From an uncultured Clostridium sp. (lineage in GTDB: Bacteria; Bacillota; Clostridia; TANB77; CAG-508), in assembly GCA_948468275.1 (NCBI GenBank), contig CAOKHI010000001.1, positions 1,866-65,865 of the forward strand: a stretch of 64,000 nucleotides of DNA. Direction: 5' to 3'. The position numbers were made by a program, and so were the translations under genes. The notes under the pieces were generated by a model. It searched no databases. It saw nothing but the letters and a program-made list of their open reading frames with translations, and had not been told where the DNA came from. Numbering within the stretch: the first letter of the stretch is position 1; each line of letters opens with the position of its first letter. Below are positions 1-64,000 of this stretch, piece after piece.

Positions 1-1
1 A

Positions 2-196
2 GGAATAAATGTAATTTTAGATGATAGACAAAATGTAACAATGGGAGCTAAAATAAAAGATTGTAAAGTATTAGGAACACCATATATGGTGGTTTTAGGT
101 GATAAAGTAGAAACAGGTAAACTTGAGTTTGAAAATGTAATTACATGTGAAAAACAGATAATTGAAATAGATGAAATAATTGAAAAAATTATGTAA
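2..196 (+). CDS. C-terminal fragment (anticodon-binding domain) of a class II aminoacyl-tRNA synthetase, most like threonyl-tRNA synthetase; 5' end is outside the window
   Basis: Frame 2 translates GINVILDDRQNVTMGAKIKDCKVLGTPYMVVLGDKVETGKLEF...EKIM*. The DDR...GxKI(R/K)...(I/T)PYMxVxGD pattern is typical of ThrRS/ProRS C-terminal domains. Stop TAA at 194-196. Confidence 0.5.
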   Translation, partial: GINVILDDRQNVTMGAKIKDCKVLGTPYMVVLGDKVETGKLEFENVITCEKQIIEIDEIIEKIM

Positions 197-208
197 ATAT
201 GGTAAAAT
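180..208 (+). promoter_or_regulatory. Sigma-A-like promoter (TTGAAA-N17-TAAAAT) for small ORF 280..474; duplicated almost verbatim at 590-618
   Basis: -35 TTGAAA at 180-185, 17-nt spacer, -10 TAAAAT at 203-208. The same box ttgaaaaaattatgtaaa recurs at 590. Confidence 0.5.
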
Positions 209-279
209 GTAAATAAGATATGTAACTTGTAATTCAAAGAAGAAAAATTCTTCTTGAGCACAAAGAAAGGGAGACAAAA

Positions 280-474
280 ATGATAGTAGCAAGTGGTATT
301 GTAACATTAATATTATGTATTCTAATTGGTATTGGTGTGGCTGTTATATATATAAACATAGCCTATTGTTGTGACTTGAATACAGAATATGATCTTGAAA
401 CTGAGATTTCGCTTGCAGAATTGCCAGAGGATTATTGGATGATAATTCCAGCCAGAAAAATCTTAAAAAATTAG
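280..474 (+). CDS. Small hydrophobic membrane protein (64 aa), paralog of 694..897; conserved C-terminal L-x-x-LPED(Y/C)W motif
   Basis: Six-frame ORF. RBS-like aaagggagac precedes the ATG. N-terminal TM helix. C-terminal LAELPEDYWMII matches LFANLPEDCWILV of the paralog. Confidence 0.5.
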   Translation: MIVASGIVTLILCILIGIGVAVIYINIAYCCDLNTEYDLETEISLAELPEDYWMIIPARKILKN

Positions 475-526
475 AACAACAATAGTTGTTCGTTACTACT
501 AGAAAACTAAATAACTTACTAATTAA

Positions 527-560
527 AATGGCGAGCAATGCTTGCCATTTTAATTTATAC
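527..560 (+). terminator. Rho-independent terminator after small ORF 1
   Basis: Hairpin AAAATGGCGAGCA/TGCTTGCCATTTT (one G-U pair) followed by TTTTAATTT. Confidence 0.55.
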
Positions 561-589
561 AGTTTAGCTGAAATTATCTTATAAACATA

Positions 590-618
590 TTGAAAAAATT
601 ATGTAAACGTGATAAAAT
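590..618 (+). promoter_or_regulatory. Duplicated promoter (TTGAAA-N17-TAAAAT) for small ORF 694..897
   Basis: -35 at 590-595, -10 at 613-618. Spacer sequence is nearly identical to the copy at 180-208. Confidence 0.5.
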
Positions 619-693
619 ATAAATACATTTATGTAACTGTAAATTTTAAAAGTTATACTTTTAAAAGGGGCTTAGGGAAAGAAAGGGGAAAAA

Positions 694-897
694 ATGTCAC
701 TAATAATTTACATTACACTTTTTTGCATCTTTATTTCAATAGTACTTATAAACATGTCATATTACATAACTATAAAAAAAGAATTAATGGGATGTGAAGA
801 CATGGAAAAAGCACTTTTATTTGCAAATTTGCCAGAAGATTGTTGGATATTAGTAGTGGCAGAGTATGTATCAGAATTAAGAGAACGGCGTAGATAG
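694..897 (+). CDS. Small hydrophobic membrane protein (67 aa), paralog of 280..474
   Basis: RBS gaaaggggaaaaa before the ATG. TM N-terminus. Shared LPEDxW motif. The 5'UTR carries a hairpin at the equivalent position to copy 1 but with a different stem sequence. Confidence 0.5.
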   Translation: MSLIIYITLFCIFISIVLINMSYYITIKKELMGCEDMEKALLFANLPEDCWILVVAEYVSELRERRR

Positions 898-908
898 CCG
901 TTCTCTTA
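880..908. terminator. Bidirectional terminator between small ORF 2 (+) and asnS (-)
   Basis: Hairpin GAGAACGGCG tagatag CCGTTCTC, flanked by T/A runs on both strands. Confidence 0.5.
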
Positions 909-909
909 G

Positions 910-2301
910 TTAAAATTCACAATTATTTGGTGTTCTAGGGAAAGGAATTACATCACGAATGTTTTGCATTCCTGTTATATACATTATTAATCTTTCAAAA
1001 CCTAAACCAAATCCAGAATGTTCTACACTACCAAATCTACGTAAATCTAGATACCACCAATAATCTTCTTTATTTAATCCTAAAGCATCCATTCTTGAGG
1101 CAAGTTTATTTAAATCATCTTCTCTTTGACTACCACCAATAATTTCACCAATACCAGGAGCAAGAAGGTCTGTTGCTGCAACTGTTTTTCCATCTGGATT
1201 TTGCTTCATGTAAAAAGCCTTAATATCCATAGGATAATCTGTTACAAATACTGGTTTTTTAAATATTATTTCACTTAAATATCTTTCATGTTCTGTTTGC
1301 AAATCGCATCCCCAACTTACAGGAAATTGGAAAGATGAATTATTTTTTTCAAGAGCAGTAATAGCATCTGTATATGAAATTCGACCAAAATCAGAAGAAA
1401 CTACATTGTGTAATCTTTCAAGTAAAGTTTTATCTACAAAATTATTAAAGAATTCCATTTCTTCTGGGCAAGTTTCTAAAACATATGAAATAACAAATTT
1501 TAACATATCTTCTGCTAAATCCATATCATCTTGTAAGTTTGCAAAACAAATTTCAGGTTCAATCATCCAAAATTCAGCTGCATGTTTTACAGTGTTAGAA
1601 TTTTCAGCTCTAAAAGTTGGACCAAAAGTATACACATTTCTAAAGGCAAATGCATAATTTTCTACATCTAATTGACCACTTACGGTCAAATGAGCAGGTC
1701 TTGAAAAAAAATCTTTAGAAAAGTCTACTTTTCCATCATCTGTTTTTGGAATATTATTAAAATCGAAATTTGAAACACTAAACATTTCACCTGCACCTTC
1801 AGCATCACTAGATGTGATTATAGGACTATGAACATATACAAAATTTCTTTCTTGAAAAAATTTATGTATAGCATAAGAGGCAACTGAACGTACACGAAAT
1901 ACTGCATTAAAAGTATTTGTACGTGGACGTAAATGAGCAATAGTACGTAAATATTCAAAAGTATGTCGTTTCTTTTGAAGTGGGTAATCAGAATCAGAAA
2001 TGTTATTTATTAAAATTTCTGTAGCCTTAATTTCAAAAGGTTGTTTAGAACCTTCAGTTTTAACAAAATTTCCAGTAACTTTAATAGAAGAGCTAATAGT
2101 TAATTTACAAATTTGTTCGAAATTAGATAGACTATTATCAAAAACTATTTGAACATTCTTAAAAAACGAACCATCATTAATTTCAATAAATCCAAAAGTT
2201 TTAGAATCACGAATAGTTTTAACCCAAGCTTCTAATGTAACTGTTTTGTTCACATAATTATCGGTGTTCCTATATAAATCTTTTATTACTAATTTTTCCA
2301 T
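910..2301 (-). CDS. asnS: Asparagine--tRNA ligase (class IIb aaRS)
   Basis: 463 aa. N-terminal OB fold. Class II motifs ...FRAE... and C-terminal [12 protein letters not shown] typical of AsnRS. Length matches AsnRS. Confidence 0.9.
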
Positions 2302-2673
2302 AATATCCTCCCTGAATTAATATACACACATTATACATAAATAAACAAATAAATTCAAGAATTTTAATGTAAAAATAGACAATACAGAAAAAATAATATA
2401 TAATAATTTAAGAAAGTAGGAAAAGGTATGGTTAAATAAGATCTATTAAATAAGAAAGAAATTTATAATAATAAATCTATATTAAGTAAACAATTACAAT
2501 AAAACATTTAATATAGATTTTGCATATAATTCTACAACAATAGAAGGAAATATATTAACTTTATTAGAAACTAAATTATATGTGGCAAAAATTAATAGAA
2601 AGATTAGAAAATGTTAACAAAATAATAATTCAGCAAATGAATGCAAAAAAAATCTATAATTGGAGGTATTAAA

Positions 2674-4425
2674 ATGCATAAGTACAGAACACAAAATTGT
2701 GGAGAATTAAATGAAAATTATATAGGAGAAACTGTAAAGCTCGCAGGATGGGTTCAAAAAATTAGAAATTTAGGAGCTATGACATTTATAGACTTAAGAG
2801 ATGAATTTGGAATTACTCAAATAGTAATACAAGATGTTGAAAAACTACCACAAGACATTACAACAGAAAGTTGTATTAATGTAATAGGTCAAGTAGTAGA
2901 AAGAGCAAGTAAGAACAATAAAATACCAACAGGTAATATAGAAGTTATTGCAAAACAGATACAAATACTTGGAAAATGTAAAAATGTTTTACCATTTGAG
3001 ATTAATTCTAAAGAACAAAATATAGCAAGAGAAGACTTACGTTTAGAATACAGATTCTTAGATCTTAGAAATGACCATATACATAAAAATATTTTACTAA
3101 GATCAAATATAATGAAAACACTAAGAAATAAAATGGATGAATTAGGATTTACAGAAATACAAACTCCAATACTTGCAAATTCATCACCAGAAGGAGCAAG
3201 AGATTTTTTAGTACCAAGCAGAATTCATCAAGGAGAATTTTATGCATTACCACAAGCACCACAACAATTTAAACAATTGTTAATGGTATCTGGATTTAAT
3301 AAATATTATCAAATAGCTCCATGTTTTAGAGATGAAGACCCACGAGCAGATAGAGCACCAGGAGAGTTTTATCAATTAGACTTTGAAATGAGCTTTGCAG
3401 ACCAAGAAGATGTATTTAAAGTATTAGAAGAAATAATACCAGAAGTATTTGAAAAATATACAACATGGAAAGTAGACAAAGGACCATTTATACGTATTCC
3501 ATATAAAGAAGCGATGGAAAAATATGGAATAGATAAACCAGATTTAAGAAATCCATTAATAATACAAGATGTAACAGATATATTTGAAAACGCACAATTT
3601 AATGCATTTAAAGAAAAAACAATAAAAGTAATAGTAGTAGATAATATGGAAGAAAAACCAAGAAAATTTTTTGATAATATGTCTACATTTGCACAAGAAG
3701 AATTAGGTGCAAAAGGACTTGCATGGGTAAAAATAGATAAAGACAAAAATCTAAATGGTGGAATATCTAAATTTATAGATGAACAAACCAAAAATGAATT
3801 ACTAAATAAAATAGGTGCAAAAGAAAGCTCAGCAATATTTTTTATTGCAGATGAACTACAAACAGCACAAAAAATAGCAGGAGGAGTAAGAATAGAATTA
3901 GGAAAAAGTTTAGACTTATTAGAAAAAGATACATATAGATTTTGTTTAATAGTAGACTTTCCAATGTATGAATTATCAGATGAAGGAACAATAGACTTTA
4001 ACCATAATCCATTCTCAATGCCACAAGGAGGAATGAAAGCATTAGAAGAACAACCACCATTAGAAATACTTGCATATCAATACGACTTAGTATGTAATGG
4101 ATATGAAATGGCATCAGGAGCAGTAAGAAATCATTCACCAGAACTAATGATAAAAGCATTTGAAATAGCAGGTTACACAAAAAAAGATGTAGAAGAAAGA
4201 TTTGGGGCCTTATTTAATGCATTCCAATATGGAACACCGCCACATGCAGGAGCAGCACCAGGATTAGACAGAATGGTAATGCTAATAGCAAATGAAGAAA
4301 ACCTAAGACAAGTAATAGCATTTCCAAAAAACAAAAAAGCAAGAGATTTACTTATGAGAGCACCAAGTGTGGTAACCCAAGAACAATTAAAAGATGTACA
4401 TATAAAATTAGATTTAGAAAAATAG
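2674..4425 (+). CDS. aspS: Aspartate--tRNA ligase (bacterial type, about 584 aa)
   Basis: GGAGG RBS at 2662-2666, then ATG at 2674 (MHKYRTQNCGEL...). Motifs [16 protein letters not shown] and GAAPGLDRMVMLI are diagnostic of AspRS. The ORF-track start at 2641 lacks an RBS. Confidence 0.9.
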   Translation: MHKYRTQNCGELNENYIGETVKLAGWVQKIRNLGAMTFIDLRDEFGITQIVIQDVEKLPQDITTESCINVIGQVVERASKNNKIPTGNIEVIAKQIQILGKCKNVLPFEINSKEQNIAREDLRLEYRFLDLRNDHIHKNILLRSNIMKTLRNKMDELGFTEIQTPILANSSPEGARDFLVPSRIHQGEFYALPQAPQQFKQLLMVSGFNKYYQIAPCFRDEDPRADRAPGEFYQLDFEMSFADQEDVFKVLEEIIPEVFEKYTTWKVDKGPFIRIPYKEAMEKYGIDKPDLRNPLIIQDVTDIFENAQFNAFKEKTIKVIVVDNMEEKPRKFFDNMSTFAQEELGAKGLAWVKIDKDKNLNGGISKFIDEQTKNELLNKIGAKESSAIFFIADELQTAQKIAGGVRIELGKSLDLLEKDTYRFCLIVDFPMYELSDEGTIDFNHNPFSMPQGGMKALEEQPPLEILAYQYDLVCNGYEMASGAVRNHSPELMIKAFEIAGYTKKDVEERFGALFNAFQYGTPPHAGAAPGLDRMVMLIANEENLRQVIAFPKNKKARDLLMRAPSVVTQEQLKDVHIKLDLEK

Positions 4426-4592
4426 GATAAGTTAATTTAGTTGTATATTAACATCTCCAATAGTTAAAAATATTTATAAATTTAATTATTGTTTAGATAC
4501 ATACCTTTTTGTATGAACATTGAATAAGGAAGGAGTATTGTTGAATGGATAATCTATATTTAGAATTTTCTAAATATAGATTAGAAAGAGTA

Positions 4593-4628
4593 AAAGAATG
4601 ATATGTTGTTTACATATCATTCTTTTTG
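4593..4628 (+). terminator. Rho-independent terminator downstream of aspS
   Basis: Hairpin AAGAATGATATG ttgtttac CATATCATTCTT followed by TTTT. Confidence 0.6.
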
Positions 4629-4700
4629 CAAATATCAACATATTATGCAAATAGTTATACTAAAAGAAAAAATAATATTGATATATGTGTAAAAAAGATA

Positions 4701-4729
4701 TTGACACAAAAAAGCATGTTTTATAAAAT
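4701..4729 (+). promoter_or_regulatory. Sigma-A-type promoter TTGACA-N17-TAAAAT upstream of 4784 gene
   Basis: Read directly from the sequence. Confidence 0.5.
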
Positions 4730-4783
4730 GTGAATAGCAAATTGAAAATAAGGAAAAAATGTAATTATACAGAGGAGTAAGTA

Positions 4784-6364
4784 ATGAAAAAAATTAACAA
4801 AATAGGAAAAAATGCCATAACACTAATAGCACTTGTAATAACGATAATAATTATATTAATTTTAGCAGGTGTAACTTTAACAATATTAATAGGAGAAAAT
4901 GGATTATTTGCAAAAACTATAAAAACAAAAGAAATGTATGAGCAAAAATCTGCAAAAGAAAGATTAGAATTAGTCTTAAAAGAGATGCAGATAGATAAAA
5001 GAGCGAATAATGAATATAATAAAGAAGAATATTTGACCAATAAGATAAAAGAAAATGGAATTGAAGTTAGTGGGAATTATGTTGTAGTAGATGGATATAA
5101 TTTTGAGATTGATAGAGATATATTAGAAATAGTATCAGGAGGAAGTAAAAACGAAGAAATAAGAACAAATGAAAGTATAATTGGAAAGATATCTACAATA
5201 AATACTACAGGATATTATAAAATAGAATTAACTGCAAAACCAGAAGAGCAAATTAAGTATAATGTGCATTTATTAAATTATGATGGGGATTTGATATTAG
5301 ATGGAGTAAAACAAGTAGAAGGTTCAACTCTTACAAATAATATATATGAATTTGGAGATAAAGATACAGATGTAGCAACTAAAACAGAAGATGCAAAAAA
5401 TATGGTAATTATAAAAGTAAATGGAAATTTAATAATAAATGAAAATATTACATTAACAGCATGTAAAAGTACTGATGGATATGGTGGACCAAAAGGAATA
5501 CTAATTTATTGTACAGGTTCTATAACTAATAAAGGAACAATTAGTATGACAGCAAGAGGAGCAAGAGCAAATGGAGAAGATGTATATTTATGGCAAAATT
5601 CAGATAAAAGCTATGAATATATACCAGCAGTAGGAGCAAATGGAGCAGAGCCAAAGAGTATAGCAGGTTTAACTGCTACTGATTCAATAACAACAAATGA
5701 GACTTTTTTTGGAAATAATGGAGAAAATGGTATTAAAAGACAATCTGGAGGTGGTGGTTCTGGTTCGGCTCAAGCATGGAGATCGACAAATATGGGAACT
5801 ACAACAGCACTAAAAGGAGGAAATGGAACATCATATTCAGGTGGAAGTGGTTCAGGAGGAATTAGAATTGATGTATCTGGAAATAGTTCTACATATAATG
5901 GATATGCAGCATCAGAAAATGGAGGAGCAGGAGGAGATGGTAATGCAAGACAAGGAAATCAATCTAGTGTATATGCAGGAGGAGGTTCAGGAAATCCAGG
6001 AGGACTAGGAAATTATAGTTCATCTGGCTGGACCATGAGAGCATATCCAAACTCAAATGGACAAAATGGAACAGGAGGATTACTAATAATTAATGCATTA
6101 AATGTAAATAATTTTGGAATAATAGAATCTAATGGAACAGATGCATTACCTAAGAGTGCACAAACATTAAAAGGATCTGGAGGAGGAGGATCTGGAGCAG
6201 GAAGTATAAATATATTTTATAGAAATGAATACAAACAAACAGGAAAAGTAGAAGCAATAGGGGGAATAGGAGGTTATTTAACTACAAAAGGAGGAAATGG
6301 AGGAAGTGGAGCTATAACAATAGGAAGTATTTTAACAGGAACATTTATAGAAAAGGGAAAATAA
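4784..6364 (+). CDS. Gly/Ser/Asn-rich surface protein (526 aa) with a conserved N-terminal signal-anchor shared with two paralogs; probable beta-helix/adhesin-like
   Basis: RBS agaggag before the ATG. N-terminus MKKINKIGKNAITLIALVITIIIILILAGVTLTILIGENGLFAKT. The C-terminal part is rich in GGSGSGG / GNGG repeats. Confidence 0.7.
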   Translation: MKKINKIGKNAITLIALVITIIIILILAGVTLTILIGENGLFAKTIKTKEMYEQKSAKERLELVLKEMQIDKRANNEYNKEEYLTNKIKENGIEVSGNYVVVDGYNFEIDRDILEIVSGGSKNEEIRTNESIIGKISTINTTGYYKIELTAKPEEQIKYNVHLLNYDGDLILDGVKQVEGSTLTNNIYEFGDKDTDVATKTEDAKNMVIIKVNGNLIINENITLTACKSTDGYGGPKGILIYCTGSITNKGTISMTARGARANGEDVYLWQNSDKSYEYIPAVGANGAEPKSIAGLTATDSITTNETFFGNNGENGIKRQSGGGGSGSAQAWRSTNMGTTTALKGGNGTSYSGGSGSGGIRIDVSGNSSTYNGYAASENGGAGGDGNARQGNQSSVYAGGGSGNPGGLGNYSSSGWTMRAYPNSNGQNGTGGLLIINALNVNNFGIIESNGTDALPKSAQTLKGSGGGGSGAGSINIFYRNEYKQTGKVEAIGGIGGYLTTKGGNGGSGAITIGSILTGTFIEKGK

Positions 6365-6365
6365 A

Positions 6366-6416
6366 AAATGTACTATAAATTATTTATCTTAAATAATTTA
6401 TAGTACATTTTTAGAT
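6366..6416. terminator. Bidirectional terminator between convergent genes (4784 gene and cdd)
   Basis: Perfect 21-bp inverted repeat AAAATGTACTATAAATTATTT ... AAATAATTTATAGTACATTTT. Confidence 0.65.
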
Positions 6417-6429
6417 TTATTTTAATAAC

Positions 6430-6825
6430 TTATATTGTAAAAGAATGTGGCAATAATTCATGGATTGTATAACTTTCTATTTCATCATTTTCACCAAAAC
6501 ATGTATAAATTTTAAAATCACCATCAACATATTGATTCATAAATTGTCTACAATAACCACAAGGTAAACATTTTTCCAAAACAGAAGCATCCTTTAGAGC
6601 ACCAACTACAACAATATAACTAAATTCACTTTCTCCCTCTGATAAAGCCTTCACAAAAGCAGTTCTTTCAGCACATATACTTTGAATACCATCATTTTCG
6701 ATATTACATCCAGAATAAAATTTTCCATTTTTTGTAACTAAACAAGAACCAACATAATAAAAACTAGCATGGGCGTTTTTTCTAGTATTTTTGGCAATTT
6801 CAATTGCTTTATATAAATCATCCAT
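6430..6825 (-). CDS. cdd: Cytidine deaminase
   Basis: 131 aa. Zinc-binding motifs CAERTA and PCGYCRQ. Confidence 0.85.
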   Translation of the reverse strand: MDDLYKAIEIAKNTRKNAHASFYYVGSCLVTKNGKFYSGCNIENDGIQSICAERTAFVKALSEGESEFSYIVVVGALKDASVLEKCLPCGYCRQFMNQYVDGDFKIYTCFGENDEIESYTIHELLPHSFTI

Positions 6826-7049
6826 AATATTTTTATCCTTTCAAAATAAAATATATATTAATTATATTTATAACATAATAAAAAGTCAAATAAAAATTTA
6901 TCTAAAATAAGCTATTTTTATTGACAAATACTTATTATGCATGATAAAATTATAATCGTTATGAAAAATGCCAATAAGTGGCATTTCCGTAACAGTTTTA
7001 TTTTGTCACAAAAATGAAACATTTGTAGAAAATAGGAGGTGAAATTTAA

Positions 7050-7463
7050 GTGCCAACAATTAATCAATTAGTTAGAAAAGGAAGAAAAAGTGTAGGATCT
7101 AAATCTACTGCACCAGCATTACAACATGGTTATAACTCTAAAAAGAAAAGATTAACAGATTCAAGAGCACCACAAAAAAGAGGTGTATGTACAGTAGTAA
7201 AAACAGTTACACCAAAAAAACCAAACTCAGCTTTAAGAAAAGTAGCCAGAGTTAGACTATCTAATGGTTATGAAGTAACATCTTACATACCAGGTATAGG
7301 ACACAATCTTCAAGAACATAGTGTTGTTTTAATAAGAGGAGGAAGGGTAAAAGACCTACCAGGTGTTAGATACCATATCATTAGAGGAACTTTAGATACA
7401 GCAGGTGTTAAAGACAGAATGCAAGCGCGTTCAAAATATGGAGCAAAACGTCCAAAAAAATAA
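7050..7463 (+). CDS. rpsL: 30S ribosomal protein S12
   Basis: GTG start. [13 protein letters not shown]... 137 aa, highly conserved. Confidence 0.95.
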
Positions 7464-7733
7464 TTGGAAGAAAAATATAGATTATACATTAAATAAATAA
7501 TCTGTAAAAGCTTCATTTAGTGCTTATAATTGATTTATTGATTTTAGGATTTTTTAAGGTACTTAAATTGTAATAGATTATATGCACTATACGGGAAAGA
7601 ATTTACTTTCCAGAGTAACTTTAGATATTTTATAAATATCAGTAAAATTTAGGAAAAAGAGAAATGATAGAAAAGTAATTACAGTAAAGGAAAATCTATA
7701 TCAATCTCTAATCCAGAAAAGGAGTGAAGAATA

Positions 7734-8204
7734 GTGCCAAGAAAAGGATATATAGCAAAAAGAGATGTTTTAGCAGATCCAATATACAATAGCAAAATAG
7801 TTACAAAATTAGTAAACAATATTATGCTAGATGGTAAAAAATCTGTTGCTCAAAAAATAGTTTATGATGCATTTGATATCATAAAAGAAAAAGAGCAAAA
7901 AGATCCATTAGAAGTTTTCGAAGCAGCATTAAATAACATAATGCCAGTTCTTGAAGTAAAAGCAAGAAGAGTTGGTGGAGCAACATATCAAGTTCCATTA
8001 GAAATAAGACCAGAAAGAAGACAAACTTTAGGACTAAGATGGATCGTAAACTATGCACGTAATAGACATGAAAAAACAATGGCTGAAAAATTAGCAAATG
8101 AAATATTAGATGCTATAGCAGGAAATGGTGGAGCATTTAAGAAAAAAGAAGATATGCATAGAATGGCAGAAGCAAACAAAGCATTTGCACATTATAAATG
8201 GTAA
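7734..8204 (+). CDS. rpsG: 30S ribosomal protein S7
   Basis: [28 protein letters not shown]... 156 aa. Confidence 0.95.
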
Positions 8205-8308
8205 AATTAAGGGTATAATCTCTTATAAAAGAGATTATAGGGACGTTATTAATCGTCCACTCTTATAAGAAATATCTAAGAAGGATAAAAAAGAAAAGGA
8301 GGATAAAA

Positions 8309-10393
8309 GTGGCAAATAGAGAAATTTCGTTAGAAAAAACAAGAAATATAGGAATAATGGCCCATATAGATGCTGGTAAAACAACAACTACAGAGAGAAT
8401 ACTTTTCTATACAGGTAGAGTTCATAAAATTGGAGAAACACATGAAGGTGCTGCAACAATGGACTGGATGGCTCAAGAGCAAGAAAGAGGTATAACAATT
8501 ACTTCTGCTGCAACAACATGTCACTGGTTAGATAACAGAATAAATATAATAGACACTCCAGGTCACGTTGACTTTACAGTTGAAGTTGAAAGATCATTAA
8601 GAGTATTAGATGGTTCTGTAACTGTATTTTGTGCAAAAGGTGGTGTTCAACCACAATCTGAAACAGTTTGGAGACAAGCAGATAAATATCATGTTCCAAG
8701 AATGGCATATGTAAACAAAATGGATATTACAGGTGCTAATTTCTTAGGATGTGTTGAACAAATGAAAGAAAGATTAAATGCAAATGCAATTCCAATCCAA
8801 TTACCGATAGGAGCAGAAGATACATTCCAAGGAATTGTAGATTTAATCAAAATGAGAGCATTTGTTCATAAAGACGATTTAGGAAAAGAAATAGAAGAAC
8901 AAGATATTCCAACAGATATGGTTGCTGATTGTGAAAAATATAGAAGCCAAATGATAGAAGCAGTAGCAGAACAAAATGATGAGTTAATGATGAAATATTT
9001 AGAAGGAGAAGAACTAACAGAAGCTGAAATAAAAAAAGGATTACGTATAGGAACAATAAAGAACACAATAGTTCCAGTATGCTGTGGTTCATCTTATAAA
9101 AATAAAGGTGTTCAAGAACTATTAAATTCAATAGTAGACTATATGCCATCTCCACTAGATATACCACACATAAAAGGTCAAGATATGGATGGAAATGAAA
9201 CAGAAGCCATAACAGGAGATGACCAACCATTTGCAGCATTAGCATTTAAAATTGCTACAGACCCATTTGTTGGAAAACTTTGTTTCTTTAGAGTATATTC
9301 AGGAACATTAGAATCAGGTTCAACAGTATTAAACTCTACAAAAAACAAAAAAGAGAGAATAGGAAGAATATTACAAATGCATGCAAACCATAGAGAAGAC
9401 ATAGAAAAAGTATATTCAGGAGATATTGCAGCAGCAGTTGGATTAAAAGAAGTTACAACAGGAGATACATTATGCGATCCAGCACATCCAGTTATATTAG
9501 AATCTATGGAATTCCCAGAACCAGTTATAGATATAGCTATTGAGCCAAAAGACAAAGTAGCTAGTGAAAAAATGGGAATAGCACTTGCTAAACTTGCAGA
9601 AGAAGATCCAACATTTAAAACATATACAAACCATGAAACAGGTCAAACAGTTATAGCAGGAATGGGAGAATTACATCTAGATATTATAGTAGATAGATTA
9701 AAAAGAGAATTTAAAGTAGAAGCAAATGTAGGTAAACCACAAGTTGCATATAAAGAAACTATAAGAGAAAAAGTTAAAGTTGAAGGAAAATTCATACGTC
9801 AATCAGGTGGACGTGGACAATATGGTCATGTTTGGCTAGAAATGGAACCACTAGAGCCAGGAACAGGAATAGAATTTGAAAGCAAAATAGTAGGTGGAGT
9901 TGTTCCAAAAGAATATGTAAAACCAATTGAAGAAGGAATTAGAGAAGCAGCTGAAAGTGGAATTCTTGCAGGATATCCTGTTATAGACTTTAAAGCAACA
10001 TTAGTAGATGGTTCATACCACGAAGTTGATTCATCAGAAATGGCATTTAAAATAGCAGGTTCAATGGCATTCAAAGAAGGATGTAAAAAAGCAAAATCAG
10101 TAATACTAGAACCAATAATGAGAGTAGAAGTAACAGTTCCAGAAGAATACATGGGAGATGTTATAGGAGATATAAACTCAAGACGTGGAAGAATGGAAGG
10201 AATGGAAGCAAGAAGTGGAAACCAAATAATAAGAGGATTTATTCCATTATCAGAAATGTTTGGTTACGCAACAGACTTACGTTCTAAAACACAAGGAAGA
10301 GGAACATATGCAATGGAACCATCACATTATGAAGAAGTTCCAAAATCAGTATTAGAAGCAATAGTATCATCAAGAGCTAAAAAAGAAGAATAG
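8309..10393 (+). CDS. fusA: Elongation factor G
   Basis: GTG start. [19 protein letters not shown]-domain. 694 aa. Confidence 0.95.
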
Positions 10394-10519
10394 AAGTAAA
10401 ATAATAAAATTACCTAAAATGCTTGCATTTTTAATAATTTTATTATAAAATGCATATACTAACACAAATTAGTTATTAAATTTAAAAAATAAAATAAAAA
10501 AATAAGGAGGAATTCAAAA

Positions 10520-11722
10520 ATGGCTAAAGCTAAATTTGAAAGAACAAAACCACACGTTAACATTGGAACAATCGGTCACGTTGACCACGGAAAAACAACA
10601 ACAACAGCAGCTATTACAAAATACTTAGGATTATTAGGAAAAGCAGAATTCGCAGCTTATGACAAAATCGATGGAGCACCAGAAGAAAAAGCAAGAGGAA
10701 TCACAATTAATACAGCACACGTTGAATATGAAACAGACAACAGACACTATGCACACGTTGACTGTCCAGGACACGCAGACTATGTTAAAAACATGATTAC
10801 AGGTGCTGCACAAATGGACGGAGCAATATTAGTAGTATCAGCAGCAGATGGACCAATGCCTCAAACAAGAGAACATATACTACTTGCAAGACAAGTTGGT
10901 GTTAAATACATTGTTGTATACTTAAACAAATGTGATATGGTAGACGATCCAGAGTTATTAGAATTAGTTGAAATGGAAGTTAGAGATTTATTATCAAGCT
11001 ATGATTTCCCAGGAGATGATATTCCAATCATAAAAGGATCATCATTAAAAGTATTAGAATCATCATCAACAGATCCAAATGCAGCAGAATATGTGCCAAT
11101 GAAAGAATTAATGGAAGCAGTTGATAGCTATATACCAACACCAGAAAGACCAGTAGATCAACCATTCCTAATGCCAGTTGAAGACGTATTCACAATAACT
11201 GGACGTGGAACAGTTGCAACAGGTAGAGTAGAAAGAGGAATAGTAAAAGTTTCTGATGAAATTGAAATGGTAGGATTATCAGCAGAAAGAAGAAAAACAG
11301 TTGTTACAGGTGTTGAAATGTTCAGAAAATTACTAGATCAAGCAGAAGCAGGAGATAACATAGGAGTTTTATTAAGAGGTGTAGATAGAAAAGACATCGA
11401 AAGAGGTCAAGTTCTAGCAAAACCAGGAACAATAAACCCACATACAAAATTCAAATCAGAAGTTTATGTACTAACAAAAGAAGAAGGTGGAAGACACACA
11501 CCATTCTTCAACGGATACAGACCACAATTCTACTTCAGAACAACAGACGTTACAGGTGTTATTGAATTACCAGCAGGAACAGAAATGGTTATGCCAGGAG
11601 ATAACATTGCAATGACAATAGAACTTATTACACCAATAGCAATTGAAAAAGGATTAAGATTTGCTATACGTGAAGGTGGAAGAACAGTAGGTTCTGGAAT
11701 AGTTTCTGAAATATTAGCATAA
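10520..11722 (+). CDS. tuf: Elongation factor Tu
   Basis: [27 protein letters not shown]... 400 aa. Confidence 0.95.
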
Positions 11723-11739
11723 GATAAACAAGATATATA

Positions 11740-11775
11740 AATAGCAAGGATTCTCTTAATCCTTGCTATTTATTT
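11740..11775 (+). terminator. Rho-independent terminator after tuf
   Basis: AAATAGCAAGGATT ctctta AATCCTTGCTATTT followed by a T-rich tract. Confidence 0.65.
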
Positions 11776-11951
11776 TAATACTGCTAGTTTATACTAAAAA
11801 TAAAGATTTAGCAAAAAGTAATCTTTGTATGGAAAAACCAATATAGACTATTGAAAAAATGACGAAATTGCTCCTACATAATTACAATAATTTTAGCTAA
11901 AGTTAGTATTTGCTATGTAATAATAAAAAGAGTTTTAAAAAACTCTTTTTA

Positions 11952-12260
11952 CTAATCCCTATTCAATTCATTTTCATCTATTACAATATTTTTATTATTT
12001 TGTACTGCATCTTTTGCTTTTTTAACATCTACTTGAACATGTTGAATACCTTTTTGTTTATCTAAAATTATAGTTGCTTTACCTACAGTCTTAGACAATT
12101 CGTCTACAACACTTCCTTGACTTTTTTGAATTGTTTCAAGTTTCTCTACTTTTTTAGCCATGTTCTGATCTATTTCTACTCCTTTACTACTTGTAAGTTC
12201 TCTATAAAACATTGCTAAAGCCGAAAATATATTACTTTTACTTGCTTGTATATTACCCAT
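11952..12260 (-). CDS. Hypothetical small protein (102 aa), charged and coiled-coil-like
   Basis: ORF with RBS aggagga upstream. A bidirectional hairpin terminator at 11925-11950 lies downstream. No recognisable domain. Confidence 0.45.
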   Translation of the reverse strand: MGNIQASKSNIFSALAMFYRELTSSKGVEIDQNMAKKVEKLETIQKSQGSVVDELSKTVGKATIILDKQKGIQHVQVDVKKAKDAVQNNKNIVIDENELNRD

Positions 12261-12376
12261 ATAATTTTTCCTCCTATATTACTTAGGAAATTTCACCTCT
12301 TATTTTTTATTAACATATATTTATATTAACATAATTATCACAAGAAATCAAGCATTTTTAATATTTTCTTAAAAAT

Positions 12377-12505
12377 GTCAATAGGTAGTGTCAATAGGGA
12401 CGGGGCTTTTTGACACATAATTTTTTAAAATAATTATATATTTAGATATAACACACAAATATTAATTGAAAAAGTGTGTCAAAAAGCCCCGTCCCTATTG
12501 ACACT
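12377..12505. repeat. Perfect 32-bp inverted repeat (TAGTGTCAATAGGGACGGGGCTTTTTGACACA) separated by a 54-bp AT-rich spacer; also contains direct repeat TGTCAATAGG x2
   Basis: Arm 1 at about 12388-12419 and its exact reverse complement at about 12474-12505. Lies in the divergent region between 11952..12260 (-) and the 3D-domain gene (+). Confidence 0.7.
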
Positions 12506-12627
12506 ATGAGGAGTGGGAGGGCTACGGATGATGGAGATGAGATAAAAATTAAAAAAATAGTAATATTTTTTGTACAAGGAACATATAATGTAGTAATACC
12601 GGTAAATTTTAACGAAAAATTAAAATT

Positions 12628-12656
12628 TGACAAAGGGAAATATATAGTATATAATG
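12628..12656 (+). promoter_or_regulatory. Promoter TTGACA-N17-TATAAT for the 3D-domain gene
   Basis: Read directly from the sequence. Confidence 0.5.
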
Positions 12657-12690
12657 GCAATGTCACTTGAAGGAGGTAGATTATATATAT

Positions 12691-13692
12691 ATGTTAAAAA
12701 GTGAAAAAGCATCATTATCCGTAAGGAAAATTACATTTATTACAGTTTTATTACTACTATTTTTTAGTGTAGGTGTAATGGCAACAAGTGTACAAGTTAA
12801 TAATGTTAAAATTATTTTATCGAATAATTATGAAATGGATGTATTAACTACTAAGACTAAAGTTTCTGATATACTAAATGAAAATCATATTATAATATTA
12901 CCAGATGAAAATGTGGTTCCAAATCAAGACTCAGATATATCAGAAAATAAAACGATAACGATTACAAAAACATTAGAAAACGGAGAAAGTGTTATAAAAT
13001 TAGCAGAGGAAAACAATCAAGTAACAGTTGAGCAAATATTAGGAAATTATACACCAGTTGTAGAAAAAATTGTTACTGAACAGGTAGCAATACCTTTTGA
13101 AACGGTTACAAAAGATTCAGGAACTATTACAGGAGAAACTACAAATAAAGTTTTAAAAGAAGGAAAAGATGGATTAAAAGAAATAACATATAAAGCAAAA
13201 TACAAAAATGATGTAGAGATAGAAAGAATTGTACTATCAGAAATAGTAATTGCTGAACCAATAAATAAAGTAGTACAAGTAACTAAAACAGCTGTTACAT
13301 CAAGAGCCAATTCAACAAGAACGGTTTCAGATAATCCTGCAAAAAAGTCAACTAATACTTTAGCTAAAAGAGTAGAAGGAAAAACACCTGTAATAAAAAC
13401 ATTTAATACATCAGCATATTGTTCATGTTCAAAATGCTGTGGTAAAAGTACTGGTTTAACCTCATCAGGAGCAAAGGCAACATCATGGTATACATTAGCT
13501 GCTGGAAGTGGATATCCTATGGGAACAGTAATTTATATACCAAGTTTAAAAAATAAGCCAAATGGTGGTTGGTTTGTAGTACAAGATAGAGGTGGAGCAA
13601 TTTCTAATAACAAACTAGATGTATATTTGGGATCTCATACGCAGGCAATACAATTTGGAAGAAAAACTTTAGAAGCGTATGTGTATATGTAG
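12691..13692 (+). CDS. Secreted cell-wall protein with DUF348 repeats, G5 domain and C-terminal 3D domain (YabE / RpfB-like architecture)
   Basis: GGAGG RBS then ATG 12691. Signal peptide. Repeats VKIILSNNYEMDV... and TITKTLENGESVIKL... G5-like TGETTNKVLKEGKDGLKEITYKAKY. 3D motif DVYLGSHTQAIQFG. Confidence 0.7.
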   Translation: MLKSEKASLSVRKITFITVLLLLFFSVGVMATSVQVNNVKIILSNNYEMDVLTTKTKVSDILNENHIIILPDENVVPNQDSDISENKTITITKTLENGESVIKLAEENNQVTVEQILGNYTPVVEKIVTEQVAIPFETVTKDSGTITGETTNKVLKEGKDGLKEITYKAKYKNDVEIERIVLSEIVIAEPINKVVQVTKTAVTSRANSTRTVSDNPAKKSTNTLAKRVEGKTPVIKTFNTSAYCSCSKCCGKSTGLTSSGAKATSWYTLAAGSGYPMGTVIYIPSLKNKPNGGWFVVQDRGGAISNNKLDVYLGSHTQAIQFGRKTLEAYVYM

Positions 13693-13861
13693 TGATAAAT
13701 GAAGATATGGGAGATTGTAATGATTTTCCATATTTTTATATATAACATTATTTAAAATGGTTTAATTACAAAAAAAGATACAAAAATAATAAGATAAAAT
13801 TGTTTATGGAAATTAATATTATATTAAGAGCTAATATATAGTACTTAGAGCCAAAAAATGA

Positions 13862-13890
13862 TTGACTTAAAAAAACAAAAAATATATAAT
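13862..13890 (+). promoter_or_regulatory. Consensus sigma-A promoter TTGACT-N17-TATAAT for the interrupted surface-protein gene
   Basis: Exact hexamers with a 17-nt spacer. AAGGAG RBS and the ATG at 13934 follow. Confidence 0.6.
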
Positions 13891-13933
13891 TTGAATATGT
13901 TTTGAAAGTAAGAATAAACAAAGGAGAAGTATA

Positions 13934-14083
13934 ATGGTGAAAAAAATAGGAGTAAGAAATAATGATTATGTAAGTAAAGATAGTGCTATAACATTAATAG
14001 TATTAGTTATTACAATAATATTACATTATTACTATGGTATGAAATATAGTAATAGCAACGGTTTCCTTAAAGCAATAGTTTAA
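13934..14083 (+). pseudogene. 5' fragment of a surface-protein paralog (conserved N-terminal signal) truncated by insertion of the mobile element at about 14020
   Basis: MVKKIGVRNNDYVSKDSAITLIVLVITII then unrelated LHYYYGMKYSNSNGFLKAIV*. The downstream continuation (VLLILVGVTISLIEKNGVF...) resumes in frame at 23637. Confidence 0.7.
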
Positions 14084-14132
14084 AATATAGATACATATAA
14101 AAAGATTTTACAGAAATGTAAAGTCTTTTTTT

Positions 14133-14223
14133 ATATATATTTATATATGGGTGCAACAATCGGTACTTTTCATATTCAATATATACTTATATATATTTAT
14201 ATTAGGGTGCAATAATAGGTATT
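14133..14223. repeat. Two iteron-like direct repeats (ATATATTTATAT(AT/TA)GGGTGCAA(C/T)AAT(C/A)GGTA(C/T)T) upstream of the rep gene; candidate replication origin
   Basis: Repeat 1 at 14133-14167 and repeat 2 at 14191-14223. Located directly 5' of the Rep CDS. Confidence 0.5.
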
Positions 14224-14360
14224 CCTGCACCTTATTATTACCCATATCAGTATATCACAATACCCAATATGTGCAACCCTGTGTATTGCCATTATAGGTT
14301 ACCAAGTCCAAGTCTAATATTTCTATATCTATTTACCCAAGATAAGGGGGAAATAGAGAA

Positions 14361-15206
14361 ATGAAAGATAAGAAAAATAAGAGGCACGAGAATGATTATA
14401 CAAGAGTAATAAGGAATAGCCAGTATATTCCTATTAGAGATGATGATTTAGTAGTTAGGACAGACTTAGGCAGGTGTACCAAGATAAAGTACATCTCAAA
14501 TAAAAATAAGACTAATTGTATCAAGAAGAGAAGCAAGAATGAATATGTTGATACACGCACAGGTGAGTTAGGACAATATAACAATAATAAATTGACGAGT
14601 AGAAAGAGTGTAAATAGAAAATTAACAAAGTATGAGGAATTAGTGATATATAACTTTCAAGGCAATAAGAATGAGTTATTCATAACTTTAAATTGTAAAG
14701 AGCATATTACAGATATTGCAGACATCAAAAAGTTTTTTAAAAGATTTATAAAGAAACTAAGAAAAGATTATGAGGGGTTAGAGTACATCTATATGCCAGA
14801 GCAGACAGAGAATGGTTGTTGGCATATACACCTATTCATTAAATGCACCACCCTAGATTATTTCTTTATAAAGGCACAGAAACTATATGACTATTGGGAA
14901 CAAGGTGGTGTATATGTAATGACAAACAGAAACACATTCAAGACCCTAAACCATTCAAAAGACAAAAGGGACGATAGGTTGGAAAGATTTAGACACTTTC
15001 CGAAAGGTTGTAGAATGTGTAATGCAAGTAGAGGAATAAAGAAACCACCAAAACAAGTAAAGGTGTATGCAGAATGTGAGGAATTAGATACAAGTAAATA
15101 TAAAAGGTATATGACCAAAACATATAAAGTCAAGAATGAATTAACAAATAGGACAATCTCAATCATTTCTACCGAAATGTATAAAAAGATTGATAATGAT
15201 AAGTAG
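14361..15206 (+). CDS. rep: Rolling-circle replication initiator (HUH endonuclease, Rep_trans-like)
   Basis: 281 aa. HUH-like motif CWHIHLFIK. Basic N-terminus. Candidate catalytic Tyr region ...GGVYVMTNRNTF... Confidence 0.6.
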   Translation: MKDKKNKRHENDYTRVIRNSQYIPIRDDDLVVRTDLGRCTKIKYISNKNKTNCIKKRSKNEYVDTRTGELGQYNNNKLTSRKSVNRKLTKYEELVIYNFQGNKNELFITLNCKEHITDIADIKKFFKRFIKKLRKDYEGLEYIYMPEQTENGCWHIHLFIKCTTLDYFFIKAQKLYDYWEQGGVYVMTNRNTFKTLNHSKDKRDDRLERFRHFPKGCRMCNASRGIKKPPKQVKVYAECEELDTSKYKRYMTKTYKVKNELTNRTISIISTEMYKKIDNDK

Positions 15207-15354
15207 TCAAGATTAGTTTATATGAGATTCAAAAAAAGTAGGGTAAAATATTAATAGGCAGGTACTTTAAAAAGTACAATGCCAGAACTTTCATTTTTCC
15301 AATATTAACCTTTTTTAAATTATTATAACATTACTATTTGAGAGGGGTGGTTAT

Positions 15355-15600
15355 ATGCACTTAGTCGAGATTAGACAAGATTTACACGACACATCAGTTA
15401 AAACAATTATTTATGACAACAGCAGAATTTTAAGACAGTTAGAAACACTAGCAGAATTCACAACAGATTTAAGTTATGCAGATTGTGAGTATGTAACCAC
15501 CTTATTATCTAAAACAAGAACATTATTGAATAAGGCATATACAATATTCAAATTAAATAACGAGGAGGTGGAATCAAAAAATGGTAACAAAGAAAAATAA
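15355..15600 (+). CDS. Hypothetical protein (81 aa), element cargo
   Basis: ORF with RBS gagagggg upstream. Confidence 0.4.
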   Translation: MHLVEIRQDLHDTSVKTIIYDNSRILRQLETLAEFTTDLSYADCEYVTTLLSKTRTLLNKAYTIFKLNNEEVESKNGNKEK

Positions 15601-15826
15601 GAAACTAACAGAAGAATTAGTCAAAGTACAAATGCAACACATTGACCCAACGTTTTTGCAAGACGAATTTACACAAATGCAAGTTGCAATTTGTGAAATA
15701 ATAGAAAAATTACAAGAAACAAATTTAGACGAAACAACAATAAATGTTATTTATCAGTTAAATGAAATATGTAATGCAATCATAGACAAAATCGATTGGA
15801 ATATATCAGCACAAGATTTTTTTTAA
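15581..15826 (+). CDS. Hypothetical protein (81 aa), element cargo
   Basis: Own RBS GAGGAGGTG plus ATG. Overlaps the upstream ORF by 20 nt. Confidence 0.45.
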   Translation: MVTKKNKKLTEELVKVQMQHIDPTFLQDEFTQMQVAICEIIEKLQETNLDETTINVIYQLNEICNAIIDKIDWNISAQDFF

Positions 15827-15840
15827 GGGGGTATAGTTAA

Positions 15841-16377
15841 ATGAAAGAACTTGAAATAATAGAATTAAAAGAGATTCCAATCGAAGAAATTATATCATTT
15901 TCAAAGTTACAAACATCGCCATATATCACTATTTTAGACGATTTAAACTTTGGATTGTTTAATCAATTTGTAGTGTGGGCAGACGAATTGAAACTTGTAT
16001 ATTTCATAGTTAAAGGCACAAATAAGATTGCAGTCATTGGAAACAGAAAAGAGGCATTGAAAATAGCAAGATTACTACAAGTAAAAGCCCAAGTTATGTA
16101 CTATACATTATTAAAGCCACGAAAGATATTCGGCAAAGTTTATACACCAAAAAGGAATTCAAACTATGTAGTACAAGCAGTCAATGAAAAAGGAAAACTA
16201 ATTGACCCATTTATCAATACAGAAATAGAAACAGTAAAGTGCAGCACATTATCAAAATACATTTTTAGGAACTACAAATATTATATCAGTGTTAGAGGTA
16301 GTAAAAATAACAAGGTAGAGAATTTTCAGTTACTAAGAGATAAAAGACATAATTTTGTTTTAAGTGGAAAGATTTAA
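15841..16377 (+). CDS. Hypothetical protein (178 aa), element cargo
   Basis: RBS aagggggt before the ATG. Confidence 0.45.
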   Translation: MKELEIIELKEIPIEEIISFSKLQTSPYITILDDLNFGLFNQFVVWADELKLVYFIVKGTNKIAVIGNRKEALKIARLLQVKAQVMYYTLLKPRKIFGKVYTPKRNSNYVVQAVNEKGKLIDPFINTEIETVKCSTLSKYIFRNYKYYISVRGSKNNKVENFQLLRDKRHNFVLSGKI

Positions 16378-16647
16378 TGTATTTTGAAAATATCAAATAC
16401 AAATGCACAATCTCACATAACACGTTGCAACGAGGTTTGATTTTAAGACATTTTCAGTAACTAAGGTATAAAAGTATATGATTGAAAATATCAAACATAT
16501 TCACGAAAACCCTTGACAGATTTTAAAACTTATAACATAAAAATATTTTTTAAGAACTTTTTAAGAAGGAGTTGCAATCGAACAAACATTCTTATATACT
16601 TACCATAGTAAGCCTTACAAATATTTTTGATAAGGGGGTGAGTATAT

Positions 16648-17010
16648 ATGGAAACAGATACAGAAAAAGAGAAAGAAAGACAAAAAGAAATACTACAACA
16701 CTTCGACAATACATTTAAAACAAATACTATAAATCATATACAGTTAAATATGCCATTGTTGAAAGTGTTTTATGAATATTTTAGTGACGAGTTACACAAG
16801 TCTAGCCCAAGTTATGACGAATTGAGAAAAAAGTACATCGAGGTTTCCGACCTATTAGAGAATTCATTTACAGAGGGGCAACAAACATTATTTGAGAAAT
16901 TCTTTGAGATTGGTAGCAATATGTCAGTTGAAAGAAGTGAACAACTTTTCTATTTTGGTTACATACTAGCCAAAGAGTTAGAAAAAGAAAGCATAATTGA
17001 AAAGACATAA
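16648..17010 (+). CDS. Hypothetical protein (120 aa), element cargo
   Basis: RBS aagggggtg, then ATG. Followed by a terminator. Confidence 0.45.
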   Translation: METDTEKEKERQKEILQHFDNTFKTNTINHIQLNMPLLKVFYEYFSDELHKSSPSYDELRKKYIEVSDLLENSFTEGQQTLFEKFFEIGSNMSVERSEQLFYFGYILAKELEKESIIEKT

Positions 17011-17019
17011 AAATTAAGT

Positions 17020-17046
17020 AAGTAGAGGTTTCCCCACCTCTACTTT
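17020..17046 (+). terminator. Terminator hairpin AAGTAGAGGT ttcccc ACCTCTACTT
   Basis: Perfect 10-bp stem after the stop of 16648..17010. Confidence 0.5.
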
Positions 17047-17186
17047 AATTATAATCATATTTCTAGGTACGAGGTTAAGTTTCTTGGCAATTTAATATAC
17101 CACATCATATAAAGTTATATCTTGGGAATTAAATGTTTATTATAACAAAAAATAGGCATAATAAAAGAGTAAGTATAACACTTACC

Positions 17187-17414
17187 CTAGACCTCATATT
17201 TATAGTGATAAAAAGTAGCACCAATAAAAGACAATATAAACCATATTATGATTTCATAAGTAATTACATATTGTGTTGCAGTTAATGATTGATACAAAAT
17301 AACATTTTGAATTCCTAGTGCAGTTGTAATAAGATAAGCAATAGCAATGTTAATAAGTGAAAATACAAGACTAGCAAACAACTCTTTGATTTCATATTTA
17401 GACATAATACTCAC
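17187..17414 (-). CDS. Small two-TM membrane protein (75 aa), holin-like
   Basis: Two hydrophobic helices with a charged C-terminus. Divergent from the XRE regulator. Confidence 0.35.
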   Translation of the reverse strand: MSIMSKYEIKELFASLVFSLINIAIAYLITTALGIQNVILYQSLTATQYVITYEIIIWFILSFIGATFYHYKYEV

Positions 17415-17548
17415 CTCATTTCCTTAATGTATGAGAAATTATAACAAAATAAAACATACTTGTAAAGTACTACACAACAAGAGATTAACACAAAGGCACT
17501 ACATATTATACAATAATTTATGAATAAATAGGACAAGGGGTGTAGTAA

Positions 17549-17809
17549 ATGGCAAAGGCAAATAAGGAAATAAAAGAAATAATGCAAGTTGTAGATTATG
17601 GTGATATAGAATTAAAACTAGATAAATTGTTAAATGATAGAAATATATCGACTTATGAATTAAGCAACAAGGCACACATAAGATTCCAAACAATACAGAA
17701 TTTGAGGAAAAGACAAACAACAAGAATAGATTTTAATGTACTAGCACGAATTTGTTACAGTTTAGATTGCAAGGTGCAAGATGTAATCGAATATAAAGAG
17801 AAGAAATAG
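17549..17809 (+). CDS. XRE/Cro-family helix-turn-helix transcriptional regulator (86 aa)
   Basis: HTH ISTYELSNKAHIRFQTIQNLRKRQTT. RBS aaggggtg. Confidence 0.6.
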   Translation: MAKANKEIKEIMQVVDYGDIELKLDKLLNDRNISTYELSNKAHIRFQTIQNLRKRQTTRIDFNVLARICYSLDCKVQDVIEYKEKK

Positions 17810-17905
17810 TAAAGAAGAAAAGTCTTTACTATTTTATTTGTGTTGCCCATCTCTTTTAAAATATTATAATACTTTTAGTGTACTACTTGAAATATAATAA
17901 TTGTT

Positions 17906-18328
17906 ATGATAATATATCAATGTAGAATAATGTCGAATAATTGGGGGGTGGTAAATTTGGGTGTAGTTGACGACTTGGAAAAATTAAAACAGTTGAAAGA
18001 CACAGGAGCAATTACAGATACAGAATTTGAGATTGAAAAGTCAAAAATATTAAATGGCAGTATTAGCAATAATAACAATGCAGATAAGAAAGCAACAAAA
18101 GGAATGATTGGTTTCATATTAGGGTTAGTATCAATCATAGCGTGGTATATTCCTTTAATTGGTTACCCAGTTACAGTATGTGGAATCATATTTAGTAGTT
18201 TAGGTATGAATTCTAAAAATAAAGGTAAAGCAGTTGCAGGGTTAGTATTATCAATAATATTTTTGATTGTAACACTAATCAATAGTATATTAGGTGCAAT
18301 TCTAGTTAATATGTTTTACTATTTATAG
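17906..18328 (+). CDS. SHOCT-domain protein with C-terminal transmembrane segments
   Basis: LEKLKQLKDTGAITDTEFEIEKSKIL matches the SHOCT consensus, followed by 2-3 TM helices. Start is uncertain (a TTG/ATG candidate lies about 17930-17950). Confidence 0.45.
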   Translation: MIIYQCRIMSNNWGVVNLGVVDDLEKLKQLKDTGAITDTEFEIEKSKILNGSISNNNNADKKATKGMIGFILGLVSIIAWYIPLIGYPVTVCGIIFSSLGMNSKNKGKAVAGLVLSIIFLIVTLINSILGAILVNMFYYL

Positions 18329-18340
18329 TAAGGGGGAATT

Positions 18341-18733
18341 ATGGCAAGTAATTACAATGAATTAGGAAAACTTAAAGCCTTAAAAGATAATGGCACAATA
18401 ACGGATGCAGAATATGAAATACAAAAGTACAAAATCTTAAATACAACAGCAGAAACAAAAGGCAAAAAGAATAAGTCAAAAGTATTCTTTATTATTTCTA
18501 GCATTGGTACAGTAATAAGTATTGTATTAGGTGTAATTTCTTACTTGTGGCACGATTGTGATATGTATATTGATACATTACTTAATAATAAAAGTTTGAA
18601 TAGTGCAATATCTAACATTGTAGACGGCAGTTTCACAATACTAATTATAACCACTATTACAATGTTAATAGTAGGAATTGTATTTAAAATAAAGGAAAGA
18701 GGGGAAAGTAAAAATGTCAAAAAACATAATTAA
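18341..18733 (+). CDS. SHOCT-domain membrane protein, paralog of 17906 gene
   Basis: LGKLKALKDNGTITDAEYEIQKYKIL followed by TM helices. RBS aagggggaat. Confidence 0.5.
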   Translation: MASNYNELGKLKALKDNGTITDAEYEIQKYKILNTTAETKGKKNKSKVFFIISSIGTVISIVLGVISYLWHDCDMYIDTLLNNKSLNSAISNIVDGSFTILIITTITMLIVGIVFKIKERGESKNVKKHN

Positions 18734-19316
18734 AATTATAATAGTAATTGTAGTAGTAATAGCAGTAATTGTAGGTGGTATATTTGCATTTCAATTTATA
18801 TCTACAAATAGTAAAATAAAAGATACAGAGGAAAAATTAAATCAAATAAATGCAGAAGAATTAGAAAATAAACTAATTGAAAACTTGAAAAAGTCTAAAC
18901 TTTATGTAGGTGCAGTAAATGAAAGTGATAAAGAGTTGGTTTGGACAGAATTTAAGAATGTTAATGGTGTAGTAATTGCAAAAATTCAATCTACAAAAGG
19001 GGAATATGTAAATATACCTTGTTTTAAGATTGAAAGTGATAGTAATGGAAAATTTAAAAGCATAACCTTTGATAACTCACAAACTAATGGTATATTTGAT
19101 ATTAGTAAACAAGTGATAAATAGTGAATTTAAAAATGAATATAATATAGATACATTTATAGAAAACAATAGTTTATATAACAAACATTTTGTAATAGGTA
19201 GTGAACCACAAGAGATAGAAAGAAGTAGTCAAGTCTTTTTTGAAAGTATGACTAATCATATATTAGGTTATGTATCAATTTTAGAATGGTGGACTCCTAC
19301 TACATTTGGAATTTAA
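18714..19316 (+). CDS. Membrane-anchored hypothetical protein (200 aa)
   Basis: N-terminal TM IIKIIIVIVVVIAVIVGGIFAF. RBS aaggaaagagggg. Confidence 0.45.
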   Translation: MSKNIIKIIIVIVVVIAVIVGGIFAFQFISTNSKIKDTEEKLNQINAEELENKLIENLKKSKLYVGAVNESDKELVWTEFKNVNGVVIAKIQSTKGEYVNIPCFKIESDSNGKFKSITFDNSQTNGIFDISKQVINSEFKNEYNIDTFIENNSLYNKHFVIGSEPQEIERSSQVFFESMTNHILGYVSILEWWTPTTFGI

Positions 19317-19451
19317 AGAAGATCACACCCAATAATTTTAAGCAACAAATTATACTAGCCTACATATAAAAATGCCCCTCAATCAATTCTAGGGGCAAGA
19401 AAGTATAAAATAACAAAGGAAATGCAAACAACATCGCATTTCCTTTTAATA

Positions 19452-20006
19452 TTAAGCATTAGCATTTACAATTCTGTATAAACTTGTTTTTGAGATTCCA
19501 GTAGTTTTTATTATGTCATTTATAGAATAATCGTTTGAGTTATACATCTGTAAAATGGTTTCTTTTTTATCATTGAATTTATTAGGACGACCAAGTGTCT
19601 TGCCCCTTTTCTTAGCACTTTCTAAACCCTCTTTGGTACGTTGTGCAATCAAATCTCTTTCAAATTGAGATAAGCCAGCAAATATTGTAAATAGTAATTT
19701 TCCTTGTGGTGTAGTTGTATCTAACCAAGTTTCCTTTAATGATTTAATACTAGCACCCTTTTTCTCTATTATTTCTACTATATCAAATAAGTCCTTTGTA
19801 CTACGAGATAATCTTGTTAATTCTGTAATGATTACAACATCGCCCTCTCTTAAATTATCTAACATTCTATTTAATTCTATTCTTTCTCTTTTAGTGCCAG
19901 TTTCCTTTTCCTCGAAAATTCTTTCTACTCCATATTCATTTAGTATATCTGTTTGTCTGTCCAATTTTTGACCAGTAGTTGATACCCTTTTATAACCCAT
20001 TTTCAT
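19452..20006 (-). CDS. Small serine recombinase (resolvase/invertase family)
   Basis: RBS GGGAGG then ATG (MKMGYKRVSTTGQ..., catalytic Ser). C-terminal HTH. The ORF-track start at 20060 is unlikely. Confidence 0.8.
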   Translation of the reverse strand: MKMGYKRVSTTGQKLDRQTDILNEYGVERIFEEKETGTKRERIELNRMLDNLREGDVVIITELTRLSRSTKDLFDIVEIIEKKGASIKSLKETWLDTTTPQGKLLFTIFAGLSQFERDLIAQRTKEGLESAKKRGKTLGRPNKFNDKKETILQMYNSNDYSINDIIKTTGISKTSLYRIVNANA

Positions 20007-20206
20007 ATTATCTACCTCCCTGTGATTAGCCAGTGTACCAAAAATTAGTAACAAAGTCAAGCACTTTCGGTAATAATTTTTGAAACTTTTTTAAAATTTT
20101 ATAAAATATCATAAATTTGTTGTAATATCAGTATTTACAAAGAATAGTACCAAAATTACACATTAGCATATTTGAAAAGTACCATAAACAATCAATTTTG
20201 AAACTG

Positions 20207-20749
20207 TTACTTTTTAGGTATCATATTTCTAAAAAGTTTGTCTATTTCCCTTTGAACTTTAGCACTAGACATATAAACTACATCAGCCCTAGTTTCTTTA
20301 TCAAGAATGGTTTTATATTGGTTAGATACATTTTGTAATTCTTCAACAAATACATCTATTAAATTTGTATTACATATAATTTTATTCAATACATCTATTG
20401 CAGTTTCATTATTGATACTATCTAATTTCTTTTTAGAATCAGCACTTAACTTGTACTTGCCAACAATATTATCATTTCCAACATAAATTTCAGAAAAATC
20501 ACATCTATTAAGTAAACTATCAATAGAAATATCAAATAAATATGCAATGGCATATAGATTTACAGAGCCTATTCTTTGTTTATTATTGGGGTTTAAATAT
20601 CTTGTTATTTGTTTATCAGTAATTGATACATCACAAACTTCTTTTATTTTGTTAGATAATTCCTTTGGGGCATAGTCAAACATTTTCATAAGATTTTCTA
20701 AATTTTCAGCAAACTGTTTATTTGAGTACATTTTAAAGTCATTTTCCAT
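20207..20749 (-). CDS. CI-like repressor with an N-terminal XRE HTH domain (180 aa)
   Basis: HTH ...NKQFAENLENLMKMFDYAPKELSNKIKEVCDVSITDKQITRY... Divergently arranged to 20932 (a lysogeny-switch-like layout). Confidence 0.5.
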   Translation of the reverse strand: MENDFKMYSNKQFAENLENLMKMFDYAPKELSNKIKEVCDVSITDKQITRYLNPNNKQRIGSVNLYAIAYLFDISIDSLLNRCDFSEIYVGNDNIVGKYKLSADSKKKLDSINNETAIDVLNKIICNTNLIDVFVEELQNVSNQYKTILDKETRADVVYMSSAKVQREIDKLFRNMIPKK

Positions 20750-20931
20750 AAATTACAACCACCTTTTAAGACTTTTAATTCCACAATATTATCACATAAA
20801 GAATAATAAGTCAATAAATACAGACCTTTAATTCTAGGCAATAAAAATTAGTAAAACAATTTTATTAAGATAGTAATGAGGGGCAAGAAATATGCCTACT
20901 TAAAAATTAAAATATTAGGAGGTATGGAATT

Positions 20932-21279
20932 ATGAAAGCAGAAGAATTCCAAACAAAAGAAAAAGAACAGACAACAATCGCCGAGACATTTGATTTTGAA
21001 AACAAAAGAATAGGAGCATTTATTAAACACAGTTGCAGTGACGAGTTAGACATTAAGTTAAAATTTCTTGCAGATTATCAAGAAAAAAATAACATTGAAA
21101 AAATTGATTGGTTTTATACAGGGGAGAATGGAGATTACTGGGCATACTATAAAGCCATTACAGACATTTTTGAAGAAAACATAGATATTTTATTAGTAGT
21201 AGGAGACCTTGAAGAATTAACACCAGACTATGAAATACTAGAAAAAATTGAACAAAATGTTGAGTTAATAAGGGTGTAA
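20932..21279 (+). CDS. Hypothetical acidic protein (115 aa)
   Basis: RBS aggaggt then ATG. Confidence 0.45.
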   Translation: MKAEEFQTKEKEQTTIAETFDFENKRIGAFIKHSCSDELDIKLKFLADYQEKNNIEKIDWFYTGENGDYWAYYKAITDIFEENIDILLVVGDLEELTPDYEILEKIEQNVELIRV

Positions 21280-21955
21280 TTAAATGGTGGGGTAACCATT
21301 CCCCACTACCCCCAATTATGGAAAAGGAGCAAAAGGAAATGAAACAATTAAGAGTTAATAGAGATACAGACACAAAATCATTTTTCAATGAAATGTTTAT
21401 AAAAGACCTAAGCAAAAAAATGCAAAAAGTTTTTGTAGCAATGGAAAATAAACAATCAAAATAGAATTTACAAGCACATTGAAAAGTAAATATAAAAATT
21501 ACTAGATACAAAATAATGATACACTTACATAGCCATAGCACGAGCGAGATAAGACCGTCCCAAGCATTGGGTGTAAGTCTGTTGTAACAGATAGGTGCAA
21601 TTCCTGTGTACTACAATAAAGTAGTAGTTTAGTAATTAAAAAGAACCACACAAACCACACAAAACACACAATCAAACAAACCTAAAAAACAGATAAAAAA
21701 ATTACAGTAAATAACAATAGGTTGAGCAATCACTTATTGAGTAAGGTAGGTGTATTAGTATATGAAAACAGAATATAAAATAAAAGAGGAATTTTCACAA
21801 AATAAAGAAAATTCAAAGACATTAGAACAGATACTTGAAGAAATGTTTACAATATATTTAGTTGAAAAAGTTACCAAGGGGAGTTGAAAGCAACTCCCTT
21901 GTTGTTATATAATTCATATCAAGGAAACCTGTTGTTATTTGGAAAGAGGTTAATT

Positions 21956-23623
21956 ATGATAGTAATAACAAACCCAGAAAAATACAATGGGAAAACAGGG
22001 TTATATGAAAGACTTTCAAATGAAAAGTTAGAGGTTGTAAACATCAATGGTACAGTAACAAAAAAGGCAAATAAGCAAAGTGGTAGTATAGAAACACAAC
22101 AGTTGATACTTGAAAAATTTTGTGATAGCAATCATATTAGAGATTTTAAACACTACTACGACGATGGGTTTACTGGTGCAAACTTTGAAAGACCAAATTT
22201 TGAAAGACTTTTAGAGGACATTGAAAATGGAGAAATAAATTTAGTAATAGTAAAAGACTTGTCAAGGTTTGGAAGGTCGGACAAAGTACCAGATAGTGTA
22301 GAAGAATTTTTTGCCTTAAAAGGTGTAAGATTTATTGCAGTTGACGACAATATGGATACAGGCGAGGTTGCAGACATAAGTAAGATAGACGACGAGTTAC
22401 ATTTAAGAGCATTTTTCAATTCTTGGTATTTAAGAGATACATCAAAGAAGATAAGAAATGGAAAAAGAGCAAGAGCAGAACAAGGTAAGGTAATGGCAGT
22501 CTACCCTACTTATGGTTACCAAAAAGACCCAGCAGATAAAAACCACTACATTATAGACCCAGTAATAGCACCAACTGTTAAAAGAATGTTTGCAATTGCA
22601 ATAGAGGGAAAGACACCAACAGAAATAGGAACGATACTAACAGACGAGGGCATACCAGTACCAAGCGAAGTTGTAGGTAATAATCATACAAGAAAAGGTG
22701 CAGTCAAGAGAGGTTGGAACAGAAATACAGTTGTTAAAGTATTACAGAATGAAACTTATTTAGGTTGGGTAGTAAATGGTAATACAAGAAAAGTAAGTTA
22801 CAAAAATAAGAAAATAGTTAGTGTGCCAAAGGAAGACAGAATACTACGAAAAGGTATGCACGAGCCAATTATAGACGAGGCAACATTTAATCTAGTACAA
22901 AGTATGATTGAAAGCCGAAAGTCTACAAGGGTTAAGACCTATGATTGGTTATTAAAAGGTTTGGTATATTGTAAGGAATGTGGCAAGAAGTTAAGCATAG
23001 TAGCACAGAAACACCCACATAAAACAACATTCTATTTAAGGTGCAATACTTATGCCTGTAATACACATTTGGGGTTATGCACACCACATAGCAATAACTA
23101 TGAAAAGTTAGAAAATGCAGTTATAACACAAATCAAAAAGAGGTGTATGGAATTCTTACAAGAGGAAAGGTATCAGCAAATAGCCAACAAATCAAAAGAC
23201 AAGTTACTAAACAATAGATTTAGTTTAAAAAATCAAATACTATTACAAGAAAAGAAACTGGAAGATACAAACAACATTATTGATAAACTTTACAAGGAAA
23301 AATGTTTAGGTAAATTGCAAGAAGAAGATTTTACTAGAATGTATCTATTATATACAGAAGATAGAAAGGCAATAAAGGAATCAATAGAAAAACTTAAACA
23401 AGAGGAAGAAGAAAGTAAGACACCTAAAAAAGTTGATATAATGAAGATAGTTAAAGAGTTTGTAAGTTTCAAAGAGATAACACGAGAGATGTTAGTTTCA
23501 TTGGTAGATAGAATAGAAATAGCAGAAAATAAAGAAATAACTATTTACTATAATTTCAGTATTTTAAATGTTGCAGAGATACAAGACCAACAAGAAGAAA
23601 GTAATTTACAAGTAGTTGGTTAA
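21956..23623 (+). CDS. Large serine recombinase (integrase) of the element
   Basis: RBS GGAAAGAGG then ATG 21956. Catalytic motif GLYERLSN..., resolvase domain, then a recombinase/zinc-ribbon domain (CKECGKKL...C...C) and a coiled coil. The gene abuts attR. Confidence 0.8.
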   Translation: MIVITNPEKYNGKTGLYERLSNEKLEVVNINGTVTKKANKQSGSIETQQLILEKFCDSNHIRDFKHYYDDGFTGANFERPNFERLLEDIENGEINLVIVKDLSRFGRSDKVPDSVEEFFALKGVRFIAVDDNMDTGEVADISKIDDELHLRAFFNSWYLRDTSKKIRNGKRARAEQGKVMAVYPTYGYQKDPADKNHYIIDPVIAPTVKRMFAIAIEGKTPTEIGTILTDEGIPVPSEVVGNNHTRKGAVKRGWNRNTVVKVLQNETYLGWVVNGNTRKVSYKNKKIVSVPKEDRILRKGMHEPIIDEATFNLVQSMIESRKSTRVKTYDWLLKGLVYCKECGKKLSIVAQKHPHKTTFYLRCNTYACNTHLGLCTPHSNNYEKLENAVITQIKKRCMEFLQEERYQQIANKSKDKLLNNRFSLKNQILLQEKKLEDTNNIIDKLYKEKCLGKLQEEDFTRMYLLYTEDRKAIKESIEKLKQEEEESKTPKKVDIMKIVKEFVSFKEITREMLVSLVDRIEIAENKEITIYYNFSILNVAEIQDQQEESNLQVVG

Positions 23624-23636
23624 ACAATAGTAATAA

Positions 23637-24398
23637 AATAATATTATTACTATAATAGTACTATTAATATTAGTAGGTGTTACAATAAGTTTGATAGAAA
23701 AAAATGGAGTTTTTGAGTATGCAAAGGTGGCAACAGAAGAAACAAATAAACAAACAGCAACAGAAAAGATGAATTTAAAGATAACATCTACTCAGATGAA
23801 TATTTATGCAGAAGAACAAAGACTTCCAACACTCCAAGAATTTGCAGACGAACTATGTGAAGATAATGAAATAGAATATGTTGAAGTAAAAAGTAAAATA
23901 ATAGCAAGTGTAGCTAAAATAGATGTTGGAGAAGCACAGACAATATTTACAAAGTTAAAAGAGTATCCATATGAGTTTGAAATAAATTCTTCACTTCAGT
24001 TAGCAAGTATAGATGGTGTGAAAATTGCAACTAATAATACTGCTAAAGTAGGACAAAAGAAATATTCAACAGAGGAAACAATTGTGGGTAGTTGGATAGA
24101 TAATAAACCAATTTATCAAAAAACTTATGTTTTAACTGATTTATCAAAAAATGATGGACTGTTTATTACAATAGATGAAAATGCTAAGAATTATATAGAT
24201 AAATTTATACACAGTGAGTTTAGAATGACAAGAGCTATTGAGAATGTTCAATTGGCTTCATCATATGATTATGATGCTAATTCTCATTTTGCAGAGATAT
24301 GGTTTTCAAATGAAAAGGGATTATATATATTTGGAGCATTTGAATATACAGCATTAGAGTGTCATGTTACAGTACAATATACAAAGGTTACAGATTAA
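23637..24398 (+). pseudogene. 3' portion of the interrupted surface-protein paralog (continues from 13934 fragment)
   Basis: The frame is open from 23637 (NNIITIIVLLILVGVTISLIEKNGVFEYAK...). It is homologous to residues about 18-45 of the 4784 protein. The ORF track calls a TTG start at 23691. Confidence 0.65.
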
Positions 24399-24499
24399 AC
24401 TAAAAGTAAAAGAATATTTGACTTAGGAAACGAAGAAAAATAATATGAAGATATTTTGAAATAATGAAGAAAATAAAAGAAAACAAAGGAGTAGTGAAG

Positions 24500-25595
24500 A
24501 TGTTATATAAAGTTGAAATTAGAAAGACGAAAAATAATAGACGTTTAGGAAAACAAGAAGCAATAACTTTAATTGCATTAGTAATTACAATAATACTACT
24601 ACTTATATTATCAGGAGTAGTAATAAATTTAAGTATTCGGTCAAAATGGGCTTTTAGCTAGAGGAGAAAATGTAACTAATATGTGGAAAGAAGCAAGTAT
24701 AGATGAGCAGAAAAAATTTAATGAGCTATATGAAGAATTAGAAAATATGGAAATAGAGATACCACAATTACCTTATGAAGGAGTAGGATACAAATTTATT
24801 TATGATGGTACTTTAGGGGAAAGTGGTGTAGATGGAAAAAACATGTGTAATGATATTACTGGAGGATGGTCTACAAAAAGGACGAACTATGCTTTAAAAG
24901 GTGGAACATTTGATGGAAAAAAATTTGAGTGGTATCATGGTTGGCTTTTTACAAATGATAAAATAAATTTAACAAATTATAAAAAAATATATGTGTCATC
25001 GAATATAGTAGAAAATGGATCTGTTATATATAATTATGTTTATGGTTGGAGTAAACAATATGCTAATAATGGAGAAGTTTATCCATATCCAAATAATAAT
25101 CCATTAATAAATGTAGAAGCAGGTGGAAAAAAAGATTTTGCATATTATGAAAATAAAAGAACTATGGGATTAATTGATATACCAGAAAAATGGGAAGGAT
25201 ATATTGGTATATATTCATGTCATTCAGCAGGCAATACTTATTATTATGATTATCAAACATCTTATGTAAGAAATTTTTGCAATTCAGGCAGATATATAGA
25301 TGTATATAGTATAGTAGCTTTAAAAGAAGATGATTGGAAAGCATGGATAAAATTAGCTAAAATAGATAGTGATCAATTCACATCACTAAGTGAAATATTA
25401 GAAAATGAAGAAGTATTACAAAAGGCTTTTAGTAAGAGGAAAGCAAATGAGTATTTATTAAAGTGCTCAGGAACATTAATGGTTGAAATATTAAAAAATG
25501 ATAAATCATATAAATTAATTCCAAAAGAATTAATTGCAGAAATGCAAAACAATGAAAATTGGAATCATTTTATGAAAGTATGTGAGCTAAAATAG
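24500..25595 (+). pseudogene. Third paralog of the surface-protein family, interrupted by a +1 frameshift at about 24638
   Basis: ORF 24464..24661 carries the conserved N-terminus EAITLIALVITIILLLILSGVVINLSI. Frame +1 continues with GQNGLLARGENVTNMWKEAS... (compare GENGLFAKT in the 4784 protein). An extra C sits in attCggt. Confidence 0.65.
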
Positions 25596-25645
25596 AAAAA
25601 ATTTTAATTTTTTCTATTTTAGCTTACTCAGTACAAATTTGGTTA

Positions 25646-25826
25646 GTTACAGTTCACAGCGTATATAATAAAATCCGCTACGGCTAAGTAATATATTTTA
25701 TTTTTTCATTTCGCCCTCCAAGCTCACGGGTATTCCCCCGCCTCAATGGGCTGTCGGGTCTTCATTACAAAATAAAATATATTACTTAGTCTTCGCTACT
25801 TACTGCTATTGTCTGTGAATTGTAAC
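25646..25826 (+). repeat. About 180-bp GC-rich repeat element with terminal inverted repeats (MITE-like), copy 1
   Basis: TIR gttacagttcacag ... ctgtgaattgtaac. Near-identical copies at 43995-44174 (+) and 52853-53033 (-). Flanked by the direct repeat TTTGGTTAG. Confidence 0.75.
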
Positions 25827-25866
25827 TTTGGTTAGGAGAAAATCTGAACAAAAAAAATTTTGGATC

Positions 25867-25896
25867 TTGACAAGCCCTAAGGGAAAATGATATAAT
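25867..25896 (+). promoter_or_regulatory. Promoter TTGACA-N18-TATAAT in the rpoB upstream leader
   Basis: Direct read. Followed by about 400 nt of leader with hairpins (26026-26074, 26196-26215). Confidence 0.45.
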
Positions 25897-26316
25897 CATT
25901 AAACTATAAATTACGTTTAGAAACAAAAATTTTGTTAAACATTTTAAATCTTATACTAAATCTTAAAAATAGTAAGGGTGGTCAAGATTAAAATAGTAAT
26001 CCAGATAACAAATTTTTAGATAGAAAAAAGGTACGTTGGTAAAAAAAATGTGTATTTACCAACATGCCTTTTTGTTGCCGTAATTTAAGACTTATGTAAA
26101 TTAAATAAGAAGAGGAATTAAATTTTGTATAGAAACTAGTTTGTTTTGGTTTAAGAGCAGTATAACTAAAATGAGTAGTGGAAACTTAATTTAAGAAGGA
26201 CTTCTTTTTTATATAAAGTTGGATGTTATAGATTAGTTTAGAAACTCTTATGTGTGTTCTAATTTAAGATTTCAAATTTCCAATAACTGCTTAATTTATT
26301 TTATGAGGTGATTTTT

Positions 26317-29300
26317 TTGGTAACAGATATTAAACATGAAAAATGCGTAAGAAAAACATTTGCAAAAATTGAAGATAGTATTGAAATGCCTAATTTAATT
26401 CAAGTACAAAAAGATTCTTATAACTGGTTTGTAAATGTAGGATTAGGAGAAGTTTTAAAAGATATATCTCCAATAATTGACTATACAGGAAACTTGGTTT
26501 TAGAATTTTTTGACTACTATATGGAAGACAAAACTAAATACACTTTAGAAGAAGCAAAAGAAAGAGATACTACATATTCAACTAGACTACATGTAAAAGT
26601 TAGACTTATAAATCGTGAAACAGGAGAAATAAAAGAACAAGAGATTTATTTAGGGGATTTCCCTTTAATGACAGAGAGTGGAACATTTGTTATAAATGGT
26701 GCAGAAAGAGTTGTAGTAAGCCAATTAGTACGTTCACCAGGATGTTATTATGCATCTGATTATGACAAAACGGGTAAAAAAATATTTACATCAACAGTAA
26801 TGCCAATACGTGGAGCTTGGATAGAGTATGAAACAGATGCAAATGATGTATTTTATGTAAGAGTTGACAGAACAAGAAAACTACCTGTAACATCATTATT
26901 AAGAGCAATAGGATTAATAACAGACCAACAAATAATAGATATGTTTGGTGAAGAAGATAAAATTCTTGCAACAATACAAAAAGATACTGTAAAAACACAA
27001 GATGAAGCATTAATAGAGATATATAAAAAATTAAGACCAGGTGAATTACCAACAGCAGATGCTGCAAGAAACTTATTTAATGGATTATTTTTTGATAATA
27101 GGAGATATGATCTTGCAAAAGTTGGTAGATATAAATTTAATAAAAAATTAGGCCTTGCATCAAGAATAGCAAACCAGATAGCATTTGATGATATTATAGA
27201 TTCTGAAACAGGTGAAGTACTTGTAGAAAAAGATGCAATAATTACAAGTGATAAGGCTTTAGAAATTCAAAATTTAGGAATAAATATTGTAGATGTAAAA
27301 GTAGAAGACAAAAAAGTAAGAATAATTGGAAATGGAACAGTAGATATTACTAAATTTGTTGATATAGACTTAGAGATAAAAGAATTAGTAAACTATGAAG
27401 TATTAAAGAATATATTAGAAAATACTGACAAAAAGGATTTAAAGAAAATTATAGAAGAAAGAATGGATGAGCTAGTACCAAAACATATTGTGACAGAAGA
27501 TATTATAGCATCTGTAAATTACATATTAAATTTACAACATGGATTAGGTATGGTTGATGATATTGATCATTTAGGAAATAGACGTATAAGAAGTGTTGGA
27601 GAATTATTACAAAATCAATTTAGAATAGGTTTAACAAGATTAGAAAGAGTAGTTCGTGAGAGAATGACAATACAAGATTTAGATGTAGTAACTCCACAAA
27701 CTTTAATAAATACAAAACCAATAACATCATCAATAAGGGAATTTTTTGGAAGTTCACAATTATCTCAATTTATGGATCAAACTAATCCTTTATCAGAATT
27801 AACACATAAAAGAAGAGTATCTGCTTTAGGACCAGGTGGATTATCTAGAGAAAGAGCAGGTTTTGAGGTAAGAGATGTTCACTATACACATTATGGTCGT
27901 CTATGTCCAATAGAATCCCCAGAAGGACCAAATATAGGACTTATATCTGCATTATCATCATTTGCAATAATAAATGAATATGGATTTGTAGAAACACCAT
28001 ATAGGAAAATAGATCCTGTAACACATAAAGTAACTGATATTGTAGAATATATGAGTGCAGAAGAGGAAGAAGGACTAAGAATAGCGCAAGCATCAGAACC
28101 AATAGACAAAGATGGGAATTTTGTAAACAAGAAAGTAAAAATAAGATATAAAGACGATATAGAAGAAGTTTCACCAGAAAGAGTAGACTATATAGACATA
28201 TCACCAAAACAATTAGTTTCAGTTGGAGCTGCAATGATACCATTTCTTGAGCATGATGATGCACACCGTGCATTAATGGGTGCTAACATGCAACGTCAAG
28301 CAGTACCTTTATTAATACCAGATTCTCCAATAGTAGGAACAGGAATAGAGTATAGAGCTGCAAAGGATTCTGGAATAATGCAAATAGCACAATCAGATGG
28401 AACAATACAAAAAGTTACAGGTGATGAAATAGTAATAAAAACAACAAAAGGAGCAATTGAAAGATATCATTTAAGAAAATTTAAAAGGACAAATGGTGGA
28501 ACTTGTATAAACCAAAGACCAATTGTAGTAAAAGGTGAAAAGGTAAAAGCAGGAGATGTAATAGCTGATGGTCCTTCAACACAAAATGGAGAAATGGCAT
28601 TAGGTAAAAATGTATTAATAGCATTTGCTACATGGGAAGGATATAATTATGAAGATGCTGTATTAATTAGTGAAAGATTGGTAAAAGAAGATGTTTATAC
28701 ATCTATACATATAGAAGAATATGATTGTGAATGTAGAGATACAAAGTTAGGACCAGAAGAAATAACAAGGGATATACCAAATGTAGGAGAGGACAGTTTA
28801 AAAGATTTAGATGAAAATGGAATAATAAGAATAGGAGCAGAGGTAAAACCAGGAGATATATTAGTTGGAAAAGTTACTCCAAAGGGAGAAACAGAATTAA
28901 CAGCAGAAGAAAGACTATTACGTGCAATATTTGGAGAAAAAGCAAGAGAAGTAAGAGATACATCTCTTAAAGTACCACATGGAGAAGCAGGAACAATAGT
29001 TGATGTAAAAATCTTTACAAGGGATAATTCAGACGAGTTAGCTCCAGGAGTAAACCAAGTAATTAGATGTTATATAGCACAAAAAAGAAAAATATCTGTT
29101 GGAGATAAAATGGCAGGACGTCATGGAAATAAAGGTGTTGTATCAAGAATATTACCAGTAGAAGATATGCCATTTATGCCAGATGGAACACCTGTTGATA
29201 TAGTATTAAATCCACTAGGTGTACCTTCACGTATGAACCTAGGACAGGTGCTAGAGGTACATTTAGGAGCAGCAGCAAGAGAATTGGGATGGAAAGTAGC

Positions 29301-30048
29301 AACACCAGTATTTGATGGGGCAAAAGAGGCTGAAATAACAGAGTTGTTAGAAAAAGCAGGACGTACACCAGATGGAAAAACTATACTATATGATGGACGA
29401 ACAGGAGAAATGTTTGATAAGCCAGTTACTGTAGGTGTAATGTATATGTTAAAACTACATCACTTAGTAGACGACAAAATACATGCACGTTCAACAGGAC
29501 CATACTCACTAGTAACACAACAACCATTAGGAGGAAAGGCACAATTTGGAGGACAACGTTTTGGAGAAATGGAAGTTTGGGCATTAGAAGCATATGGAGC
29601 AGCACATACATTACAAGAAATATTAACTGTAAAATCAGATGATGTAGTGGGAAGAGTAAAAACATATGAAGCAATAGTAAAAGGAGAAAATGTTCCAGAA
29701 CCAGGAGTTCCAGAAAGCTTTAAAGTATTAATAAAAGAACTACAAAGTTTAGGGTTAGATGTGCGTTTGTACTCTGAGGATGATAGAGAGCTAGAATTAA
29801 AAGAAAACATAGAAGAAGGTATAGACATAAATTTAGAAAGAGAAAAACAACGAAATATATTATTAGATGATGAATTATCAGAAAACTATATAGAAGAAGA
29901 AACAGAAGAATTAATAGAAGAAGATGCTGATGAATTGTTTGAAGACTCATTACTAGATGATGAAGATGAAATGTTGTTAGATGATACAGATTTAGGTGTA
30001 GATAATCTTATGAATGATGAAGATATATTAGATGATGACAATGAGTAA
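26317..30048 (+). CDS. rpoB: DNA-directed RNA polymerase subunit beta
   Basis: RBS GAGGTG then TTG 26317 (alternatively GTG 26308). Conserved throughout. Highly acidic C-terminal tail. Confidence 0.95.
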
Positions 30049-30179
30049 GAGATTGAATAAATAATTAAATAAAAATCCATAAAAAACTAAAATAATGTAC
30101 AAAATAAATTGCACAGCAGTGTATCATTATTTTAGTAAGTTATGGATAACAAAATTCATATTCTGAAGGGAGAAAATTA

Positions 30180-33100
30180 GTGGACGAACTAGAAATATTT
30201 GATAAATTAAAAATAGGGCTTGCATCAGATGAAAAAGTTAGAGAATGGTCTAAAGGTGAAGTAAAAAAACCAGAAACTATAAATTATAGAACTCTAAAAC
30301 CAGAAAAAGATGGTTTGTTTTGTGAAAGAATATTTGGACCAACAAAAGACTGGGAATGTCATTGTGGGAAATATAAAAGAGTACGTTATAAAGGAATTGT
30401 GTGTGATAGATGTGGAGTAGAAGTTACAAAAGCAAAGGTAAGAAGAGAAAGAATGGGCCATATAGAGCTTGCAGCTCCAGTAGCACATATTTGGTACTTT
30501 AAAGGAATACCAAGTAGAATTGCATTAATGCTAGATATTTCACCTAGAAGTTTAGAAAAAGTTGTATATTTTGCATCATATATAGTTACAGACAAAGGAC
30601 AATCAGGTTTAATTAAATGTCAAGTACTAACAGAAAAGGAATACCATGAAGCAGAAGAAAAATATGGTAGAGGTTCTTTTAAAGCAGAAATGGGAGCAGA
30701 AGCAATTAAAAAATTACTAGAAGAAATAGATATAGAAAAATTAGCAGAAAAACTAAAAAAAGAAATAGAAAAAGCAAGTGAACAAAAAAAGGTAAAACTA
30801 GTAAAAAGATTAGATACAGTTGAATCATTTAGACTATCTGGAAATAAGCCAGAATGGATGATTATGAATGTTGTACCTGTAATTCCACCAGAGTTAAGGC
30901 CAATGGTACAATTAGATGGTGGAAGGTTTGCAACATCTGATTTAAATGATTTATATAGAAGGGTTATAAACAGAAATAACAGACTAAAAAGATTACTTGA
31001 ATTAGGCGCTCCAGAAATAATAGTAAGAAATGAAAAAAGGATGTTACAAGAGTCTGTAGATGCTTTAATAGATAATGGTAGAAGGGGAAGACCTGTTACA
31101 GGAGCAGGAAATAGACCACTAAAATCATTATCAGATTTATTAAAAGGAAAACAAGGTAGATTTAGACAAAACTTACTTGGAAAAAGGGTTGATTATTCAG
31201 GACGTTCTGTTATAGTAGTTGGACCAGAATTAAAAATTTATCAATGTGGACTTCCAAAGGAAATGGCAGTTGAATTATTTAAACCATTTGTAATGAAAGA
31301 ATTAGTAGGAAGAGGAATAGCTCATAATATAAAAAATGCTAAAAGAATGGTAGAAAAATTAAGACCAGAAGTATGGGATATATTAGAAGAGGTTATAAAA
31401 GATCATCCTGTAATGCTAAACCGTGCACCAACATTACATAGATTAGGTATACAAGCATTTGAGCCAGTATTAGTAGAAGGAAGAGCAATAAAATTACATC
31501 CATTAGTTTGTACAGCATTTAATGCAGATTTTGACGGTGATCAAATGGCAGTACACGTACCATTATCACCAGAAGCACAAGCAGAAGCAAGATATTTGAT
31601 GTTATCTGTAAATAACTTATTAAAGCCACAAGATGGTAAACCTGTTACAGTACCAACACAAGATATGATACTTGGAAGTTATTATCTAACAATGGTAGTA
31701 GATGGAGAAATAGGGGAAGGTACATATTTTAAAGATATAGAAGAAGCATTAATGGCATATGCAAATGGAGAAGTAGGATTACATGCAAAAGTATTTATAA
31801 GAATGTTTAAAGAAATAGATGGTGAGTTAAAACATAAAAAAGTAGAAACAACAGTTGGAAGGGTTATATATAATCAAGAAATACCACAAGATTTAGGATT
31901 TGTAGATAGAACTAACCCAGAAAATGCATTTGAACCAGAGATAAACTTCCCAGTAATTAAGAAAAATTTAGGAACAATAGTTGCAAAATGTATAAATGTA
32001 CATGGATTATCGAGAGCAGCAGAACTATTAGATTATATAAAAGCAACAGGATTTAAATATTCTACAAAAGGTGCTATAACAGTTAGTGTTAAAGATATTA
32101 TAATACCACCAACAAAGCAAAGTATATTAGATACAGCAGAAGTAGAGGTAGAAAATATAGCAAAACAATATAAACGTGGATTAATAACAGAAGATGAAAG
32201 ATATGAATCTGTTATTAAGGTATGGGAAGATGTTACAAGTGATGTAACAGAAGCCATGAAAGATAATTTTGATGAATTAAATCCAATATACATGATGGTA
32301 CAATCAGGAGCAAGACGGAAATATGAACCAGTTAAGACAAGTAGCAGGTATGAGAGGTCTTATGGCAAATACATCTGGAAAAGCAGTAGAAATACCAATT
32401 AGATCATCATTTAGAGAAGGACTAGATGCACTAGAATATTTCGTATCAAGCCATGGAGGAAGAAAAGGACTTGCAGATACAGCGTTAAGAACAGCCGATT
32501 CAGGATATTTAACAAGAAGATTAGTTGATGTTTCTCAAGACATAATAGTAAGAGAAAAAGATTGCAGAACGCATGATGGAATTGAAATACAAGATATAAA
32601 AGATGGAAATCAAATAATAGAGAAATTAGAAGAAAGATTAGAAGGAAGATATCCATTAGAAGATATTGTAGATCCAAAAACAAAACAAGTAATAGTAGAT
32701 ACAGATACGATGATAGATGAAAAAATAGCAAAACAAATAGTAGAGGCAGGATATGATAGTGTAAAAGTGCGTTCAGCATTAGGATGTAGATCAAAACATG
32801 GTGTATGTGCTAAATGTTATGGAATGGGTCTTGCAACAAGAGAAGAAGTAAATATAGGAGAGGCAGTAGGAATTATAGCTGCACAGTCAATAGGAGAACC
32901 AGGAACACAGCTTACAATGAGAACTTTCCACCAAGGTGGTGTTGCAGGAGGAGATATAACACAAGGTCTTCCAAGGGTAGAAGAACTATTTGAAGCAAGA
33001 AAACCAAAAGGACTTGCAATAATTTCAGAAATTGAAGGTAAAGTAAAAATATCAGATGATAGGAAGAAAAAAGAAGTAACAGTAACAAATAAATCTGATT

Positions 33101-33759
33101 CAAGAACATATACAATACCTTTTGGATCAAAATTACATGTAAGGGATGGAGATGAAATACAAGCAGCAGAACCAATAACAGAAGGTTCAATAAATCCAAA
33201 TGAAATACTTGAAATTAAAGGGGCACAAGGTGTATATGAATATCTAATACAAGAAGTTCAAAAAGTGTATAGAAACCAAGGTGTTGATATAAATGATAAG
33301 CATATCGAAGTAATAGGTAGACAAATGTTAAAGAAGGTAAGAGTAGAAGATAATGGTGATACAGATATGTTTGCAGGTTCATTAGTGGATATATATGAAT
33401 TTGAAGAAAAGAATCAAAAAGCTGAAGAAGAAGGTAAACGAATAGCAACAGGAAAAAGAACATTACTTGGAATAACAAAAGCATCACTTGCAACAGAGAG
33501 CTTCTTATCTGCAGCATCATTCCAAGAAACAACAAGAGTATTAACTGAAGCGGCAATAAAAGGAAAAGTAGATCCATTAATAGGATTAAAAGAAAATGTA
33601 ATAATAGGAAAATTAATTCCAGCGGGAACAGGTATGAATGTGTATAAAAATATAAGAATAAATACAGAAGAGGATGTTTCTATACAAGAACCACAACAAG
33701 ATAGTATAGTTGGTGAAGAAGTAGTAGAACAAGAAAAGATGGCTATTGTAGAAGAATAA
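30180..33759 (+). CDS. rpoC: DNA-directed RNA polymerase subunit beta' (read as two ORFs, 30180..32402 and 32323..33759, because of a +1 frameshift at about 32316)
   Basis: GTG start with a GGGAG RBS. ORF1 ends ...[14 protein letters not shown]... and ORF2 begins [15 protein letters not shown]. The conserved [12 protein letters not shown] is restored by deleting the C in agaCggaaat. Confidence 0.9.
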
Positions 33760-33773
33760 AAATAAATGTTATA

Positions 33774-33815
33774 AAAAATTTCCATATTAGTATAAGATTA
33801 ATATGGAAATTTTTT
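33774..33815 (+). terminator. Terminator after rpoC
   Basis: AAAATTTCCATATT agtataagatt AATATGGAAATTTT followed by a T-rich tract. Confidence 0.65.
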
Positions 33816-33892
33816 GTATAATAATAGGAAAAATAATAAAGGCTTAGTTCTATAAATAAGATATATGAATATAATATATAGTGAGGTGTATT

Positions 33893-44279: not shown

Positions 44280-45236
44280 ATGATAGAAAGAAGAAAAGTT
44301 GTTTTAGTAGGTACAGGGTTTGTTGGTATGAGTATGGCATATTCATTATTAAACCAAGGAGGAATTAATGAGTTAGTTTTAGTAGATATAATGAAAGATA
44401 AAGCTCAAGGCGAGGCAATGGATTTAGCACATGGAATGCCATTTGCACCAAGTAAGGTAGATATAAAATCTGGAGATTATGAAGAATGCAAAGATGCAAA
44501 TATTGTTGTAATAACAGCAGGATTAAATCAAAAGCCAGGTCAGACAAGATTAGAACTTGCAAAAGCAAATGCTAAAATAATAAAAGATATTACAATACAA
44601 GTAGTACAAAGTGGATTTAAAGGAATATTTGTAGTAGCAAGTAATCCTGTAGACTTAATGGCATATGTAGTTTATAAAACATCAGGATTTCCAAGTAGCA
44701 AAATAATAGGATCTGGAACGGTGTTAGATACATCAAGGTTACGTTTTTTATTAGGGGAATATTTACAAGTATCTAGTAAAAATGTTCATGCATATATAAT
44801 GGGAGAACATGGAGATTCATCTTTTGTTCCATGGTCACATTGCTATGTGGGATGTAAAAAATTAGTAGATGTTATGGAACATAATAAAAAAGATATAAAA
44901 GATTTAGATAAAATTTATACAGGAGTACAACAAGCAGCATATGAAATAATAGATAAAAAAAAGGCAACATACTATGGAATAGGTATAGCTTTAACTAGAC
45001 TAATAAAAGCAATATTAGGTGATGAAAATTCTATTATGACAGTATCAACATTTTTAAATGGAGAGTATTCTCACAAAGGAATATTCATTGGAGTACCTGC
45101 TATAATAAATAGAAAAGGGGTAAGAGAAGTTTTAGAATTAGAACTACAAAAGGAAGAACAAGAGAAATTTGATGCTAGTTGTAATATACTACAAGACAAT
45201 ATAAAACAAATAGCAGATGATATAATAAATAATTAA
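44280..45236 (+). CDS. ldh: L-lactate dehydrogenase
   Basis: VVLVGTGFVGMSMAY NAD-binding motif. GEHGDS active-site region. 318 aa. Confidence 0.9.
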   Translation: MIERRKVVLVGTGFVGMSMAYSLLNQGGINELVLVDIMKDKAQGEAMDLAHGMPFAPSKVDIKSGDYEECKDANIVVITAGLNQKPGQTRLELAKANAKIIKDITIQVVQSGFKGIFVVASNPVDLMAYVVYKTSGFPSSKIIGSGTVLDTSRLRFLLGEYLQVSSKNVHAYIMGEHGDSSFVPWSHCYVGCKKLVDVMEHNKKDIKDLDKIYTGVQQAAYEIIDKKKATYYGIGIALTRLIKAILGDENSIMTVSTFLNGEYSHKGIFIGVPAIINRKGVREVLELELQKEEQEKFDASCNILQDNIKQIADDIINN

Positions 45237-45322
45237 ACAAAAAGAATTTTTAATAAATATTAGAATATAAATAAAAGAATAGCATTAGCTATTCTTTTAT
45301 TTATAAAGGAGAGTGTTTAATT

Positions 45323-45967
45323 ATGAAAAAAATAAAAATTATTATTGCATTACTATTAATTATGGCAATTTGTACAACAGTTTTTTACTTTTTTTATAAA
45401 AATAATTATAAAACTGCAAATTTAGGAAATACTAATCTTAAGGAAGAAGACATAAAAGAATATATTTTAAATATTAGCTCTTATGAAGCTGAGGTTACAG
45501 TAAATGTAAATAGTAATAAAAATACGAATAAATATGTAATGAAACAACAATATACAAATAAAGGAATATTTAAACAAGAGGTGTTACAACCAAGTAATAT
45601 ACAAGGATTAACAACTAAATATGAAGATGGAAAATTAGTAATAGAAAATACAAAATTAAATCTAAAGCAAATTTATGAAAATTACGAATATGTTTCAGAA
45701 AATTCACTTTGTTTGAATACATTTATCGAAGAATATAAAAAAAGTAATAATTCAAAATTTATAGTAGAAGATAAACAAATAATAATGCAAACAAAAACTC
45801 AAGATAGTGAAAATAAGAAAGTATCAAATAAGAAATTATATATAGATAAAAAAACAGCAAAACCAATTAAATTAGAAATAGAAGATATTAACCAAAAAAT
45901 GCTAGTTTACATATTATATAATGAGATAAAAATAAATAGTACAAATCAAAAAGAATTACTAGCATAA
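45323..45967 (+). CDS. Membrane-anchored or exported hypothetical protein (214 aa)
   Basis: N-terminal signal-anchor, Asn/Lys-rich. RBS aaggagag. A terminator follows ldh at 45267-45297. Confidence 0.45.
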   Translation: MKKIKIIIALLLIMAICTTVFYFFYKNNYKTANLGNTNLKEEDIKEYILNISSYEAEVTVNVNSNKNTNKYVMKQQYTNKGIFKQEVLQPSNIQGLTTKYEDGKLVIENTKLNLKQIYENYEYVSENSLCLNTFIEEYKKSNNSKFIVEDKQIIMQTKTQDSENKKVSNKKLYIDKKTAKPIKLEIEDINQKMLVYILYNEIKINSTNQKELLA

Positions 45968-46078
45968 AAAATAGTAAAACAAAAAACCTAATAACTATAT
46001 TTTTAATCTCAAGCTAAAATTAAAATATATCTAATAAATTCGAAACTAAAAAATACTGTAATATCAGGAGTGAAGAAA

Positions 46079-46429
46079 ATGGTAGTTAAAAGAGGGGATA
46101 TGTTTTATGCAGATTTAAGTCCAGTAGTTGGATCTGAACAAGGAGGAGTTAGACCTGTATTAATAATACAAAACGATATGGGAAACAAATACAGTCCAAC
46201 AGTAATAGCAGCAGCAATAACATCACAAACAGGAAAAAATAAATTACCAACACATATAGAATTAGGTTCTAAAGATTATGGATTAAAATCAGACTCAGTA
46301 GTACTTGCTGAACAAATAAGAACAATAGATAAAAGCAGATTAAAAGAAAAAATAGGGCATATAGATGATAATGAAATAATTAATCAAATAAATAATGCCT
46401 TAGGAGTAAGTTTTGGACTAGAGGAGTAA
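46079..46429 (+). CDS. mazF: MazF/PemK/EndoA-family endoribonuclease toxin
   Basis: [33 protein letters not shown] is almost identical in pattern to B. subtilis EndoA. AGGAG RBS. No antitoxin ORF lies upstream. Confidence 0.8.
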
Positions 46430-46443
46430 ACAAATATCAATAA

Positions 46444-46482
46444 AAAGAGTATAGAGAAGAAAATTTTCTATACTCTTTTTGG
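46444..46482 (+). terminator. Terminator after mazF
   Basis: AAAAGAGTATAGA gaagaaaatttt TCTATACTCTTTTT. Confidence 0.65.
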
Positions 46483-46748
46483 GGTTAAAACCATTATATA
46501 AAACAAAAAGCAATATACTTAAAAGGAATTTCTAAAGAGCAAATTAATGATATTTTATAAATACCACCAATACATTTGATATAGCAAGCTCTTTGAAGAT
46601 TTTTATATAAAAAACTATTAAAACAGTAACAAAAAAAATAAAAAAATTTTAAAAAAAGCTTGCAAAATTAGAGAAGTTATATTAAAATTTAACTAAAGTG
46701 GTACGAAGTGGTAAAAAGTGGTTTGAAAAGGAGCGAGGTGACAGGTAA

Positions 46749-47180
46749 GTGTTTATAGGTGAATATGAACATAATGTAGATGCTAAAGGAAGAGTTATAA
46801 TGCCTTCTAAATTAAGAGAAGACATAGGCGACAAGTTCATTATAACCAAAGGACTTGATGGCTGTTTATTTGCTTATTCACAAACCGAATGGACAAACTT
46901 CGAAGAAAAACTAAAAGCACTACCACTTGCACAAAAAAATGCTAGAAACTTTGTAAGATTCTTTTTATCAGGAGCAGTAGAATGTGAAATAGATAAACAA
47001 GGAAGATTCTTAATACCATCTAATTTAAGAGAACATGCCAGACTAGATAAAGAAATAGTAATAATTGGAGTAGGTACAAGAATAGAAATTTGGAACAGAG
47101 AAACTTGGAAAGAATATAGCAGTGATGAAAATATTTCTGCTGATGAAATAGCAGAAAATATGACAATGTTGGGTATATAA
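46749..47180 (+). CDS. mraZ: Transcriptional regulator MraZ
   Basis: GTG start. [19 protein letters not shown]... Two SpoVT/AbrB-like repeats. 143 aa. Confidence 0.85.
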
Positions 47181-47295
47181 CTTTTTTAAAGTTTATATAA
47201 ATGTACAAAAGATAAATATCAAGGATATTTAAAAAAGGTGCAAAACTAAAGAAAAATTAAAATTTAAGAATACAAAAGATAAAAAAATTAAGAAC

Positions 47296-47530
47296 AAAAG
47301 ATAAAGTTATTCAAATAAAAGAAAAATAAAATCAAAAGATAAGCTATACAAAAGATAGAAAAAGTAAAATCAAAAGATAAGTTATACAAAAGAAAAAATG
47401 TAAAGTCAAAAGATAAGTTATACAAAAGAAAAAATAAAGTTAAAAGAAAAGTTATACAAAAGAAAAAAGTAAAGTTAAAAGATAAAGCTATACAAAAGAA
47501 GAAAAAAGTAAAATAAAAAGATAAAAATAT
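47296..47530. repeat. Tandem array of about 7 copies of an about 36-bp A-rich unit (CAAAAGATAAGYTATACAAAAGAAAAAAKTAAAGT) between mraZ and rsmH
   Basis: Units read directly. They are contiguous with no unique spacers. Confidence 0.7.
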
Positions 47531-47723
47531 ACAAAAGAAGAAAAGTATAATATTAATATATAATATTAAGAATTTCAAAAGACAAATTACATAGGTACAT
47601 AAAGAATGGTAAAAGTACCAAAGATGATATAAATACTAAAGAAAGAAGAAAAAAGAATATGCAGCAGTTGGTATTTTCTAATGCCAACTGTTATGCTATA
47701 TTATAAAAACAAGAGGTGCAAAG

Positions 47724-48652
47724 TGGAGTTTAACCATAAACCAGTATTATTAAATGAATGTATACAAGGATTAAATATTAAAAAAGATGGTATTTATATA
47801 GATGGTACTATGGGAGGAGCAGGACATAGTTTACAAATAGTAAAAAACTTGTCAAAAGATGGAATGCTTATTGGTATAGATAGAGATACTAAAGCATTAG
47901 AAAGTGCCAAAGAGAGATTAAAACAATTCGACAATATAAAATACATACATGGTAACCATGATAATATAAAAAACATATTAGAAGAAATAAAAGTAGAAAA
48001 AGTAGATGGAATACTATTAGACTTAGGAGTATCATCATATCAAATAGATACACCTGTAAGAGGATTTAGCTACATTCAAGAAAGCCAATTAGATATGAGG
48101 ATGGATACAACACAAACATTAACAGCAAAAGAAGTAGTAAATACATATAAAGAAGAAGATTTAGCAAAAATAATATATGAATATGGTGAGGAAAAGTTTA
48201 GTAGGCAGATTGCAAAAACAATATGTGAATATAGGAATAAAAAGCAAATAGAAACAACATTGGAATTAGTAGATATAATAAAACAAGCTATACCATTTTT
48301 TGATAAAAATGGAGGGCATCCAGCTAAAAGAACATTTCAAGCAATACGAATAGAAGTAAATAATGAAATAGAGCCATTATATAATACAGTAATAGACTGT
48401 ATACATAGTTTAAAACAACAAGGAAGGCTATGTATAATAACATTTCATTCATTAGAAGATAGAGCAGTAAAAAAAGCATATAATGATGCACTTGGAAAAT
48501 GTACATGTCCAAAAGAATTACCATATTGTGTATGCAATGCAAAGAATTTAGGAAAAATAGTAAATAAAAAACCAATATTACCAACAAAAGAAGAACAACA
48601 AAATAATATAAGATCAAAAAGTGCAAAATTAAGAATATTTGAAAAGGTATAA
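47724..48652 (+). CDS. rsmH: 16S rRNA (cytosine1402-N4)-methyltransferase RsmH (MraW)
   Basis: RBS AGAGGTG then GTG 47724 (VEFNHKPVLLNE...). SAM-binding IDGTMGGAGHS. The ORF-track start at 47681 is less likely. Confidence 0.85.
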
Positions 48653-48674
48653 ATAAAAATAGGGAGGTGAGATT

Positions 48675-49196
48675 ATGGCATATAGTAATAGATACCAATA
48701 TGAAACAAGTCCACGAAAATTAGAACCAGAATATAGACCTATAAAAAAGAAATATCCTAAAAAAAGTACAGCAAAAAAGATAAAAGAAGAACCTAAAAAA
48801 TATCCTAAGAAGAAAATAAAAAGTAAAAGACAAATTAAGTCACAACTTAAAATTATAGGATATGTAGTAGTAGTTTTTTCAATACTATTGGCCATAAGCT
48901 ATAGAAATTCTCTAATAAACGAAAATTTTGCACAAATAAAAAAATTAAGAGCGGATTTAGCATCAATTGAAAAAGAAAATGAGCAACTACAAGTAAATAT
49001 AGAAAATAATCTAAACTTAAAAACAGTAGAACAATCTGCACAAGAACAATTAGGAATGCAAAAATTAAATAGTTCACAAAAAGTATATGTAAATTTACCA
49101 AAACAAGATTATATAGAACCTGCAACAGAAGAAATAAAAAAAGAAGAGAACACAAATTGGTTAAAGAAAATAATAAAGATATTTATAGGAAAATAA
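48675..49196 (+). CDS. ftsL: FtsL/DivIC-like septum-formation protein
   Basis: Basic N-terminus, one TM helix (IIGYVVVVFSILLAI), then a coiled coil. RBS GGGAGGTG. A terminator follows at 49195-49228. Confidence 0.6.
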   Translation: MAYSNRYQYETSPRKLEPEYRPIKKKYPKKSTAKKIKEEPKKYPKKKIKSKRQIKSQLKIIGYVVVVFSILLAISYRNSLINENFAQIKKLRADLASIEKENEQLQVNIENNLNLKTVEQSAQEQLGMQKLNSSQKVYVNLPKQDYIEPATEEIKKEENTNWLKKIIKIFIGK

Positions 49197-49417
49197 AGAA
49201 TAAATTTGAAAATGTTATTCTTTATTTTTATTATTATAAGAAGGATCTATTCTTTAATAAAAAAGAATGTAAAAATAAAAGCATAATAAATATAGCTGGT
49301 TAAATAAACAGTTACATAATTTGCTAGATTCCTATAAATAGGATATAATAGATATGTATTAAAAACATTATATTTAAAAGCATTACAACTCTAAGGTAAA
49401 AGTTTTATTAAAATCCA

Positions 49418-49446
49418 TTGACAACAAGAAACATTTGTTTTAAAAT
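49418..49446 (+). promoter_or_regulatory. Promoter TTGACA-N17-TAAAAT upstream of the toxSAS-like gene
   Basis: Direct read. Confidence 0.45.
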
Positions 49447-49541
49447 GTGAATAGACTATATTTACAAAACTAAAAAAGTGATAAAAGCATAAAAAATTTA
49501 AATTTGTATGTTAGAATATATAAAAAGAAAGAGAAAATCAT

Positions 49542-50156
49542 ATGTTAGAAGAGTTAGAAAAGTTAATTGATTTTATACAAACGGAATATATTGATTTTAC
49601 ACAACAATGGGAAAATAACTATTATTATTCAAAAATAAATCTAAAAAGTACCTTAGTTCGTGAAGTCTTAGAAAATAAAATACTTTTAGATTCAATAATT
49701 AGTTATAGAGAATTTATTAATGAAAACAATATACAATTACTAATGGATTTTAAGCAGTTTAGTACAGAGAAATCAAAGGTTAATATCAGGACAAAAGCTA
49801 AAAACTCCATAGAATATAAAATAAAAAATTATATGGAAAATCATGAGAATGGAAAAGTACCAATTAACAAGTGTTTTAATGATTTATTTGGGATAAGAAT
49901 TATTTGCGAAGATAAACTTACTTATAACAAAATTGCTAATTTGATAAACAATAAATATAGTGAATTAAAGTGTATTGATTCTTCTAAAAAAGATTACAAA
50001 GCAACACATATATATTTTAAAAAGAACAATTTTAATTTTCAATGGGAATTACAAGTATGGAATAAAGTAGATGAGATAAACAATATAGAATCGCATGAAA
50101 AATATAAACAAGATTATGTTAGATGGGAAAGGGAAAATAAAGGAGGGAATAAATAG
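49542..50156 (+). CDS. RelA/SpoT-domain small alarmone synthetase-like protein (toxSAS-like toxin, PanT candidate)
   Basis: SAS motifs RTKAKNSIEYKI (R-K..S...K), DLFGIRIIC (GIRxxC), DYKATHIYF (GY+S+H+) and ELQVWN...ESHEKYKQ (EIQIRT...EH..YK). 204 aa. The stop overlaps the downstream start. Confidence 0.65.
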   Translation: MLEELEKLIDFIQTEYIDFTQQWENNYYYSKINLKSTLVREVLENKILLDSIISYREFINENNIQLLMDFKQFSTEKSKVNIRTKAKNSIEYKIKNYMENHENGKVPINKCFNDLFGIRIICEDKLTYNKIANLINNKYSELKCIDSSKKDYKATHIYFKKNNFNFQWELQVWNKVDEINNIESHEKYKQDYVRWERENKGGNK

Positions 50157-50908
50157 TGGTAACTCATTTTATATTTATGAGCAGTTCATATTCATTAGGA
50201 ACAAGAATTGCGCTTGATTTTATAGTGAGAGAAGCAAGCATACAAGAGGAATTGAAAAAAGACTTAGACAAAATTATTTCACAATGTGGTAGAGATGTAT
50301 CTATTTCAACTCATATGATACAAGGCGATGACGAAACATGGGAATCAGTTTGCATGGCAGATCACTTTTTCAAAGGGGTTAAAGTAATAGAAGATTTAGA
50401 AACATTTATCAGTTTAATAAAAAAGGATAGAAAACTACAGGGAATAGATGTAGCAAAATATATTTTATCAAAAATTACATGTACTCAATTAAAGTTGCAA
50501 AAGTTAGTGTATTTATGTTTTGCGGATTATTTATGCGATACAGGAAAAATATTATTCACAGATAAAATTTATGCTTTTAAGTATGGTCCTGTTGTAGATA
50601 CTGTATATAAAAAATATAAAGAATATGGATATGAAGCAATTGAAGAAGAAAAGGGGGATATTGATACTGAAGGTATATTTGAAATGCCAGCAAAAAGTAG
50701 AATATTGTTTGCAGAAGATGGAACAGGAAAAATAGTTAACATAGAAAAAACACTAAAAAAGTATGGAAATTTAACAGCAACAGAATTAGTTCATTTGACA
50801 CATAGGGAGTGTTCACCATGGAATAAAACTTATAAGGGAGAAGAAAGAGCATATTCGCAGATAGGATTAAATACAATTAAAGAATATCATAAATTCGAAA
50901 CAATATAA
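50156..50908 (+). CDS. Panacea-domain (DUF4065) protein, candidate antitoxin (PanA)
   Basis: KLQKLVYLCFADYLCDTGKILFTDKIYAFKYGPVVDTVYKKYKEYG matches the DUF4065 core. RBS AGGAGGG then GTG 50156. Confidence 0.65.
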   Translation: MVTHFIFMSSSYSLGTRIALDFIVREASIQEELKKDLDKIISQCGRDVSISTHMIQGDDETWESVCMADHFFKGVKVIEDLETFISLIKKDRKLQGIDVAKYILSKITCTQLKLQKLVYLCFADYLCDTGKILFTDKIYAFKYGPVVDTVYKKYKEYGYEAIEEEKGDIDTEGIFEMPAKSRILFAEDGTGKIVNIEKTLKKYGNLTATELVHLTHRECSPWNKTYKGEERAYSQIGLNTIKEYHKFETI

Positions 50909-51066
50909 TTTTTTTAGTTTAATTTATTTGTATAATTTACAAATTATATTATTTGGAATTTATTAGATACTTTTTCATTTATAGAATTAGATAACATAAA
51001 AACTATTGAAAAAGATAGTATATTTATGGTATAGTGACATAAATACTAAATGGAGGGAAAATTAAA

Positions 51067-51606
51067 GTGAGAATATTATTAACAAGACATGGTCAAACAG
51101 ATTGGAATGTATTAAAAAAAATACAAGGATGTACAGATATAGAGTTAAATGAAAAAGGAATTGAGCAAGCAAAAGAGGCAAGGAAAAAATTATTAGAATA
51201 TGATATTGATTATATTATAGCATCGCCATTAAAAAGAGCTAAAAAAACAGCAGAAATAATTAATGAAGGAAGAAATATCCCTTTAATTGTAAGTGATGAT
51301 ATTAAAGAAAGAAATTTTGGAAAATTCGAAGGTAAAACAGCCAAAGAAATTGATTTTGATGAGATATGGAATTATAAATTAAATAAACAATATAAACATG
51401 CAGAAAGTGTGGGAGAAGTATTTGATAGAGTTAGTGGATTTATGAATAATTTGAAACATAAATATGATGATAAAACAGTACTTCTAGTAACTCATGGAGG
51501 AATATGTGTACCAATTAGAGCATATTTTGAAGGAATACCAGAAGGAATGGATGTTTTAAAAGGAATGGGGCTAGACAATTGTCAAATAAAAGAATATAAT
51601 CTATAA
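51067..51606 (+). CDS. Histidine phosphatase family protein (phosphoglycerate mutase-like)
   Basis: RHGQTDWN catalytic motif. 179 aa. Confidence 0.75.
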   Translation: MRILLTRHGQTDWNVLKKIQGCTDIELNEKGIEQAKEARKKLLEYDIDYIIASPLKRAKKTAEIINEGRNIPLIVSDDIKERNFGKFEGKTAKEIDFDEIWNYKLNKQYKHAESVGEVFDRVSGFMNNLKHKYDDKTVLLVTHGGICVPIRAYFEGIPEGMDVLKGMGLDNCQIKEYNL

Positions 51607-51684
51607 AACCATAATAGTATTTTTCTTTATTATAAAATTAAAAAAATAGCATATAATAAAGAAAAATATTATTGGAGGTTTTTT

Positions 51685-52278
51685 ATGTTAAAGATGAAGG
51701 AATTACCATATAATTTGAATTCATTAGAGCCTTATTACTCTAAAGAAACTTTAGACATTCATTATAATGTTTTATATAAAGGATATGTGGATAATACAAA
51801 TAAAACAGAAGAAAAATTAAAAATAGCAAGACAAGAAAATAATTTTCAAAATATTAAATGTTTAGAAAGGGATCTAAGTTTTTATGGTTCAGGAGCAATA
51901 TTACATGAAATGTTTTTTGAAAATATGGGAATACCTCTACCAACTACACCAAGTAATGAACTTATTAATCAAATAAATCAAGACTTTGGAAGCTTTGATA
52001 AATTTCAAAATCAATTTATAGAAGCAGCAAAAGCAGTAGAAGCATCACGGATGGTGTATATTAGTATGGGGAGAAAGATTCAAAAAATTAGAGATACTAC
52101 AGTGTGAAAAACATCAAAATTTAACACTTTGGGGATGTGTACCAATATTTGTTCTAGATATGTGGGAACATTCATATTTTTTGCAATATAAAGCAAATAG
52201 AGCAGAATATATAAATGCATTTAAAAACATAATTAATTGGAATGTAATAAATAAAAGATTTGAACAAATTAATAAATA
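51685..52278 (+). CDS. sodA: Fe/Mn superoxide dismutase-like protein, frameshifted (+1) at about 52048; some metal-ligand positions look divergent
   Basis: N-terminal part ELPYNLNSLEPYYSKETLDIH..., FGSFDKF. The C-terminal SOD signature LWGCVPIFVLDMWEHSYFLQYKANRAEYINAF is in the +1 frame (52110-52278). Deleting the C in tcaCggatgg restores ASGWCILV... Confidence 0.75.
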
Positions 52279-52298
52279 AATTTTAGGAGAGATAAAAC

Positions 52299-52802
52299 GT
52301 GAAAATAAATGTTGTATTAGTAGAGCCAGAAATACCACAAAATACAGGAAATATAGCAAGAACATGTGCCGCAACAGGAGCAAAATTACATTTAGTAGGA
52401 CCCTTAGGATTTAGTATTTCAGATAAATATGTAAAAAGAGCAGGACTTGATTATTGGGATAAATTAGAAATTGAAGAACATATATCTTTTAATAAATTTT
52501 TAGAAAAATATAAACCAGAAGAAAATAATATGTTCTTTGTTACGACAAAAGGAAAACAAGTATATTCAGATGATGTTTTTGGAGATTTAGCTGATGTGTT
52601 TGTTCTTTTTGGTAAAGAAACAAAGGGTTTACCAGAAGATATTTTACAAAAACATATAGATAAAACAATAAGAATTCCTATGAAAGAACATTTGCGTTCA
52701 CTAAATTTATCAAACTCGGTAGCAATAATTGTATATGAAATATTAAGACAAAATGATTTTAAAGGATTACAAGAAATTAGTGATTATTTTAACTTAAGAT
52801 AA
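52299..52802 (+). CDS. trmL: tRNA (cytidine/uridine-2'-O)-methyltransferase TrmL (SpoU family)
   Basis: GTG start. NTGNIARTCAATGA motif. 167 aa. Confidence 0.8.
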   Translation: MKINVVLVEPEIPQNTGNIARTCAATGAKLHLVGPLGFSISDKYVKRAGLDYWDKLEIEEHISFNKFLEKYKPEENNMFFVTTKGKQVYSDDVFGDLADVFVLFGKETKGLPEDILQKHIDKTIRIPMKEHLRSLNLSNSVAIIVYEILRQNDFKGLQEISDYFNLR

Positions 52803-52852
52803 ATGATTAAACTTGGTAAAATATAATAATTTTTACCAAAGTTTATTTTATT

Positions 52853-53033
52853 GTTACAATTCACAGACAATAGCAGTAAGTAGCTACGACTAAGTAATAT
52901 ATTTTATTTTGTAATGAAGACCCGACAGCCCATTGAGGCGGGGGAATACCCGTGAGCTTGGAGGGCGAAATGAAAAAATAAAATATATTACTTAGTCGTA
53001 GCGGATTTTATTATATATGCTGTGAACTGTAAC
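52853..53033 (-). repeat. About 180-bp MITE-like repeat element, copy 3 (inverted orientation)
   Basis: Reverse complement of copies 1 and 2 with 2-3 substitutions. Flanked by TTTATTTTA / TAAAATAAA direct repeats. Confidence 0.75.
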
Positions 53034-53448
53034 AATTTATTTTATCAGTTTAATTAAGAACTAGAATTTTATCATAATGTACAAGTAATACAAATAAAAA
53101 TATAAAGTATAGTAATTGTTATTGATAAATATTTTTTATATTAAATGTAGCTGCAAGTGAGATAGAAGAAAATGTATTATATGGAATAACTTTAATTACA
53201 GGACTATTCAAAGGAACTACTATATAAATTTCCAAAAAACGAGAAAAAAAGAGAATTTTGGAGAAAATAGAAGAAAATGTTATGAAAAAATAGAATTAAA
53301 ATTATATAGATTAGTAAAATTTGATAAATTTACAAAAAAATGAGTATACATAATTTGAATTTACATAAAATATAGTGTATAATATAAATATATTCGCGTA
53401 AAAAAATCTAAAAAAGGAGAGTGTATATATATTTTAAGAAGGAAAATA

Positions 53449-54396
53449 ATGCACTATACGAAAGAAATAATAAAACTTACAAACATAATGGCAATAGGGG
53501 TATTTATAATAAGTGCAATGATCTTATTAAAATTTAAGCCAGTATATGAGGTAAGTTTTAAACAAGAAGCAATAGGATATATAGAAAATAAAACCCAATT
53601 TGAAGATTTAGTAAACGAATTATTACAAGAAGATGATGAACAAAATATAGCTTTTGTAAATATACCAGATATACCAACTTATGAATTAAAATTTGTAAAA
53701 AAACAAGAGCAAATAAATCAAGAGAATGTTTTACTTGCAATAAAAAATGCATCAGAAGTAACTTATTATAGATATGCAATAAATGTAGATGATAAAACAC
53801 TTCAATATGTAAATACAGAAGAACAAGCAAAACAAGTAGAACAATCAATAAAAGAAGAATATAAAGATGTAAAAGTTGATGTAATAAAAACATATACAAA
53901 AAATTCATTAGATGTTACAGGAATTGAACTTGCTTCTATATCTGATGTAGTTATTAAGAAAATAGAAGATGAAAAAAAAGAAGAAGAAAAAGTAAAAGCA
54001 TCAACTCTAAATGGAGTTCATCTTGCAGTAAATCCTATACAAGGTCATATTACATCTAGATTTGGGAGTAGAGAAAGTATAAGAGATCATGCACATAAAG
54101 GTTTAGATATTGCAGCAAAAACTGGAACAAAAATAAAAGCCGTTGCTAGTGGAACTGTAACATATGCATCTACTATGAGTGGGTATGGAAATTTAATAAG
54201 AATAAATCATGGAAATGGTGTAGAAACATACTATGGACACTGTAATAAAATAAATGTGAAAAAAGGTCAAAAAGTTAAAGCAGGAGATATAATAGGAGAA
54301 GTTGGTTCAACAGGAAGATCAACAGGTCCACATTTACATTTAGAAGTACGTTTACATGATAAAATTCTTAATCCGTTAAAATATTTATATAAGTAA
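53449..54396 (+). CDS. M23-family (LytM-domain) metallopeptidase with an N-terminal TM anchor
   Basis: HAHKGLDIAA...GYGNLIRINHGNGVETYYGHC...GPHLHLEV are the M23 zinc motifs. Confidence 0.8.
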   Translation: MHYTKEIIKLTNIMAIGVFIISAMILLKFKPVYEVSFKQEAIGYIENKTQFEDLVNELLQEDDEQNIAFVNIPDIPTYELKFVKKQEQINQENVLLAIKNASEVTYYRYAINVDDKTLQYVNTEEQAKQVEQSIKEEYKDVKVDVIKTYTKNSLDVTGIELASISDVVIKKIEDEKKEEEKVKASTLNGVHLAVNPIQGHITSRFGSRESIRDHAHKGLDIAAKTGTKIKAVASGTVTYASTMSGYGNLIRINHGNGVETYYGHCNKINVKKGQKVKAGDIIGEVGSTGRSTGPHLHLEVRLHDKILNPLKYLYK

Positions 54397-54444
54397 ATGA
54401 ATAAACTTTAATATAATTACCAATAATATTATTGGGTGATATTT

Positions 54445-64000: not shown

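Follow-up and report, generated by a model that had tools for sequence, protein, structure and literature searches.

In a 64,000-nucleotide stretch of DNA from an uncultured Clostridium sp. (contig CAOKHI010000001.1; hereafter, the window), three genes begin with the same hydrophobic block and continue into unrelated domains, and one of the three is split by a mobile element. What kind of signal is the block, and how did an element come to lie in it? A six-frame motif scan of the window located three copies of the N-terminal block, at 4814, 13985, and 24560, on the + strand only. The corresponding genes, P1, P2, and P3, are as follows.

4784..6364, + strand: P1, an intact ORF of 526 aa, a modular pilin-like gene; leader MKKINKIGKNA, then ITLIALVITIIIILILAGV..GENG, an alpha1C helix, a small beta-sheet, and a large Gly-rich beta domain
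13934..14020, + strand: P2, 5′ fragment; the leader (..SKDSA) and the 11 first mature residues (ITLIVLVITII), interrupted by the element
23658..24398, + strand: P2, 3′ fragment; the remainder of alpha1N (VLLILVGVTISLIEKNGVF), alpha1C, and then the C-terminal parts
24500..25595, + strand: P3, the third member; a single ORF of 364 aa once one C near 24638 is removed

The first-pass annotation had described a common block followed by unrelated C-termini, and BLASTP among the three proteins agreed with the scan on this point, as the similarity was confined to the first ~90–134 residues. The C-terminal domain of P3 is unrelated to those of P1 and P2. The conserved part is, however, about twice the ~40 aa originally given: profile–profile homology runs ~40 residues beyond the GxNG motif, yielding a module of ~80 aa. 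Beyond alpha1C, the P2 3′ fragment comprises a conserved ~90-aa module (..YPYEFEINSSLQLASIDG) and a variable beta-sandwich. The AF2 model of P1 (pLDDT 88.6) contains helices at residues 5–36, 41–74, and 82–90, followed by four strands at 94–122 and then a beta-rich domain. The model of P0266, the intact counterpart of P2 (pLDDT 73; helix at 17–44), has a layout similar to that of P1. The fold expected of a type IV pilin is a lollipop, in which an alpha1 of ~50 residues packs on an antiparallel beta-sheet; Foldseek comparison of these two models with the PDB gave no significant pilin match. In BFVD, the Gly-rich domain of P1 showed a low-TM likeness to viral glycine-rich, collagen-like, or Gp38-like proteins, which we take only as a lead, so that the beta-helix label first given to this domain stays tentative. 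An ENA entry, P0386, is identical in protein sequence to P1.

P3 had been reported as frameshifted. A single extra base was indeed found, a C before GG (ATT-C-GGT), but the essential rpoC gene carries the same extra-C lesion (AGA-C-GGA) at ~32317, and the frameshift in P3 is therefore probably an assembly error. Translation of P3 could alternatively begin in frame at 24464.

To describe the block by position, we compiled a logo from 376 family members, using a pattern that left position −1 free. Position −1 was Gly in 69% and Ala in 30%, position −2 was Lys or Arg, and the leader had a median length of 10 aa and a net charge of +3. Thr occupied position 2 in 100% and position 9 in 99%; position +5 was Ala (81%) or Ser (17%) and never Glu. 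The residues from +1 to +25 were hydrophobic and were followed by G26-x-N28-G29. The mature N-terminus reads I-T-L-I-A-L-V-I-T-I-I-V-L-L-I-L-A-G-V. In the window genes, the leaders end in ..GKNA (P1), ..SKDSA (P2), and ..GKQEA (P3), the +1 residue is Ile, and +5 is Ala in P1 and P3 and Val in P2. The predicted layout is thus a short basic leader ending in Gly/Ala, a hydrophobic alpha1N, a GxNG kink, and an amphipathic alpha1C of ~40 residues. The leader and the hydrophobic stretch fit the description of class III signal peptides in the literature, in which a leader ending in Gly/Ala precedes 20–25 hydrophobic residues (PMC10191384).

The block profile was searched against 177,635 PDB sequences at E ≤ 10. 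Four sequences matched, all of them type IV pilins (MshA, PilA, and two geopilins), with kaITLIALVITI aligned opposite qGFTLIELVVVI. This in-register alignment bears out the likeness to the prepilin hydrophobic helix noticed from the sequence alone. The full P1 profile matched only geopilin and MshA, via its N-terminus. The Pfam model N_methyl (PF07963; gathering score, 21.2 bits) matched 15 of 16 isolated blocks at E ≤ 10, with a best value of 2.3e-5. On P1 it aligned in register with residues 10–31, below threshold (P1 block, 8.0 bits), and relatives with Gly at −1 attained the gathering score (P0121, 21.7; P0220, 21.8; the operon pilin of locus L046, 21.3). A known pilin HMM with a canonical cleavage motif, envisaged at the outset as a refuting condition, therefore applies in part: the HMM match is real and the −1 residue is canonical, but the +1 and +5 residues are not. 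Full-length P1–P3 gave no meaningful match in Pfam or NCBIfam, and none at threshold, and no match to archaeal pilin models was found.

A generic TM anchor or a Sec signal peptide, with the DNA shared through recent gene conversion among paralogs, would account for a hydrophobic, AT-rich, low-complexity sequence and for weak matches to FliL and other TM segments. The FliL (PRK08455) matches were rejected as TM-segment similarity, the best whole-protein score being 22.6 bits where the cut-off is 187. Generic composition, a reservation raised with the first description, is excluded by the controls, in which N_methyl matched none of six composition-preserving shuffles and none of four natural TM anchors from outside the family. 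The conservation is also position-specific (T2, T9, G18, G26, N28, and G29), and it holds over tens of thousands of clusters that come from many hosts. Sec signal peptides carry an AxA-type site, or a lipobox with Cys, after an h-region of 7–15 residues. The block has no AxA site and no Cys (L-A-G-V lacks the +1 Cys), and its hydrophobic stretch, at ~25 residues, exceeds the length of a typical Sec h-region. Such an origin is barely credible.

What had been described as a three-member family proved to be very large, as the block profile retrieved 31,387 cluster representatives (50%-identity clusters). The members carry many different C-terminal modules, some reaching 700 aa or more, and GLUG, Laminin_G_3, Big_2, F5/8 type C, and Collar domains were found among the relatives. 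Family genes are scattered among housekeeping genes in many copies per genome: 35 extra copies were detected in 1.17 Mb of flanking sequence, and at least five in one MAG in a partial sample. A full-text literature search for block peptide strings returned no papers, and none of 50,697 phage records matched the block in tblastn. Most of these proteins escape the standard pilin models; the present assignment gives a function class to 31,387 clusters whose retrieved records showed neither a domain match nor an informative name.

To examine the genomic context, 80 family loci from related Clostridia MAGs were surveyed by neighbour clustering, Pfam, and tblastn. At 8 of the 80 (L026, L030, L040, L041, L046, L059, L069, and L082), a small family member lies inside a pilus operon or parts of one. 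The operon layout is pilM-pilN/O-x-pilin-pilD-like-minor pilins-pilB-pilT-pilC, where x is a TM protein, and its products include PilD-like (PF06750, 101–106 bits), PilB (PF00437, 335 bits), and PilC (PF00482) proteins; both pilB and pilT were detected in 6 loci. A strict Walker-A pattern for GspE/PilB gave no hit in the 1.17 Mb of flanks, which was a false negative, as pilB and pilT were found otherwise. The alpha1N of the operon family pilin is identical to the family block. The members within operons measure 75–167 aa, some being stick-only (75–80 aa), and are probably the major subunit. The Glu5 pilin pattern occurred in none of the 80 loci, and the pilin-like genes beside the operon family pilin have Asp5. 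Related genomes encode A24 peptidases (PF01478), and in L029 and L066 the peptidase gene is located immediately downstream of a family gene. No peptidase domain was detectable in the operon PilD-like proteins, and a peptidase-only gene and an operon were never seen in one MAG in this sample.

These data bear on the earlier proposal of a distinct, non-pilin sorting or anchoring signal that is served by other machinery and resembles prepilins by convergence. F1 and E5 are both missing from the block, and the window proteins score under the Pfam and NCBIfam cut-offs. In addition, of the 80 sampled loci, 72 are apart from pilus genes, as are all three window genes; the window contains neither pilus machinery nor a peptidase, and the contexts of the short members P0009 and P0086 contain no pilus genes. 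However, solved pilins, and no other proteins, align in register with the block, which combines Gly/Ala at −1 with an invariant Thr2; relatives exceed the N_methyl gathering score, and a family pilin is embedded in the pilus operons of 8 MAGs. Clustering of 541 neighbouring ORFs revealed no recurrent unknown gene that might represent another machinery. We therefore consider a separate signal very unlikely. The block is probably a class III signal peptide plus type IV pilin alpha1, in a variant restricted to one clade of low-GC, uncultured gut Clostridia, and P1, P2, and P3 are best read as modular pilins.

The family shares with MshA, PilA, and Geobacter PilA-N (IPR012902/PF07963) a leader ending in Gly/Ala, Lys/Arg at −2, Thr2, and T-L-I in register, as well as a ~25-residue hydrophobic alpha1N followed by alpha1C, and a pilin within a pilM/N/O-pilin-pilD-pilB-pilT-pilC operon. 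The stick-only operon pilins of 75–80 aa recall Geobacter PilA-N. In contrast to type IV pilins, the family has Ile rather than Phe/Met at +1, Ala/Ser/Val and never Glu at +5, and a GxNG kink at 26–29 without Pro22. Moreover, its alpha1N is near-invariant family-wide, and most members remain under the Pfam gathering threshold. The modular-pilin concept (PMC8179133, Raynaud et al. 2021) provides a second precedent: the minor pilins PilB and PilC of S. sanguinis likewise join a small pilin module to a module that is not pilus-specific, and the partner domains are of the same kinds, e.g., the ConA-like lectin PF13385. Those modular pilins number about 1,200 proteins in InterPro, whereas the present family comprises 31,387 clusters at 50% identity, with many scattered copies per genome, all Glu5-less, whose incorporation into pili is inferred here. 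Archaeal pilins, archaellins, and bindosome sugar-binding proteins are also Glu5-less, with a Gly/Ala site and a purely hydrophobic helix. In archaea, too, one class III signal serves many unrelated extracellular domains, and the peptidase is a stand-alone protein without a methylase domain. The family differs in its bacterial hosts and T4aP-like machinery (PilB with an MshEN domain, PilT, and PilM).

According to the preferred reading, the leader would hold the N-terminus in the cytoplasm while the hydrophobic stretch enters the membrane via Sec, and an A24 prepilin peptidase would cleave after Gly/Ala. PilB, PilC, and PilM would then polymerise the freed alpha1N into the pilus core, and PilT would retract the pilus. 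The modules fused to the pilin stick, namely the Gly-rich beta domain of P1, the beta-sandwich of P2, and the unassigned domain of P3, might be displayed as effectors or adhesins along the pilus or at its tip. The near-invariance of alpha1N would be attributable to the need for all subunits to pack on the same core.

Alternatively, the class III signal might be cut by an A24 peptidase with most large members then staying membrane-anchored or in a short pseudopilus, much like archaeal sugar-binding proteins, while the small operon pilin alone builds the filament. The absence of Glu5 from all members leaves open that they are processed yet not polymerised. Glu5 is present "often but not always" in class III signals, and its absence marks tip subunits in known systems (PMC10191384), although another account describes it as "absolutely conserved in bacterial T4P" (PMC10710030). 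The many paralogs per genome, the bulky C-terminal modules, and the location of most family genes away from pilus genes would also suit anchoring, and some homologues of the P1 Gly-rich domain bear ordinary TM anchors in place of the block, which indicates that plain anchoring suffices for this module. A plain anchor, however, leaves unexplained why 25 membrane residues and alpha1C are near-invariant over 31,387 clusters, whereas homotypic packing in a filament core suits this pattern. Furthermore, the operon pilin has the identical alpha1N, and incorporation into pili is known for modular pilins that carry lectin or vWA modules (PMC8179133). We regard processing without polymerisation as improbable, although it is the strongest competitor of the modular-pilin reading.

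One suggestion from these results is that an abundant group of uncultured gut Clostridia devotes much effort to adhesin or lectin modules displayed on pili. Should the operon pilin be the major subunit, these bacteria offer a natural test of the roles of Glu5 and N-methyl-Phe1 in assembly, and a Glu5-less pilus would contradict the absolute conservation of Glu5 in bacterial T4P. A more ambitious combination is conceivable but doubtful as a whole. It would comprise a retractile T4aP-type pilus whose entire pilin repertoire is Glu5-less, including an operon-encoded and sometimes stick-only major subunit, and, in each genome, dozens of modular pilins that are interchangeable and share one invariant core helix. 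It would also comprise a PilD split between an operon-encoded methylase-domain protein and a peptidase-only gene at another site, and elements that use the helix-coding sequence as a multi-copy attB, by which pilin genes would be reversibly switched off.

We compared the window with a syntenic metagenome contig, L086, which aligned at 98–99.8% to 11640–13764, 13795–14028, and 23644–24558, with nothing between the last two segments. This contig encodes P0266, an uninterrupted 275-aa protein that is 99% identical to P2. The intact allele proves the insertion proposed in the first-pass annotation and defines attB. Joining 13934–14020 to 23658–24398 yields a P2 that reads through as a 275-aa protein, and the point at which P2 resumes is accordingly corrected from 23637 to 23658. 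The features of the element and its sites are as follows.

14007..14020, + strand: attL repeat, TTATTACAATAATA; crossover within or left of this stretch
14021..23657, + strand: mobile element, 9,638 bp by alignment offset; the span includes one repeat copy
14361–15206: rolling-circle Rep (Pfam/PHROGs)
17549–17809: HTH repressor-like gene (Pfam/PHROGs)
19452–20060, − strand: small resolvase/invertase (Pfam/PHROGs)
21884..23623, + strand: large serine recombinase, at the right end of the element
23644..23657, + strand: attR repeat, TTATTACTATAATA; identical to the empty-site attB
24582..24595, + strand: candidate secondary attB in P3, TAATTACAATAATA, in I-T-I-I codons

The att site lies within the V-I-T-I-I codons, as first reported, but the flanking repeats are not identical: ATTACAATAATA (14009–14020) differs from ATTACTATAATA (23646–23657). 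The extended repeats, TTATTAC[A/T]ATAATA, agree at 13 of 14 positions. The recombinase contains Resolvase (PF00239), Recombinase (PF07508), Zn_ribbon_recom (PF13408), and DUF4368 (PF14287) domains, and its stop codon lies 20 nt ahead of the attR repeat (23644). No virion or conjugation genes were recognisable in the element, and IMG/VR contained no close relatives of the recombinase.

Related large serine recombinases (51–76% identity) were found on 12 other contigs, and in all 12 a T-I-[IV]-V-L-L-I-L-A-G-V tail, the remaining 3′ part of the block, follows 26–70 nt downstream. These tails are fused to mutually unrelated proteins and represent at least eight insertions in different paralogs. 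The suggestion that paralogs might act as secondary targets is thereby substantiated, as relatives of the recombinase sit at the same codons of many family genes. The 12-mer noted in P3 is present at 24584–24595, and, because relatives have inserted in different paralogs, a secondary attB in P3 is plausible by analogy. A family of large-serine-recombinase elements uses the I-T-I codons as attB, one of them having split P2, and exploits as a target a block that is both almost invariant and present in many copies per genome.

The same recombinase domains occur in the sigK skin elements of B. subtilis and C. difficile, A118-like comK prophages of Listeria, and TnpX/TndX transposons (the last with DUF4368), which also have the recombinase at one end, integrate within a coding sequence at a short identity, and have an intact allele elsewhere. 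The P2 element differs from these in its small size (9.6 kb), its rolling-circle Rep, and its targeting of a motif of a multi-copy gene family, and hence of many different genes. The recombinase family clearly exemplifies a mobile element whose target is a coding motif conserved across a multigene family. This is relevant to phase-variable surface display, and the serine integrases concerned have many natural landing sites. A literature search on serine recombinases targeting pilins found nothing relevant. Two further block heads, in L008 and L032, are broken at the same codon; the L008 head was rejected as a full element, being a decayed remnant beside an intact paralog. With up to one mismatch, the att 14-mer occurs six times in the window, against 1.1 expected.

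The window has a low GC content (about 27%), and its three related genes, P1 to P3, are surrounded by the housekeeping genes aspS, rpsL, rpsG, fusA, tuf and rpoB. Using a six-frame scan, we identified exactly three copies of the shared N-terminal block motif, at 4814, 13985 and 24560, all on the + strand.

Family genes in the window
4784-6364, +, P1: intact 526-aa ORF
13934-14020 joined to 23658-24398, +, P2: open 275-aa protein with the full motif
24500 onward, +, P3: stop after 53 codons; 364-aa ORF once one base near 24638 is removed

When P2 is read straight on from 13934, the family pattern is lost past ..AITLIVLVITII, while the corrected P3 ORF reads ..GVVINLSIGQNGLL... BLASTP among the three proteins confined their mutual similarity to the first ~90-134 residues. 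Together, the scan copies, the P2 join and BLASTP establish the three genes with a common N-terminal block described in the first-pass annotation as real, with corrections. The sole lesion in P3 (24630-24645) is one extra C preceding GG (ATT-C-GGT), and in rpoC (32300-32420) one added C, likewise ahead of GG (AGA-C-GGA, near 32317), breaks the gene into ORFs 30180-32402 and 32323-33759. Since an essential gene, rpoC, has this type of lesion too, both are most simply explained as an artefact of assembly or sequencing, maybe a systematic one, and P3 is probably intact rather than a pseudogene.

Pfam and NCBIfam scans of the full-length proteins returned no match. Isolated blocks were compared with the N_methyl model (PF07963), and 15 of 16 matched in register (best E 2.3e-5); some relatives attained its gathering score of 21.2 bits (21.7, 21.8 and 21.3). 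None of six composition-preserving shuffles and none of four natural non-family TM anchors matched N_methyl, indicating that the similarity is order-specific and excluding a merely compositional one. The block profile had four matches at E ≤ 10 among all PDB sequences, all of them type IV pilins (MshA, PilA and two geopilins), with kaITLIALVITI aligned against qGFTLIELVVVI; the block is thus homologous to, and in register with, pilins.

The sequence logo was built from 376 members retrieved by similarity and is therefore somewhat consensus-biased. Position -1, left free by the search pattern, follows a Gly/Ala rule (Gly 69%, Ala 30%), and -2 is Lys or Arg, in a leader with a median of 10 residues and a net charge of +3. 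Thr2 is present in 100%, Ala or Ser but never Glu is found at position 5, and G-x-N-G occupies positions 26-29. By its published definition (PMC10191384), a class III signal peptide combines a leader whose last residue is Gly or Ala with a subsequent stretch of 20-25 hydrophobic residues, Glu5 occurring "often but not always"; the block fits this definition. In a profile-profile comparison, the homology between P1-like and P2-like proteins persisted for ~40 residues past GxNG (probability 96.5%) before they diverged. The AF2 model of P1 (pLDDT 88.6) comprises helices 5-36 and 41-74, a four-stranded sheet, and a large beta-rich, Gly-rich domain; the model of P0266, the intact P2 allele on the related contig L086, resembles it. 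We consider it highly probable that the block represents the class III signal of a pilin together with alpha1. Both type IV pilins and modular pilins are known kinds; what is new here is Ile1, the lack of Glu5, and an invariant alpha1N, the hydrophobic N-terminal part of the helix. The missing Glu5 is the main oddity of the family.

The family is very large and is mostly missed by current models. An exhaustive search with the block profile yielded 31,387 cluster representatives at E ≤ 1e-3, of which 17,629 passed E ≤ 1e-10; with only ~18-20 bits against the profile, canonical pilins remain far below the counting level. At least 395 family loci were confirmed when one genome per species was scanned. 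Lengths range from ~56 to >700 aa among the best profile matches, with P1 relatives reaching about 850 aa. GLUG, ConA-like lectin, Big_2, F5/8 type C and phage-collar domains are found among the C-terminal parts, many others having no domain match. The same modular design is known from S. sanguinis PilB and PilC and from an InterPro survey of about 1,200 proteins (PMC8179133), and the family uses it on a far larger scale. Ordinary TM anchors take the place of the block in a few homologues of the Gly-rich domain of P1, which shows that this module is extracytoplasmic and keeps alive the alternative that some family members are merely membrane-anchored. In thousands of proteins that are otherwise unrelated, 25 membrane residues plus alpha1C hardly vary, and packing in a common filament core is the best explanation for this. 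P0454, P0464, P0461 and many 60-120-aa database entries (e.g., P0033, P0036 and P0116) are family genes broken right after GxNG, some being N-terminal stubs with basic out-of-frame tails and others C-terminal parts from an internal Met; these may reflect assembly errors, frequent frameshifts or phase variation.

All 80 retrieved family loci, often several from one MAG, belong to gut MAGs of rabbit, chicken, human (Hadza), sheep and mouse, which carry labels such as Clostridia, Clostridium, Clostridiales or Lachnospiraceae. The absence of pilus ATPases from their flanks in a first motif screen was overturned: the screen had been too strict, and pilus genes proved to be recurrent once 541 neighbouring ORFs were clustered. 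Based on ORF maps, Pfam and tblastn, a whole or partial pilus operon is present in eight of the 80 loci (L026, L030, L040, L041, L046, L059, L069 and L082).

Genes of the pilus operon
pilM
pilN/O-like gene
gene for a 141-163-aa TM protein
family member
PilD-like gene
one to three minor pilin-like genes (GFTGID.., GITLISL.., GVTGID..)
pilB (PF00437, 335 bits, plus MshEN)
pilT
pilC (PF00482)

The family members inside these operons are small (75-167 aa) and share their alpha1N with the window genes, and no GFTLIE-type pilin was found in any of the retrieved loci. We therefore take the block to be the pilin signal and core helix of the type IV pilus of this clade. Three operon pilins of 75-80 aa (L040 9989-10231, L041 ~9992 and L082 ~9992) consist of a leader and a single long helix, recalling Geobacter PilA-N. 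The neighbouring pilin-like genes carry Asp5, and the operon family pilin may be the major subunit. A conserved 63-aa stand-alone member, P0009 (L001 10001-10192; 87 contigs), adjoins a GT87/MptA-like membrane glycosyltransferase.

Prepilin peptidases of family A24 (PF01478) are present in related genomes, twice immediately downstream of family genes.

PilD-related genes
operon PilD-like genes: L046 10477-11325, L040 10375-11169, L026 3543-4322, L041 10372-11100, L082 10279-11094, L030 1338-2162
stand-alone peptidase gene, 248-250 aa: L066 6176-6922, L019 19146-19898, L029 4158-4910

The operon proteins match only the methylase/zinc-finger domain PF06750 (101-106 bits); PF01478 is absent from them even at E ≤ 10, as is the GxGD motif. 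The stand-alone gene, in a conserved HAD-A24-PepP-EF-P context, matches PF01478 only (65 bits) and is without Cys pairs. No MAG in the sampled loci held both. Judging from this domain content, PilD appears to be divided into two genes in this clade. In the proposed mechanism, the hydrophobic stretch would be inserted via Sec and the leader cut after Gly or Ala; PilB, PilC and PilM would assemble the pilus, PilT would retract it, and the C-terminal modules would be displayed. We lean towards the window proteins actually being processed and presented on pili.

The reconstructed P2, used as query in a homology search, retrieved P0266, which has an equal length and shares 99% identity with it (100% query coverage). 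L086, the contig that encodes P0266, is syntenic with the window (G5/3D-domain gene, then P2, then the P3 start); the identity is 98-99.8% on either side, with 9,638 bp extra in the window in between.

Features of the element
14361-15206, +: rolling-circle Rep (PF23343 / phrog_3419)
19452-20060, -: small resolvase/invertase (HTH_7 domain)
right end: large serine recombinase (Resolvase, Recombinase, Zn_ribbon_recom and DUF4368 domains)
within the element: HTH repressor-like protein
empty site, from the L086 comparison: GTTATTACTATAATAGTAC
attL: GTTATTACAATAATA/TTACAT
attR: ATATTATTACTATAATA/GTAC

The flanking repeat, TTATTAC[A/T]ATAATA (13/14 identical), lies within the codons V-I-T-I-I, and the crossover lies at, or left of, its variable base. 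The attP reconstructed from the window sequence and the empty-site comparison is AAATAATATTATTACAATAATATTACATTATT. No virion or conjugation genes were recognised in the 9.6-kb element. Two small membrane proteins of the element (17906-18733, +) match the same PHROGs (phrog_2700 and phrog_888) with their N-terminal ~30 residues.

Relatives of the recombinase (51-76% identity) occur in 32 metagenome contigs. Junctions were checked in the window and in the 14 closest relatives whose contig reached past the recombinase stop. In 12 of these 14, as in the window, a 3' remainder of the block (T-I-[IV]-V-L-L-I-L-A-G-V..xNG..) follows within 26-70 nt of the stop, and the element ends at these junctions are of three types. 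Eight downstream proteins of >120 aa showed no mutual BLASTP similarity outside the block, indicating insertions in different family genes; element insertions in paralogs elsewhere, suggested as a check in the first-pass annotation, were thus found. Two further heads cut at the same codon were detected among the 80 genome loci, one in L032 and one in L008 (a decayed remnant); the left end there is related to that of the window element. The block is therefore a documented multi-copy integration target for serine-recombinase elements. Since the relatives are inserted in different family genes, the paralog site at 24584-24595 in P3 (TAATTACAATAATA) is a plausible candidate secondary attB for the window element.

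In L091 (~4609-4720) and L100 (~4637-4750), the relatives' element ends are followed by non-family sequence past the ..ATTACAAT / ..GCACAA junction; an alternative target, an attP junction or a rearrangement may account for this. In L008, the truncated head and element remnant (11092-11800, -) lie tail-to-tail with an intact paralog (9941-11092, +) with a nearly identical leader; an old insertion or else an inversion may have left this arrangement behind.

The window also encodes a 119-aa ORF (46070-46429) upstream of mraZ-rsmH, a candidate MazF/PemK-like toxin. A complete type II Wadjet anti-plasmid defence system (JetA2-JetB2-JetC2-JetD2; PADLOC E-values 1e-182, 2e-128, 0 and 1e-122, respectively) occupies 34493-42699, a stretch of lower GC content (22-25%).

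Follow-up and report, generated by a model that had tools for sequence, protein, structure and literature searches.

A probable Tn4451-like integrative element within the leader-coding region of a membrane-protein gene from an uncultured Clostridia lineage

Within a 64,000-nucleotide stretch of DNA from an uncultured Clostridium sp. (the window, by which we mean the whole stretch that was analysed), the two ends of what looks like a single gene lie far apart, and an earlier note made from the sequence had attributed the gap to an integrated element. We asked whether one gene has been split, what kind of element lies between its parts, and what makes this site a target. The answer that we favour, with good if not full confidence, is that positions 14014..23650 are a Tn4451-like integrative element of an uncultured, gut-type Clostridia bacterium, with its own serine recombinase, that is site-preferring and has many targets. 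The best label is a Tn4451-like integrative element, possibly mobilizable, from a modular family; mobilizable is here an assumption, and the family is apparently undescribed.

Table 1. Features of the insert and of its junctions with the host gene (window positions)
Feature	Position	Strand	Basis or description
Promoter-like site of interrupted gene	13862..13890	+	TTGACT-17-TATAAT; consensus scan, 11/12 match
Interrupted gene, 5' part through the AC crossover	13934..14013	+	codons M1..T27, MVKKIGVRNNDYVSKDSAITLIVLVIT; N-terminus identical to P0001
attL	13990..14038	.	host half-site, AC (14012-14013), element half-site AATAATATTACATTATTACTAT
Element-encoded tail and stop, ending a truncated 49-aa product	14014..14083	+	…IILHYYYGMKYSNSNGFLKAIV*; ORF 13934..14083
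Strong hairpin, then T-run	14085..14144	+	inverted repeat I1; -20.9 kcal/mol, z = -6.9
Two 35-nt direct repeats (D2)	14131..14221	+	TTATATATATTTATAT..GGGTGCAAyAATmGGTA; 89% identical, spaced 56 nt
Rep-like HUH protein, 281 aa	14361..15206	+	PF23343 E 3.3e-11; phrog_3419
Two small ORFs, 81 aa each	15355..15600, 15581..15826	+	first conserved across family; no family matches
Basic core protein, 178 aa	15841..16377	+	conserved; no functional assignment
120-aa protein	16648..17010	+	DUF6809 (PF20648) E 0.001, sub-threshold
75-aa protein, two hydrophobic segments	17187..17414	-	hydropathy scan; absent from several relatives
Cro/C1-type HTH regulator, 86 aa	17549..17809	+	PF13443 HTH_26 E 1.3e-16; divergent from 75-aa ORF
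SHOCT + 2 TM membrane protein	17906..18328	+	PF09851; hydropathy
SHOCT + 2 TM membrane protein, second	18341..18733	+	PF09851; hydropathy
N-terminally anchored membrane protein, 200 aa	18714..19316	+	hydropathy
Small serine recombinase, resolvase/invertase type	19452..20006	-	PF00239 E 1.9e-42 + HTH_7; phrog_125 DNA invertase E 2e-63
Possible regulator, 180 aa	20207..20749	-	weak phrog_8 match, E 1.2e-3; divergent from recombinase-terminated operon
Small ORFs upstream of recombinase: 115 aa, 48 aa, 41 aa	20932..21887	+	ORF list; 115 aa acidic
Large serine recombinase, 555 aa	21956..23623	+	Pfam: Resolvase + Recombinase + Zn-ribbon + DUF4368; catalytic Ser in YERLS
attR	23624..23672	.	element half-site ATAGTAATAAAATAATATTATT, AC (23649-23650), host half-site
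Interrupted gene, 3' part to stop	23651..24398	+	…IIVLLILVGVTISLIEKNGVF…; in-frame join, P0001 match, L001 empty site

The split gene and its empty counterpart

Joining 13934..14013 to 23651..24398 through the core yields a 275-aa ORF with no interruption, and an intact 275-aa protein, P0001, matches it at 99% identity over 100% of its length (E 6e-169). P0001 is encoded on L001, a metagenomic contig from a near-identical strain in which the insert is absent, and which therefore represents the empty site. The neighbourhood is the same: upstream genes on L001 (a 102-aa ORF and a G5/3D protein) match those of the window, and its DNA is 99.6-99.8% identical to both window flanks. When attB was rebuilt from attL and attR, it was identical to L001 across the 62 bp compared. 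The claims that an integrated element splits one gene, that the att site can be reconstructed and that precise excision would restore the gene are thus borne out, and the comparison with a strain lacking the insert is one that the earlier note had proposed as a check. Its count of two intact paralogs was too high, since within the window only 4784..6364 is intact and 24464..25595 is frameshifted into ORFs of 65 and 304 aa.

The interrupted gene encodes a protein with a membrane helix at its N-terminus and a beta-sandwich at its C-terminus, an architecture that makes its previous description as a surface protein plausible, although pilin and surface-protein HMMs gave no match to it. Its promoter-like site is listed as a candidate only, as sites of this kind are no commoner than chance in this AT-rich region. 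The element-encoded tail that closes the truncated product is also appended to other host genes, for example a 127-aa ORF of the relative L002. At the far end, an in-frame TAA (23634-36) precedes the 3' part and the first possible start is a TTG at 23691, so that a product of the 3' part would be without the membrane helix. The hairpin at the left end is kept in L096 and L099, relatives with a different initiator gene, and probably terminates incoming host transcription and, in the circular form, that of the recombinase gene.

Element ends, recombinase and range of targets

Both junctions carry the 12-bp core ATTACWATAATA that had been described as the att core. The repeat is non-random: the window has 3 copies where 0.31 would be expected, a number reached in 0/100 shuffles, and the third copy (24584) lies inside the neighbouring paralogue. 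The core is an extended similarity of attB and attP around a 2-bp crossover, whereas the crossover itself is most likely the dinucleotide AC (14012-13 and 23649-50). Across at least 8 other sites that carry this element or a near-identical one, nothing but AC is common to every junction. Left junctions all read variable sequence followed by AC-AATAATATTACATT… (window/L004, L010/L006, L011, L008, L099 and L002; in L008, L010 and L011 the recombinase was not seen on the same contig), and right junctions all read …AATAATATTATT-AC followed by variable sequence (window/L092, L093, L101/L103, L102, L104 and L099/L100). The element side of attL is identical at all other left junctions and its host side varies; the element side of attR is identical at 7 other right junctions, with the host side differing directly after AC. 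Moreover, core position 6 is T in the empty site, as in attR, so that the exchange falls further to the left. The insert is therefore bounded to within the AC and is best written as 14014..23650, 9,637 bp with one AC included.

The attP deduced from these ends is symmetric: it spans about 46 bp, and inverted arms of 22 bp each flank AC (…ATAGTAATAAAATAATATTATTACAATAATATTACATTATTACTAT…), so that AC sits centrally in a 20/22-bp inverted repeat. The longest inverted repeat of the region pairs the insert ends themselves (14007-14038 with 23624-23655, 32 nt, 81%), and L096, a 77%-identical relative, has the matching change GTAAT to GTCAT in both attP arms.

The large serine recombinase said to abut attR does so, its gene ending at the position before attR and its domains being confirmed by Pfam, and 4 recorded contigs encode exactly this 555-aa product. 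By sequence it is related to TndX and TnpX: it is 33% identical to TndX (E 4e-88), whose YSRLS lines up with its YERLS, and among PDB entries it matches the TnpX catalytic domain best (E 3.5e-18). DUF4368 marks a TndX-like clade reported to be multi-targeting (PMC10083194). Another leader-type gene (L093) harbours a 100%-identical recombinase, 97%-identical recombinases occupy three further sites (L101/L103, L102 and L104), and a 100%-identical Rep end adjoins three further leader-type genes. Most targets encode the conserved N-terminal hydrophobic leader (…ITLIALVIT/IIVLLIL…, the slash marking the crossover) of one protein family, a motif present in 111/120 homologues of the target protein. 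Multi-target is used here in a looser sense than the published one (>3 target clusters), and since many targets belong to one protein family, a multi-copy motif may be the better description of what the recombinase targets.

Gene content and alternative readings

The gene at the left end had been called a rolling-circle Rep preceded by iterons. PF23343, its sole Pfam support (43.8 bits against a cut-off of 27.8), and the motifs present (motif I NELFITLN, HUH WHIHLF) agree with the first part of that description, and homologous Reps come from Firmicutes plasmids of 1.5-2.5 kb and from one inovirus. However, motif III, the YxxxY of the catalytic tyrosine, is absent from the protein and present in 6/6 aligned plasmid/inovirus homologues. 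Relatives that share 45-49% identity and show conservation elsewhere have the same deletion, and there is reason to doubt rolling-circle replication or relaxase activity unless another conserved tyrosine (Y178, Y247, Y255 or Y274) takes over the role. The direct repeats upstream of rep are candidate initiator-binding repeats, present in just two copies.

Among the remaining genes, HMMs confirmed the small resolvase, as they did the Resolvase and Recombinase domains that had been singled out for checking; for Rep the sole match was the one given above. The small recombinase probably starts at an ATG giving about 184 aa, the length of the relatives' homologue. The two SHOCT-domain membrane proteins are likewise upheld by Pfam (29.1 and 27.7 bits; cut-off 27), and homologues of the three membrane proteins (17906..19316) are present in some relatives and missing in others. 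Of the Cro/CI-like regulators proposed to form a divergent switch, the 86-aa protein is the only one that is HMM-confirmed and a promoter-like pair diverges at 17438-17514 in a consensus scan, but a double switch is not demonstrated; the holin-like label given to the 75-aa protein finds no support in any library. At the position of the 180-aa ORF, relatives carry non-homologous HTH_3 proteins. The 115-aa ORF is weakly resolvase-domain-like (35% over 93 aa, E 2e-6, to a 145-aa resolvase-domain-only protein of L002), the 41-aa ORF is conserved at 66-85%, and homologues of the 120-aa protein in relatives are annotated DUF6809. The 178-aa core protein has homologues in 157 clusters (73-94% identity, all about 178 aa); its AF2 model is poor (pLDDT 52.5), and fold and PDB searches gave no informative match. 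Five conserved core proteins in all are without functional assignment, and a lifestyle other than the one favoured here could lie behind them.

The backbone is conserved in seven relatives (L002, L096, L099, L105, L106, L114 and L118), with initiator, cargo and integrase modules swapped: in some relatives a tyrosine integrase beside tRNA-Leu replaces the serine recombinase, and in others an unrelated protein replaces Rep. L114 is a 6-kb member that splits a Mn-catalase gene beside spoIIP, and its recombinase is frameshifted.

PHROG, Pfam, NCBIfam and PADLOC revealed no phage structural, packaging, lysis or conjugation genes in the element, no Walker-A NTPase motif occurs in any of its frames, no relaxase, oriT, coupling protein or transfer function was identified in it, and no nucleotide match to it exists in phage or plasmid collections. 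Because such genes are lacking (capsid, tail, terminase and satellite packaging matches included), the prophage and satellite readings are unsupported, and among the identities previously offered the integrative (mobilizable) element fits while the PICI-like satellite and the prophage remnant do not. A phage satellite, PICI-like or other, would lie dormant under an HTH repressor, be induced by a helper, replicate by Rep and be packaged in helper capsids; we consider it unlikely. The small size, the integrase at one end, the divergent HTH-type regulators, the initiator with repeats and the interchangeability of integrases, as in satellite families, would all suit it, and the conserved small unassigned proteins could interfere with a helper, but PHROGs and Pfam give no match to terS or to capsid-remodelling, portal, head or packaging proteins, no primase, helicase or NTPase motif is present, no relative is found in IMG/VR or the GenBank phage collection, and the recombinase falls in the TndX/TnpX clade, which is transposon-like. 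Hardest of all to credit is an integrated filamentous (inovirus-like) phage, with Rep and the small membrane proteins as virion or assembly components: the element has no Zot/pI-type assembly ATPase, whereas the matched inovirus encodes Zot, its Rep is far closer to those of tiny plasmids, and neither the membrane proteins nor Rep are constant in the family, even though PF23343 also covers inovirus G2P, the sole phage-collection match is an inovirus Rep, several small membrane proteins are encoded and a size range of 6-10 kb fits.

A circular or attP-bearing form, for which the earlier note had suggested looking, was not found in IMG/VR, JGI metagenomes or fetched contigs, so that evidence for current activity consists of population polymorphism only. 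This result, the missing tyrosine motif and the frameshifted recombinase of L114 would agree with a decaying prophage remnant or inactive relic, integrated in the distant past and now immobile, that has left the gene a pseudogene. We regard this as very improbable, since the ORFs of the window copy are all intact, Rep and recombinase recur with 100% identity at other loci and in other samples, the near-identity of the empty-site flanks implies recent gain or loss, the deletion shared by distant relatives speaks for an old functional state rather than decay, and there are zero phage genes. An equally low probability attaches to a host-domesticated intervening element (skin-, SPbeta- or gin-like) excised developmentally in a terminal cell type. 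Precise excision would indeed rebuild the interrupted coding sequence, the element is non-phage with more than one recombinase gene, like gin (PMC5595907), and the Mn-catalase gene split in L114 is beside spoIIP; yet the insertion is polymorphic between near-identical strains, the same element lies in many different genes, the interrupted gene is not among the known sporulation genes, and relatives at tRNA-Leu with a tyrosine integrase behave as selfish mobile elements, not as a fixed switch.

Under the favoured Tn4451-like reading, a TndX/TnpX-type recombinase would have inserted the element by recombining its attP with an attB in the codons of the N-terminal hydrophobic helix, with crossover at the AC of a Thr codon (…LVIT/IIVLL…) in the gene for the 275-aa membrane-anchored protein. 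The left end supplies a stop codon and the probable terminator hairpin, the 3' part is without its start and membrane helix, and reversal at AC would restore the gene exactly. Near-identical recombinases recognise many related AT-rich sites, mostly the leader-coding stretch of paralogous or homologous genes; because of these many related targets, the behaviour appears to be that of a site-preferring transposon like Tn4451/Tn5397 and not of a single-site prophage. After excision, the Rep-like HUH protein, together with the two repeats upstream of its gene, may maintain or process the circle, and multimers would be a substrate of the small serine resolvase. Spread from cell to cell would need another element's help, an IME-like lifestyle, because the element has no transfer or packaging genes. 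The data show the split gene, its empty site, the ends of the element to within the AC, the symmetric attP, the range of targets, the domain content and the modularity of the family, and from them we infer present-day recombinase activity, RDF-free excision, circle replication and mobilization. The kind of element is real but fairly ordinary; what is notable is the occurrence of near-identical copies in several related genes.

Comparison with known systems

The closest systems are Tn4451/Tn4453 (TnpX) and Tn5397 (TndX) of clostridia, which have the same recombinase domain set, a 2-bp crossover and several alternative AT-rich targets. In Tn4451/Tn5397-type elements the crossover is GA, whereas here it is AC. 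The present element also differs in having a Rep-like HUH protein and repeats instead of a Mob/Pre relaxase and a resistance gene, in the position of its recombinase gene, which reads outward at the right end, and in targets concentrated in one conserved protein-coding motif; at about 33% identity its recombinase is a distant clade member. Tn4451 is itself small and non-conjugative and carries a second resolvase-like gene, and serine-recombinase IMEs that disrupt genes, relaxases resembling RCR initiators and the RDF independence of Tn4451 have been reviewed (PMC5704250).

The multi-targeting LSRs of Durrant et al. 2022 (PMC10083194) share DUF4368, the occurrence of ≥97% relatives in several target genes, and a target motif longer than a simple AT-rich stretch. 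Their formal definition asks for >3 target clusters (50% identity) for each recombinase cluster (90%) (PMC10083194), whereas here many targets come from one protein family. Firmicutes IMEs with serine integrases and relaxases resembling RCR initiators (PMC5704250, PMC5357655) are alike in size, in relying on one serine integrase that interrupts a dispensable gene, in a phage/plasmid RCR-type initiator that replaces a canonical relaxase, and in having no mating-pore genes. Unlike them, our element has no TcpA coupling protein, its Rep-like protein is without the tyrosine motif, its host is an uncultured Clostridia lineage and not a streptococcus, and mobilization is assumed.

Skin, SPbeta/SprA and gin of B. 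cereus (PMC5595907, PMC5499854) are also serine-recombinase elements inside a coding sequence that can be reconstituted exactly, and gin is non-phage with several recombinase genes (PMC5595907). The element described here is instead polymorphic and present at many loci, with no sporulation link and no identified directionality factor. The mycobacterial prophage-like phiRv1 uses a large serine recombinase and a repeated element that offers several attB copies. Our element resembles it in that its target is repeated, so that one genome offers several equivalent attB sites; the repeat here, however, is the conserved protein-coding leader of a gene family rather than repetitive DNA, and the element is not phage-like.

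The interrupted gene, its empty site and the crossover

The two remnants of the interrupted gene were identified from the ORF listing and by direct reading of the window: a 49-aa ORF covers the left junction, and the frame is open again from 23637 to 24398. Joining the flanks through the 12-bp core described in the earlier note gives an uninterrupted 275-aa ORF, and among 5.8 billion proteins searched there was an intact one of the same length (P0001) that is 99% identical to it over its full length (E 6e-169). On the metagenome contig that encodes P0001 (L001), a 102-aa minus-strand ORF and then a G5/3D protein lie upstream, as in the window, and the gene 3' of P0001 is also the same. The left and right flanks of L001 are 99.8% and 99.6% identical to those of the window, and there is no insert between them. 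L001 is a natural empty site. The attB reconstructed from the left and right junctions (attL and attR) equals the L001 sequence over the 62 bp compared, and the empty site reads TTAATAGTATTAGTTATT-AC-TATAATAGTACTATTAATATTAG. The comparison with an insert-free strain, which the earlier note had recommended, thus bears out its proposal that an insert split one gene into two fragments; the finding is real and well delimited.

The role assigned to the 12-bp core stood only in part. The core is present at both junctions, and the window has three copies of its pattern, compared with an expectation of 0.31, with none of 100 shuffles giving as many; the third lies in the next gene, a paralogue of the interrupted one. 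It is not, however, the crossover. Core position 6 is T in the empty site and in attR and A in attL; the A is therefore element-derived, so that the exchange is located left of it. The exact Rep-like protein of the insert occurs on 22 public contigs and the exact recombinase, read as 555 aa from the ATG at 21956, on four, and we followed recombinases that are 97%, 85% and 77% identical to further contigs. When all left junctions were aligned, each consisted of variable host sequence followed by AC-AATAATATTACATTATTACTATGG…, and all right junctions consisted of …ATAGTAATAAAATAATATTATT-AC followed by variable host sequence. In the right junctions any of the four bases can follow AC, according to the site, and the bases 5' of AC vary in the left junctions as well, so that AC is the sole sequence common to all. 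We conclude that AC (14012-13 and 23649-50) is probably the crossover dinucleotide, and that the 12-bp sequence would represent similarity between attB and attP in the flanks of the crossover.

The deduced attP, that is, the joined ends of the element, is ATAGTAATAAAATAATATTATT-AC-AATAATATTACATTATTACTAT (in junction form, CAATAGTAATAAAATAATATTATT-AC-AATAATATTACATTATTACTATGG). It is about 46 bp long, and its 22-bp arms, which are reverse-complementary at 20 of 22 positions around AC, were the longest inverted repeat reported by the repeat finder in the region. In a relative whose recombinase is 77% identical (L096), GTAAT is changed to GTCAT in both arms, a matched change, as one would predict for arms that are each contacted by a single subunit of a dimer. 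Measured from the centre, the hexamer TACTAT occupies positions 17-22 of both attP arms, and positions 9/10-14/15 of both arms in the window attB. Structures of serine integrases place the motif bound by the zinc-ribbon domain at a greater distance from the centre in attP than in attB, and by analogy the shift of the hexamer would fit this model of binding.

Range of targets and the leader family

Identical and nearly identical copies of the element are present at other loci. A 100%-identical recombinase lies beside another gene on L093 (…TIIVLLILAAITISLVLGDNG…), 97%-identical recombinases lie beside three more sequences (L101/L103, L102 and L104), and an identical left end adjoins three further genes (L010, L011 and L008). 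Counted without clustering, these give five distinct right-junction targets for recombinases of at least 97% identity and, for the identical Rep end, four different left junctions, several of the targets being homologues of one family. Six of the eight extra junctions fall in an N-terminal leader, (K)GITL(I/V)AL(V/I)(I/V)T-II(V/L)L(L/I)IL, and in all six the element has the same orientation and AC is part of a Thr codon. The leader is common to 111 of 120 homologues of the target protein. The more distant recombinases lie in other genes, namely an unrelated 157-aa ORF (L002, 68% identity) and a Mn-catalase gene adjoining spoIIP (L114).

The window contains two more members of the target family, both of which had been described as intact. 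This is correct for the upstream paralogue (526 aa), in which the same leader is joined to a long C-terminal region rich in Gly, Ser and Asn and which has no Pfam or NCBIfam match, but the other is frameshifted near 24630 into ORFs of 65 and 304 aa, as it is on an independent contig (L092). This second paralogue, directly downstream of the interrupted gene, has the same leader (…QEAITLIALVITIILLLILSGV…) and a near-perfect, unoccupied attB-like site at 24587 (…GCATTAGTAATT-AC-AATAATACTAC…). In the wider locus (7050..30048), rpsL-rpsG-fusA-tuf is followed by approximately 2.5 kb of lineage-specific genes and leader-family genes, and then by rpoB. Among 80 related rpoB loci there was no homologue of the target gene within 10 kb, nor of any element protein, and the block therefore seems to be lineage-specific; the nearest species representatives have 74-83% identity over the N-terminal 500 residues of RpoB.

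An AF2 model of the target protein (mean pLDDT 72) has a long N-terminal hydrophobic helix and a second long helix, then a small mixed domain and a C-terminal beta-sandwich. The best matches in a fold search were weak (E 1e-3 or higher), to baseplate and fibre-tip beta-sandwiches of phage P1, and such matches do not suffice to give the protein a name. F5/8-type-C, laminin-G or tail-collar domains are present in some homologues. The protein resembles a type IV pilin or pseudopilin in having a charged leader and then a long hydrophobic helix, and the resemblance extends no further: the window sequence SA-ITLIV lacks Glu+5, the family consensus is KG-ITLIALVIT, and there was no pilin or other HMM match in Pfam or NCBIfam, N_methyl models included.

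Gene content and modular relatives of the insert

We annotated the insert by Pfam, PHROGs, NCBIfam and PADLOC scans, which matched no conjugation or defence family; PADLOC on ten element proteins returned only noise, and Rfam had no match over 13000-26300.

Features of the insert and of its surroundings (window coordinates)
Feature	Position	Strand	Remarks
Upstream paralogue	4784..6364
Interrupted gene, 5' part	13934..14013
49-aa ORF	13934..14083
Left 12-bp copy	14009-14020		ATTACAATAATA
Insert	14014..23650		9,637 bp including one AC
Rep-like protein	14361..15206		PF23343
Two 81-aa ORFs			
Basic 178-aa protein
120-aa protein			Sub-threshold DUF6809 match
75-aa protein		minus	Two hydrophobic segments
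HTH_26 regulator
Two SHOCT proteins			Two predicted membrane segments each
200-aa protein			N-terminally anchored
29-nt inverted repeat	18559-18587 / 20506-20534		86% complementary
Small serine resolvase/invertase	19452..20006	minus
180-aa possible regulator		minus
Three small ORFs (115, 48 and 41 aa)	20932..21279 (115 aa)
Large serine recombinase	21956..23623		Resolvase, Recombinase, Zn-ribbon, DUF4368
Right 12-bp copy	23646-23657		ATTACTATAATA
Interrupted gene, 3' part	23651..24398
Downstream paralogue	24464..25595		Frameshifted

The truncated host ORF ends at a stop codon supplied by the left end of the insert, and a strong hairpin (-20.9 kcal/mol, z = -6.9) and a T-run come next. Because this hairpin is kept in relatives that have a different, unrelated initiator gene, we rejected it as a Rep-specific origin and read it as a terminator for transcription that enters the element from the host gene and, in the circle, for the recombinase gene. 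Two 35-nt direct repeats lie 3' of it. For the basic 178-aa protein the AF2 model was poor, a fold search returned only generic ferredoxin-like matches and a PDB profile search gave none. The acidic 115-aa ORF weakly resembles a 145-aa protein of L002 (15897..16334; 35% over 93 aa, E 2e-6) that consists of a resolvase catalytic domain only and has the same position in relatives, and the ORF may be a decayed derivative of a recombinase that would act as an accessory or directionality factor. The 29-nt inverted repeat flanks the small resolvase gene and is located inside two coding sequences. We considered an invertible segment between its two copies; all relatives have the same orientation, however, and the repeat may therefore be due to chance.

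The Rep-like protein matches PF23343 (REP_ORF2-G2P) at 43.8 bits against a gathering threshold of 27.8. Its nearest annotated relatives by tblastn, at 24-32% identity, come from Firmicutes plasmids of 1.5-2.5 kb that have no other large gene, including S. epidermidis pLF23/2 ("replicative protein"), Anoxybacillus pAnox1, a plasmid of L. sakei, Exiguobacterium pEXIG02 and Caldicellulosiruptor pYA01-2; no close relative was found in GTDB species representatives, IMG/VR or JGI metagenomes, apart from one at 25% identity. The earlier designation of a rolling-circle Rep agrees with this family match and with conservation of motif I (NELFITL[TN]; NELFITLN in the window) and of the HUH motif (WHIHLF), but not with the state of motif III. 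The block N-[IV]-G-A-Y-[LV]-S-A-Y-L, whose two tyrosines correspond to the catalytic pair in initiators of the phiX174 type, occurs in each of the six outgroups (five plasmid Reps and an inovirus Rep) and is deleted from the window protein. Four element-borne relatives with only 45-49% identity (the L105, L114, L116 and L118 subfamily) share this deletion, which is therefore an ancient trait of a conserved subfamily rather than a sign of recent decay. Downstream of HUH, the tyrosines Y178, Y247, Y255 and Y274 are invariant in this subfamily. Y178 stands beside an invariant Trp, at a position where homologues have a conserved Leu or Met, and from the alignment might be a relocated catalytic residue. 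We therefore do not class the protein as a proven rolling-circle initiator, and any nicking activity is putative.

The 178-aa protein has 157 homologue clusters at 73-94% identity, and the contigs that carry them share one backbone with exchangeable modules. In three of them (L096 1538..3130, L099 309..1871 and L106 509..2083) the Rep-like gene is swapped for an unrelated protein of 520-530 aa with two C-terminal repeats (…KMWCGATV…LGIN…) and only a sub-threshold Phage_CRI match (E 0.11); this protein may serve as the initiator instead. Some contigs have the membrane-protein block, some have a different one and some lack it. Two relatives that adjoin tRNA-Leu(taa) (L105 1..9625 and L118 1..9273) have the backbone of the window element, with Rep-like protein, 81-, 84- and 178-aa ORFs, DUF6809 protein and SHOCT proteins; a 402-aa tyrosine integrase and an HTH_17 protein replace the serine recombinase, and a short ORF with a Phage_integrase domain takes the place of the window resolvase. 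Another element (L002 9340..19321) has a 100%-identical Rep protein, a 68%-identical recombinase and a slightly different left attP arm (…AATATCATA-AC), which shows recombination between replication and integration modules. The element that splits the Mn-catalase-family gene close to spoIIP (L114 309..6951) is a member of about 6 kb, and its own large serine recombinase is frameshifted (257 + 270 aa). Such modularity, an insertion that is polymorphic and the occurrence of identical copies at different loci are typical of a family of mobile elements that is active or was so until recently.

Mode of life and relation to known systems

The earlier note offered three identities: a prophage remnant, a PICI-like satellite and an integrative mobilizable element. 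The last one fits, in that the insert has its own integration and excision module, defined ends and no mating-pore genes, with no match to a T4SS or coupling protein in Pfam or NCBIfam and no oriT identified in the insert. For the relaxase trait of such elements it offers only the Rep-like HUH protein, which lacks the catalytic Tyr motif. For a prophage, no capsid, tail, terminase, portal or lysis family was matched (Pfam, PHROGs, NCBIfam, PADLOC), nor did megablast of the whole insert match any of 50,697 phage or 72,556 plasmid records. As for a PICI-like satellite, several ORFs are still without a family, but PHROGs gave no terS, cpm/ppi-like or primase/helicase match and the insert has no NTPase motif. 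An inovirus would account for the more distant match of the Rep-like protein to the Rep of a Zot-encoding inovirus; the insert itself has no Zot match, and a six-frame scan found no Walker A motif.

A developmental gene-intervening element of the skin, SPbeta or gin type would also interrupt a gene and restore it by excision, but the insertion is polymorphic, being absent from a 99.6-99.8%-identical strain, and the element occurs at many loci. The same polymorphism and multi-site data are at odds with a dead relic. The predicted attP junction was sought by exact match in JGI metagenomes and IMG/VR and was not found; this does not exclude excision, because the samples that carry the element are ENA and Logan assemblies, outside that search. 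Three candidates for circles of 8.7-9.7 kb (L099, L105 and L106) have no terminal overlap and are integrated copies, and none of the contigs retrieved represented an excised form.

The best-supported account is a Tn4451/Tn5397-like integrative element with predicted TndX/TnpX-type movement. Its recombinase would move the element back and forth between a circle and AT-rich attB sites with AC at their centre, and would strongly prefer the leader-coding motif of one gene family. The target is inactivated by insertion: the 5' part ends at the element-encoded stop and terminator, and the 3' part has no start before the TTG at 23691 and lacks the membrane helix. The reversed reaction would restore the gene exactly. 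The circle may be kept up by the Rep-like protein and the resolvase, and mobilized by a helper.

This natural serine-recombinase set is fully delimited (recombinase, symmetric attP, predicted AC crossover and one verified empty attB), comes with a panel of natural alternative attB half-sites, is directly testable and belongs to the type of tool wanted in genome engineering. The modular family is frequent in uncultured gut-type Clostridia, and the reference phage, plasmid and species-representative collections that were searched do not contain it. It appears to be undescribed; DUF6809 is not mentioned in the literature searched. The element shows how a motif at the protein level, the N-terminal membrane helix of a multigene family, can serve a mobile element as a multi-copy integration site. 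A more far-reaching proposal, which we regard as improbable, is that of an undescribed 6-10 kb family of integrative elements of uncultured Clostridia whose conserved core could embody a novel maintenance or transfer strategy, with the leader-coding sequence of a variable membrane-anchored protein family as a dispersed landing pad and phase-variation-like switching. This core consists of the HUH Rep-like protein without the catalytic Tyr motif, two proteins of about 81-84 aa, the highly conserved basic 178-aa protein and the DUF6809 protein, and the strategy could be, for example, dependence on some helper. If this were true, reversible insertion and excision of the members with serine recombinases would switch individual genes of the leader family off and on.

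The Resolvase and Recombinase HMMs suggested as a check in the earlier note both matched the large recombinase: a resolvase catalytic domain (PF00239, E 4.5e-18) is N-terminal, and PF07508 (Recombinase, E 1.1e-20) and PF13408 (Zn-ribbon, E 5.4e-12) follow. With its catalytic serine domain, these two further domains and symmetric att sites around 2 bp, the protein has the features of a large serine recombinase, and its activity is predicted from them. Its relationship to TndX of Tn5397 is distant (33% identity over 529 residues, E 4e-88), with YERLS in the window aligned to the catalytic serine motif YSRLS of TndX, and the top PDB match is the catalytic domain of TnpX from Tn4451 (2MHC). Enzymes of the TnpX/TndX type carry out excision without a directionality factor (PMC5704250). 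The C-terminal DUF4368 (PF14287; 26.3 bits against a cut-off of 25, E 9.1e-6; also precomputed for P0121-P0123) occurs in 63% of the multi-targeting recombinase clade, TndX-like transposases included, compared with 0.73% of site-specific recombinases (PMC10083194). Our survey of junctions at many sites agrees with this placement by Durrant et al. (PMC10083194), whose definition of multi-targeting is one cluster of recombinases of at least 90% identity in more than three different target gene clusters at 50% identity. The biology is unsurprising in kind: serine-recombinase integrative elements that interrupt a gene and a clade of multi-targeting recombinases are both established.

Follow-up and report, generated by a model that had tools for sequence, protein, structure and literature searches.

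We report a 181-bp repeat, present three times in the window (the whole 64,000-nucleotide stretch analysed here), that is best explained as a non-autonomous, MITE-like element of uncultured, AT-rich gut Clostridia carrying a selected module at the apex of a long hairpin; we put the probability of this reading at roughly 60%. That the unit is a mobile MITE-like repeat, whatever its apex does, appears very probable. A reading made from the sequence alone had proposed a non-autonomous MITE-like element, and its structural features bear this out wherever they could be tested: size, lack of coding capacity, ends, duplications, copies and the absence of a transposase from the window. An RNA or single-strand motif is the probable identity of the apical module.

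Three near-identical copies of a short, non-coding repeat

Three near-identical intergenic copies with a GC-rich core in an AT-rich genome had been described, and we located them again in the sequence at the same positions. All three (3/3) lie between genes. Only the right boundary of copy B changes: its start at 43995 stands, but the end given as 44174 is one base short, and the element runs to 44175 if its mutated last base is counted.

25646..25826, + strand: copy A, full 181-bp element, by sequence comparison
43995..44175, + strand: copy B, full element with a mutated right end (..GAATAGTAAA in place of ..GAATTGTAAC)
52853..53033, - strand: copy C, full element in inverted orientation, by sequence comparison

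The copies are 97-99% identical (A-B 179/181, A-C 177/181, B-C 175/181), and their boundaries are sharp, with unrelated flanks around different copies. The core is 67.3% GC, compared with 38.1% for the element and 27.7% for the window; 40-nt stretches with at least 60% GC occur in the window only in the three copies and in one palindrome at ~12.4-12.5 kb. The 49-nt core is found exactly three times, and 0 of 100 shuffles contained a match at three or fewer mismatches. No credible ORF lies within the element, which is overlapped only by chance ORFs of 20 and 46 aa. In being short (181 bp, where MITEs stay below about 500 bp), non-coding and present in several near-identical copies (three in 64 kb), the unit has the dimensions and multiplicity of a MITE.

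The ends carry inverted repeats and 8-bp target-site duplications

As in a MITE, the element is bounded by terminal inverted repeats. The pair of about 14 bp noticed at first reading is real (GTTACAGTTCACAG / GTTACAATTCACAG, complementary at 13/14 positions), and in the window this motif is confined to the ends of the element (0.08 chance matches expected). The flanking direct repeats are likewise real, but not at the 9 bp first assigned to them; a fixed length of 8 bp, abutting the inverted repeats as MITE target-site duplications do, fits.

25646..25659, + strand: left terminal inverted repeat of copy A (GTTACAGTTCACAG)
25813..25826, + strand: terminal inverted repeat at the right end of copy A (CTGTGAATTGTAAC), matching the complement of the left one at 13/14 positions
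25638..25645, unstranded: left 8-bp target-site duplication of copy A (TTTGGTTA)
25827..25834, unstranded: right 8-bp target-site duplication of copy A (TTTGGTTA), 8/8 against the left
43987..43994, unstranded: left target-site duplication of copy B (AACGTAGT)
44176..44183, unstranded: right target-site duplication of copy B (AACATAGT), 7/8 against the left
52845..52852, unstranded: low-coordinate target-site duplication of copy C (AATAAAAT in element orientation), 7/8 against its partner
53034..53041, unstranded: high-coordinate target-site duplication of copy C (AATAAATT)

For 8-mers 181 bp apart, taken from the window itself, the chance per site of a match of at least 7/8 is 0.0039 and that of 8/8 is 0.00027. 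The same ends are found in another species (locus L008, MAG CATLDI; GTTACAATTCACAGC...GCTGTAAC), where the flanks CCTGCTTT and CATGCTTT form an 8-bp repeat matching at 7/8 positions. Direct repeats of 8 bp thus directly abut the element in 4/4 copies with inverted repeats, the three in the window and L008. The ends are conserved in these two species only; other subfamilies have different or decayed ends, without definable duplications.

Insertion would have proceeded by an 8-bp staggered cut that left the 8-bp duplications, with a transposase supplied in trans by an element outside the window. The lack of a transposase in the window, already remarked on, holds: about 40 ORFs were scanned and none has a DDE transposase Pfam domain, and no autonomous element with matching ends was found in the window or in the 8-kb loci. 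Because the IS256 family makes AT-rich 8-bp duplications, an IS256-type DDE enzyme is one candidate; an ISL3, IS6, IS66 or IS1595-type enzyme may serve as well. IS256 elements also have a subterminal TGTAAA and a -10-like TAAAAT, and ISCth4 of Clostridium thermocellum belongs to this family (PMC7780238). Our element resembles them in its AT-rich duplications, its Clostridia host and the -10-like TAAAAT inside its left end (25669-25674 in copy A), but the nearest it comes to TGTAAA is a TGTAAC at its very tip, and a transposase gene was not found. We treat the IS256 link as a lead, and an IS256-like parentage as only a guess.

The stem changes with compensation while the apex is conserved

The subterminal inverted arms reported earlier form a perfect, AT-rich stem of 23 bp, and the fold calculation that had been suggested returns the whole unit as one long hairpin (-61.4 kcal/mol, z = -9.0).

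25682..25704, + strand: 5' arm of the 23-bp AT-rich main stem, copy A, pairing with 25769-25791 in the minimum-free-energy and centroid structures
25769..25791, + strand: 3' arm of the main stem, copy A, from the same predicted fold and from covariation across subfamilies

The stem evolves by compensatory change. Three of the four differences between copies C and A make mismatches or wobble pairs at the stem base Watson-Crick (GCTACGACTAAG / CTTAGTCGTAGC), and the arms are 94% complementary in copy C versus 85% in A and B. Across subfamilies, 92% of stem cells are paired, versus 73% in shuffles, and 95 are changed on both sides, versus 31. Such covariation is equally expected of a DNA palindrome.

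The wider family comprises 25 loci in 15 species-representative MAGs of gut Clostridia (goat, rabbit and human gut), 12 further true loci from metagenomes, and two additional diverged or decayed copies recovered with a covariance model. Common to the relatives is an apex of ~40 nt, TCCAAG-(5-8 nt)-GGGTATTCCCCCGCCTCAAWGGGCTGTC (as RNA: TCCAAG, linker, GGGUAUUCCCCCGCCUCAAWGGGCUGUC). Over 12 subfamily representatives, the core is ~96% identical and the arms, which stay complementary, ~46%; core columns outside the search pattern are still 96-100% identical. The module of 40-45 nt comprises, in order, a GC clamp, TCCAAG, a variable linker of 5-8 nt, predicted GGG-TATT-CCC and GCCT-CAAW-GGGC mini-hairpins, and TGTC.

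25713..25759, + strand: apical module of copy A, a GC clamp (GCCC...GGGT) around TCCAAG-CTCAC-GGGTATTCCCCCGCCTCAATGGGCTGTC, with the core proper at 25717-25755
44066..44104, + strand: conserved core of copy B, by sequence comparison
52924..52962, - strand: conserved core of copy C, by sequence comparison

Variation within the core sits in the predicted linker and loop (CAAT, CAAA, CAAAA, TAAA), and one copy carries a compensatory change from GGG/CCC to AGG/CCT. Folded alone, the apex is not unusual (z = -0.1 to -1.1), and different variants of it take different minimum-free-energy structures; the two mini-hairpins hardly vary at all, a state in which covariation cannot test pairing. Classic MITEs keep their ends and vary internally; this family shows the reverse. 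Since the module, and not the ends, is kept between subfamilies and species, we take it to be the selected cargo or function of the element, and purifying selection on the apex for some function is likely. For a function exerted at the RNA level we would offer somewhat less than even odds.

Genomic context and alternative explanations

The neighbours of the copies are unrelated housekeeping genes in mixed orientation (7 co-oriented vs. 8 anti-oriented). Because both the flanking genes and the orientation vary, we rejected a strand-specific cis-regulator of neighbouring genes; mixed context of this kind would be the pattern of a mobile repeat or an independent gene. A search for an empty site or insertion polymorphism found none, all three sites being filled in the one other strain sampled, and relatives at 83-86% identity lack synteny at the ldh locus. 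Short-read contigs of this species, assembled from other samples, stop inside or at most 16 nt from each copy, as expected of a multi-copy repeat.

Could the apex be selected as DNA? Displayed on a cruciform or single-stranded hairpin, it might be recognised by a protein and be needed for propagation of the element, with no role as RNA; candidate recognisers are the mobilising enzyme, a recombinase, or a replication or priming factor (cf. rolling-circle single-strand origins). An orientation-independent function of this sort fits the mixed orientation of the copies, and comparison of G-U with A-C wobble pairs did not settle the strand (48 on + and 67 on -). It also suits an apex that is conserved in sequence without an outstanding RNA fold, and CGCTAC (+ strand; a TAGCG-like motif) flanks the hairpin base in window-type copies. 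Among the genes of the window are those for a rolling-circle Rep, a resolvase and a large serine recombinase; the Rep and two serine recombinases lie in an island that ends at copy A, but copies B and C are far from it. We nevertheless consider this explanation unlikely. The 8-bp duplications and inverted repeats point to ordinary DDE transposition of double-stranded DNA, a process for which the ends are required but the centre is not, and enzymes that read hairpins (HUH or tyrosine) make no such duplications. Core variation, moreover, obeys hairpin logic, with changes in the loop and a single compensatory pair; a plain double-stranded binding site would have no need of this.

A small RNA gene had been named at the outset as the alternative to mobility. 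What stood of that proposal is the conserved core and covarying arms across species; it is better combined with the MITE-like reading than opposed to it. As a non-mobile, multi-copy gene family, kept near-identical by gene conversion and flanked by repeats that arose by chance or local duplication, the element seems improbable to us. It has 8-bp repeats exactly abutting every copy with inverted repeats, sharp boundaries against unrelated flanks, truncated and decayed copies among relatives, and several subfamilies sharing one genome (up to 5 copies recovered in one MAG and 3 each in three others), and assemblies break at each copy. These observations have to be set against a -10-like hexamer ahead of the hairpin (TAnnnT just 5' of CCGCT in 7/8 related species, although AT-rich DNA abounds in hexamers of this kind), an additional AT hairpin in L001- and L006-type relatives, whose T-rich tail makes it a putative terminator, and a human-gut species with the element at one fixed locus in nine metagenome contigs.

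We give little credence to a passive structural repeat, that is, a bidirectional terminator, a stabiliser of mRNA 3' ends or an RNase III site (cf. Correia, ERIC and REP) whose apex has no specific role. The copies in the window do begin 49-51 nt past the stop codon of the upstream gene (3/3), a strong terminator-like hairpin lies 0-18 nt 5' of the element in 3/4 copies with inverted repeats, the element lies within a por operon in one human-gut species, and the window encodes an RNase III (62098-62778). However, the AT-rich stem is followed by no T-run that would supply a U-tract, a scan of 25400-26400 returned 0 terminator-like sites, and 96% conservation of a non-palindromic 40-nt apex is left unexplained while the stem sequence changes freely. 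Finally, a REP/REPIN-type palindrome moved by a RAYT (IS200/IS605-like tyrosine/HUH) transposase is very improbable, since the long intergenic hairpin and a GTAG motif adjoining its base (CTAC on the + strand) are shared, but REPINs have conserved arms, a variable loop and neither target-site duplications nor such terminal inverted repeats, our element is the opposite throughout, and none of the copies was found to have a Y1/HUH transposase nearby.

Relation to known elements and RNAs

The closest known systems to our MITE-like element are the hairpin MITEs of other bacteria, such as Correia/NEMIS of Neisseria, ERIC of enterobacteria and RUP of Streptococcus pneumoniae. Both are non-coding, 100-200 bp long, and have inverted repeats and a target-site duplication; both are intergenic, often beside gene ends, with many near-identical copies, and would form a hairpin cleavable by RNase III if transcribed. 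The Correia duplication is TA, compared with 8 bp here. There is no sequence relationship, and where classic MITEs are defined by conserved ends, our element conserves its centre across species while arms and ends diverge with compensation. Further examples are the Coxiella QMITEs (PMC5896051) and the catalogued stem-loop repeat families (PMC2267715).

The proposed Rfam check gave no gathering-level match in the window. Across 18 loci, Rfam 15 returned no gathering-level match apart from tRNAs, and permissive scans gave only noise (E above 0.06); twister, twister-sister, pistol, hatchet, hammerhead, 6S, HEARO and Clostridiales-1 were rejected, none reaching the gathering threshold. No match to the element turned up in the phage, plasmid and viral collections or the literature searched.

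A possible route from hairpin to functional RNA

Transcription of the element might start at a weak inward promoter in its left end or come from read-through of neighbouring genes.

25646..25674, + strand: inward-facing promoter-like site at the left end of copy A (GTTACA, 17 nt, TAAAAT; weak match, 9/12)

The long perfect stem would then be an RNase III substrate, and its cleavage could set free the C-rich loop at the apex, or expose it, as a small RNA or a module for protein binding that may act in trans. Regulatory small RNAs with C-rich loops are known in Firmicutes (RsaE/RoxS, and the UCCC loops of RNAIII). Like these, the apex would present C- or GC-rich single-stranded segments (CCUCC, UUCCCCC) on a hairpin in an AT-rich genome, and by analogy the segments could pair with G-rich Shine-Dalgarno regions. 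Unlike them, it has no Rfam match, its transcript, promoter and terminator are putative only, and it is multi-copy on a mobile hairpin.

More ambitiously, and doubtfully on balance, the apex may be a new functional RNA or single-strand module that has spread through uncultured gut Clostridia on the tips of MITE-like hairpins. It could then serve as the seed of a regulatory sRNA, as a site bound by a protein or as a catalytic motif, and the stem and ends would be free to change or be exchanged around a constant cargo; the element would be a mobile non-coding gene and not a decayed insertion sequence.

For genomics, the element matters in that it breaks short-read assemblies of its hosts and, as 3 of only 4 intergenic GC-rich islands in a 28%-GC window, is a useful genome marker. 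Should the apex prove functionless, the element is a new MITE family of the ordinary sort. Should it prove functional, a small non-coding module has been spread by a miniature transposon across many species of gut Clostridia, including a human-gut species that has it inside a por operon. A 40-nt motif within 181 bp would then be a simple test object, and would link MITE biology to the evolution of non-coding RNA in organisms that are not yet culturable.

Three copies of a long hairpin with a GC-rich core

The window holds three near-identical copies of a non-coding hairpin repeat, here called the element, which differ from one another at 2-6 positions. Each is listed with its 8-mer flanks, read with the element bounded as GTTAC...GTAAC.

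25646-25826, + strand, copy A, 181 bp; flanks TTTGGTTA / TTTGGTTA, 8/8 match
43995-44175, + strand, copy B, 181 bp; flanks AACGTAGT / AACATAGT, 7/8 match
52853-53033, - strand, copy C, 181 bp; flanks AATAAATT / AATAAAAT, 7/8 match

The main features proposed in the sequence-only reading are borne out. The three copies are real and all intergenic, and their GC-rich core stands out from AT-rich DNA (67% GC in the core, 38% in the element, 27.7% in the window). Their sites are upstream of rpoB, upstream of ldh, and between a SpoU gene and an M23 peptidase gene. The 14-bp terminal inverted repeats are complementary at 13 of 14 positions and absent elsewhere in the window, and the subterminal inverted arms form a perfect 23-bp AT-rich stem around the core. 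A 49-nt stretch of core occurs exactly three times in the window and was reproduced by no shuffle; the only 40-nt stretches with at least 60% GC are the element cores and one palindrome at ~12.4-12.5 kb. The whole unit folds at -61.4 kcal/mol, compared with -28.6 ± 3.6 kcal/mol in shuffles, and the reverse strand comes close to the forward value (-60.5 kcal/mol). No credible ORF was found in any of the three copies. Coding potential was rejected: no ORF is conserved, and a frame that stays open in one subfamily of relatives (L001 type) is closed in window-type copies.

Ends and flanks resemble those left by a DDE transposase

For 8-mers 181 bp apart anywhere in the window, matches of at least 7/8 occur at a frequency of 0.0039 and of 8/8 at 0.00027. 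The direct repeats described in the earlier reading hold at all three sites, at a length of 8 bp instead of 9, with the boundary shifted by 1-2 bases. A relative in another species (locus L008, in the metagenome-assembled genome, or MAG, CATLDI) is bounded by the same ends, GTTACAATTCACAGC...GCTGTAAC, with flanks CCTGCTTT / CATGCTTT that match at 7/8. Inverted repeats with adjoining, fixed 8-bp duplications are the signature of staggered-cut DDE transposition. A TA duplication (Tc1/IS630-like) was ruled out because the direct repeats are clearly longer than that (AAAAC(G/A)TAGT, TTTGGTTA).

The element would be non-autonomous and MITE-like, and a DDE transposase producing 8-bp duplications would mobilise it in trans. 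As the earlier reading had it, no such transposase turned up in the window (Pfam scan of ~40 ORFs). The IS256-type enzymes of Clostridia make 8-bp duplications, with TAAAAT in the left end (PMC7780238), but the TGTAAA motif of the IS256 family (PMC7780238) has only a loose match in the element, so an IS256-type transposase is no more than a lead.

The recombination and replication genes that the window does encode are these:

14361-15206, rolling-circle Rep, G2P type
19452-20060, - strand, resolvase
21884-23623, large serine recombinase

All three fall within a ~13-kb island between tuf and rpoB (about 12300-25640), the right edge of which is where copy A sits. Since copy A is intact and has its own duplication, it is no split attachment site. 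The island, probably an integrated plasmid-like or inovirus-like element, also encodes a G5/3D-domain protein, SHOCT proteins and prepilin-like ORFs at about 13.9 kb and 24464-25595, the second split in two. At its left edge lies the palindrome (12386-12506; 57-nt arms, 79% complementary, with GC-rich outer ends, TAGTGTCAATAGGGACGGGGCTTTTTGACAC...), the window's only other GC-rich island. A composite transposon made of copies A and B is unlikely, since the two bracket rpoB and rpoC.

Exact-protein look-ups with five flanking genes retrieved short-read contigs from other samples of this species, 99-100% identical. At all three sites these contigs stop within the element or no more than 16 nt from it, as contigs do at a multi-copy repeat; that other strain therefore also has the element at these three sites. 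No empty site was found among the contigs of the five flanking genes, all of which were broken or filled; in relatives reached through ldh homologues (83-86% identical), there is no synteny at the ldh locus.

A family with replaceable arms and a conserved apex

A genome scan with 22 nt of the core as pattern (one genome per species) found 25 loci, spread over 15 MAGs of uncultured gut Clostridia (goat, rabbit and human). The other half of the core, used on metagenomes, gave 12 true loci, 9 of them one and the same locus of a human-gut species, plus one further chance match in GC-rich DNA. A covariance model added one diverged copy and one truncated, decayed copy. The window's own genome is not among the sources of any of these loci. 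No match was found in phage and plasmid collections (blastn) or among viral contigs (two scans with core patterns), and literature string searches for the core and inverted repeat returned nothing relevant.

At least seven subfamilies can be distinguished by their arms, the AT-rich stem strands around the apex, and several of them coexist in one genome: CATLDI carries the window type and the L005 type. Another MAG, CALXVD, has five L006-type copies. In a human-gut metagenome contig (L040, 3197-3413) the element is tandemly duplicated, with several substitutions in the second copy. In the MAG CAKOYB (L009, L011, L017), three copies lie inside a larger repeat of >400 nt that also takes in a (TG)n microsatellite and the region upstream of paralogous prepilin-like genes, whose N-termini resemble the pilin-like ORFs beside copy A.

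In a comparison of 12 subfamily representatives, identity in the arms is 46%, near random for AT-rich DNA, and the apex, the ~40-nt hairpin tip, is 96% identical with its variable linker left out. The apex value partly reflects search bias, and columns outside the search patterns are the fair test: outside the genome-scan pattern, CTCCAAG is 96% and GCTGTC 100% identical, and the 3' half, outside the metagenome pattern, is 96% identical. The arms have kept their pairing: 92% of cells are paired, versus 73% after shuffling and 44-58% when the partners are slid; 95 stem cells have changes on both sides (31 in shuffles), and 17 of the 25 stem pairs show a double change.

The consensus runs from a long AT stem through a 3-4-bp GC clamp, TCCAAG, a variable linker of 5-8 nt, GGG-TATT-CCC, CC and GCCT-CAAW-GGGC to TGTC. 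The clamp covaries (GCCC/GGGT, GCC/GGC, TGGC/GCCA, GTCC/GGAC, CTC/GAG). Apex variation is confined to the linker, to the second loop (CAAT, CAAA, CAAAA, TAAA) and to one compensatory pair, GGG/CCC to AGG/CCT, in the tandem second copy of L040. In a classic MITE the ends are conserved and the centre drifts, and in a REPIN the arms are conserved and the centre drifts, whereas the element does the reverse of both.

RNA or DNA as the carrier of a proposed apex function

We propose that the element has an apical module kept by purifying selection, and that this module most likely acts as RNA. The element would be transcribed from an internal site or by read-through, and RNase III, whose gene lies within the window, would cut the long stem and expose the C-rich loop. 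The left end has a weak inward promoter-like site (GTTACA-17-TAAAAT), and a TAnnnT hexamer lies just 5' of CCGCT in 7 of 8 species, which is weak evidence in AT-rich DNA. In L001- and L006-type relatives, the main hairpin is followed by another conserved AT hairpin, the tail of which is T-rich.

The main rival is that a protein recognises the apex as DNA, in single-stranded or cruciform form. An RNA structure has several points against it. A DNA palindrome would be expected to show stem covariation just as much, and counts of G-U versus A-C pairs did not clearly favour either strand. The apex alone does not fold with unusual stability (z = -0.1 to -1.1), its minimum-free-energy structure differs among variants, and its two mini-hairpins are nearly invariant, so that covariation is uninformative about them. 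Rfam 15 gave no match at gathering level, either for the entire window or for 18 loci; permissive scans of copy A, the core alone and an L006-type unit were also without a match. A likeness to twister (CCAAGC) was considered and dropped because no covariance model matched, and no tRNA or tmRNA relation was found in the window.

If the element served only a structural purpose (terminator or stabiliser), it would be unexplained why a non-palindromic 40-mer has kept its sequence, and the element as terminator was rejected. The window copies (n = 3) begin 49-51 nt past the upstream gene's stop codon, and a strong terminator-like hairpin lies 0-18 nt upstream of 3 of 4 copies with inverted repeats; in L008, the duplicated 8 bp are the 3' arm of such a hairpin. 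This position could reflect a target preference or simple tolerance of insertions.

A strand-specific cis-regulator of a particular gene class is ruled out, since the neighbours are unrelated housekeeping genes (clpP/tig, recF/gyrB, uvrC, rfb and por genes among them) and orientation is mixed (7 co-oriented and 8 anti-oriented loci among those with both neighbours on one strand). A recurrent partner gene was rejected on the same neighbours.

Other features of the window and of related loci

Several further features were recorded in the window:

30180-33759, rpoC, split into overlapping ORFs 30180-32402 and 32323-33759
33881-42699, Wadjet-like defence cluster, directly after rpoC and before copy B: DUF6075, DUF2397, DUF2398, an SbcC/Rad50-like ATPase (1366 aa) and a DUF3323/DUF2399 protein that weakly matches JetD_C
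47250-47540, AT-rich tandem repeats, each about 34-36 nt long (AAAAGATAAGYTATACAAAAGA...), intergenic, between mraZ and its downstream neighbour (47681-48652, probably rsmH)
49542-50908, small RelA/SpoT-domain protein, then a SocA/Panacea antitoxin-domain protein
51685-52107, superoxide dismutase gene with a truncated C-terminal domain
58031-59783, - strand, second aspS copy, split in two

The apparently disrupted rpoC, aspS and superoxide dismutase genes are either assembly frameshift errors or real pseudogenes. The RelA/SpoT and SocA/Panacea pair looks like a toxSAS-type toxin-antitoxin system.

Related MAGs carry a second, unrelated hairpin repeat family with an AT-rich stem and a GC-rich tip, GAGGAAGCGGAAACCGAGAGGCTCG (fold -34.8 kcal/mol, z = -4), and another conserved non-coding unit (...GGGTGGGGACCGACAAGC...TGCAGTTGGGGCG...) that immediately follows the element at three loci and has no Rfam match.

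Second hairpin family: L001 6165-6278 and 2717-2826; L004 5378-5491; L012 256-369; L006 5135-5224; L014 3197-3286
Other non-coding unit: L010 2272-2439; L013 729-892; L018 about 4720-4900

Copies of the second hairpin lie ~150 nt or less downstream of the element, except L001 2717-2826. Related genomes seem to hold several families with an AT stem and a GC tip. In L016 (about 1580-1620 and about 270-310), both copies that this MAG has are followed by ACTTTCCTAGAATATAAAATAA, which resembles the Firmicutes XerC/D dif site, ACTTCCTAGAATATATATTATGTAAACT.

An unusual variant of a familiar kind of element

As a MITE, the element is a new family of a well-known kind. A conserved centre with replaceable arms, spread across 15 species or more, makes it an unusual variant, and an element with such a centre could hide a new class of non-coding RNA.

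Follow-up and report, generated by a model that had tools for sequence, protein, structure and literature searches.

We found that the window (the whole 64-kb stretch of DNA analysed here) contains, directly downstream of ftsL, a self-contained pair of genes that is a toxin-antitoxin (TA) pair of an already described type in the chromosome of a gut Clostridia species. The locus is probably a chromosomal type II TA cassette of the PhRel2:PAD1-PanA kind, approximately 1.5 kb long (49418-50908) and with its own promoter or promoters. In the mechanism that we propose, the 204-aa toxin would be an active RelA/SpoT-fold pyrophosphokinase, and the antitoxin, made by coupled translation, would bind it directly. 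We predict that the N-terminal PAD1 domain of the antitoxin, which has a pseudo-zinc-finger (pZFD) fold like that of ATfaRel2, blocks the site of the toxin that takes ATP, the pyrophosphate donor, and the C-terminal Panacea domain may be an accessory, possibly sensory, platform.

The finding adds a large, uncharacterised branch from gut Clostridia to the validated PhRel2:PAD1-PanA class. For that branch, the edges of the cassette are now clear and two promoter elements are known to be conserved, one of which bears a candidate operator dyad. It reveals no new mechanism.

Two overlapping genes

A preliminary description of this DNA had placed two open reading frames here, the second beginning at the stop codon of the first, and its coordinates were exact (Table 1). 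The toxin stop codon, TAG (50154-50156), and the antitoxin start codon, GTG (50156-50158), have one base in common (TAGTG). This overlap, together with the AGGAGG near the end of the toxin gene, suggests that translation of the antitoxin is coupled to that of the toxin. The GTG start is supported by the antitoxin N-terminus, M-x-x-H-F-I, which is kept in phage homologues.

Table 1. Features of the cassette and its flanks (positions in the window)
Feature	Position	Strand	Remarks
A/U-rich hairpin and T-run	49190-49234	+	straddles the ftsL stop codon (49194-49196)
Distal promoter P1, TTGACA-N17-TAAAAT	49418-49446	+	11/12 match to consensus; left edge of the mobile cassette
Dyad AACATTTGTT	49430-49439	+	within the P1 spacer; putative (candidate) operator
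Proximal extended -10-like element P2, TGTTAGAAT	49509-49517	+	24 nt upstream of the toxin ATG
Toxin gene	49542-50156	+	ATG start, 204 aa; PhRel2/FaRel2-like toxSAS, toxSYNTH domain with N-terminal helical extension
AGGAGG, antitoxin ribosome-binding site	50141-50146	+	within the 3' end of the toxin gene; read from the sequence
Antitoxin gene	50156-50908	+	GTG start, 250 aa; PAD1-Panacea protein
PAD1-like N-terminal domain, residues 1-98	50156-50449	+	predicted toxin-neutralising module
Panacea (DUF4065, SocA-like) domain, residues 114-222	50495-50821	+	includes G144-P145-V146
Long A/U-rich hairpin	50879-50973	+	spans the antitoxin stop codon; possible terminator

Both genes are under purifying selection, with dN/dS of 0.07-0.21 across the two (0.07-0.21 for the toxin and 0.12-0.17 for the antitoxin). 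In three metagenome copies (L165, L169 and L170), the toxin match falls in two frames beside an intact antitoxin, as would be expected of a decaying, inactive TA remnant. For the pair in the window, such decay is highly improbable: both open reading frames are intact, the compared catalytic residues are all kept (but for one exchange, given below), the pair was 100% identical in three independent samples, and the dN/dS values are low.

The toxin

The preliminary description had read the pair as a toxSAS-like toxin with a Panacea antitoxin. Profiles, fold and full-length homology support that reading, with the refinements given below, and all of the motifs that it quoted were found in the two proteins. 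It had also let the reading depend on matches to the Pfam families PF04607 (RelA_SpoT) and PF13274 (SocA_Panacea). PF13274 clearly matched residues 114-222 of the antitoxin (63.1 bits; cutoff 25.7). The toxin scored 26.5 bits with PF04607 (E 8e-6), 0.5 bit under the curated cutoff of 27, so that by the cutoff there is narrowly no hit. We consider this shortfall outweighed by the structure model and by family-wide matches: PF04607 matched 77 of 77 diverse family members at E<=0.001 (best 7.6e-12). No PADLOC or NCBIfam model matched the toxin; identifying a protein that lies just below the Pfam cutoff and is unnamed in both collections is of value for annotation.

The toxin contains the motifs R83-x-K85-x3-S89-x3-K93, G117-I-R-I-I-C122, D151-Y-K-A-T-H156 and E169-L-Q-V-W-N...S-H-E-K-Y-K189. 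We aligned it with FaRel2, using as reference R64, K66, S70, K74, R77, D90, G93, R95, G-loop Y128, E145 and Q147 (PMC11782079). Ten of these eleven donor-site or catalytic residues were identical in the toxin (R83, K85, S89, K93, D114, G117, R119, Y152, E169 and Q171), and the sole mismatch was N96 in place of FaRel2 R77. Across 77 diverse homologues, the aligned FaRel2-type catalytic residues were invariant or nearly so.

The AF2 model of the toxin (pLDDT 94.5, pTM 0.89) has the toxSYNTH fold, a five-stranded sheet with helices around it, and an N-terminal helical extension (helices at 2-24, 46-61 and 63-71). In a Foldseek search of the PDB with this model, FaRel2 came out on top (E 1.5e-7), followed by RelP/RelQ and CapRel, with TM values of 0.55-0.69 for FaRel2 versus 0.38 for small alarmone synthetases (SAS). 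The family profile likewise found FaRel2 in the PDB at E 2.4e-14, CapRel-SJ46 at 6.5e-4 and housekeeping SAS at just 1e-3. Identity was about 21% to FaRel2 and 36% to gp31 of phage Lily (E 1e-19). The Lily toxSAS named PhRel2 (PMC11782079) is equated with gp31 by the annotation of the record, and on this similarity the toxin is a candidate member of the PhRel2 subfamily.

Judging from characterised relatives, the protein is probably toxic and most likely blocks tRNA. An unlikely alternative within the same TA architecture is that the toxin makes (pp)pApp from ATP, ADP or AMP, depleting ATP as FaRel and Tas1 do. The conserved residues do not tell acceptors apart, because the donor-site and G-loop residues are common to all RSH pyrophosphokinases, and the original description of toxSASs in 2020 assumed alarmone synthesis (PMC7229694). 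However, the solved structures that the family profile found at E<=0.01 include the tRNA-targeting FaRel2 and CapRel but none of a (pp)pApp synthetase, and PhRel2, the closest named relative, modifies tRNA (PMC11559606). Toxins that make (pp)pApp are reportedly neutralised by hydrolases or, through the acceptor site, by Tis1-like domains, and it is with tRNA-targeting enzymes that antitoxins of the pZFD/PAD1 type pair (PMC11782079); the antitoxin in the window is pZFD-like. In addition, the toxin model has the N-terminal helical extension, which in FaRel2 anchors tRNA. The choice between tRNA and adenine nucleotides is not itself readable from sequence. A toxSAS as compact as this one, at 204 aa, would be useful for studies of tRNA specificity or of triggers.

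The antitoxin

The Panacea part of the antitoxin contains the motifs K113-LQKLVYL and Y139-AFKYGPVVDTVY, and its GPV motif was invariant among homologues. The NCBIfam model SocA_antitoxin matched the protein at E 1e-21, far below the cutoff for an equivalog. In the structure model, confidence was low in this part (pLDDT <50 at residues 132-182). The length of 250 aa was kept throughout the homologues, including gp32 of phage Lily and gp13 of GBSV1.

Residues 1-98 were conserved from gut MAGs to phages, with H4 and H53 at least 90% conserved. The hallmark of PAD1-PanA antitoxins is an N-terminal extension of ~100 aa with conserved histidines, and a toxin gene upstream (PMC8832971); here the histidines were conserved and the toxin was upstream in all loci. 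In the model, PAD1 adopts a pseudo-zinc-finger (pZFD, ATfaRel2-like) fold, and PAD1 has been described as pZFD-like (PMC10440598, PMC11782079). The link to ATfaRel2 is at the level of the fold, with 15% sequence identity. Pfam has no family for the N-terminal 110 aa, and the PAD1 profile found no solved structure in the PDB, only spurious doublecortin matches (E>0.3). Neither the toxin nor the antitoxin was matched by any family of PADLOC-DB v2 at E<=1.

By analogy with characterised relatives, PAD1 would act at the donor site of the toxin. CapRel and ATfaRel2 both plug the donor site via a YXXY motif. This motif is absent from residues 1-98 of the antitoxin; we infer that a conserved W62-x-S64-V65 after beta-3 occupies a topologically similar place, a placement that does not come from a structural alignment.

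Pairing and distribution

The two genes occurred together almost without exception. Of 39 viral loci, 38 had an antitoxin homologue directly after the toxin homologue, and a contig end interrupts the remaining one. The same order was present in 18 of 22 metagenome loci. Three other metagenome loci are cut by contig ends, and in L168 the toxin is followed by a partial antitoxin match alone (~100 aa, 49%). Pairing also held in all loci from the encoding-contig look-ups that had sequence downstream of the toxin. Both the one-base overlap and the strict association with the antitoxin persisted down to about 30% identity. The gut-Clostridia branch is large: a word-index search gave 486 clusters at 90% identity, and at 50% identity there were 469 representative clusters. 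Homologous pairs were present on 39 IMG/VR contigs, and homologues were found in phages and in PHROG 4012. In chromosomes, the same cassette, with conserved promoter and boundaries, was found in at least nine unrelated contexts.

These results bear on whether the toxin might be a housekeeping SAS, that is, a RelQ- or RelP-like (p)ppGpp synthetase beside an unrelated DUF4065 gene, with no TA pair. We consider this extremely unlikely. The RelA_SpoT domain, the presence of RelP, RelQ and YwaC among the fold and profile matches, and a chromosomal site amid housekeeping genes without a composition anomaly would all fit such an enzyme. But its SAS matches are far weaker than those to FaRel2, the two genes overlap and strictly co-occur, and homologues are found in phages. 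The pair also moves as a unit and is absent from this locus in 80 of 80 related species.

We did not find the mechanism by which the cassette moves: no integrase or transposase lay beside any copy, and a search around the cassette for target-site duplications or terminal inverted repeats gave only short, A/T-rich, chance-like repeats. A tRNA-Met ~190 nt upstream of the cassette in L131, and similarity in a MAFFT alignment, hinted at a tRNA remnant upstream of the cassette. We rejected this, as local alignment upstream of TTGACA was no better than shuffles. ARAGORN detected no tRNA in the window, and Rfam gave nothing in 48600-51300 at E<=1. Composition gave no usable evidence of a foreign origin: GC is not anomalous, and the difference in GC3 (0.18-0.20 in the pair versus 0.08-0.15 in most neighbours and up to 0.17 in mraZ) is too weak.

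Promoters and cassette boundaries

The promoter that the preliminary description had assigned to the pair, P1, is present and matches the consensus better than any other site in the region. The number of promoter-like sites in the region (21 observed, 19.6 expected) is no excess over chance in AT-rich DNA, and the significance of P1 comes instead from its conservation across independent contexts. P1 was conserved in four unrelated genomic contexts and the sequence upstream of it was not; it was present in most copies with toxins at least 60% identical. The dyad in its spacer, AACA-N2-TGTT, was kept in 18 of 27 copies checked, all 18 being among the 24 with toxins at least 60% identical. Unlike the dyad, the 5' half of the spacer was variable among copies. 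This pattern suggests that AACAnnTGTT is a candidate operator. The P2 pattern, TGnTAnnAT, was found 29-35 nt before the start codon in nearly all close copies, even in copies without P1.

In the hairpin at the end of ftsL, 49190-49203 and 49215-49228 form a perfect inverted repeat of 14 nt, with a predicted RNA fold of -11.4 kcal/mol (z -3.0). The hairpin was kept in L137 and L138, whose sequences diverge beyond it, and it gives the mraZ-rsmH-ftsL unit a terminator-like end. Homology to the nearest relative ends about 50 nt past the ftsL stop codon. At the other edge, conservation between contexts stops at the antitoxin stop codon, and the alignment downstream is not conserved. The hairpin there has 33-nt arms that are 85% complementary (fold -16.7 kcal/mol, z -2.4). 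A scan for GC-rich intrinsic terminators found none; A/U-rich hairpins alone were present.

The ftsL-PBP junction

The unit mraZ-rsmH-ftsL was kept throughout the 80 related species that we fetched (ftsL was present in all of them and mraZ was detected in 78). As the preliminary description had pointed out, the gene order after ftsL is atypical. A class B PBP directly follows ftsL in 52 of the 77 related species having downstream sequence, but not in the window, where the order is ftsL-[TA]-unrelated genes. Nowhere in the 64-kb window did we find homologues of the genes, among them the PBP and murE, that come after ftsL in L012 and L035. The suggestion that the pair stands where dcw genes are expected holds for the atypical order and fails as a simple replacement of ftsI and murE: about a third of related species show variation at the junction, where many different cargoes occur, the cassette among them. 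The spot after ftsL is a place where accessory genes often land.

In L142 and L151-L153, whose toxins share 82-83% identity with the one in the window, the order is unrelated genes-[TA]-orthologous dcw PBP; this PBP is 83% identical to the one that follows ftsL in L012. The cassette sits at reciprocal halves of the junction in two lineages. In a more speculative reading, the cassette would be no passive passenger: the ftsL-PBP junction might be a site of recurrent landing and rearrangement in this clade of Clostridia, and the cassette might have taken part in splitting the dcw cluster. We give this scenario little weight. If it were true, an ancestral ftsL-[TA]-PBP arrangement, or recombination between cassette copies with exchange of their flanks, would predict the reciprocal halves. 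No intact ftsL-[TA]-PBP was found in ten encoding-contig look-ups (toxin and homologues), 22 metagenome loci or 39 viral loci. The nearest FtsL relative (82% identity) gave no clean empty site; its contigs end 160-290 nt past ftsL, with the start of a different, lipoprotein-like gene. The broken junction is a modest curiosity of genome plasticity and leaves cell-division biology unchanged.

Possible role in phage defence

A functional TA pair might also protect by abortive infection, with a phage protein sensed by PAD1, Panacea or both freeing the toxin. The model for this is the capsid protein acting on the pZFD of CapRel-SJ46; such a role would extend the reading as a PhRel2:PAD1-PanA cassette and does not exclude it. 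By analogy with characterised relatives, we regard a role in defence as possible but somewhat doubtful. It is consistent with the fold of PAD1, which is that of the phage-sensing pZFD class (PMC10440598, PMC9712102), and with the homologous pairs on viral contigs and, beside lysis genes, in temperate phages (Lily). A complete Wadjet type II operon lies 7-15 kb upstream of the pair and a MazF toxin 3 kb upstream, and in a relative a McrB-like AAA_5 gene (L047) is among the cargoes of the ftsL-PBP junction. However, these defence loci are separated by housekeeping genes and form no tight defence island, and PADLOC models matched neither protein. There is no known trigger for any PAD1-PanA system, and selfish addiction or stabilisation fits the distribution equally well.

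Comparison with known systems

The closest known systems are the PhRel2:PAD1-PanA pairs (ATphRel2; Bacillus subtilis Ia1a, Lactobacillus animalis and Paenibacillus phage Lily), which have the same toxin-upstream bicistron. The Lily toxSAS has been named PhRel2, with a PAD1-type antitoxin (PMC11782079). PhRel2:PanA pairs are validated, complex-forming TA systems (PMC7229694, PMC8832971), PhRel2 is neutralised by PAD1 alone (PMC10440598), and it pyrophosphorylates tRNA (PMC11559606). The toxin in the window aligned over its full length with Lily gp31 and GBSV1 gp12. The antitoxin aligned end to end with Lily gp32 and GBSV1 gp13 (35-39% identity), which have the same PAD1 domain with conserved histidines and the same C-terminal Panacea domain with GPV. 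Experimentally characterised relatives of the pair are no closer than about 40% identity.

The cassette differs from these modules in several respects. Its toxin is shorter than the phage PhRel2-type proteins (224-241 aa) because the N-terminus is trimmed. The genes of the PhRel2 modules are set apart by a short spacer, whereas those in the window overlap by one base. The host belongs to an uncultured gut Clostridia lineage with 28% GC, and the site is chromosomal with no recognisable prophage. The P1 promoter with its AACAnnTGTT dyad is specific to the subclade of the window.

In FaRel2:ATfaRel2 (Coprobacillus sp. D7; PDB 8PU1, 8PU3 and 8PU4), the antitoxin is a stand-alone pZFD of 74 aa with a YXXY plug, whereas the pZFD-like domain in the window has no YXXY and is joined to Panacea in one protein. 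FaRel2 acts specifically on tRNA-Gly and tRNA-Thr, and subfamilies differ in their specificity (PMC11559606). CapRel-SJ46 (PDB 7ZTB), like the window pair, places a toxSYNTH domain under the control of a pZFD-class domain, and its reported mechanism, tRNA pyrophosphorylation, may be shared by the toxin in the window. However, it combines toxin and antitoxin in a single polypeptide without Panacea, whereas the window encodes two proteins, and its trigger is known to be a phage capsid protein. The Panacea/DUF4065 domain is common to the window antitoxin, SocAB of Caulobacter and other PanAT pairs. SocA is a proteolytic adaptor and its toxin is unrelated; in contrast, the partner in the window is a toxSAS, which we expect to be neutralised directly through PAD1.

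A probable toxSAS-Panacea gene pair downstream of ftsL

We found that the window encodes a toxSAS-like toxin and, directly after it, a Panacea (DUF4065) antitoxin. Both ORFs claimed in the preliminary description are on the same strand with exactly the coordinates it gave, and every motif that it quoted is in the sequence. The toxin stop codon TAG and the antitoxin start codon GTG have one base in common (TAGTG), and an AGGAGG inside the toxin gene lies nine bases 5' of the GTG. This layout is typical of genes that would be translationally coupled. The DNA is ~28% GC; both genes are compositionally normal, except that GC3 is slightly raised.

Features of the window and of other loci (L-numbers: loci from related species, metagenomes or other contigs carrying copies of the pair)
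Feature	Locus	Coordinates	Strand	Remarks
Toxin ORF	window	49542-50156	+	ATG start, 204 aa
Antitoxin ORF	window	50156-50908	+	GTG start, 250 aa
Wadjet type II anti-plasmid operon, complete	window	34493-42699	+	JetA2-JetB2-JetC2-JetD2; PADLOC E 1e-182, 2e-128, 0, 1e-122
Gene before MazF	window	45323-45967		214-aa protein, N-terminal hydrophobic segment, no Pfam match
MazF/PemK toxin gene	window	46070-46429	+	Pfam 118 bits
mraZ-rsmH spacer	window	47181-47680		500 nt, extremely A-rich on + strand, GC 17%, AT skew ~0.5
ORF, 140 aa	window	51685-52107	+	Sod_Fe_N match, weak Sod_Fe_C match
tRNA-Met	L131	5738-5814		cassette ~190 nt downstream
Cassette and PBP	L142	4283-7276
Cassette and PBP	L151	396-3391
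Cassette and PBP	L152	2572-5567
Cassette and PBP	L153	1332-4327
McrB-like AAA_5 ATPase with 417-aa partner	L047	11623-14727		insert at ftsL/PBP junction
Split toxin	L165	6001-6640		two frames
Split toxin	L169	182-786		two frames
Split toxin	L170	6001-6607		two frames

The toxin resembles FaRel2

The toxin scored 26.5 bits (E 8e-6) against Pfam RelA_SpoT (PF04607), half a bit below the curated cutoff of 27, and had no match in NCBIfam or PADLOC. The borderline score appears to be a property of this single sequence and not of the family, because all 77 diverse homologues that we aligned matched PF04607 at E<=0.001. Searched against PDB, the family profile matched the toxSAS FaRel2 (E 2.4e-14), CapRel-SJ46 (6.5e-4) and the housekeeping SAS YwaC (1e-3). 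An AlphaFold2 model made from the 77-homologue alignment was very confident (pLDDT 94.5, pTM 0.89). Its best Foldseek matches in PDB were FaRel2 chains (E 1.5e-7, TM 0.55-0.69), with RelP, RelQ and CapRel behind.

The ATP/Mg2+-binding and G-loop residues of FaRel2 are R64, K66, S70, K74, D90, G93, R95, Y128, E145 and Q147 (PMC11782079). In a HMMER alignment their counterparts in the toxin are R83, K85, S89, K93, D114, G117, R119, Y152, E169 and Q171; the sole compared residue that is lost is FaRel2 R77 (N96 in the toxin). Over the 77 homologues, nine of the ten retained positions do not vary, and the tenth, R83, is kept in at least 90%. Based on the profile and model matches and the retained residues, we suggest that the toxin is very probably an active pyrophosphokinase.

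The antitoxin has a Panacea domain and a PAD1-like N-terminus

A Panacea/SocA domain is firmly assigned to residues 114-222 of the antitoxin (PF13274, 63 bits; NCBIfam SocA_antitoxin, E 1e-21). The domain contains the GPV motif, which is important for neutralisation (PMC8832971). The N-terminal ~98 residues, whose conservation the preliminary description missed, are conserved as strongly as the Panacea part. Homologues in the protein database were all ~250 aa and covered the query in full. The GTG start is supported by an M-x-x-H-F-I N-terminus shared with phage homologues, many of them annotated at 249-250 aa.

The N-terminal region matched no Pfam family, and its profile found nothing by sequence in PDB. 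It agrees with PAD1 as published, a Panacea-associated domain at the N-terminus that has conserved histidines and is almost exclusive to partners of toxSASs, the toxin always being upstream (PMC8832971). PAD1 has a pseudo-zinc-finger (pZFD) fold and by itself suffices to neutralise B. subtilis PhRel2 (PMC10440598, PMC11782079). H4 and H53 of the antitoxin are at least 90% conserved among homologues. In contrast to ATfaRel2 (the FaRel2 antitoxin) and CapRel, the antitoxin lacks the YXXY plug. A conserved W62-x-S-V65 just past beta-3, topologically similar in place to the YXXY of ATfaRel2, is a putative equivalent.

The two genes are maintained together

The toxin family is large. A word-index search gave 486 clusters at 90% identity; at 50% identity there were 469 representative clusters with E<=0.001, 78 of them with E<=1e-30. 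A full-length antitoxin homologue directly followed the toxin homologue in 38 of 39 IMG/VR loci, with toxins down to ~30% identity, and likewise in 18 of 22 metagenome loci. One metagenome locus (L168) had a partial antitoxin match only; the remaining unpaired loci were cut by contig ends. In comparisons with five relatives, the toxin had a dN/dS of 0.07-0.21. That of the antitoxin was 0.12-0.17, and its PAD1 and Panacea halves are under similar constraint. In a few metagenome copies the toxin is split over two frames, possibly as a pseudogene or through an assembly error. The adjoining antitoxin is intact in L169 and L170, the pattern expected if the toxin is harmful; L165 stops at the toxin.

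The pair is part of a cassette found in different neighbourhoods

When four copies from unrelated neighbourhoods were aligned, conservation extended from the -35 hexamer (49418) of the proposed promoter, TTGACA-N17-TAAAAT, to the antitoxin stop codon. Similarity 5' of this promoter was no better than in shuffled controls. The promoter is the best match in the region and is conserved, but promoter-like sites are only as frequent there as expected by chance in such AT-rich DNA. We consider it credible because its hexamers and an AACA-N2-TGTT dyad are conserved across copies. Both were present in 18 of 27 copies checked, and every one of the 18 belongs to the 24 copies with toxins of at least 60% identity. 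The dyad is a candidate operator within the spacer's 3' half; the 5' half varies between copies. Neither protein has an evident DNA-binding domain. An extended -10 (TGnTAnnAT) forms a second conserved element 29-35 nt 5' of the toxin start and is kept also in copies without the first promoter.

The cassette has at least nine different contexts. It follows ftsL (as in the window), tRNA-Met, spoIIIAH or a Na/Ca exchanger, precedes a dcw-type PBP or DUF3990, lies between an ABC permease and feoB, or adjoins an AAA_14/DUF4143 gene on one side or the other (gene upstream in L145, downstream in L148 and L155). We found no recombinase near the cassette, no flanking repeats, and no detectable tRNA or tRNA remnant 5' of the window copy.

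In two toxin lineages, P0010 and P0011 (82-83% identical to the window toxin; L142 and L151-L153), the cassette is immediately upstream of an orthologue of the dcw class B PBP. This PBP is 83% identical to the post-ftsL PBP of L012 and 81% identical to that of L139, where ftsL-PBP is intact. Its orthology indicates that the window and these loci have the cassette on reciprocal sides of one ancestral junction. Possible explanations are that an original ftsL-[TA]-PBP order was broken on one side or the other, that cassette copies recombined with each other, or that the two sides of a hot spot were occupied by coincidence. An intact ftsL-[TA]-PBP arrangement was not found in any context examined. 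Identical P0011 toxins are followed by the PBP (L151-L153) or by DUF3990/DUF3791 (L154). This change of neighbour and the AAA_14/DUF4143 switch (L145-L147 compared with L148 and L155) indicate recent local reshuffling around the cassette.

The ftsL junction is variable in related species

Judged by RsmH (best identity 76%), the organism is one of the uncultured gut Clostridia related to 'Clostridium sp. CAG:440/CAG:452'. The order rsmH-ftsL is retained in each of the 80 related species fetched, and mraZ was found in 78 of them; none has the cassette after ftsL. Sequence downstream of ftsL was available for 77. In 52 of these the gene immediately after ftsL encodes a class B PBP (Transpeptidase, PBP_dimer, PASTA), often with a MurE-type ligase and more dcw genes behind it; in 10, one or two unrelated genes are intercalated; in the other 15, the first four ORFs include no PBP. 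The cargo inserted at the junction is varied (L047; also L020, L028, L030, L049, L062, L063, L064 and L071, just 3' of ftsL). It includes an SDR, a sulfatase, a Cu/Zn SOD, an McrB-like AAA_5 ATPase, and surface proteins of the choline-binding and DUF285/LRR kinds.

Homology to the nearest relative (FtsL 82%) stops ~50 nt past the ftsL stop codon, just beyond an A/U-rich terminator-like hairpin. The window has no homologues of the genes that follow ftsL in L012 and L035, PBP and murE included. The atypical gene order noted previously is thus real, but this junction is recurrently variable in the clade and the order is not peculiar to this pair.

Other features are nearby. The Wadjet operon is 7-15 kb upstream of the pair. 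No MazE-like ORF precedes the MazF/PemK gene, and its arrangement with the 214-aa gene is kept in relatives L013 and L091. The ORF downstream of the pair probably encodes an Fe/Mn superoxide dismutase that has been truncated or frameshifted; an independent sample (L001) gave the identical 140-aa call. Most relatives also have mraZ-rsmH spacers, of roughly 250-450 nt.

Predicted activity and relation to known systems

We think it likely that the pair is a functional type II TA system in which the toxin would add pyrophosphate to tRNA 3'-CCA ends and PAD1 would occlude the ATP donor site of the toxin. Synthesis of (pp)pApp, the other main candidate for the toxic activity, is disfavoured: the nearest characterised relatives speak against it, and pZFD-type antitoxins are reportedly coupled to tRNA-targeting toxSASs (PMC11782079). 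By analogy, a role in phage defence is plausible, given phage-borne homologues, the pZFD class of PAD1, and the nearby Wadjet and MazF genes.

Among phage genomes (tblastn), Paenibacillus phage Lily encodes homologues of the toxin (36%, E 1e-19) and of antitoxin residues 1-247 (35%, E 8e-36), as does Geobacillus phage GBSV1 (toxin 33%, E 5e-23; antitoxin 39%, E 1e-44). In both phages the two genes adjoin in the same order as in the window. The Lily toxSAS is named PhRel2, and its antitoxin is a PAD1-containing multidomain protein (PMC11782079); a PhRel2 label for the window toxin would derive from this homology. The PhRel2:PanA pairs of B. subtilis Ia1a and L. animalis have been validated as TA systems, with complex formation and inhibition of translation (PMC7229694, PMC8832971), and PhRel2 pyrophosphorylates tRNA in vitro (PMC11559606). 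The original toxSAS-Panacea call was essentially right, a solid annotation of modest interest: judged by homology to the phage pairs, the window pair is an additional member of the known, experimentally characterised PhRel2:PAD1-PanA class.
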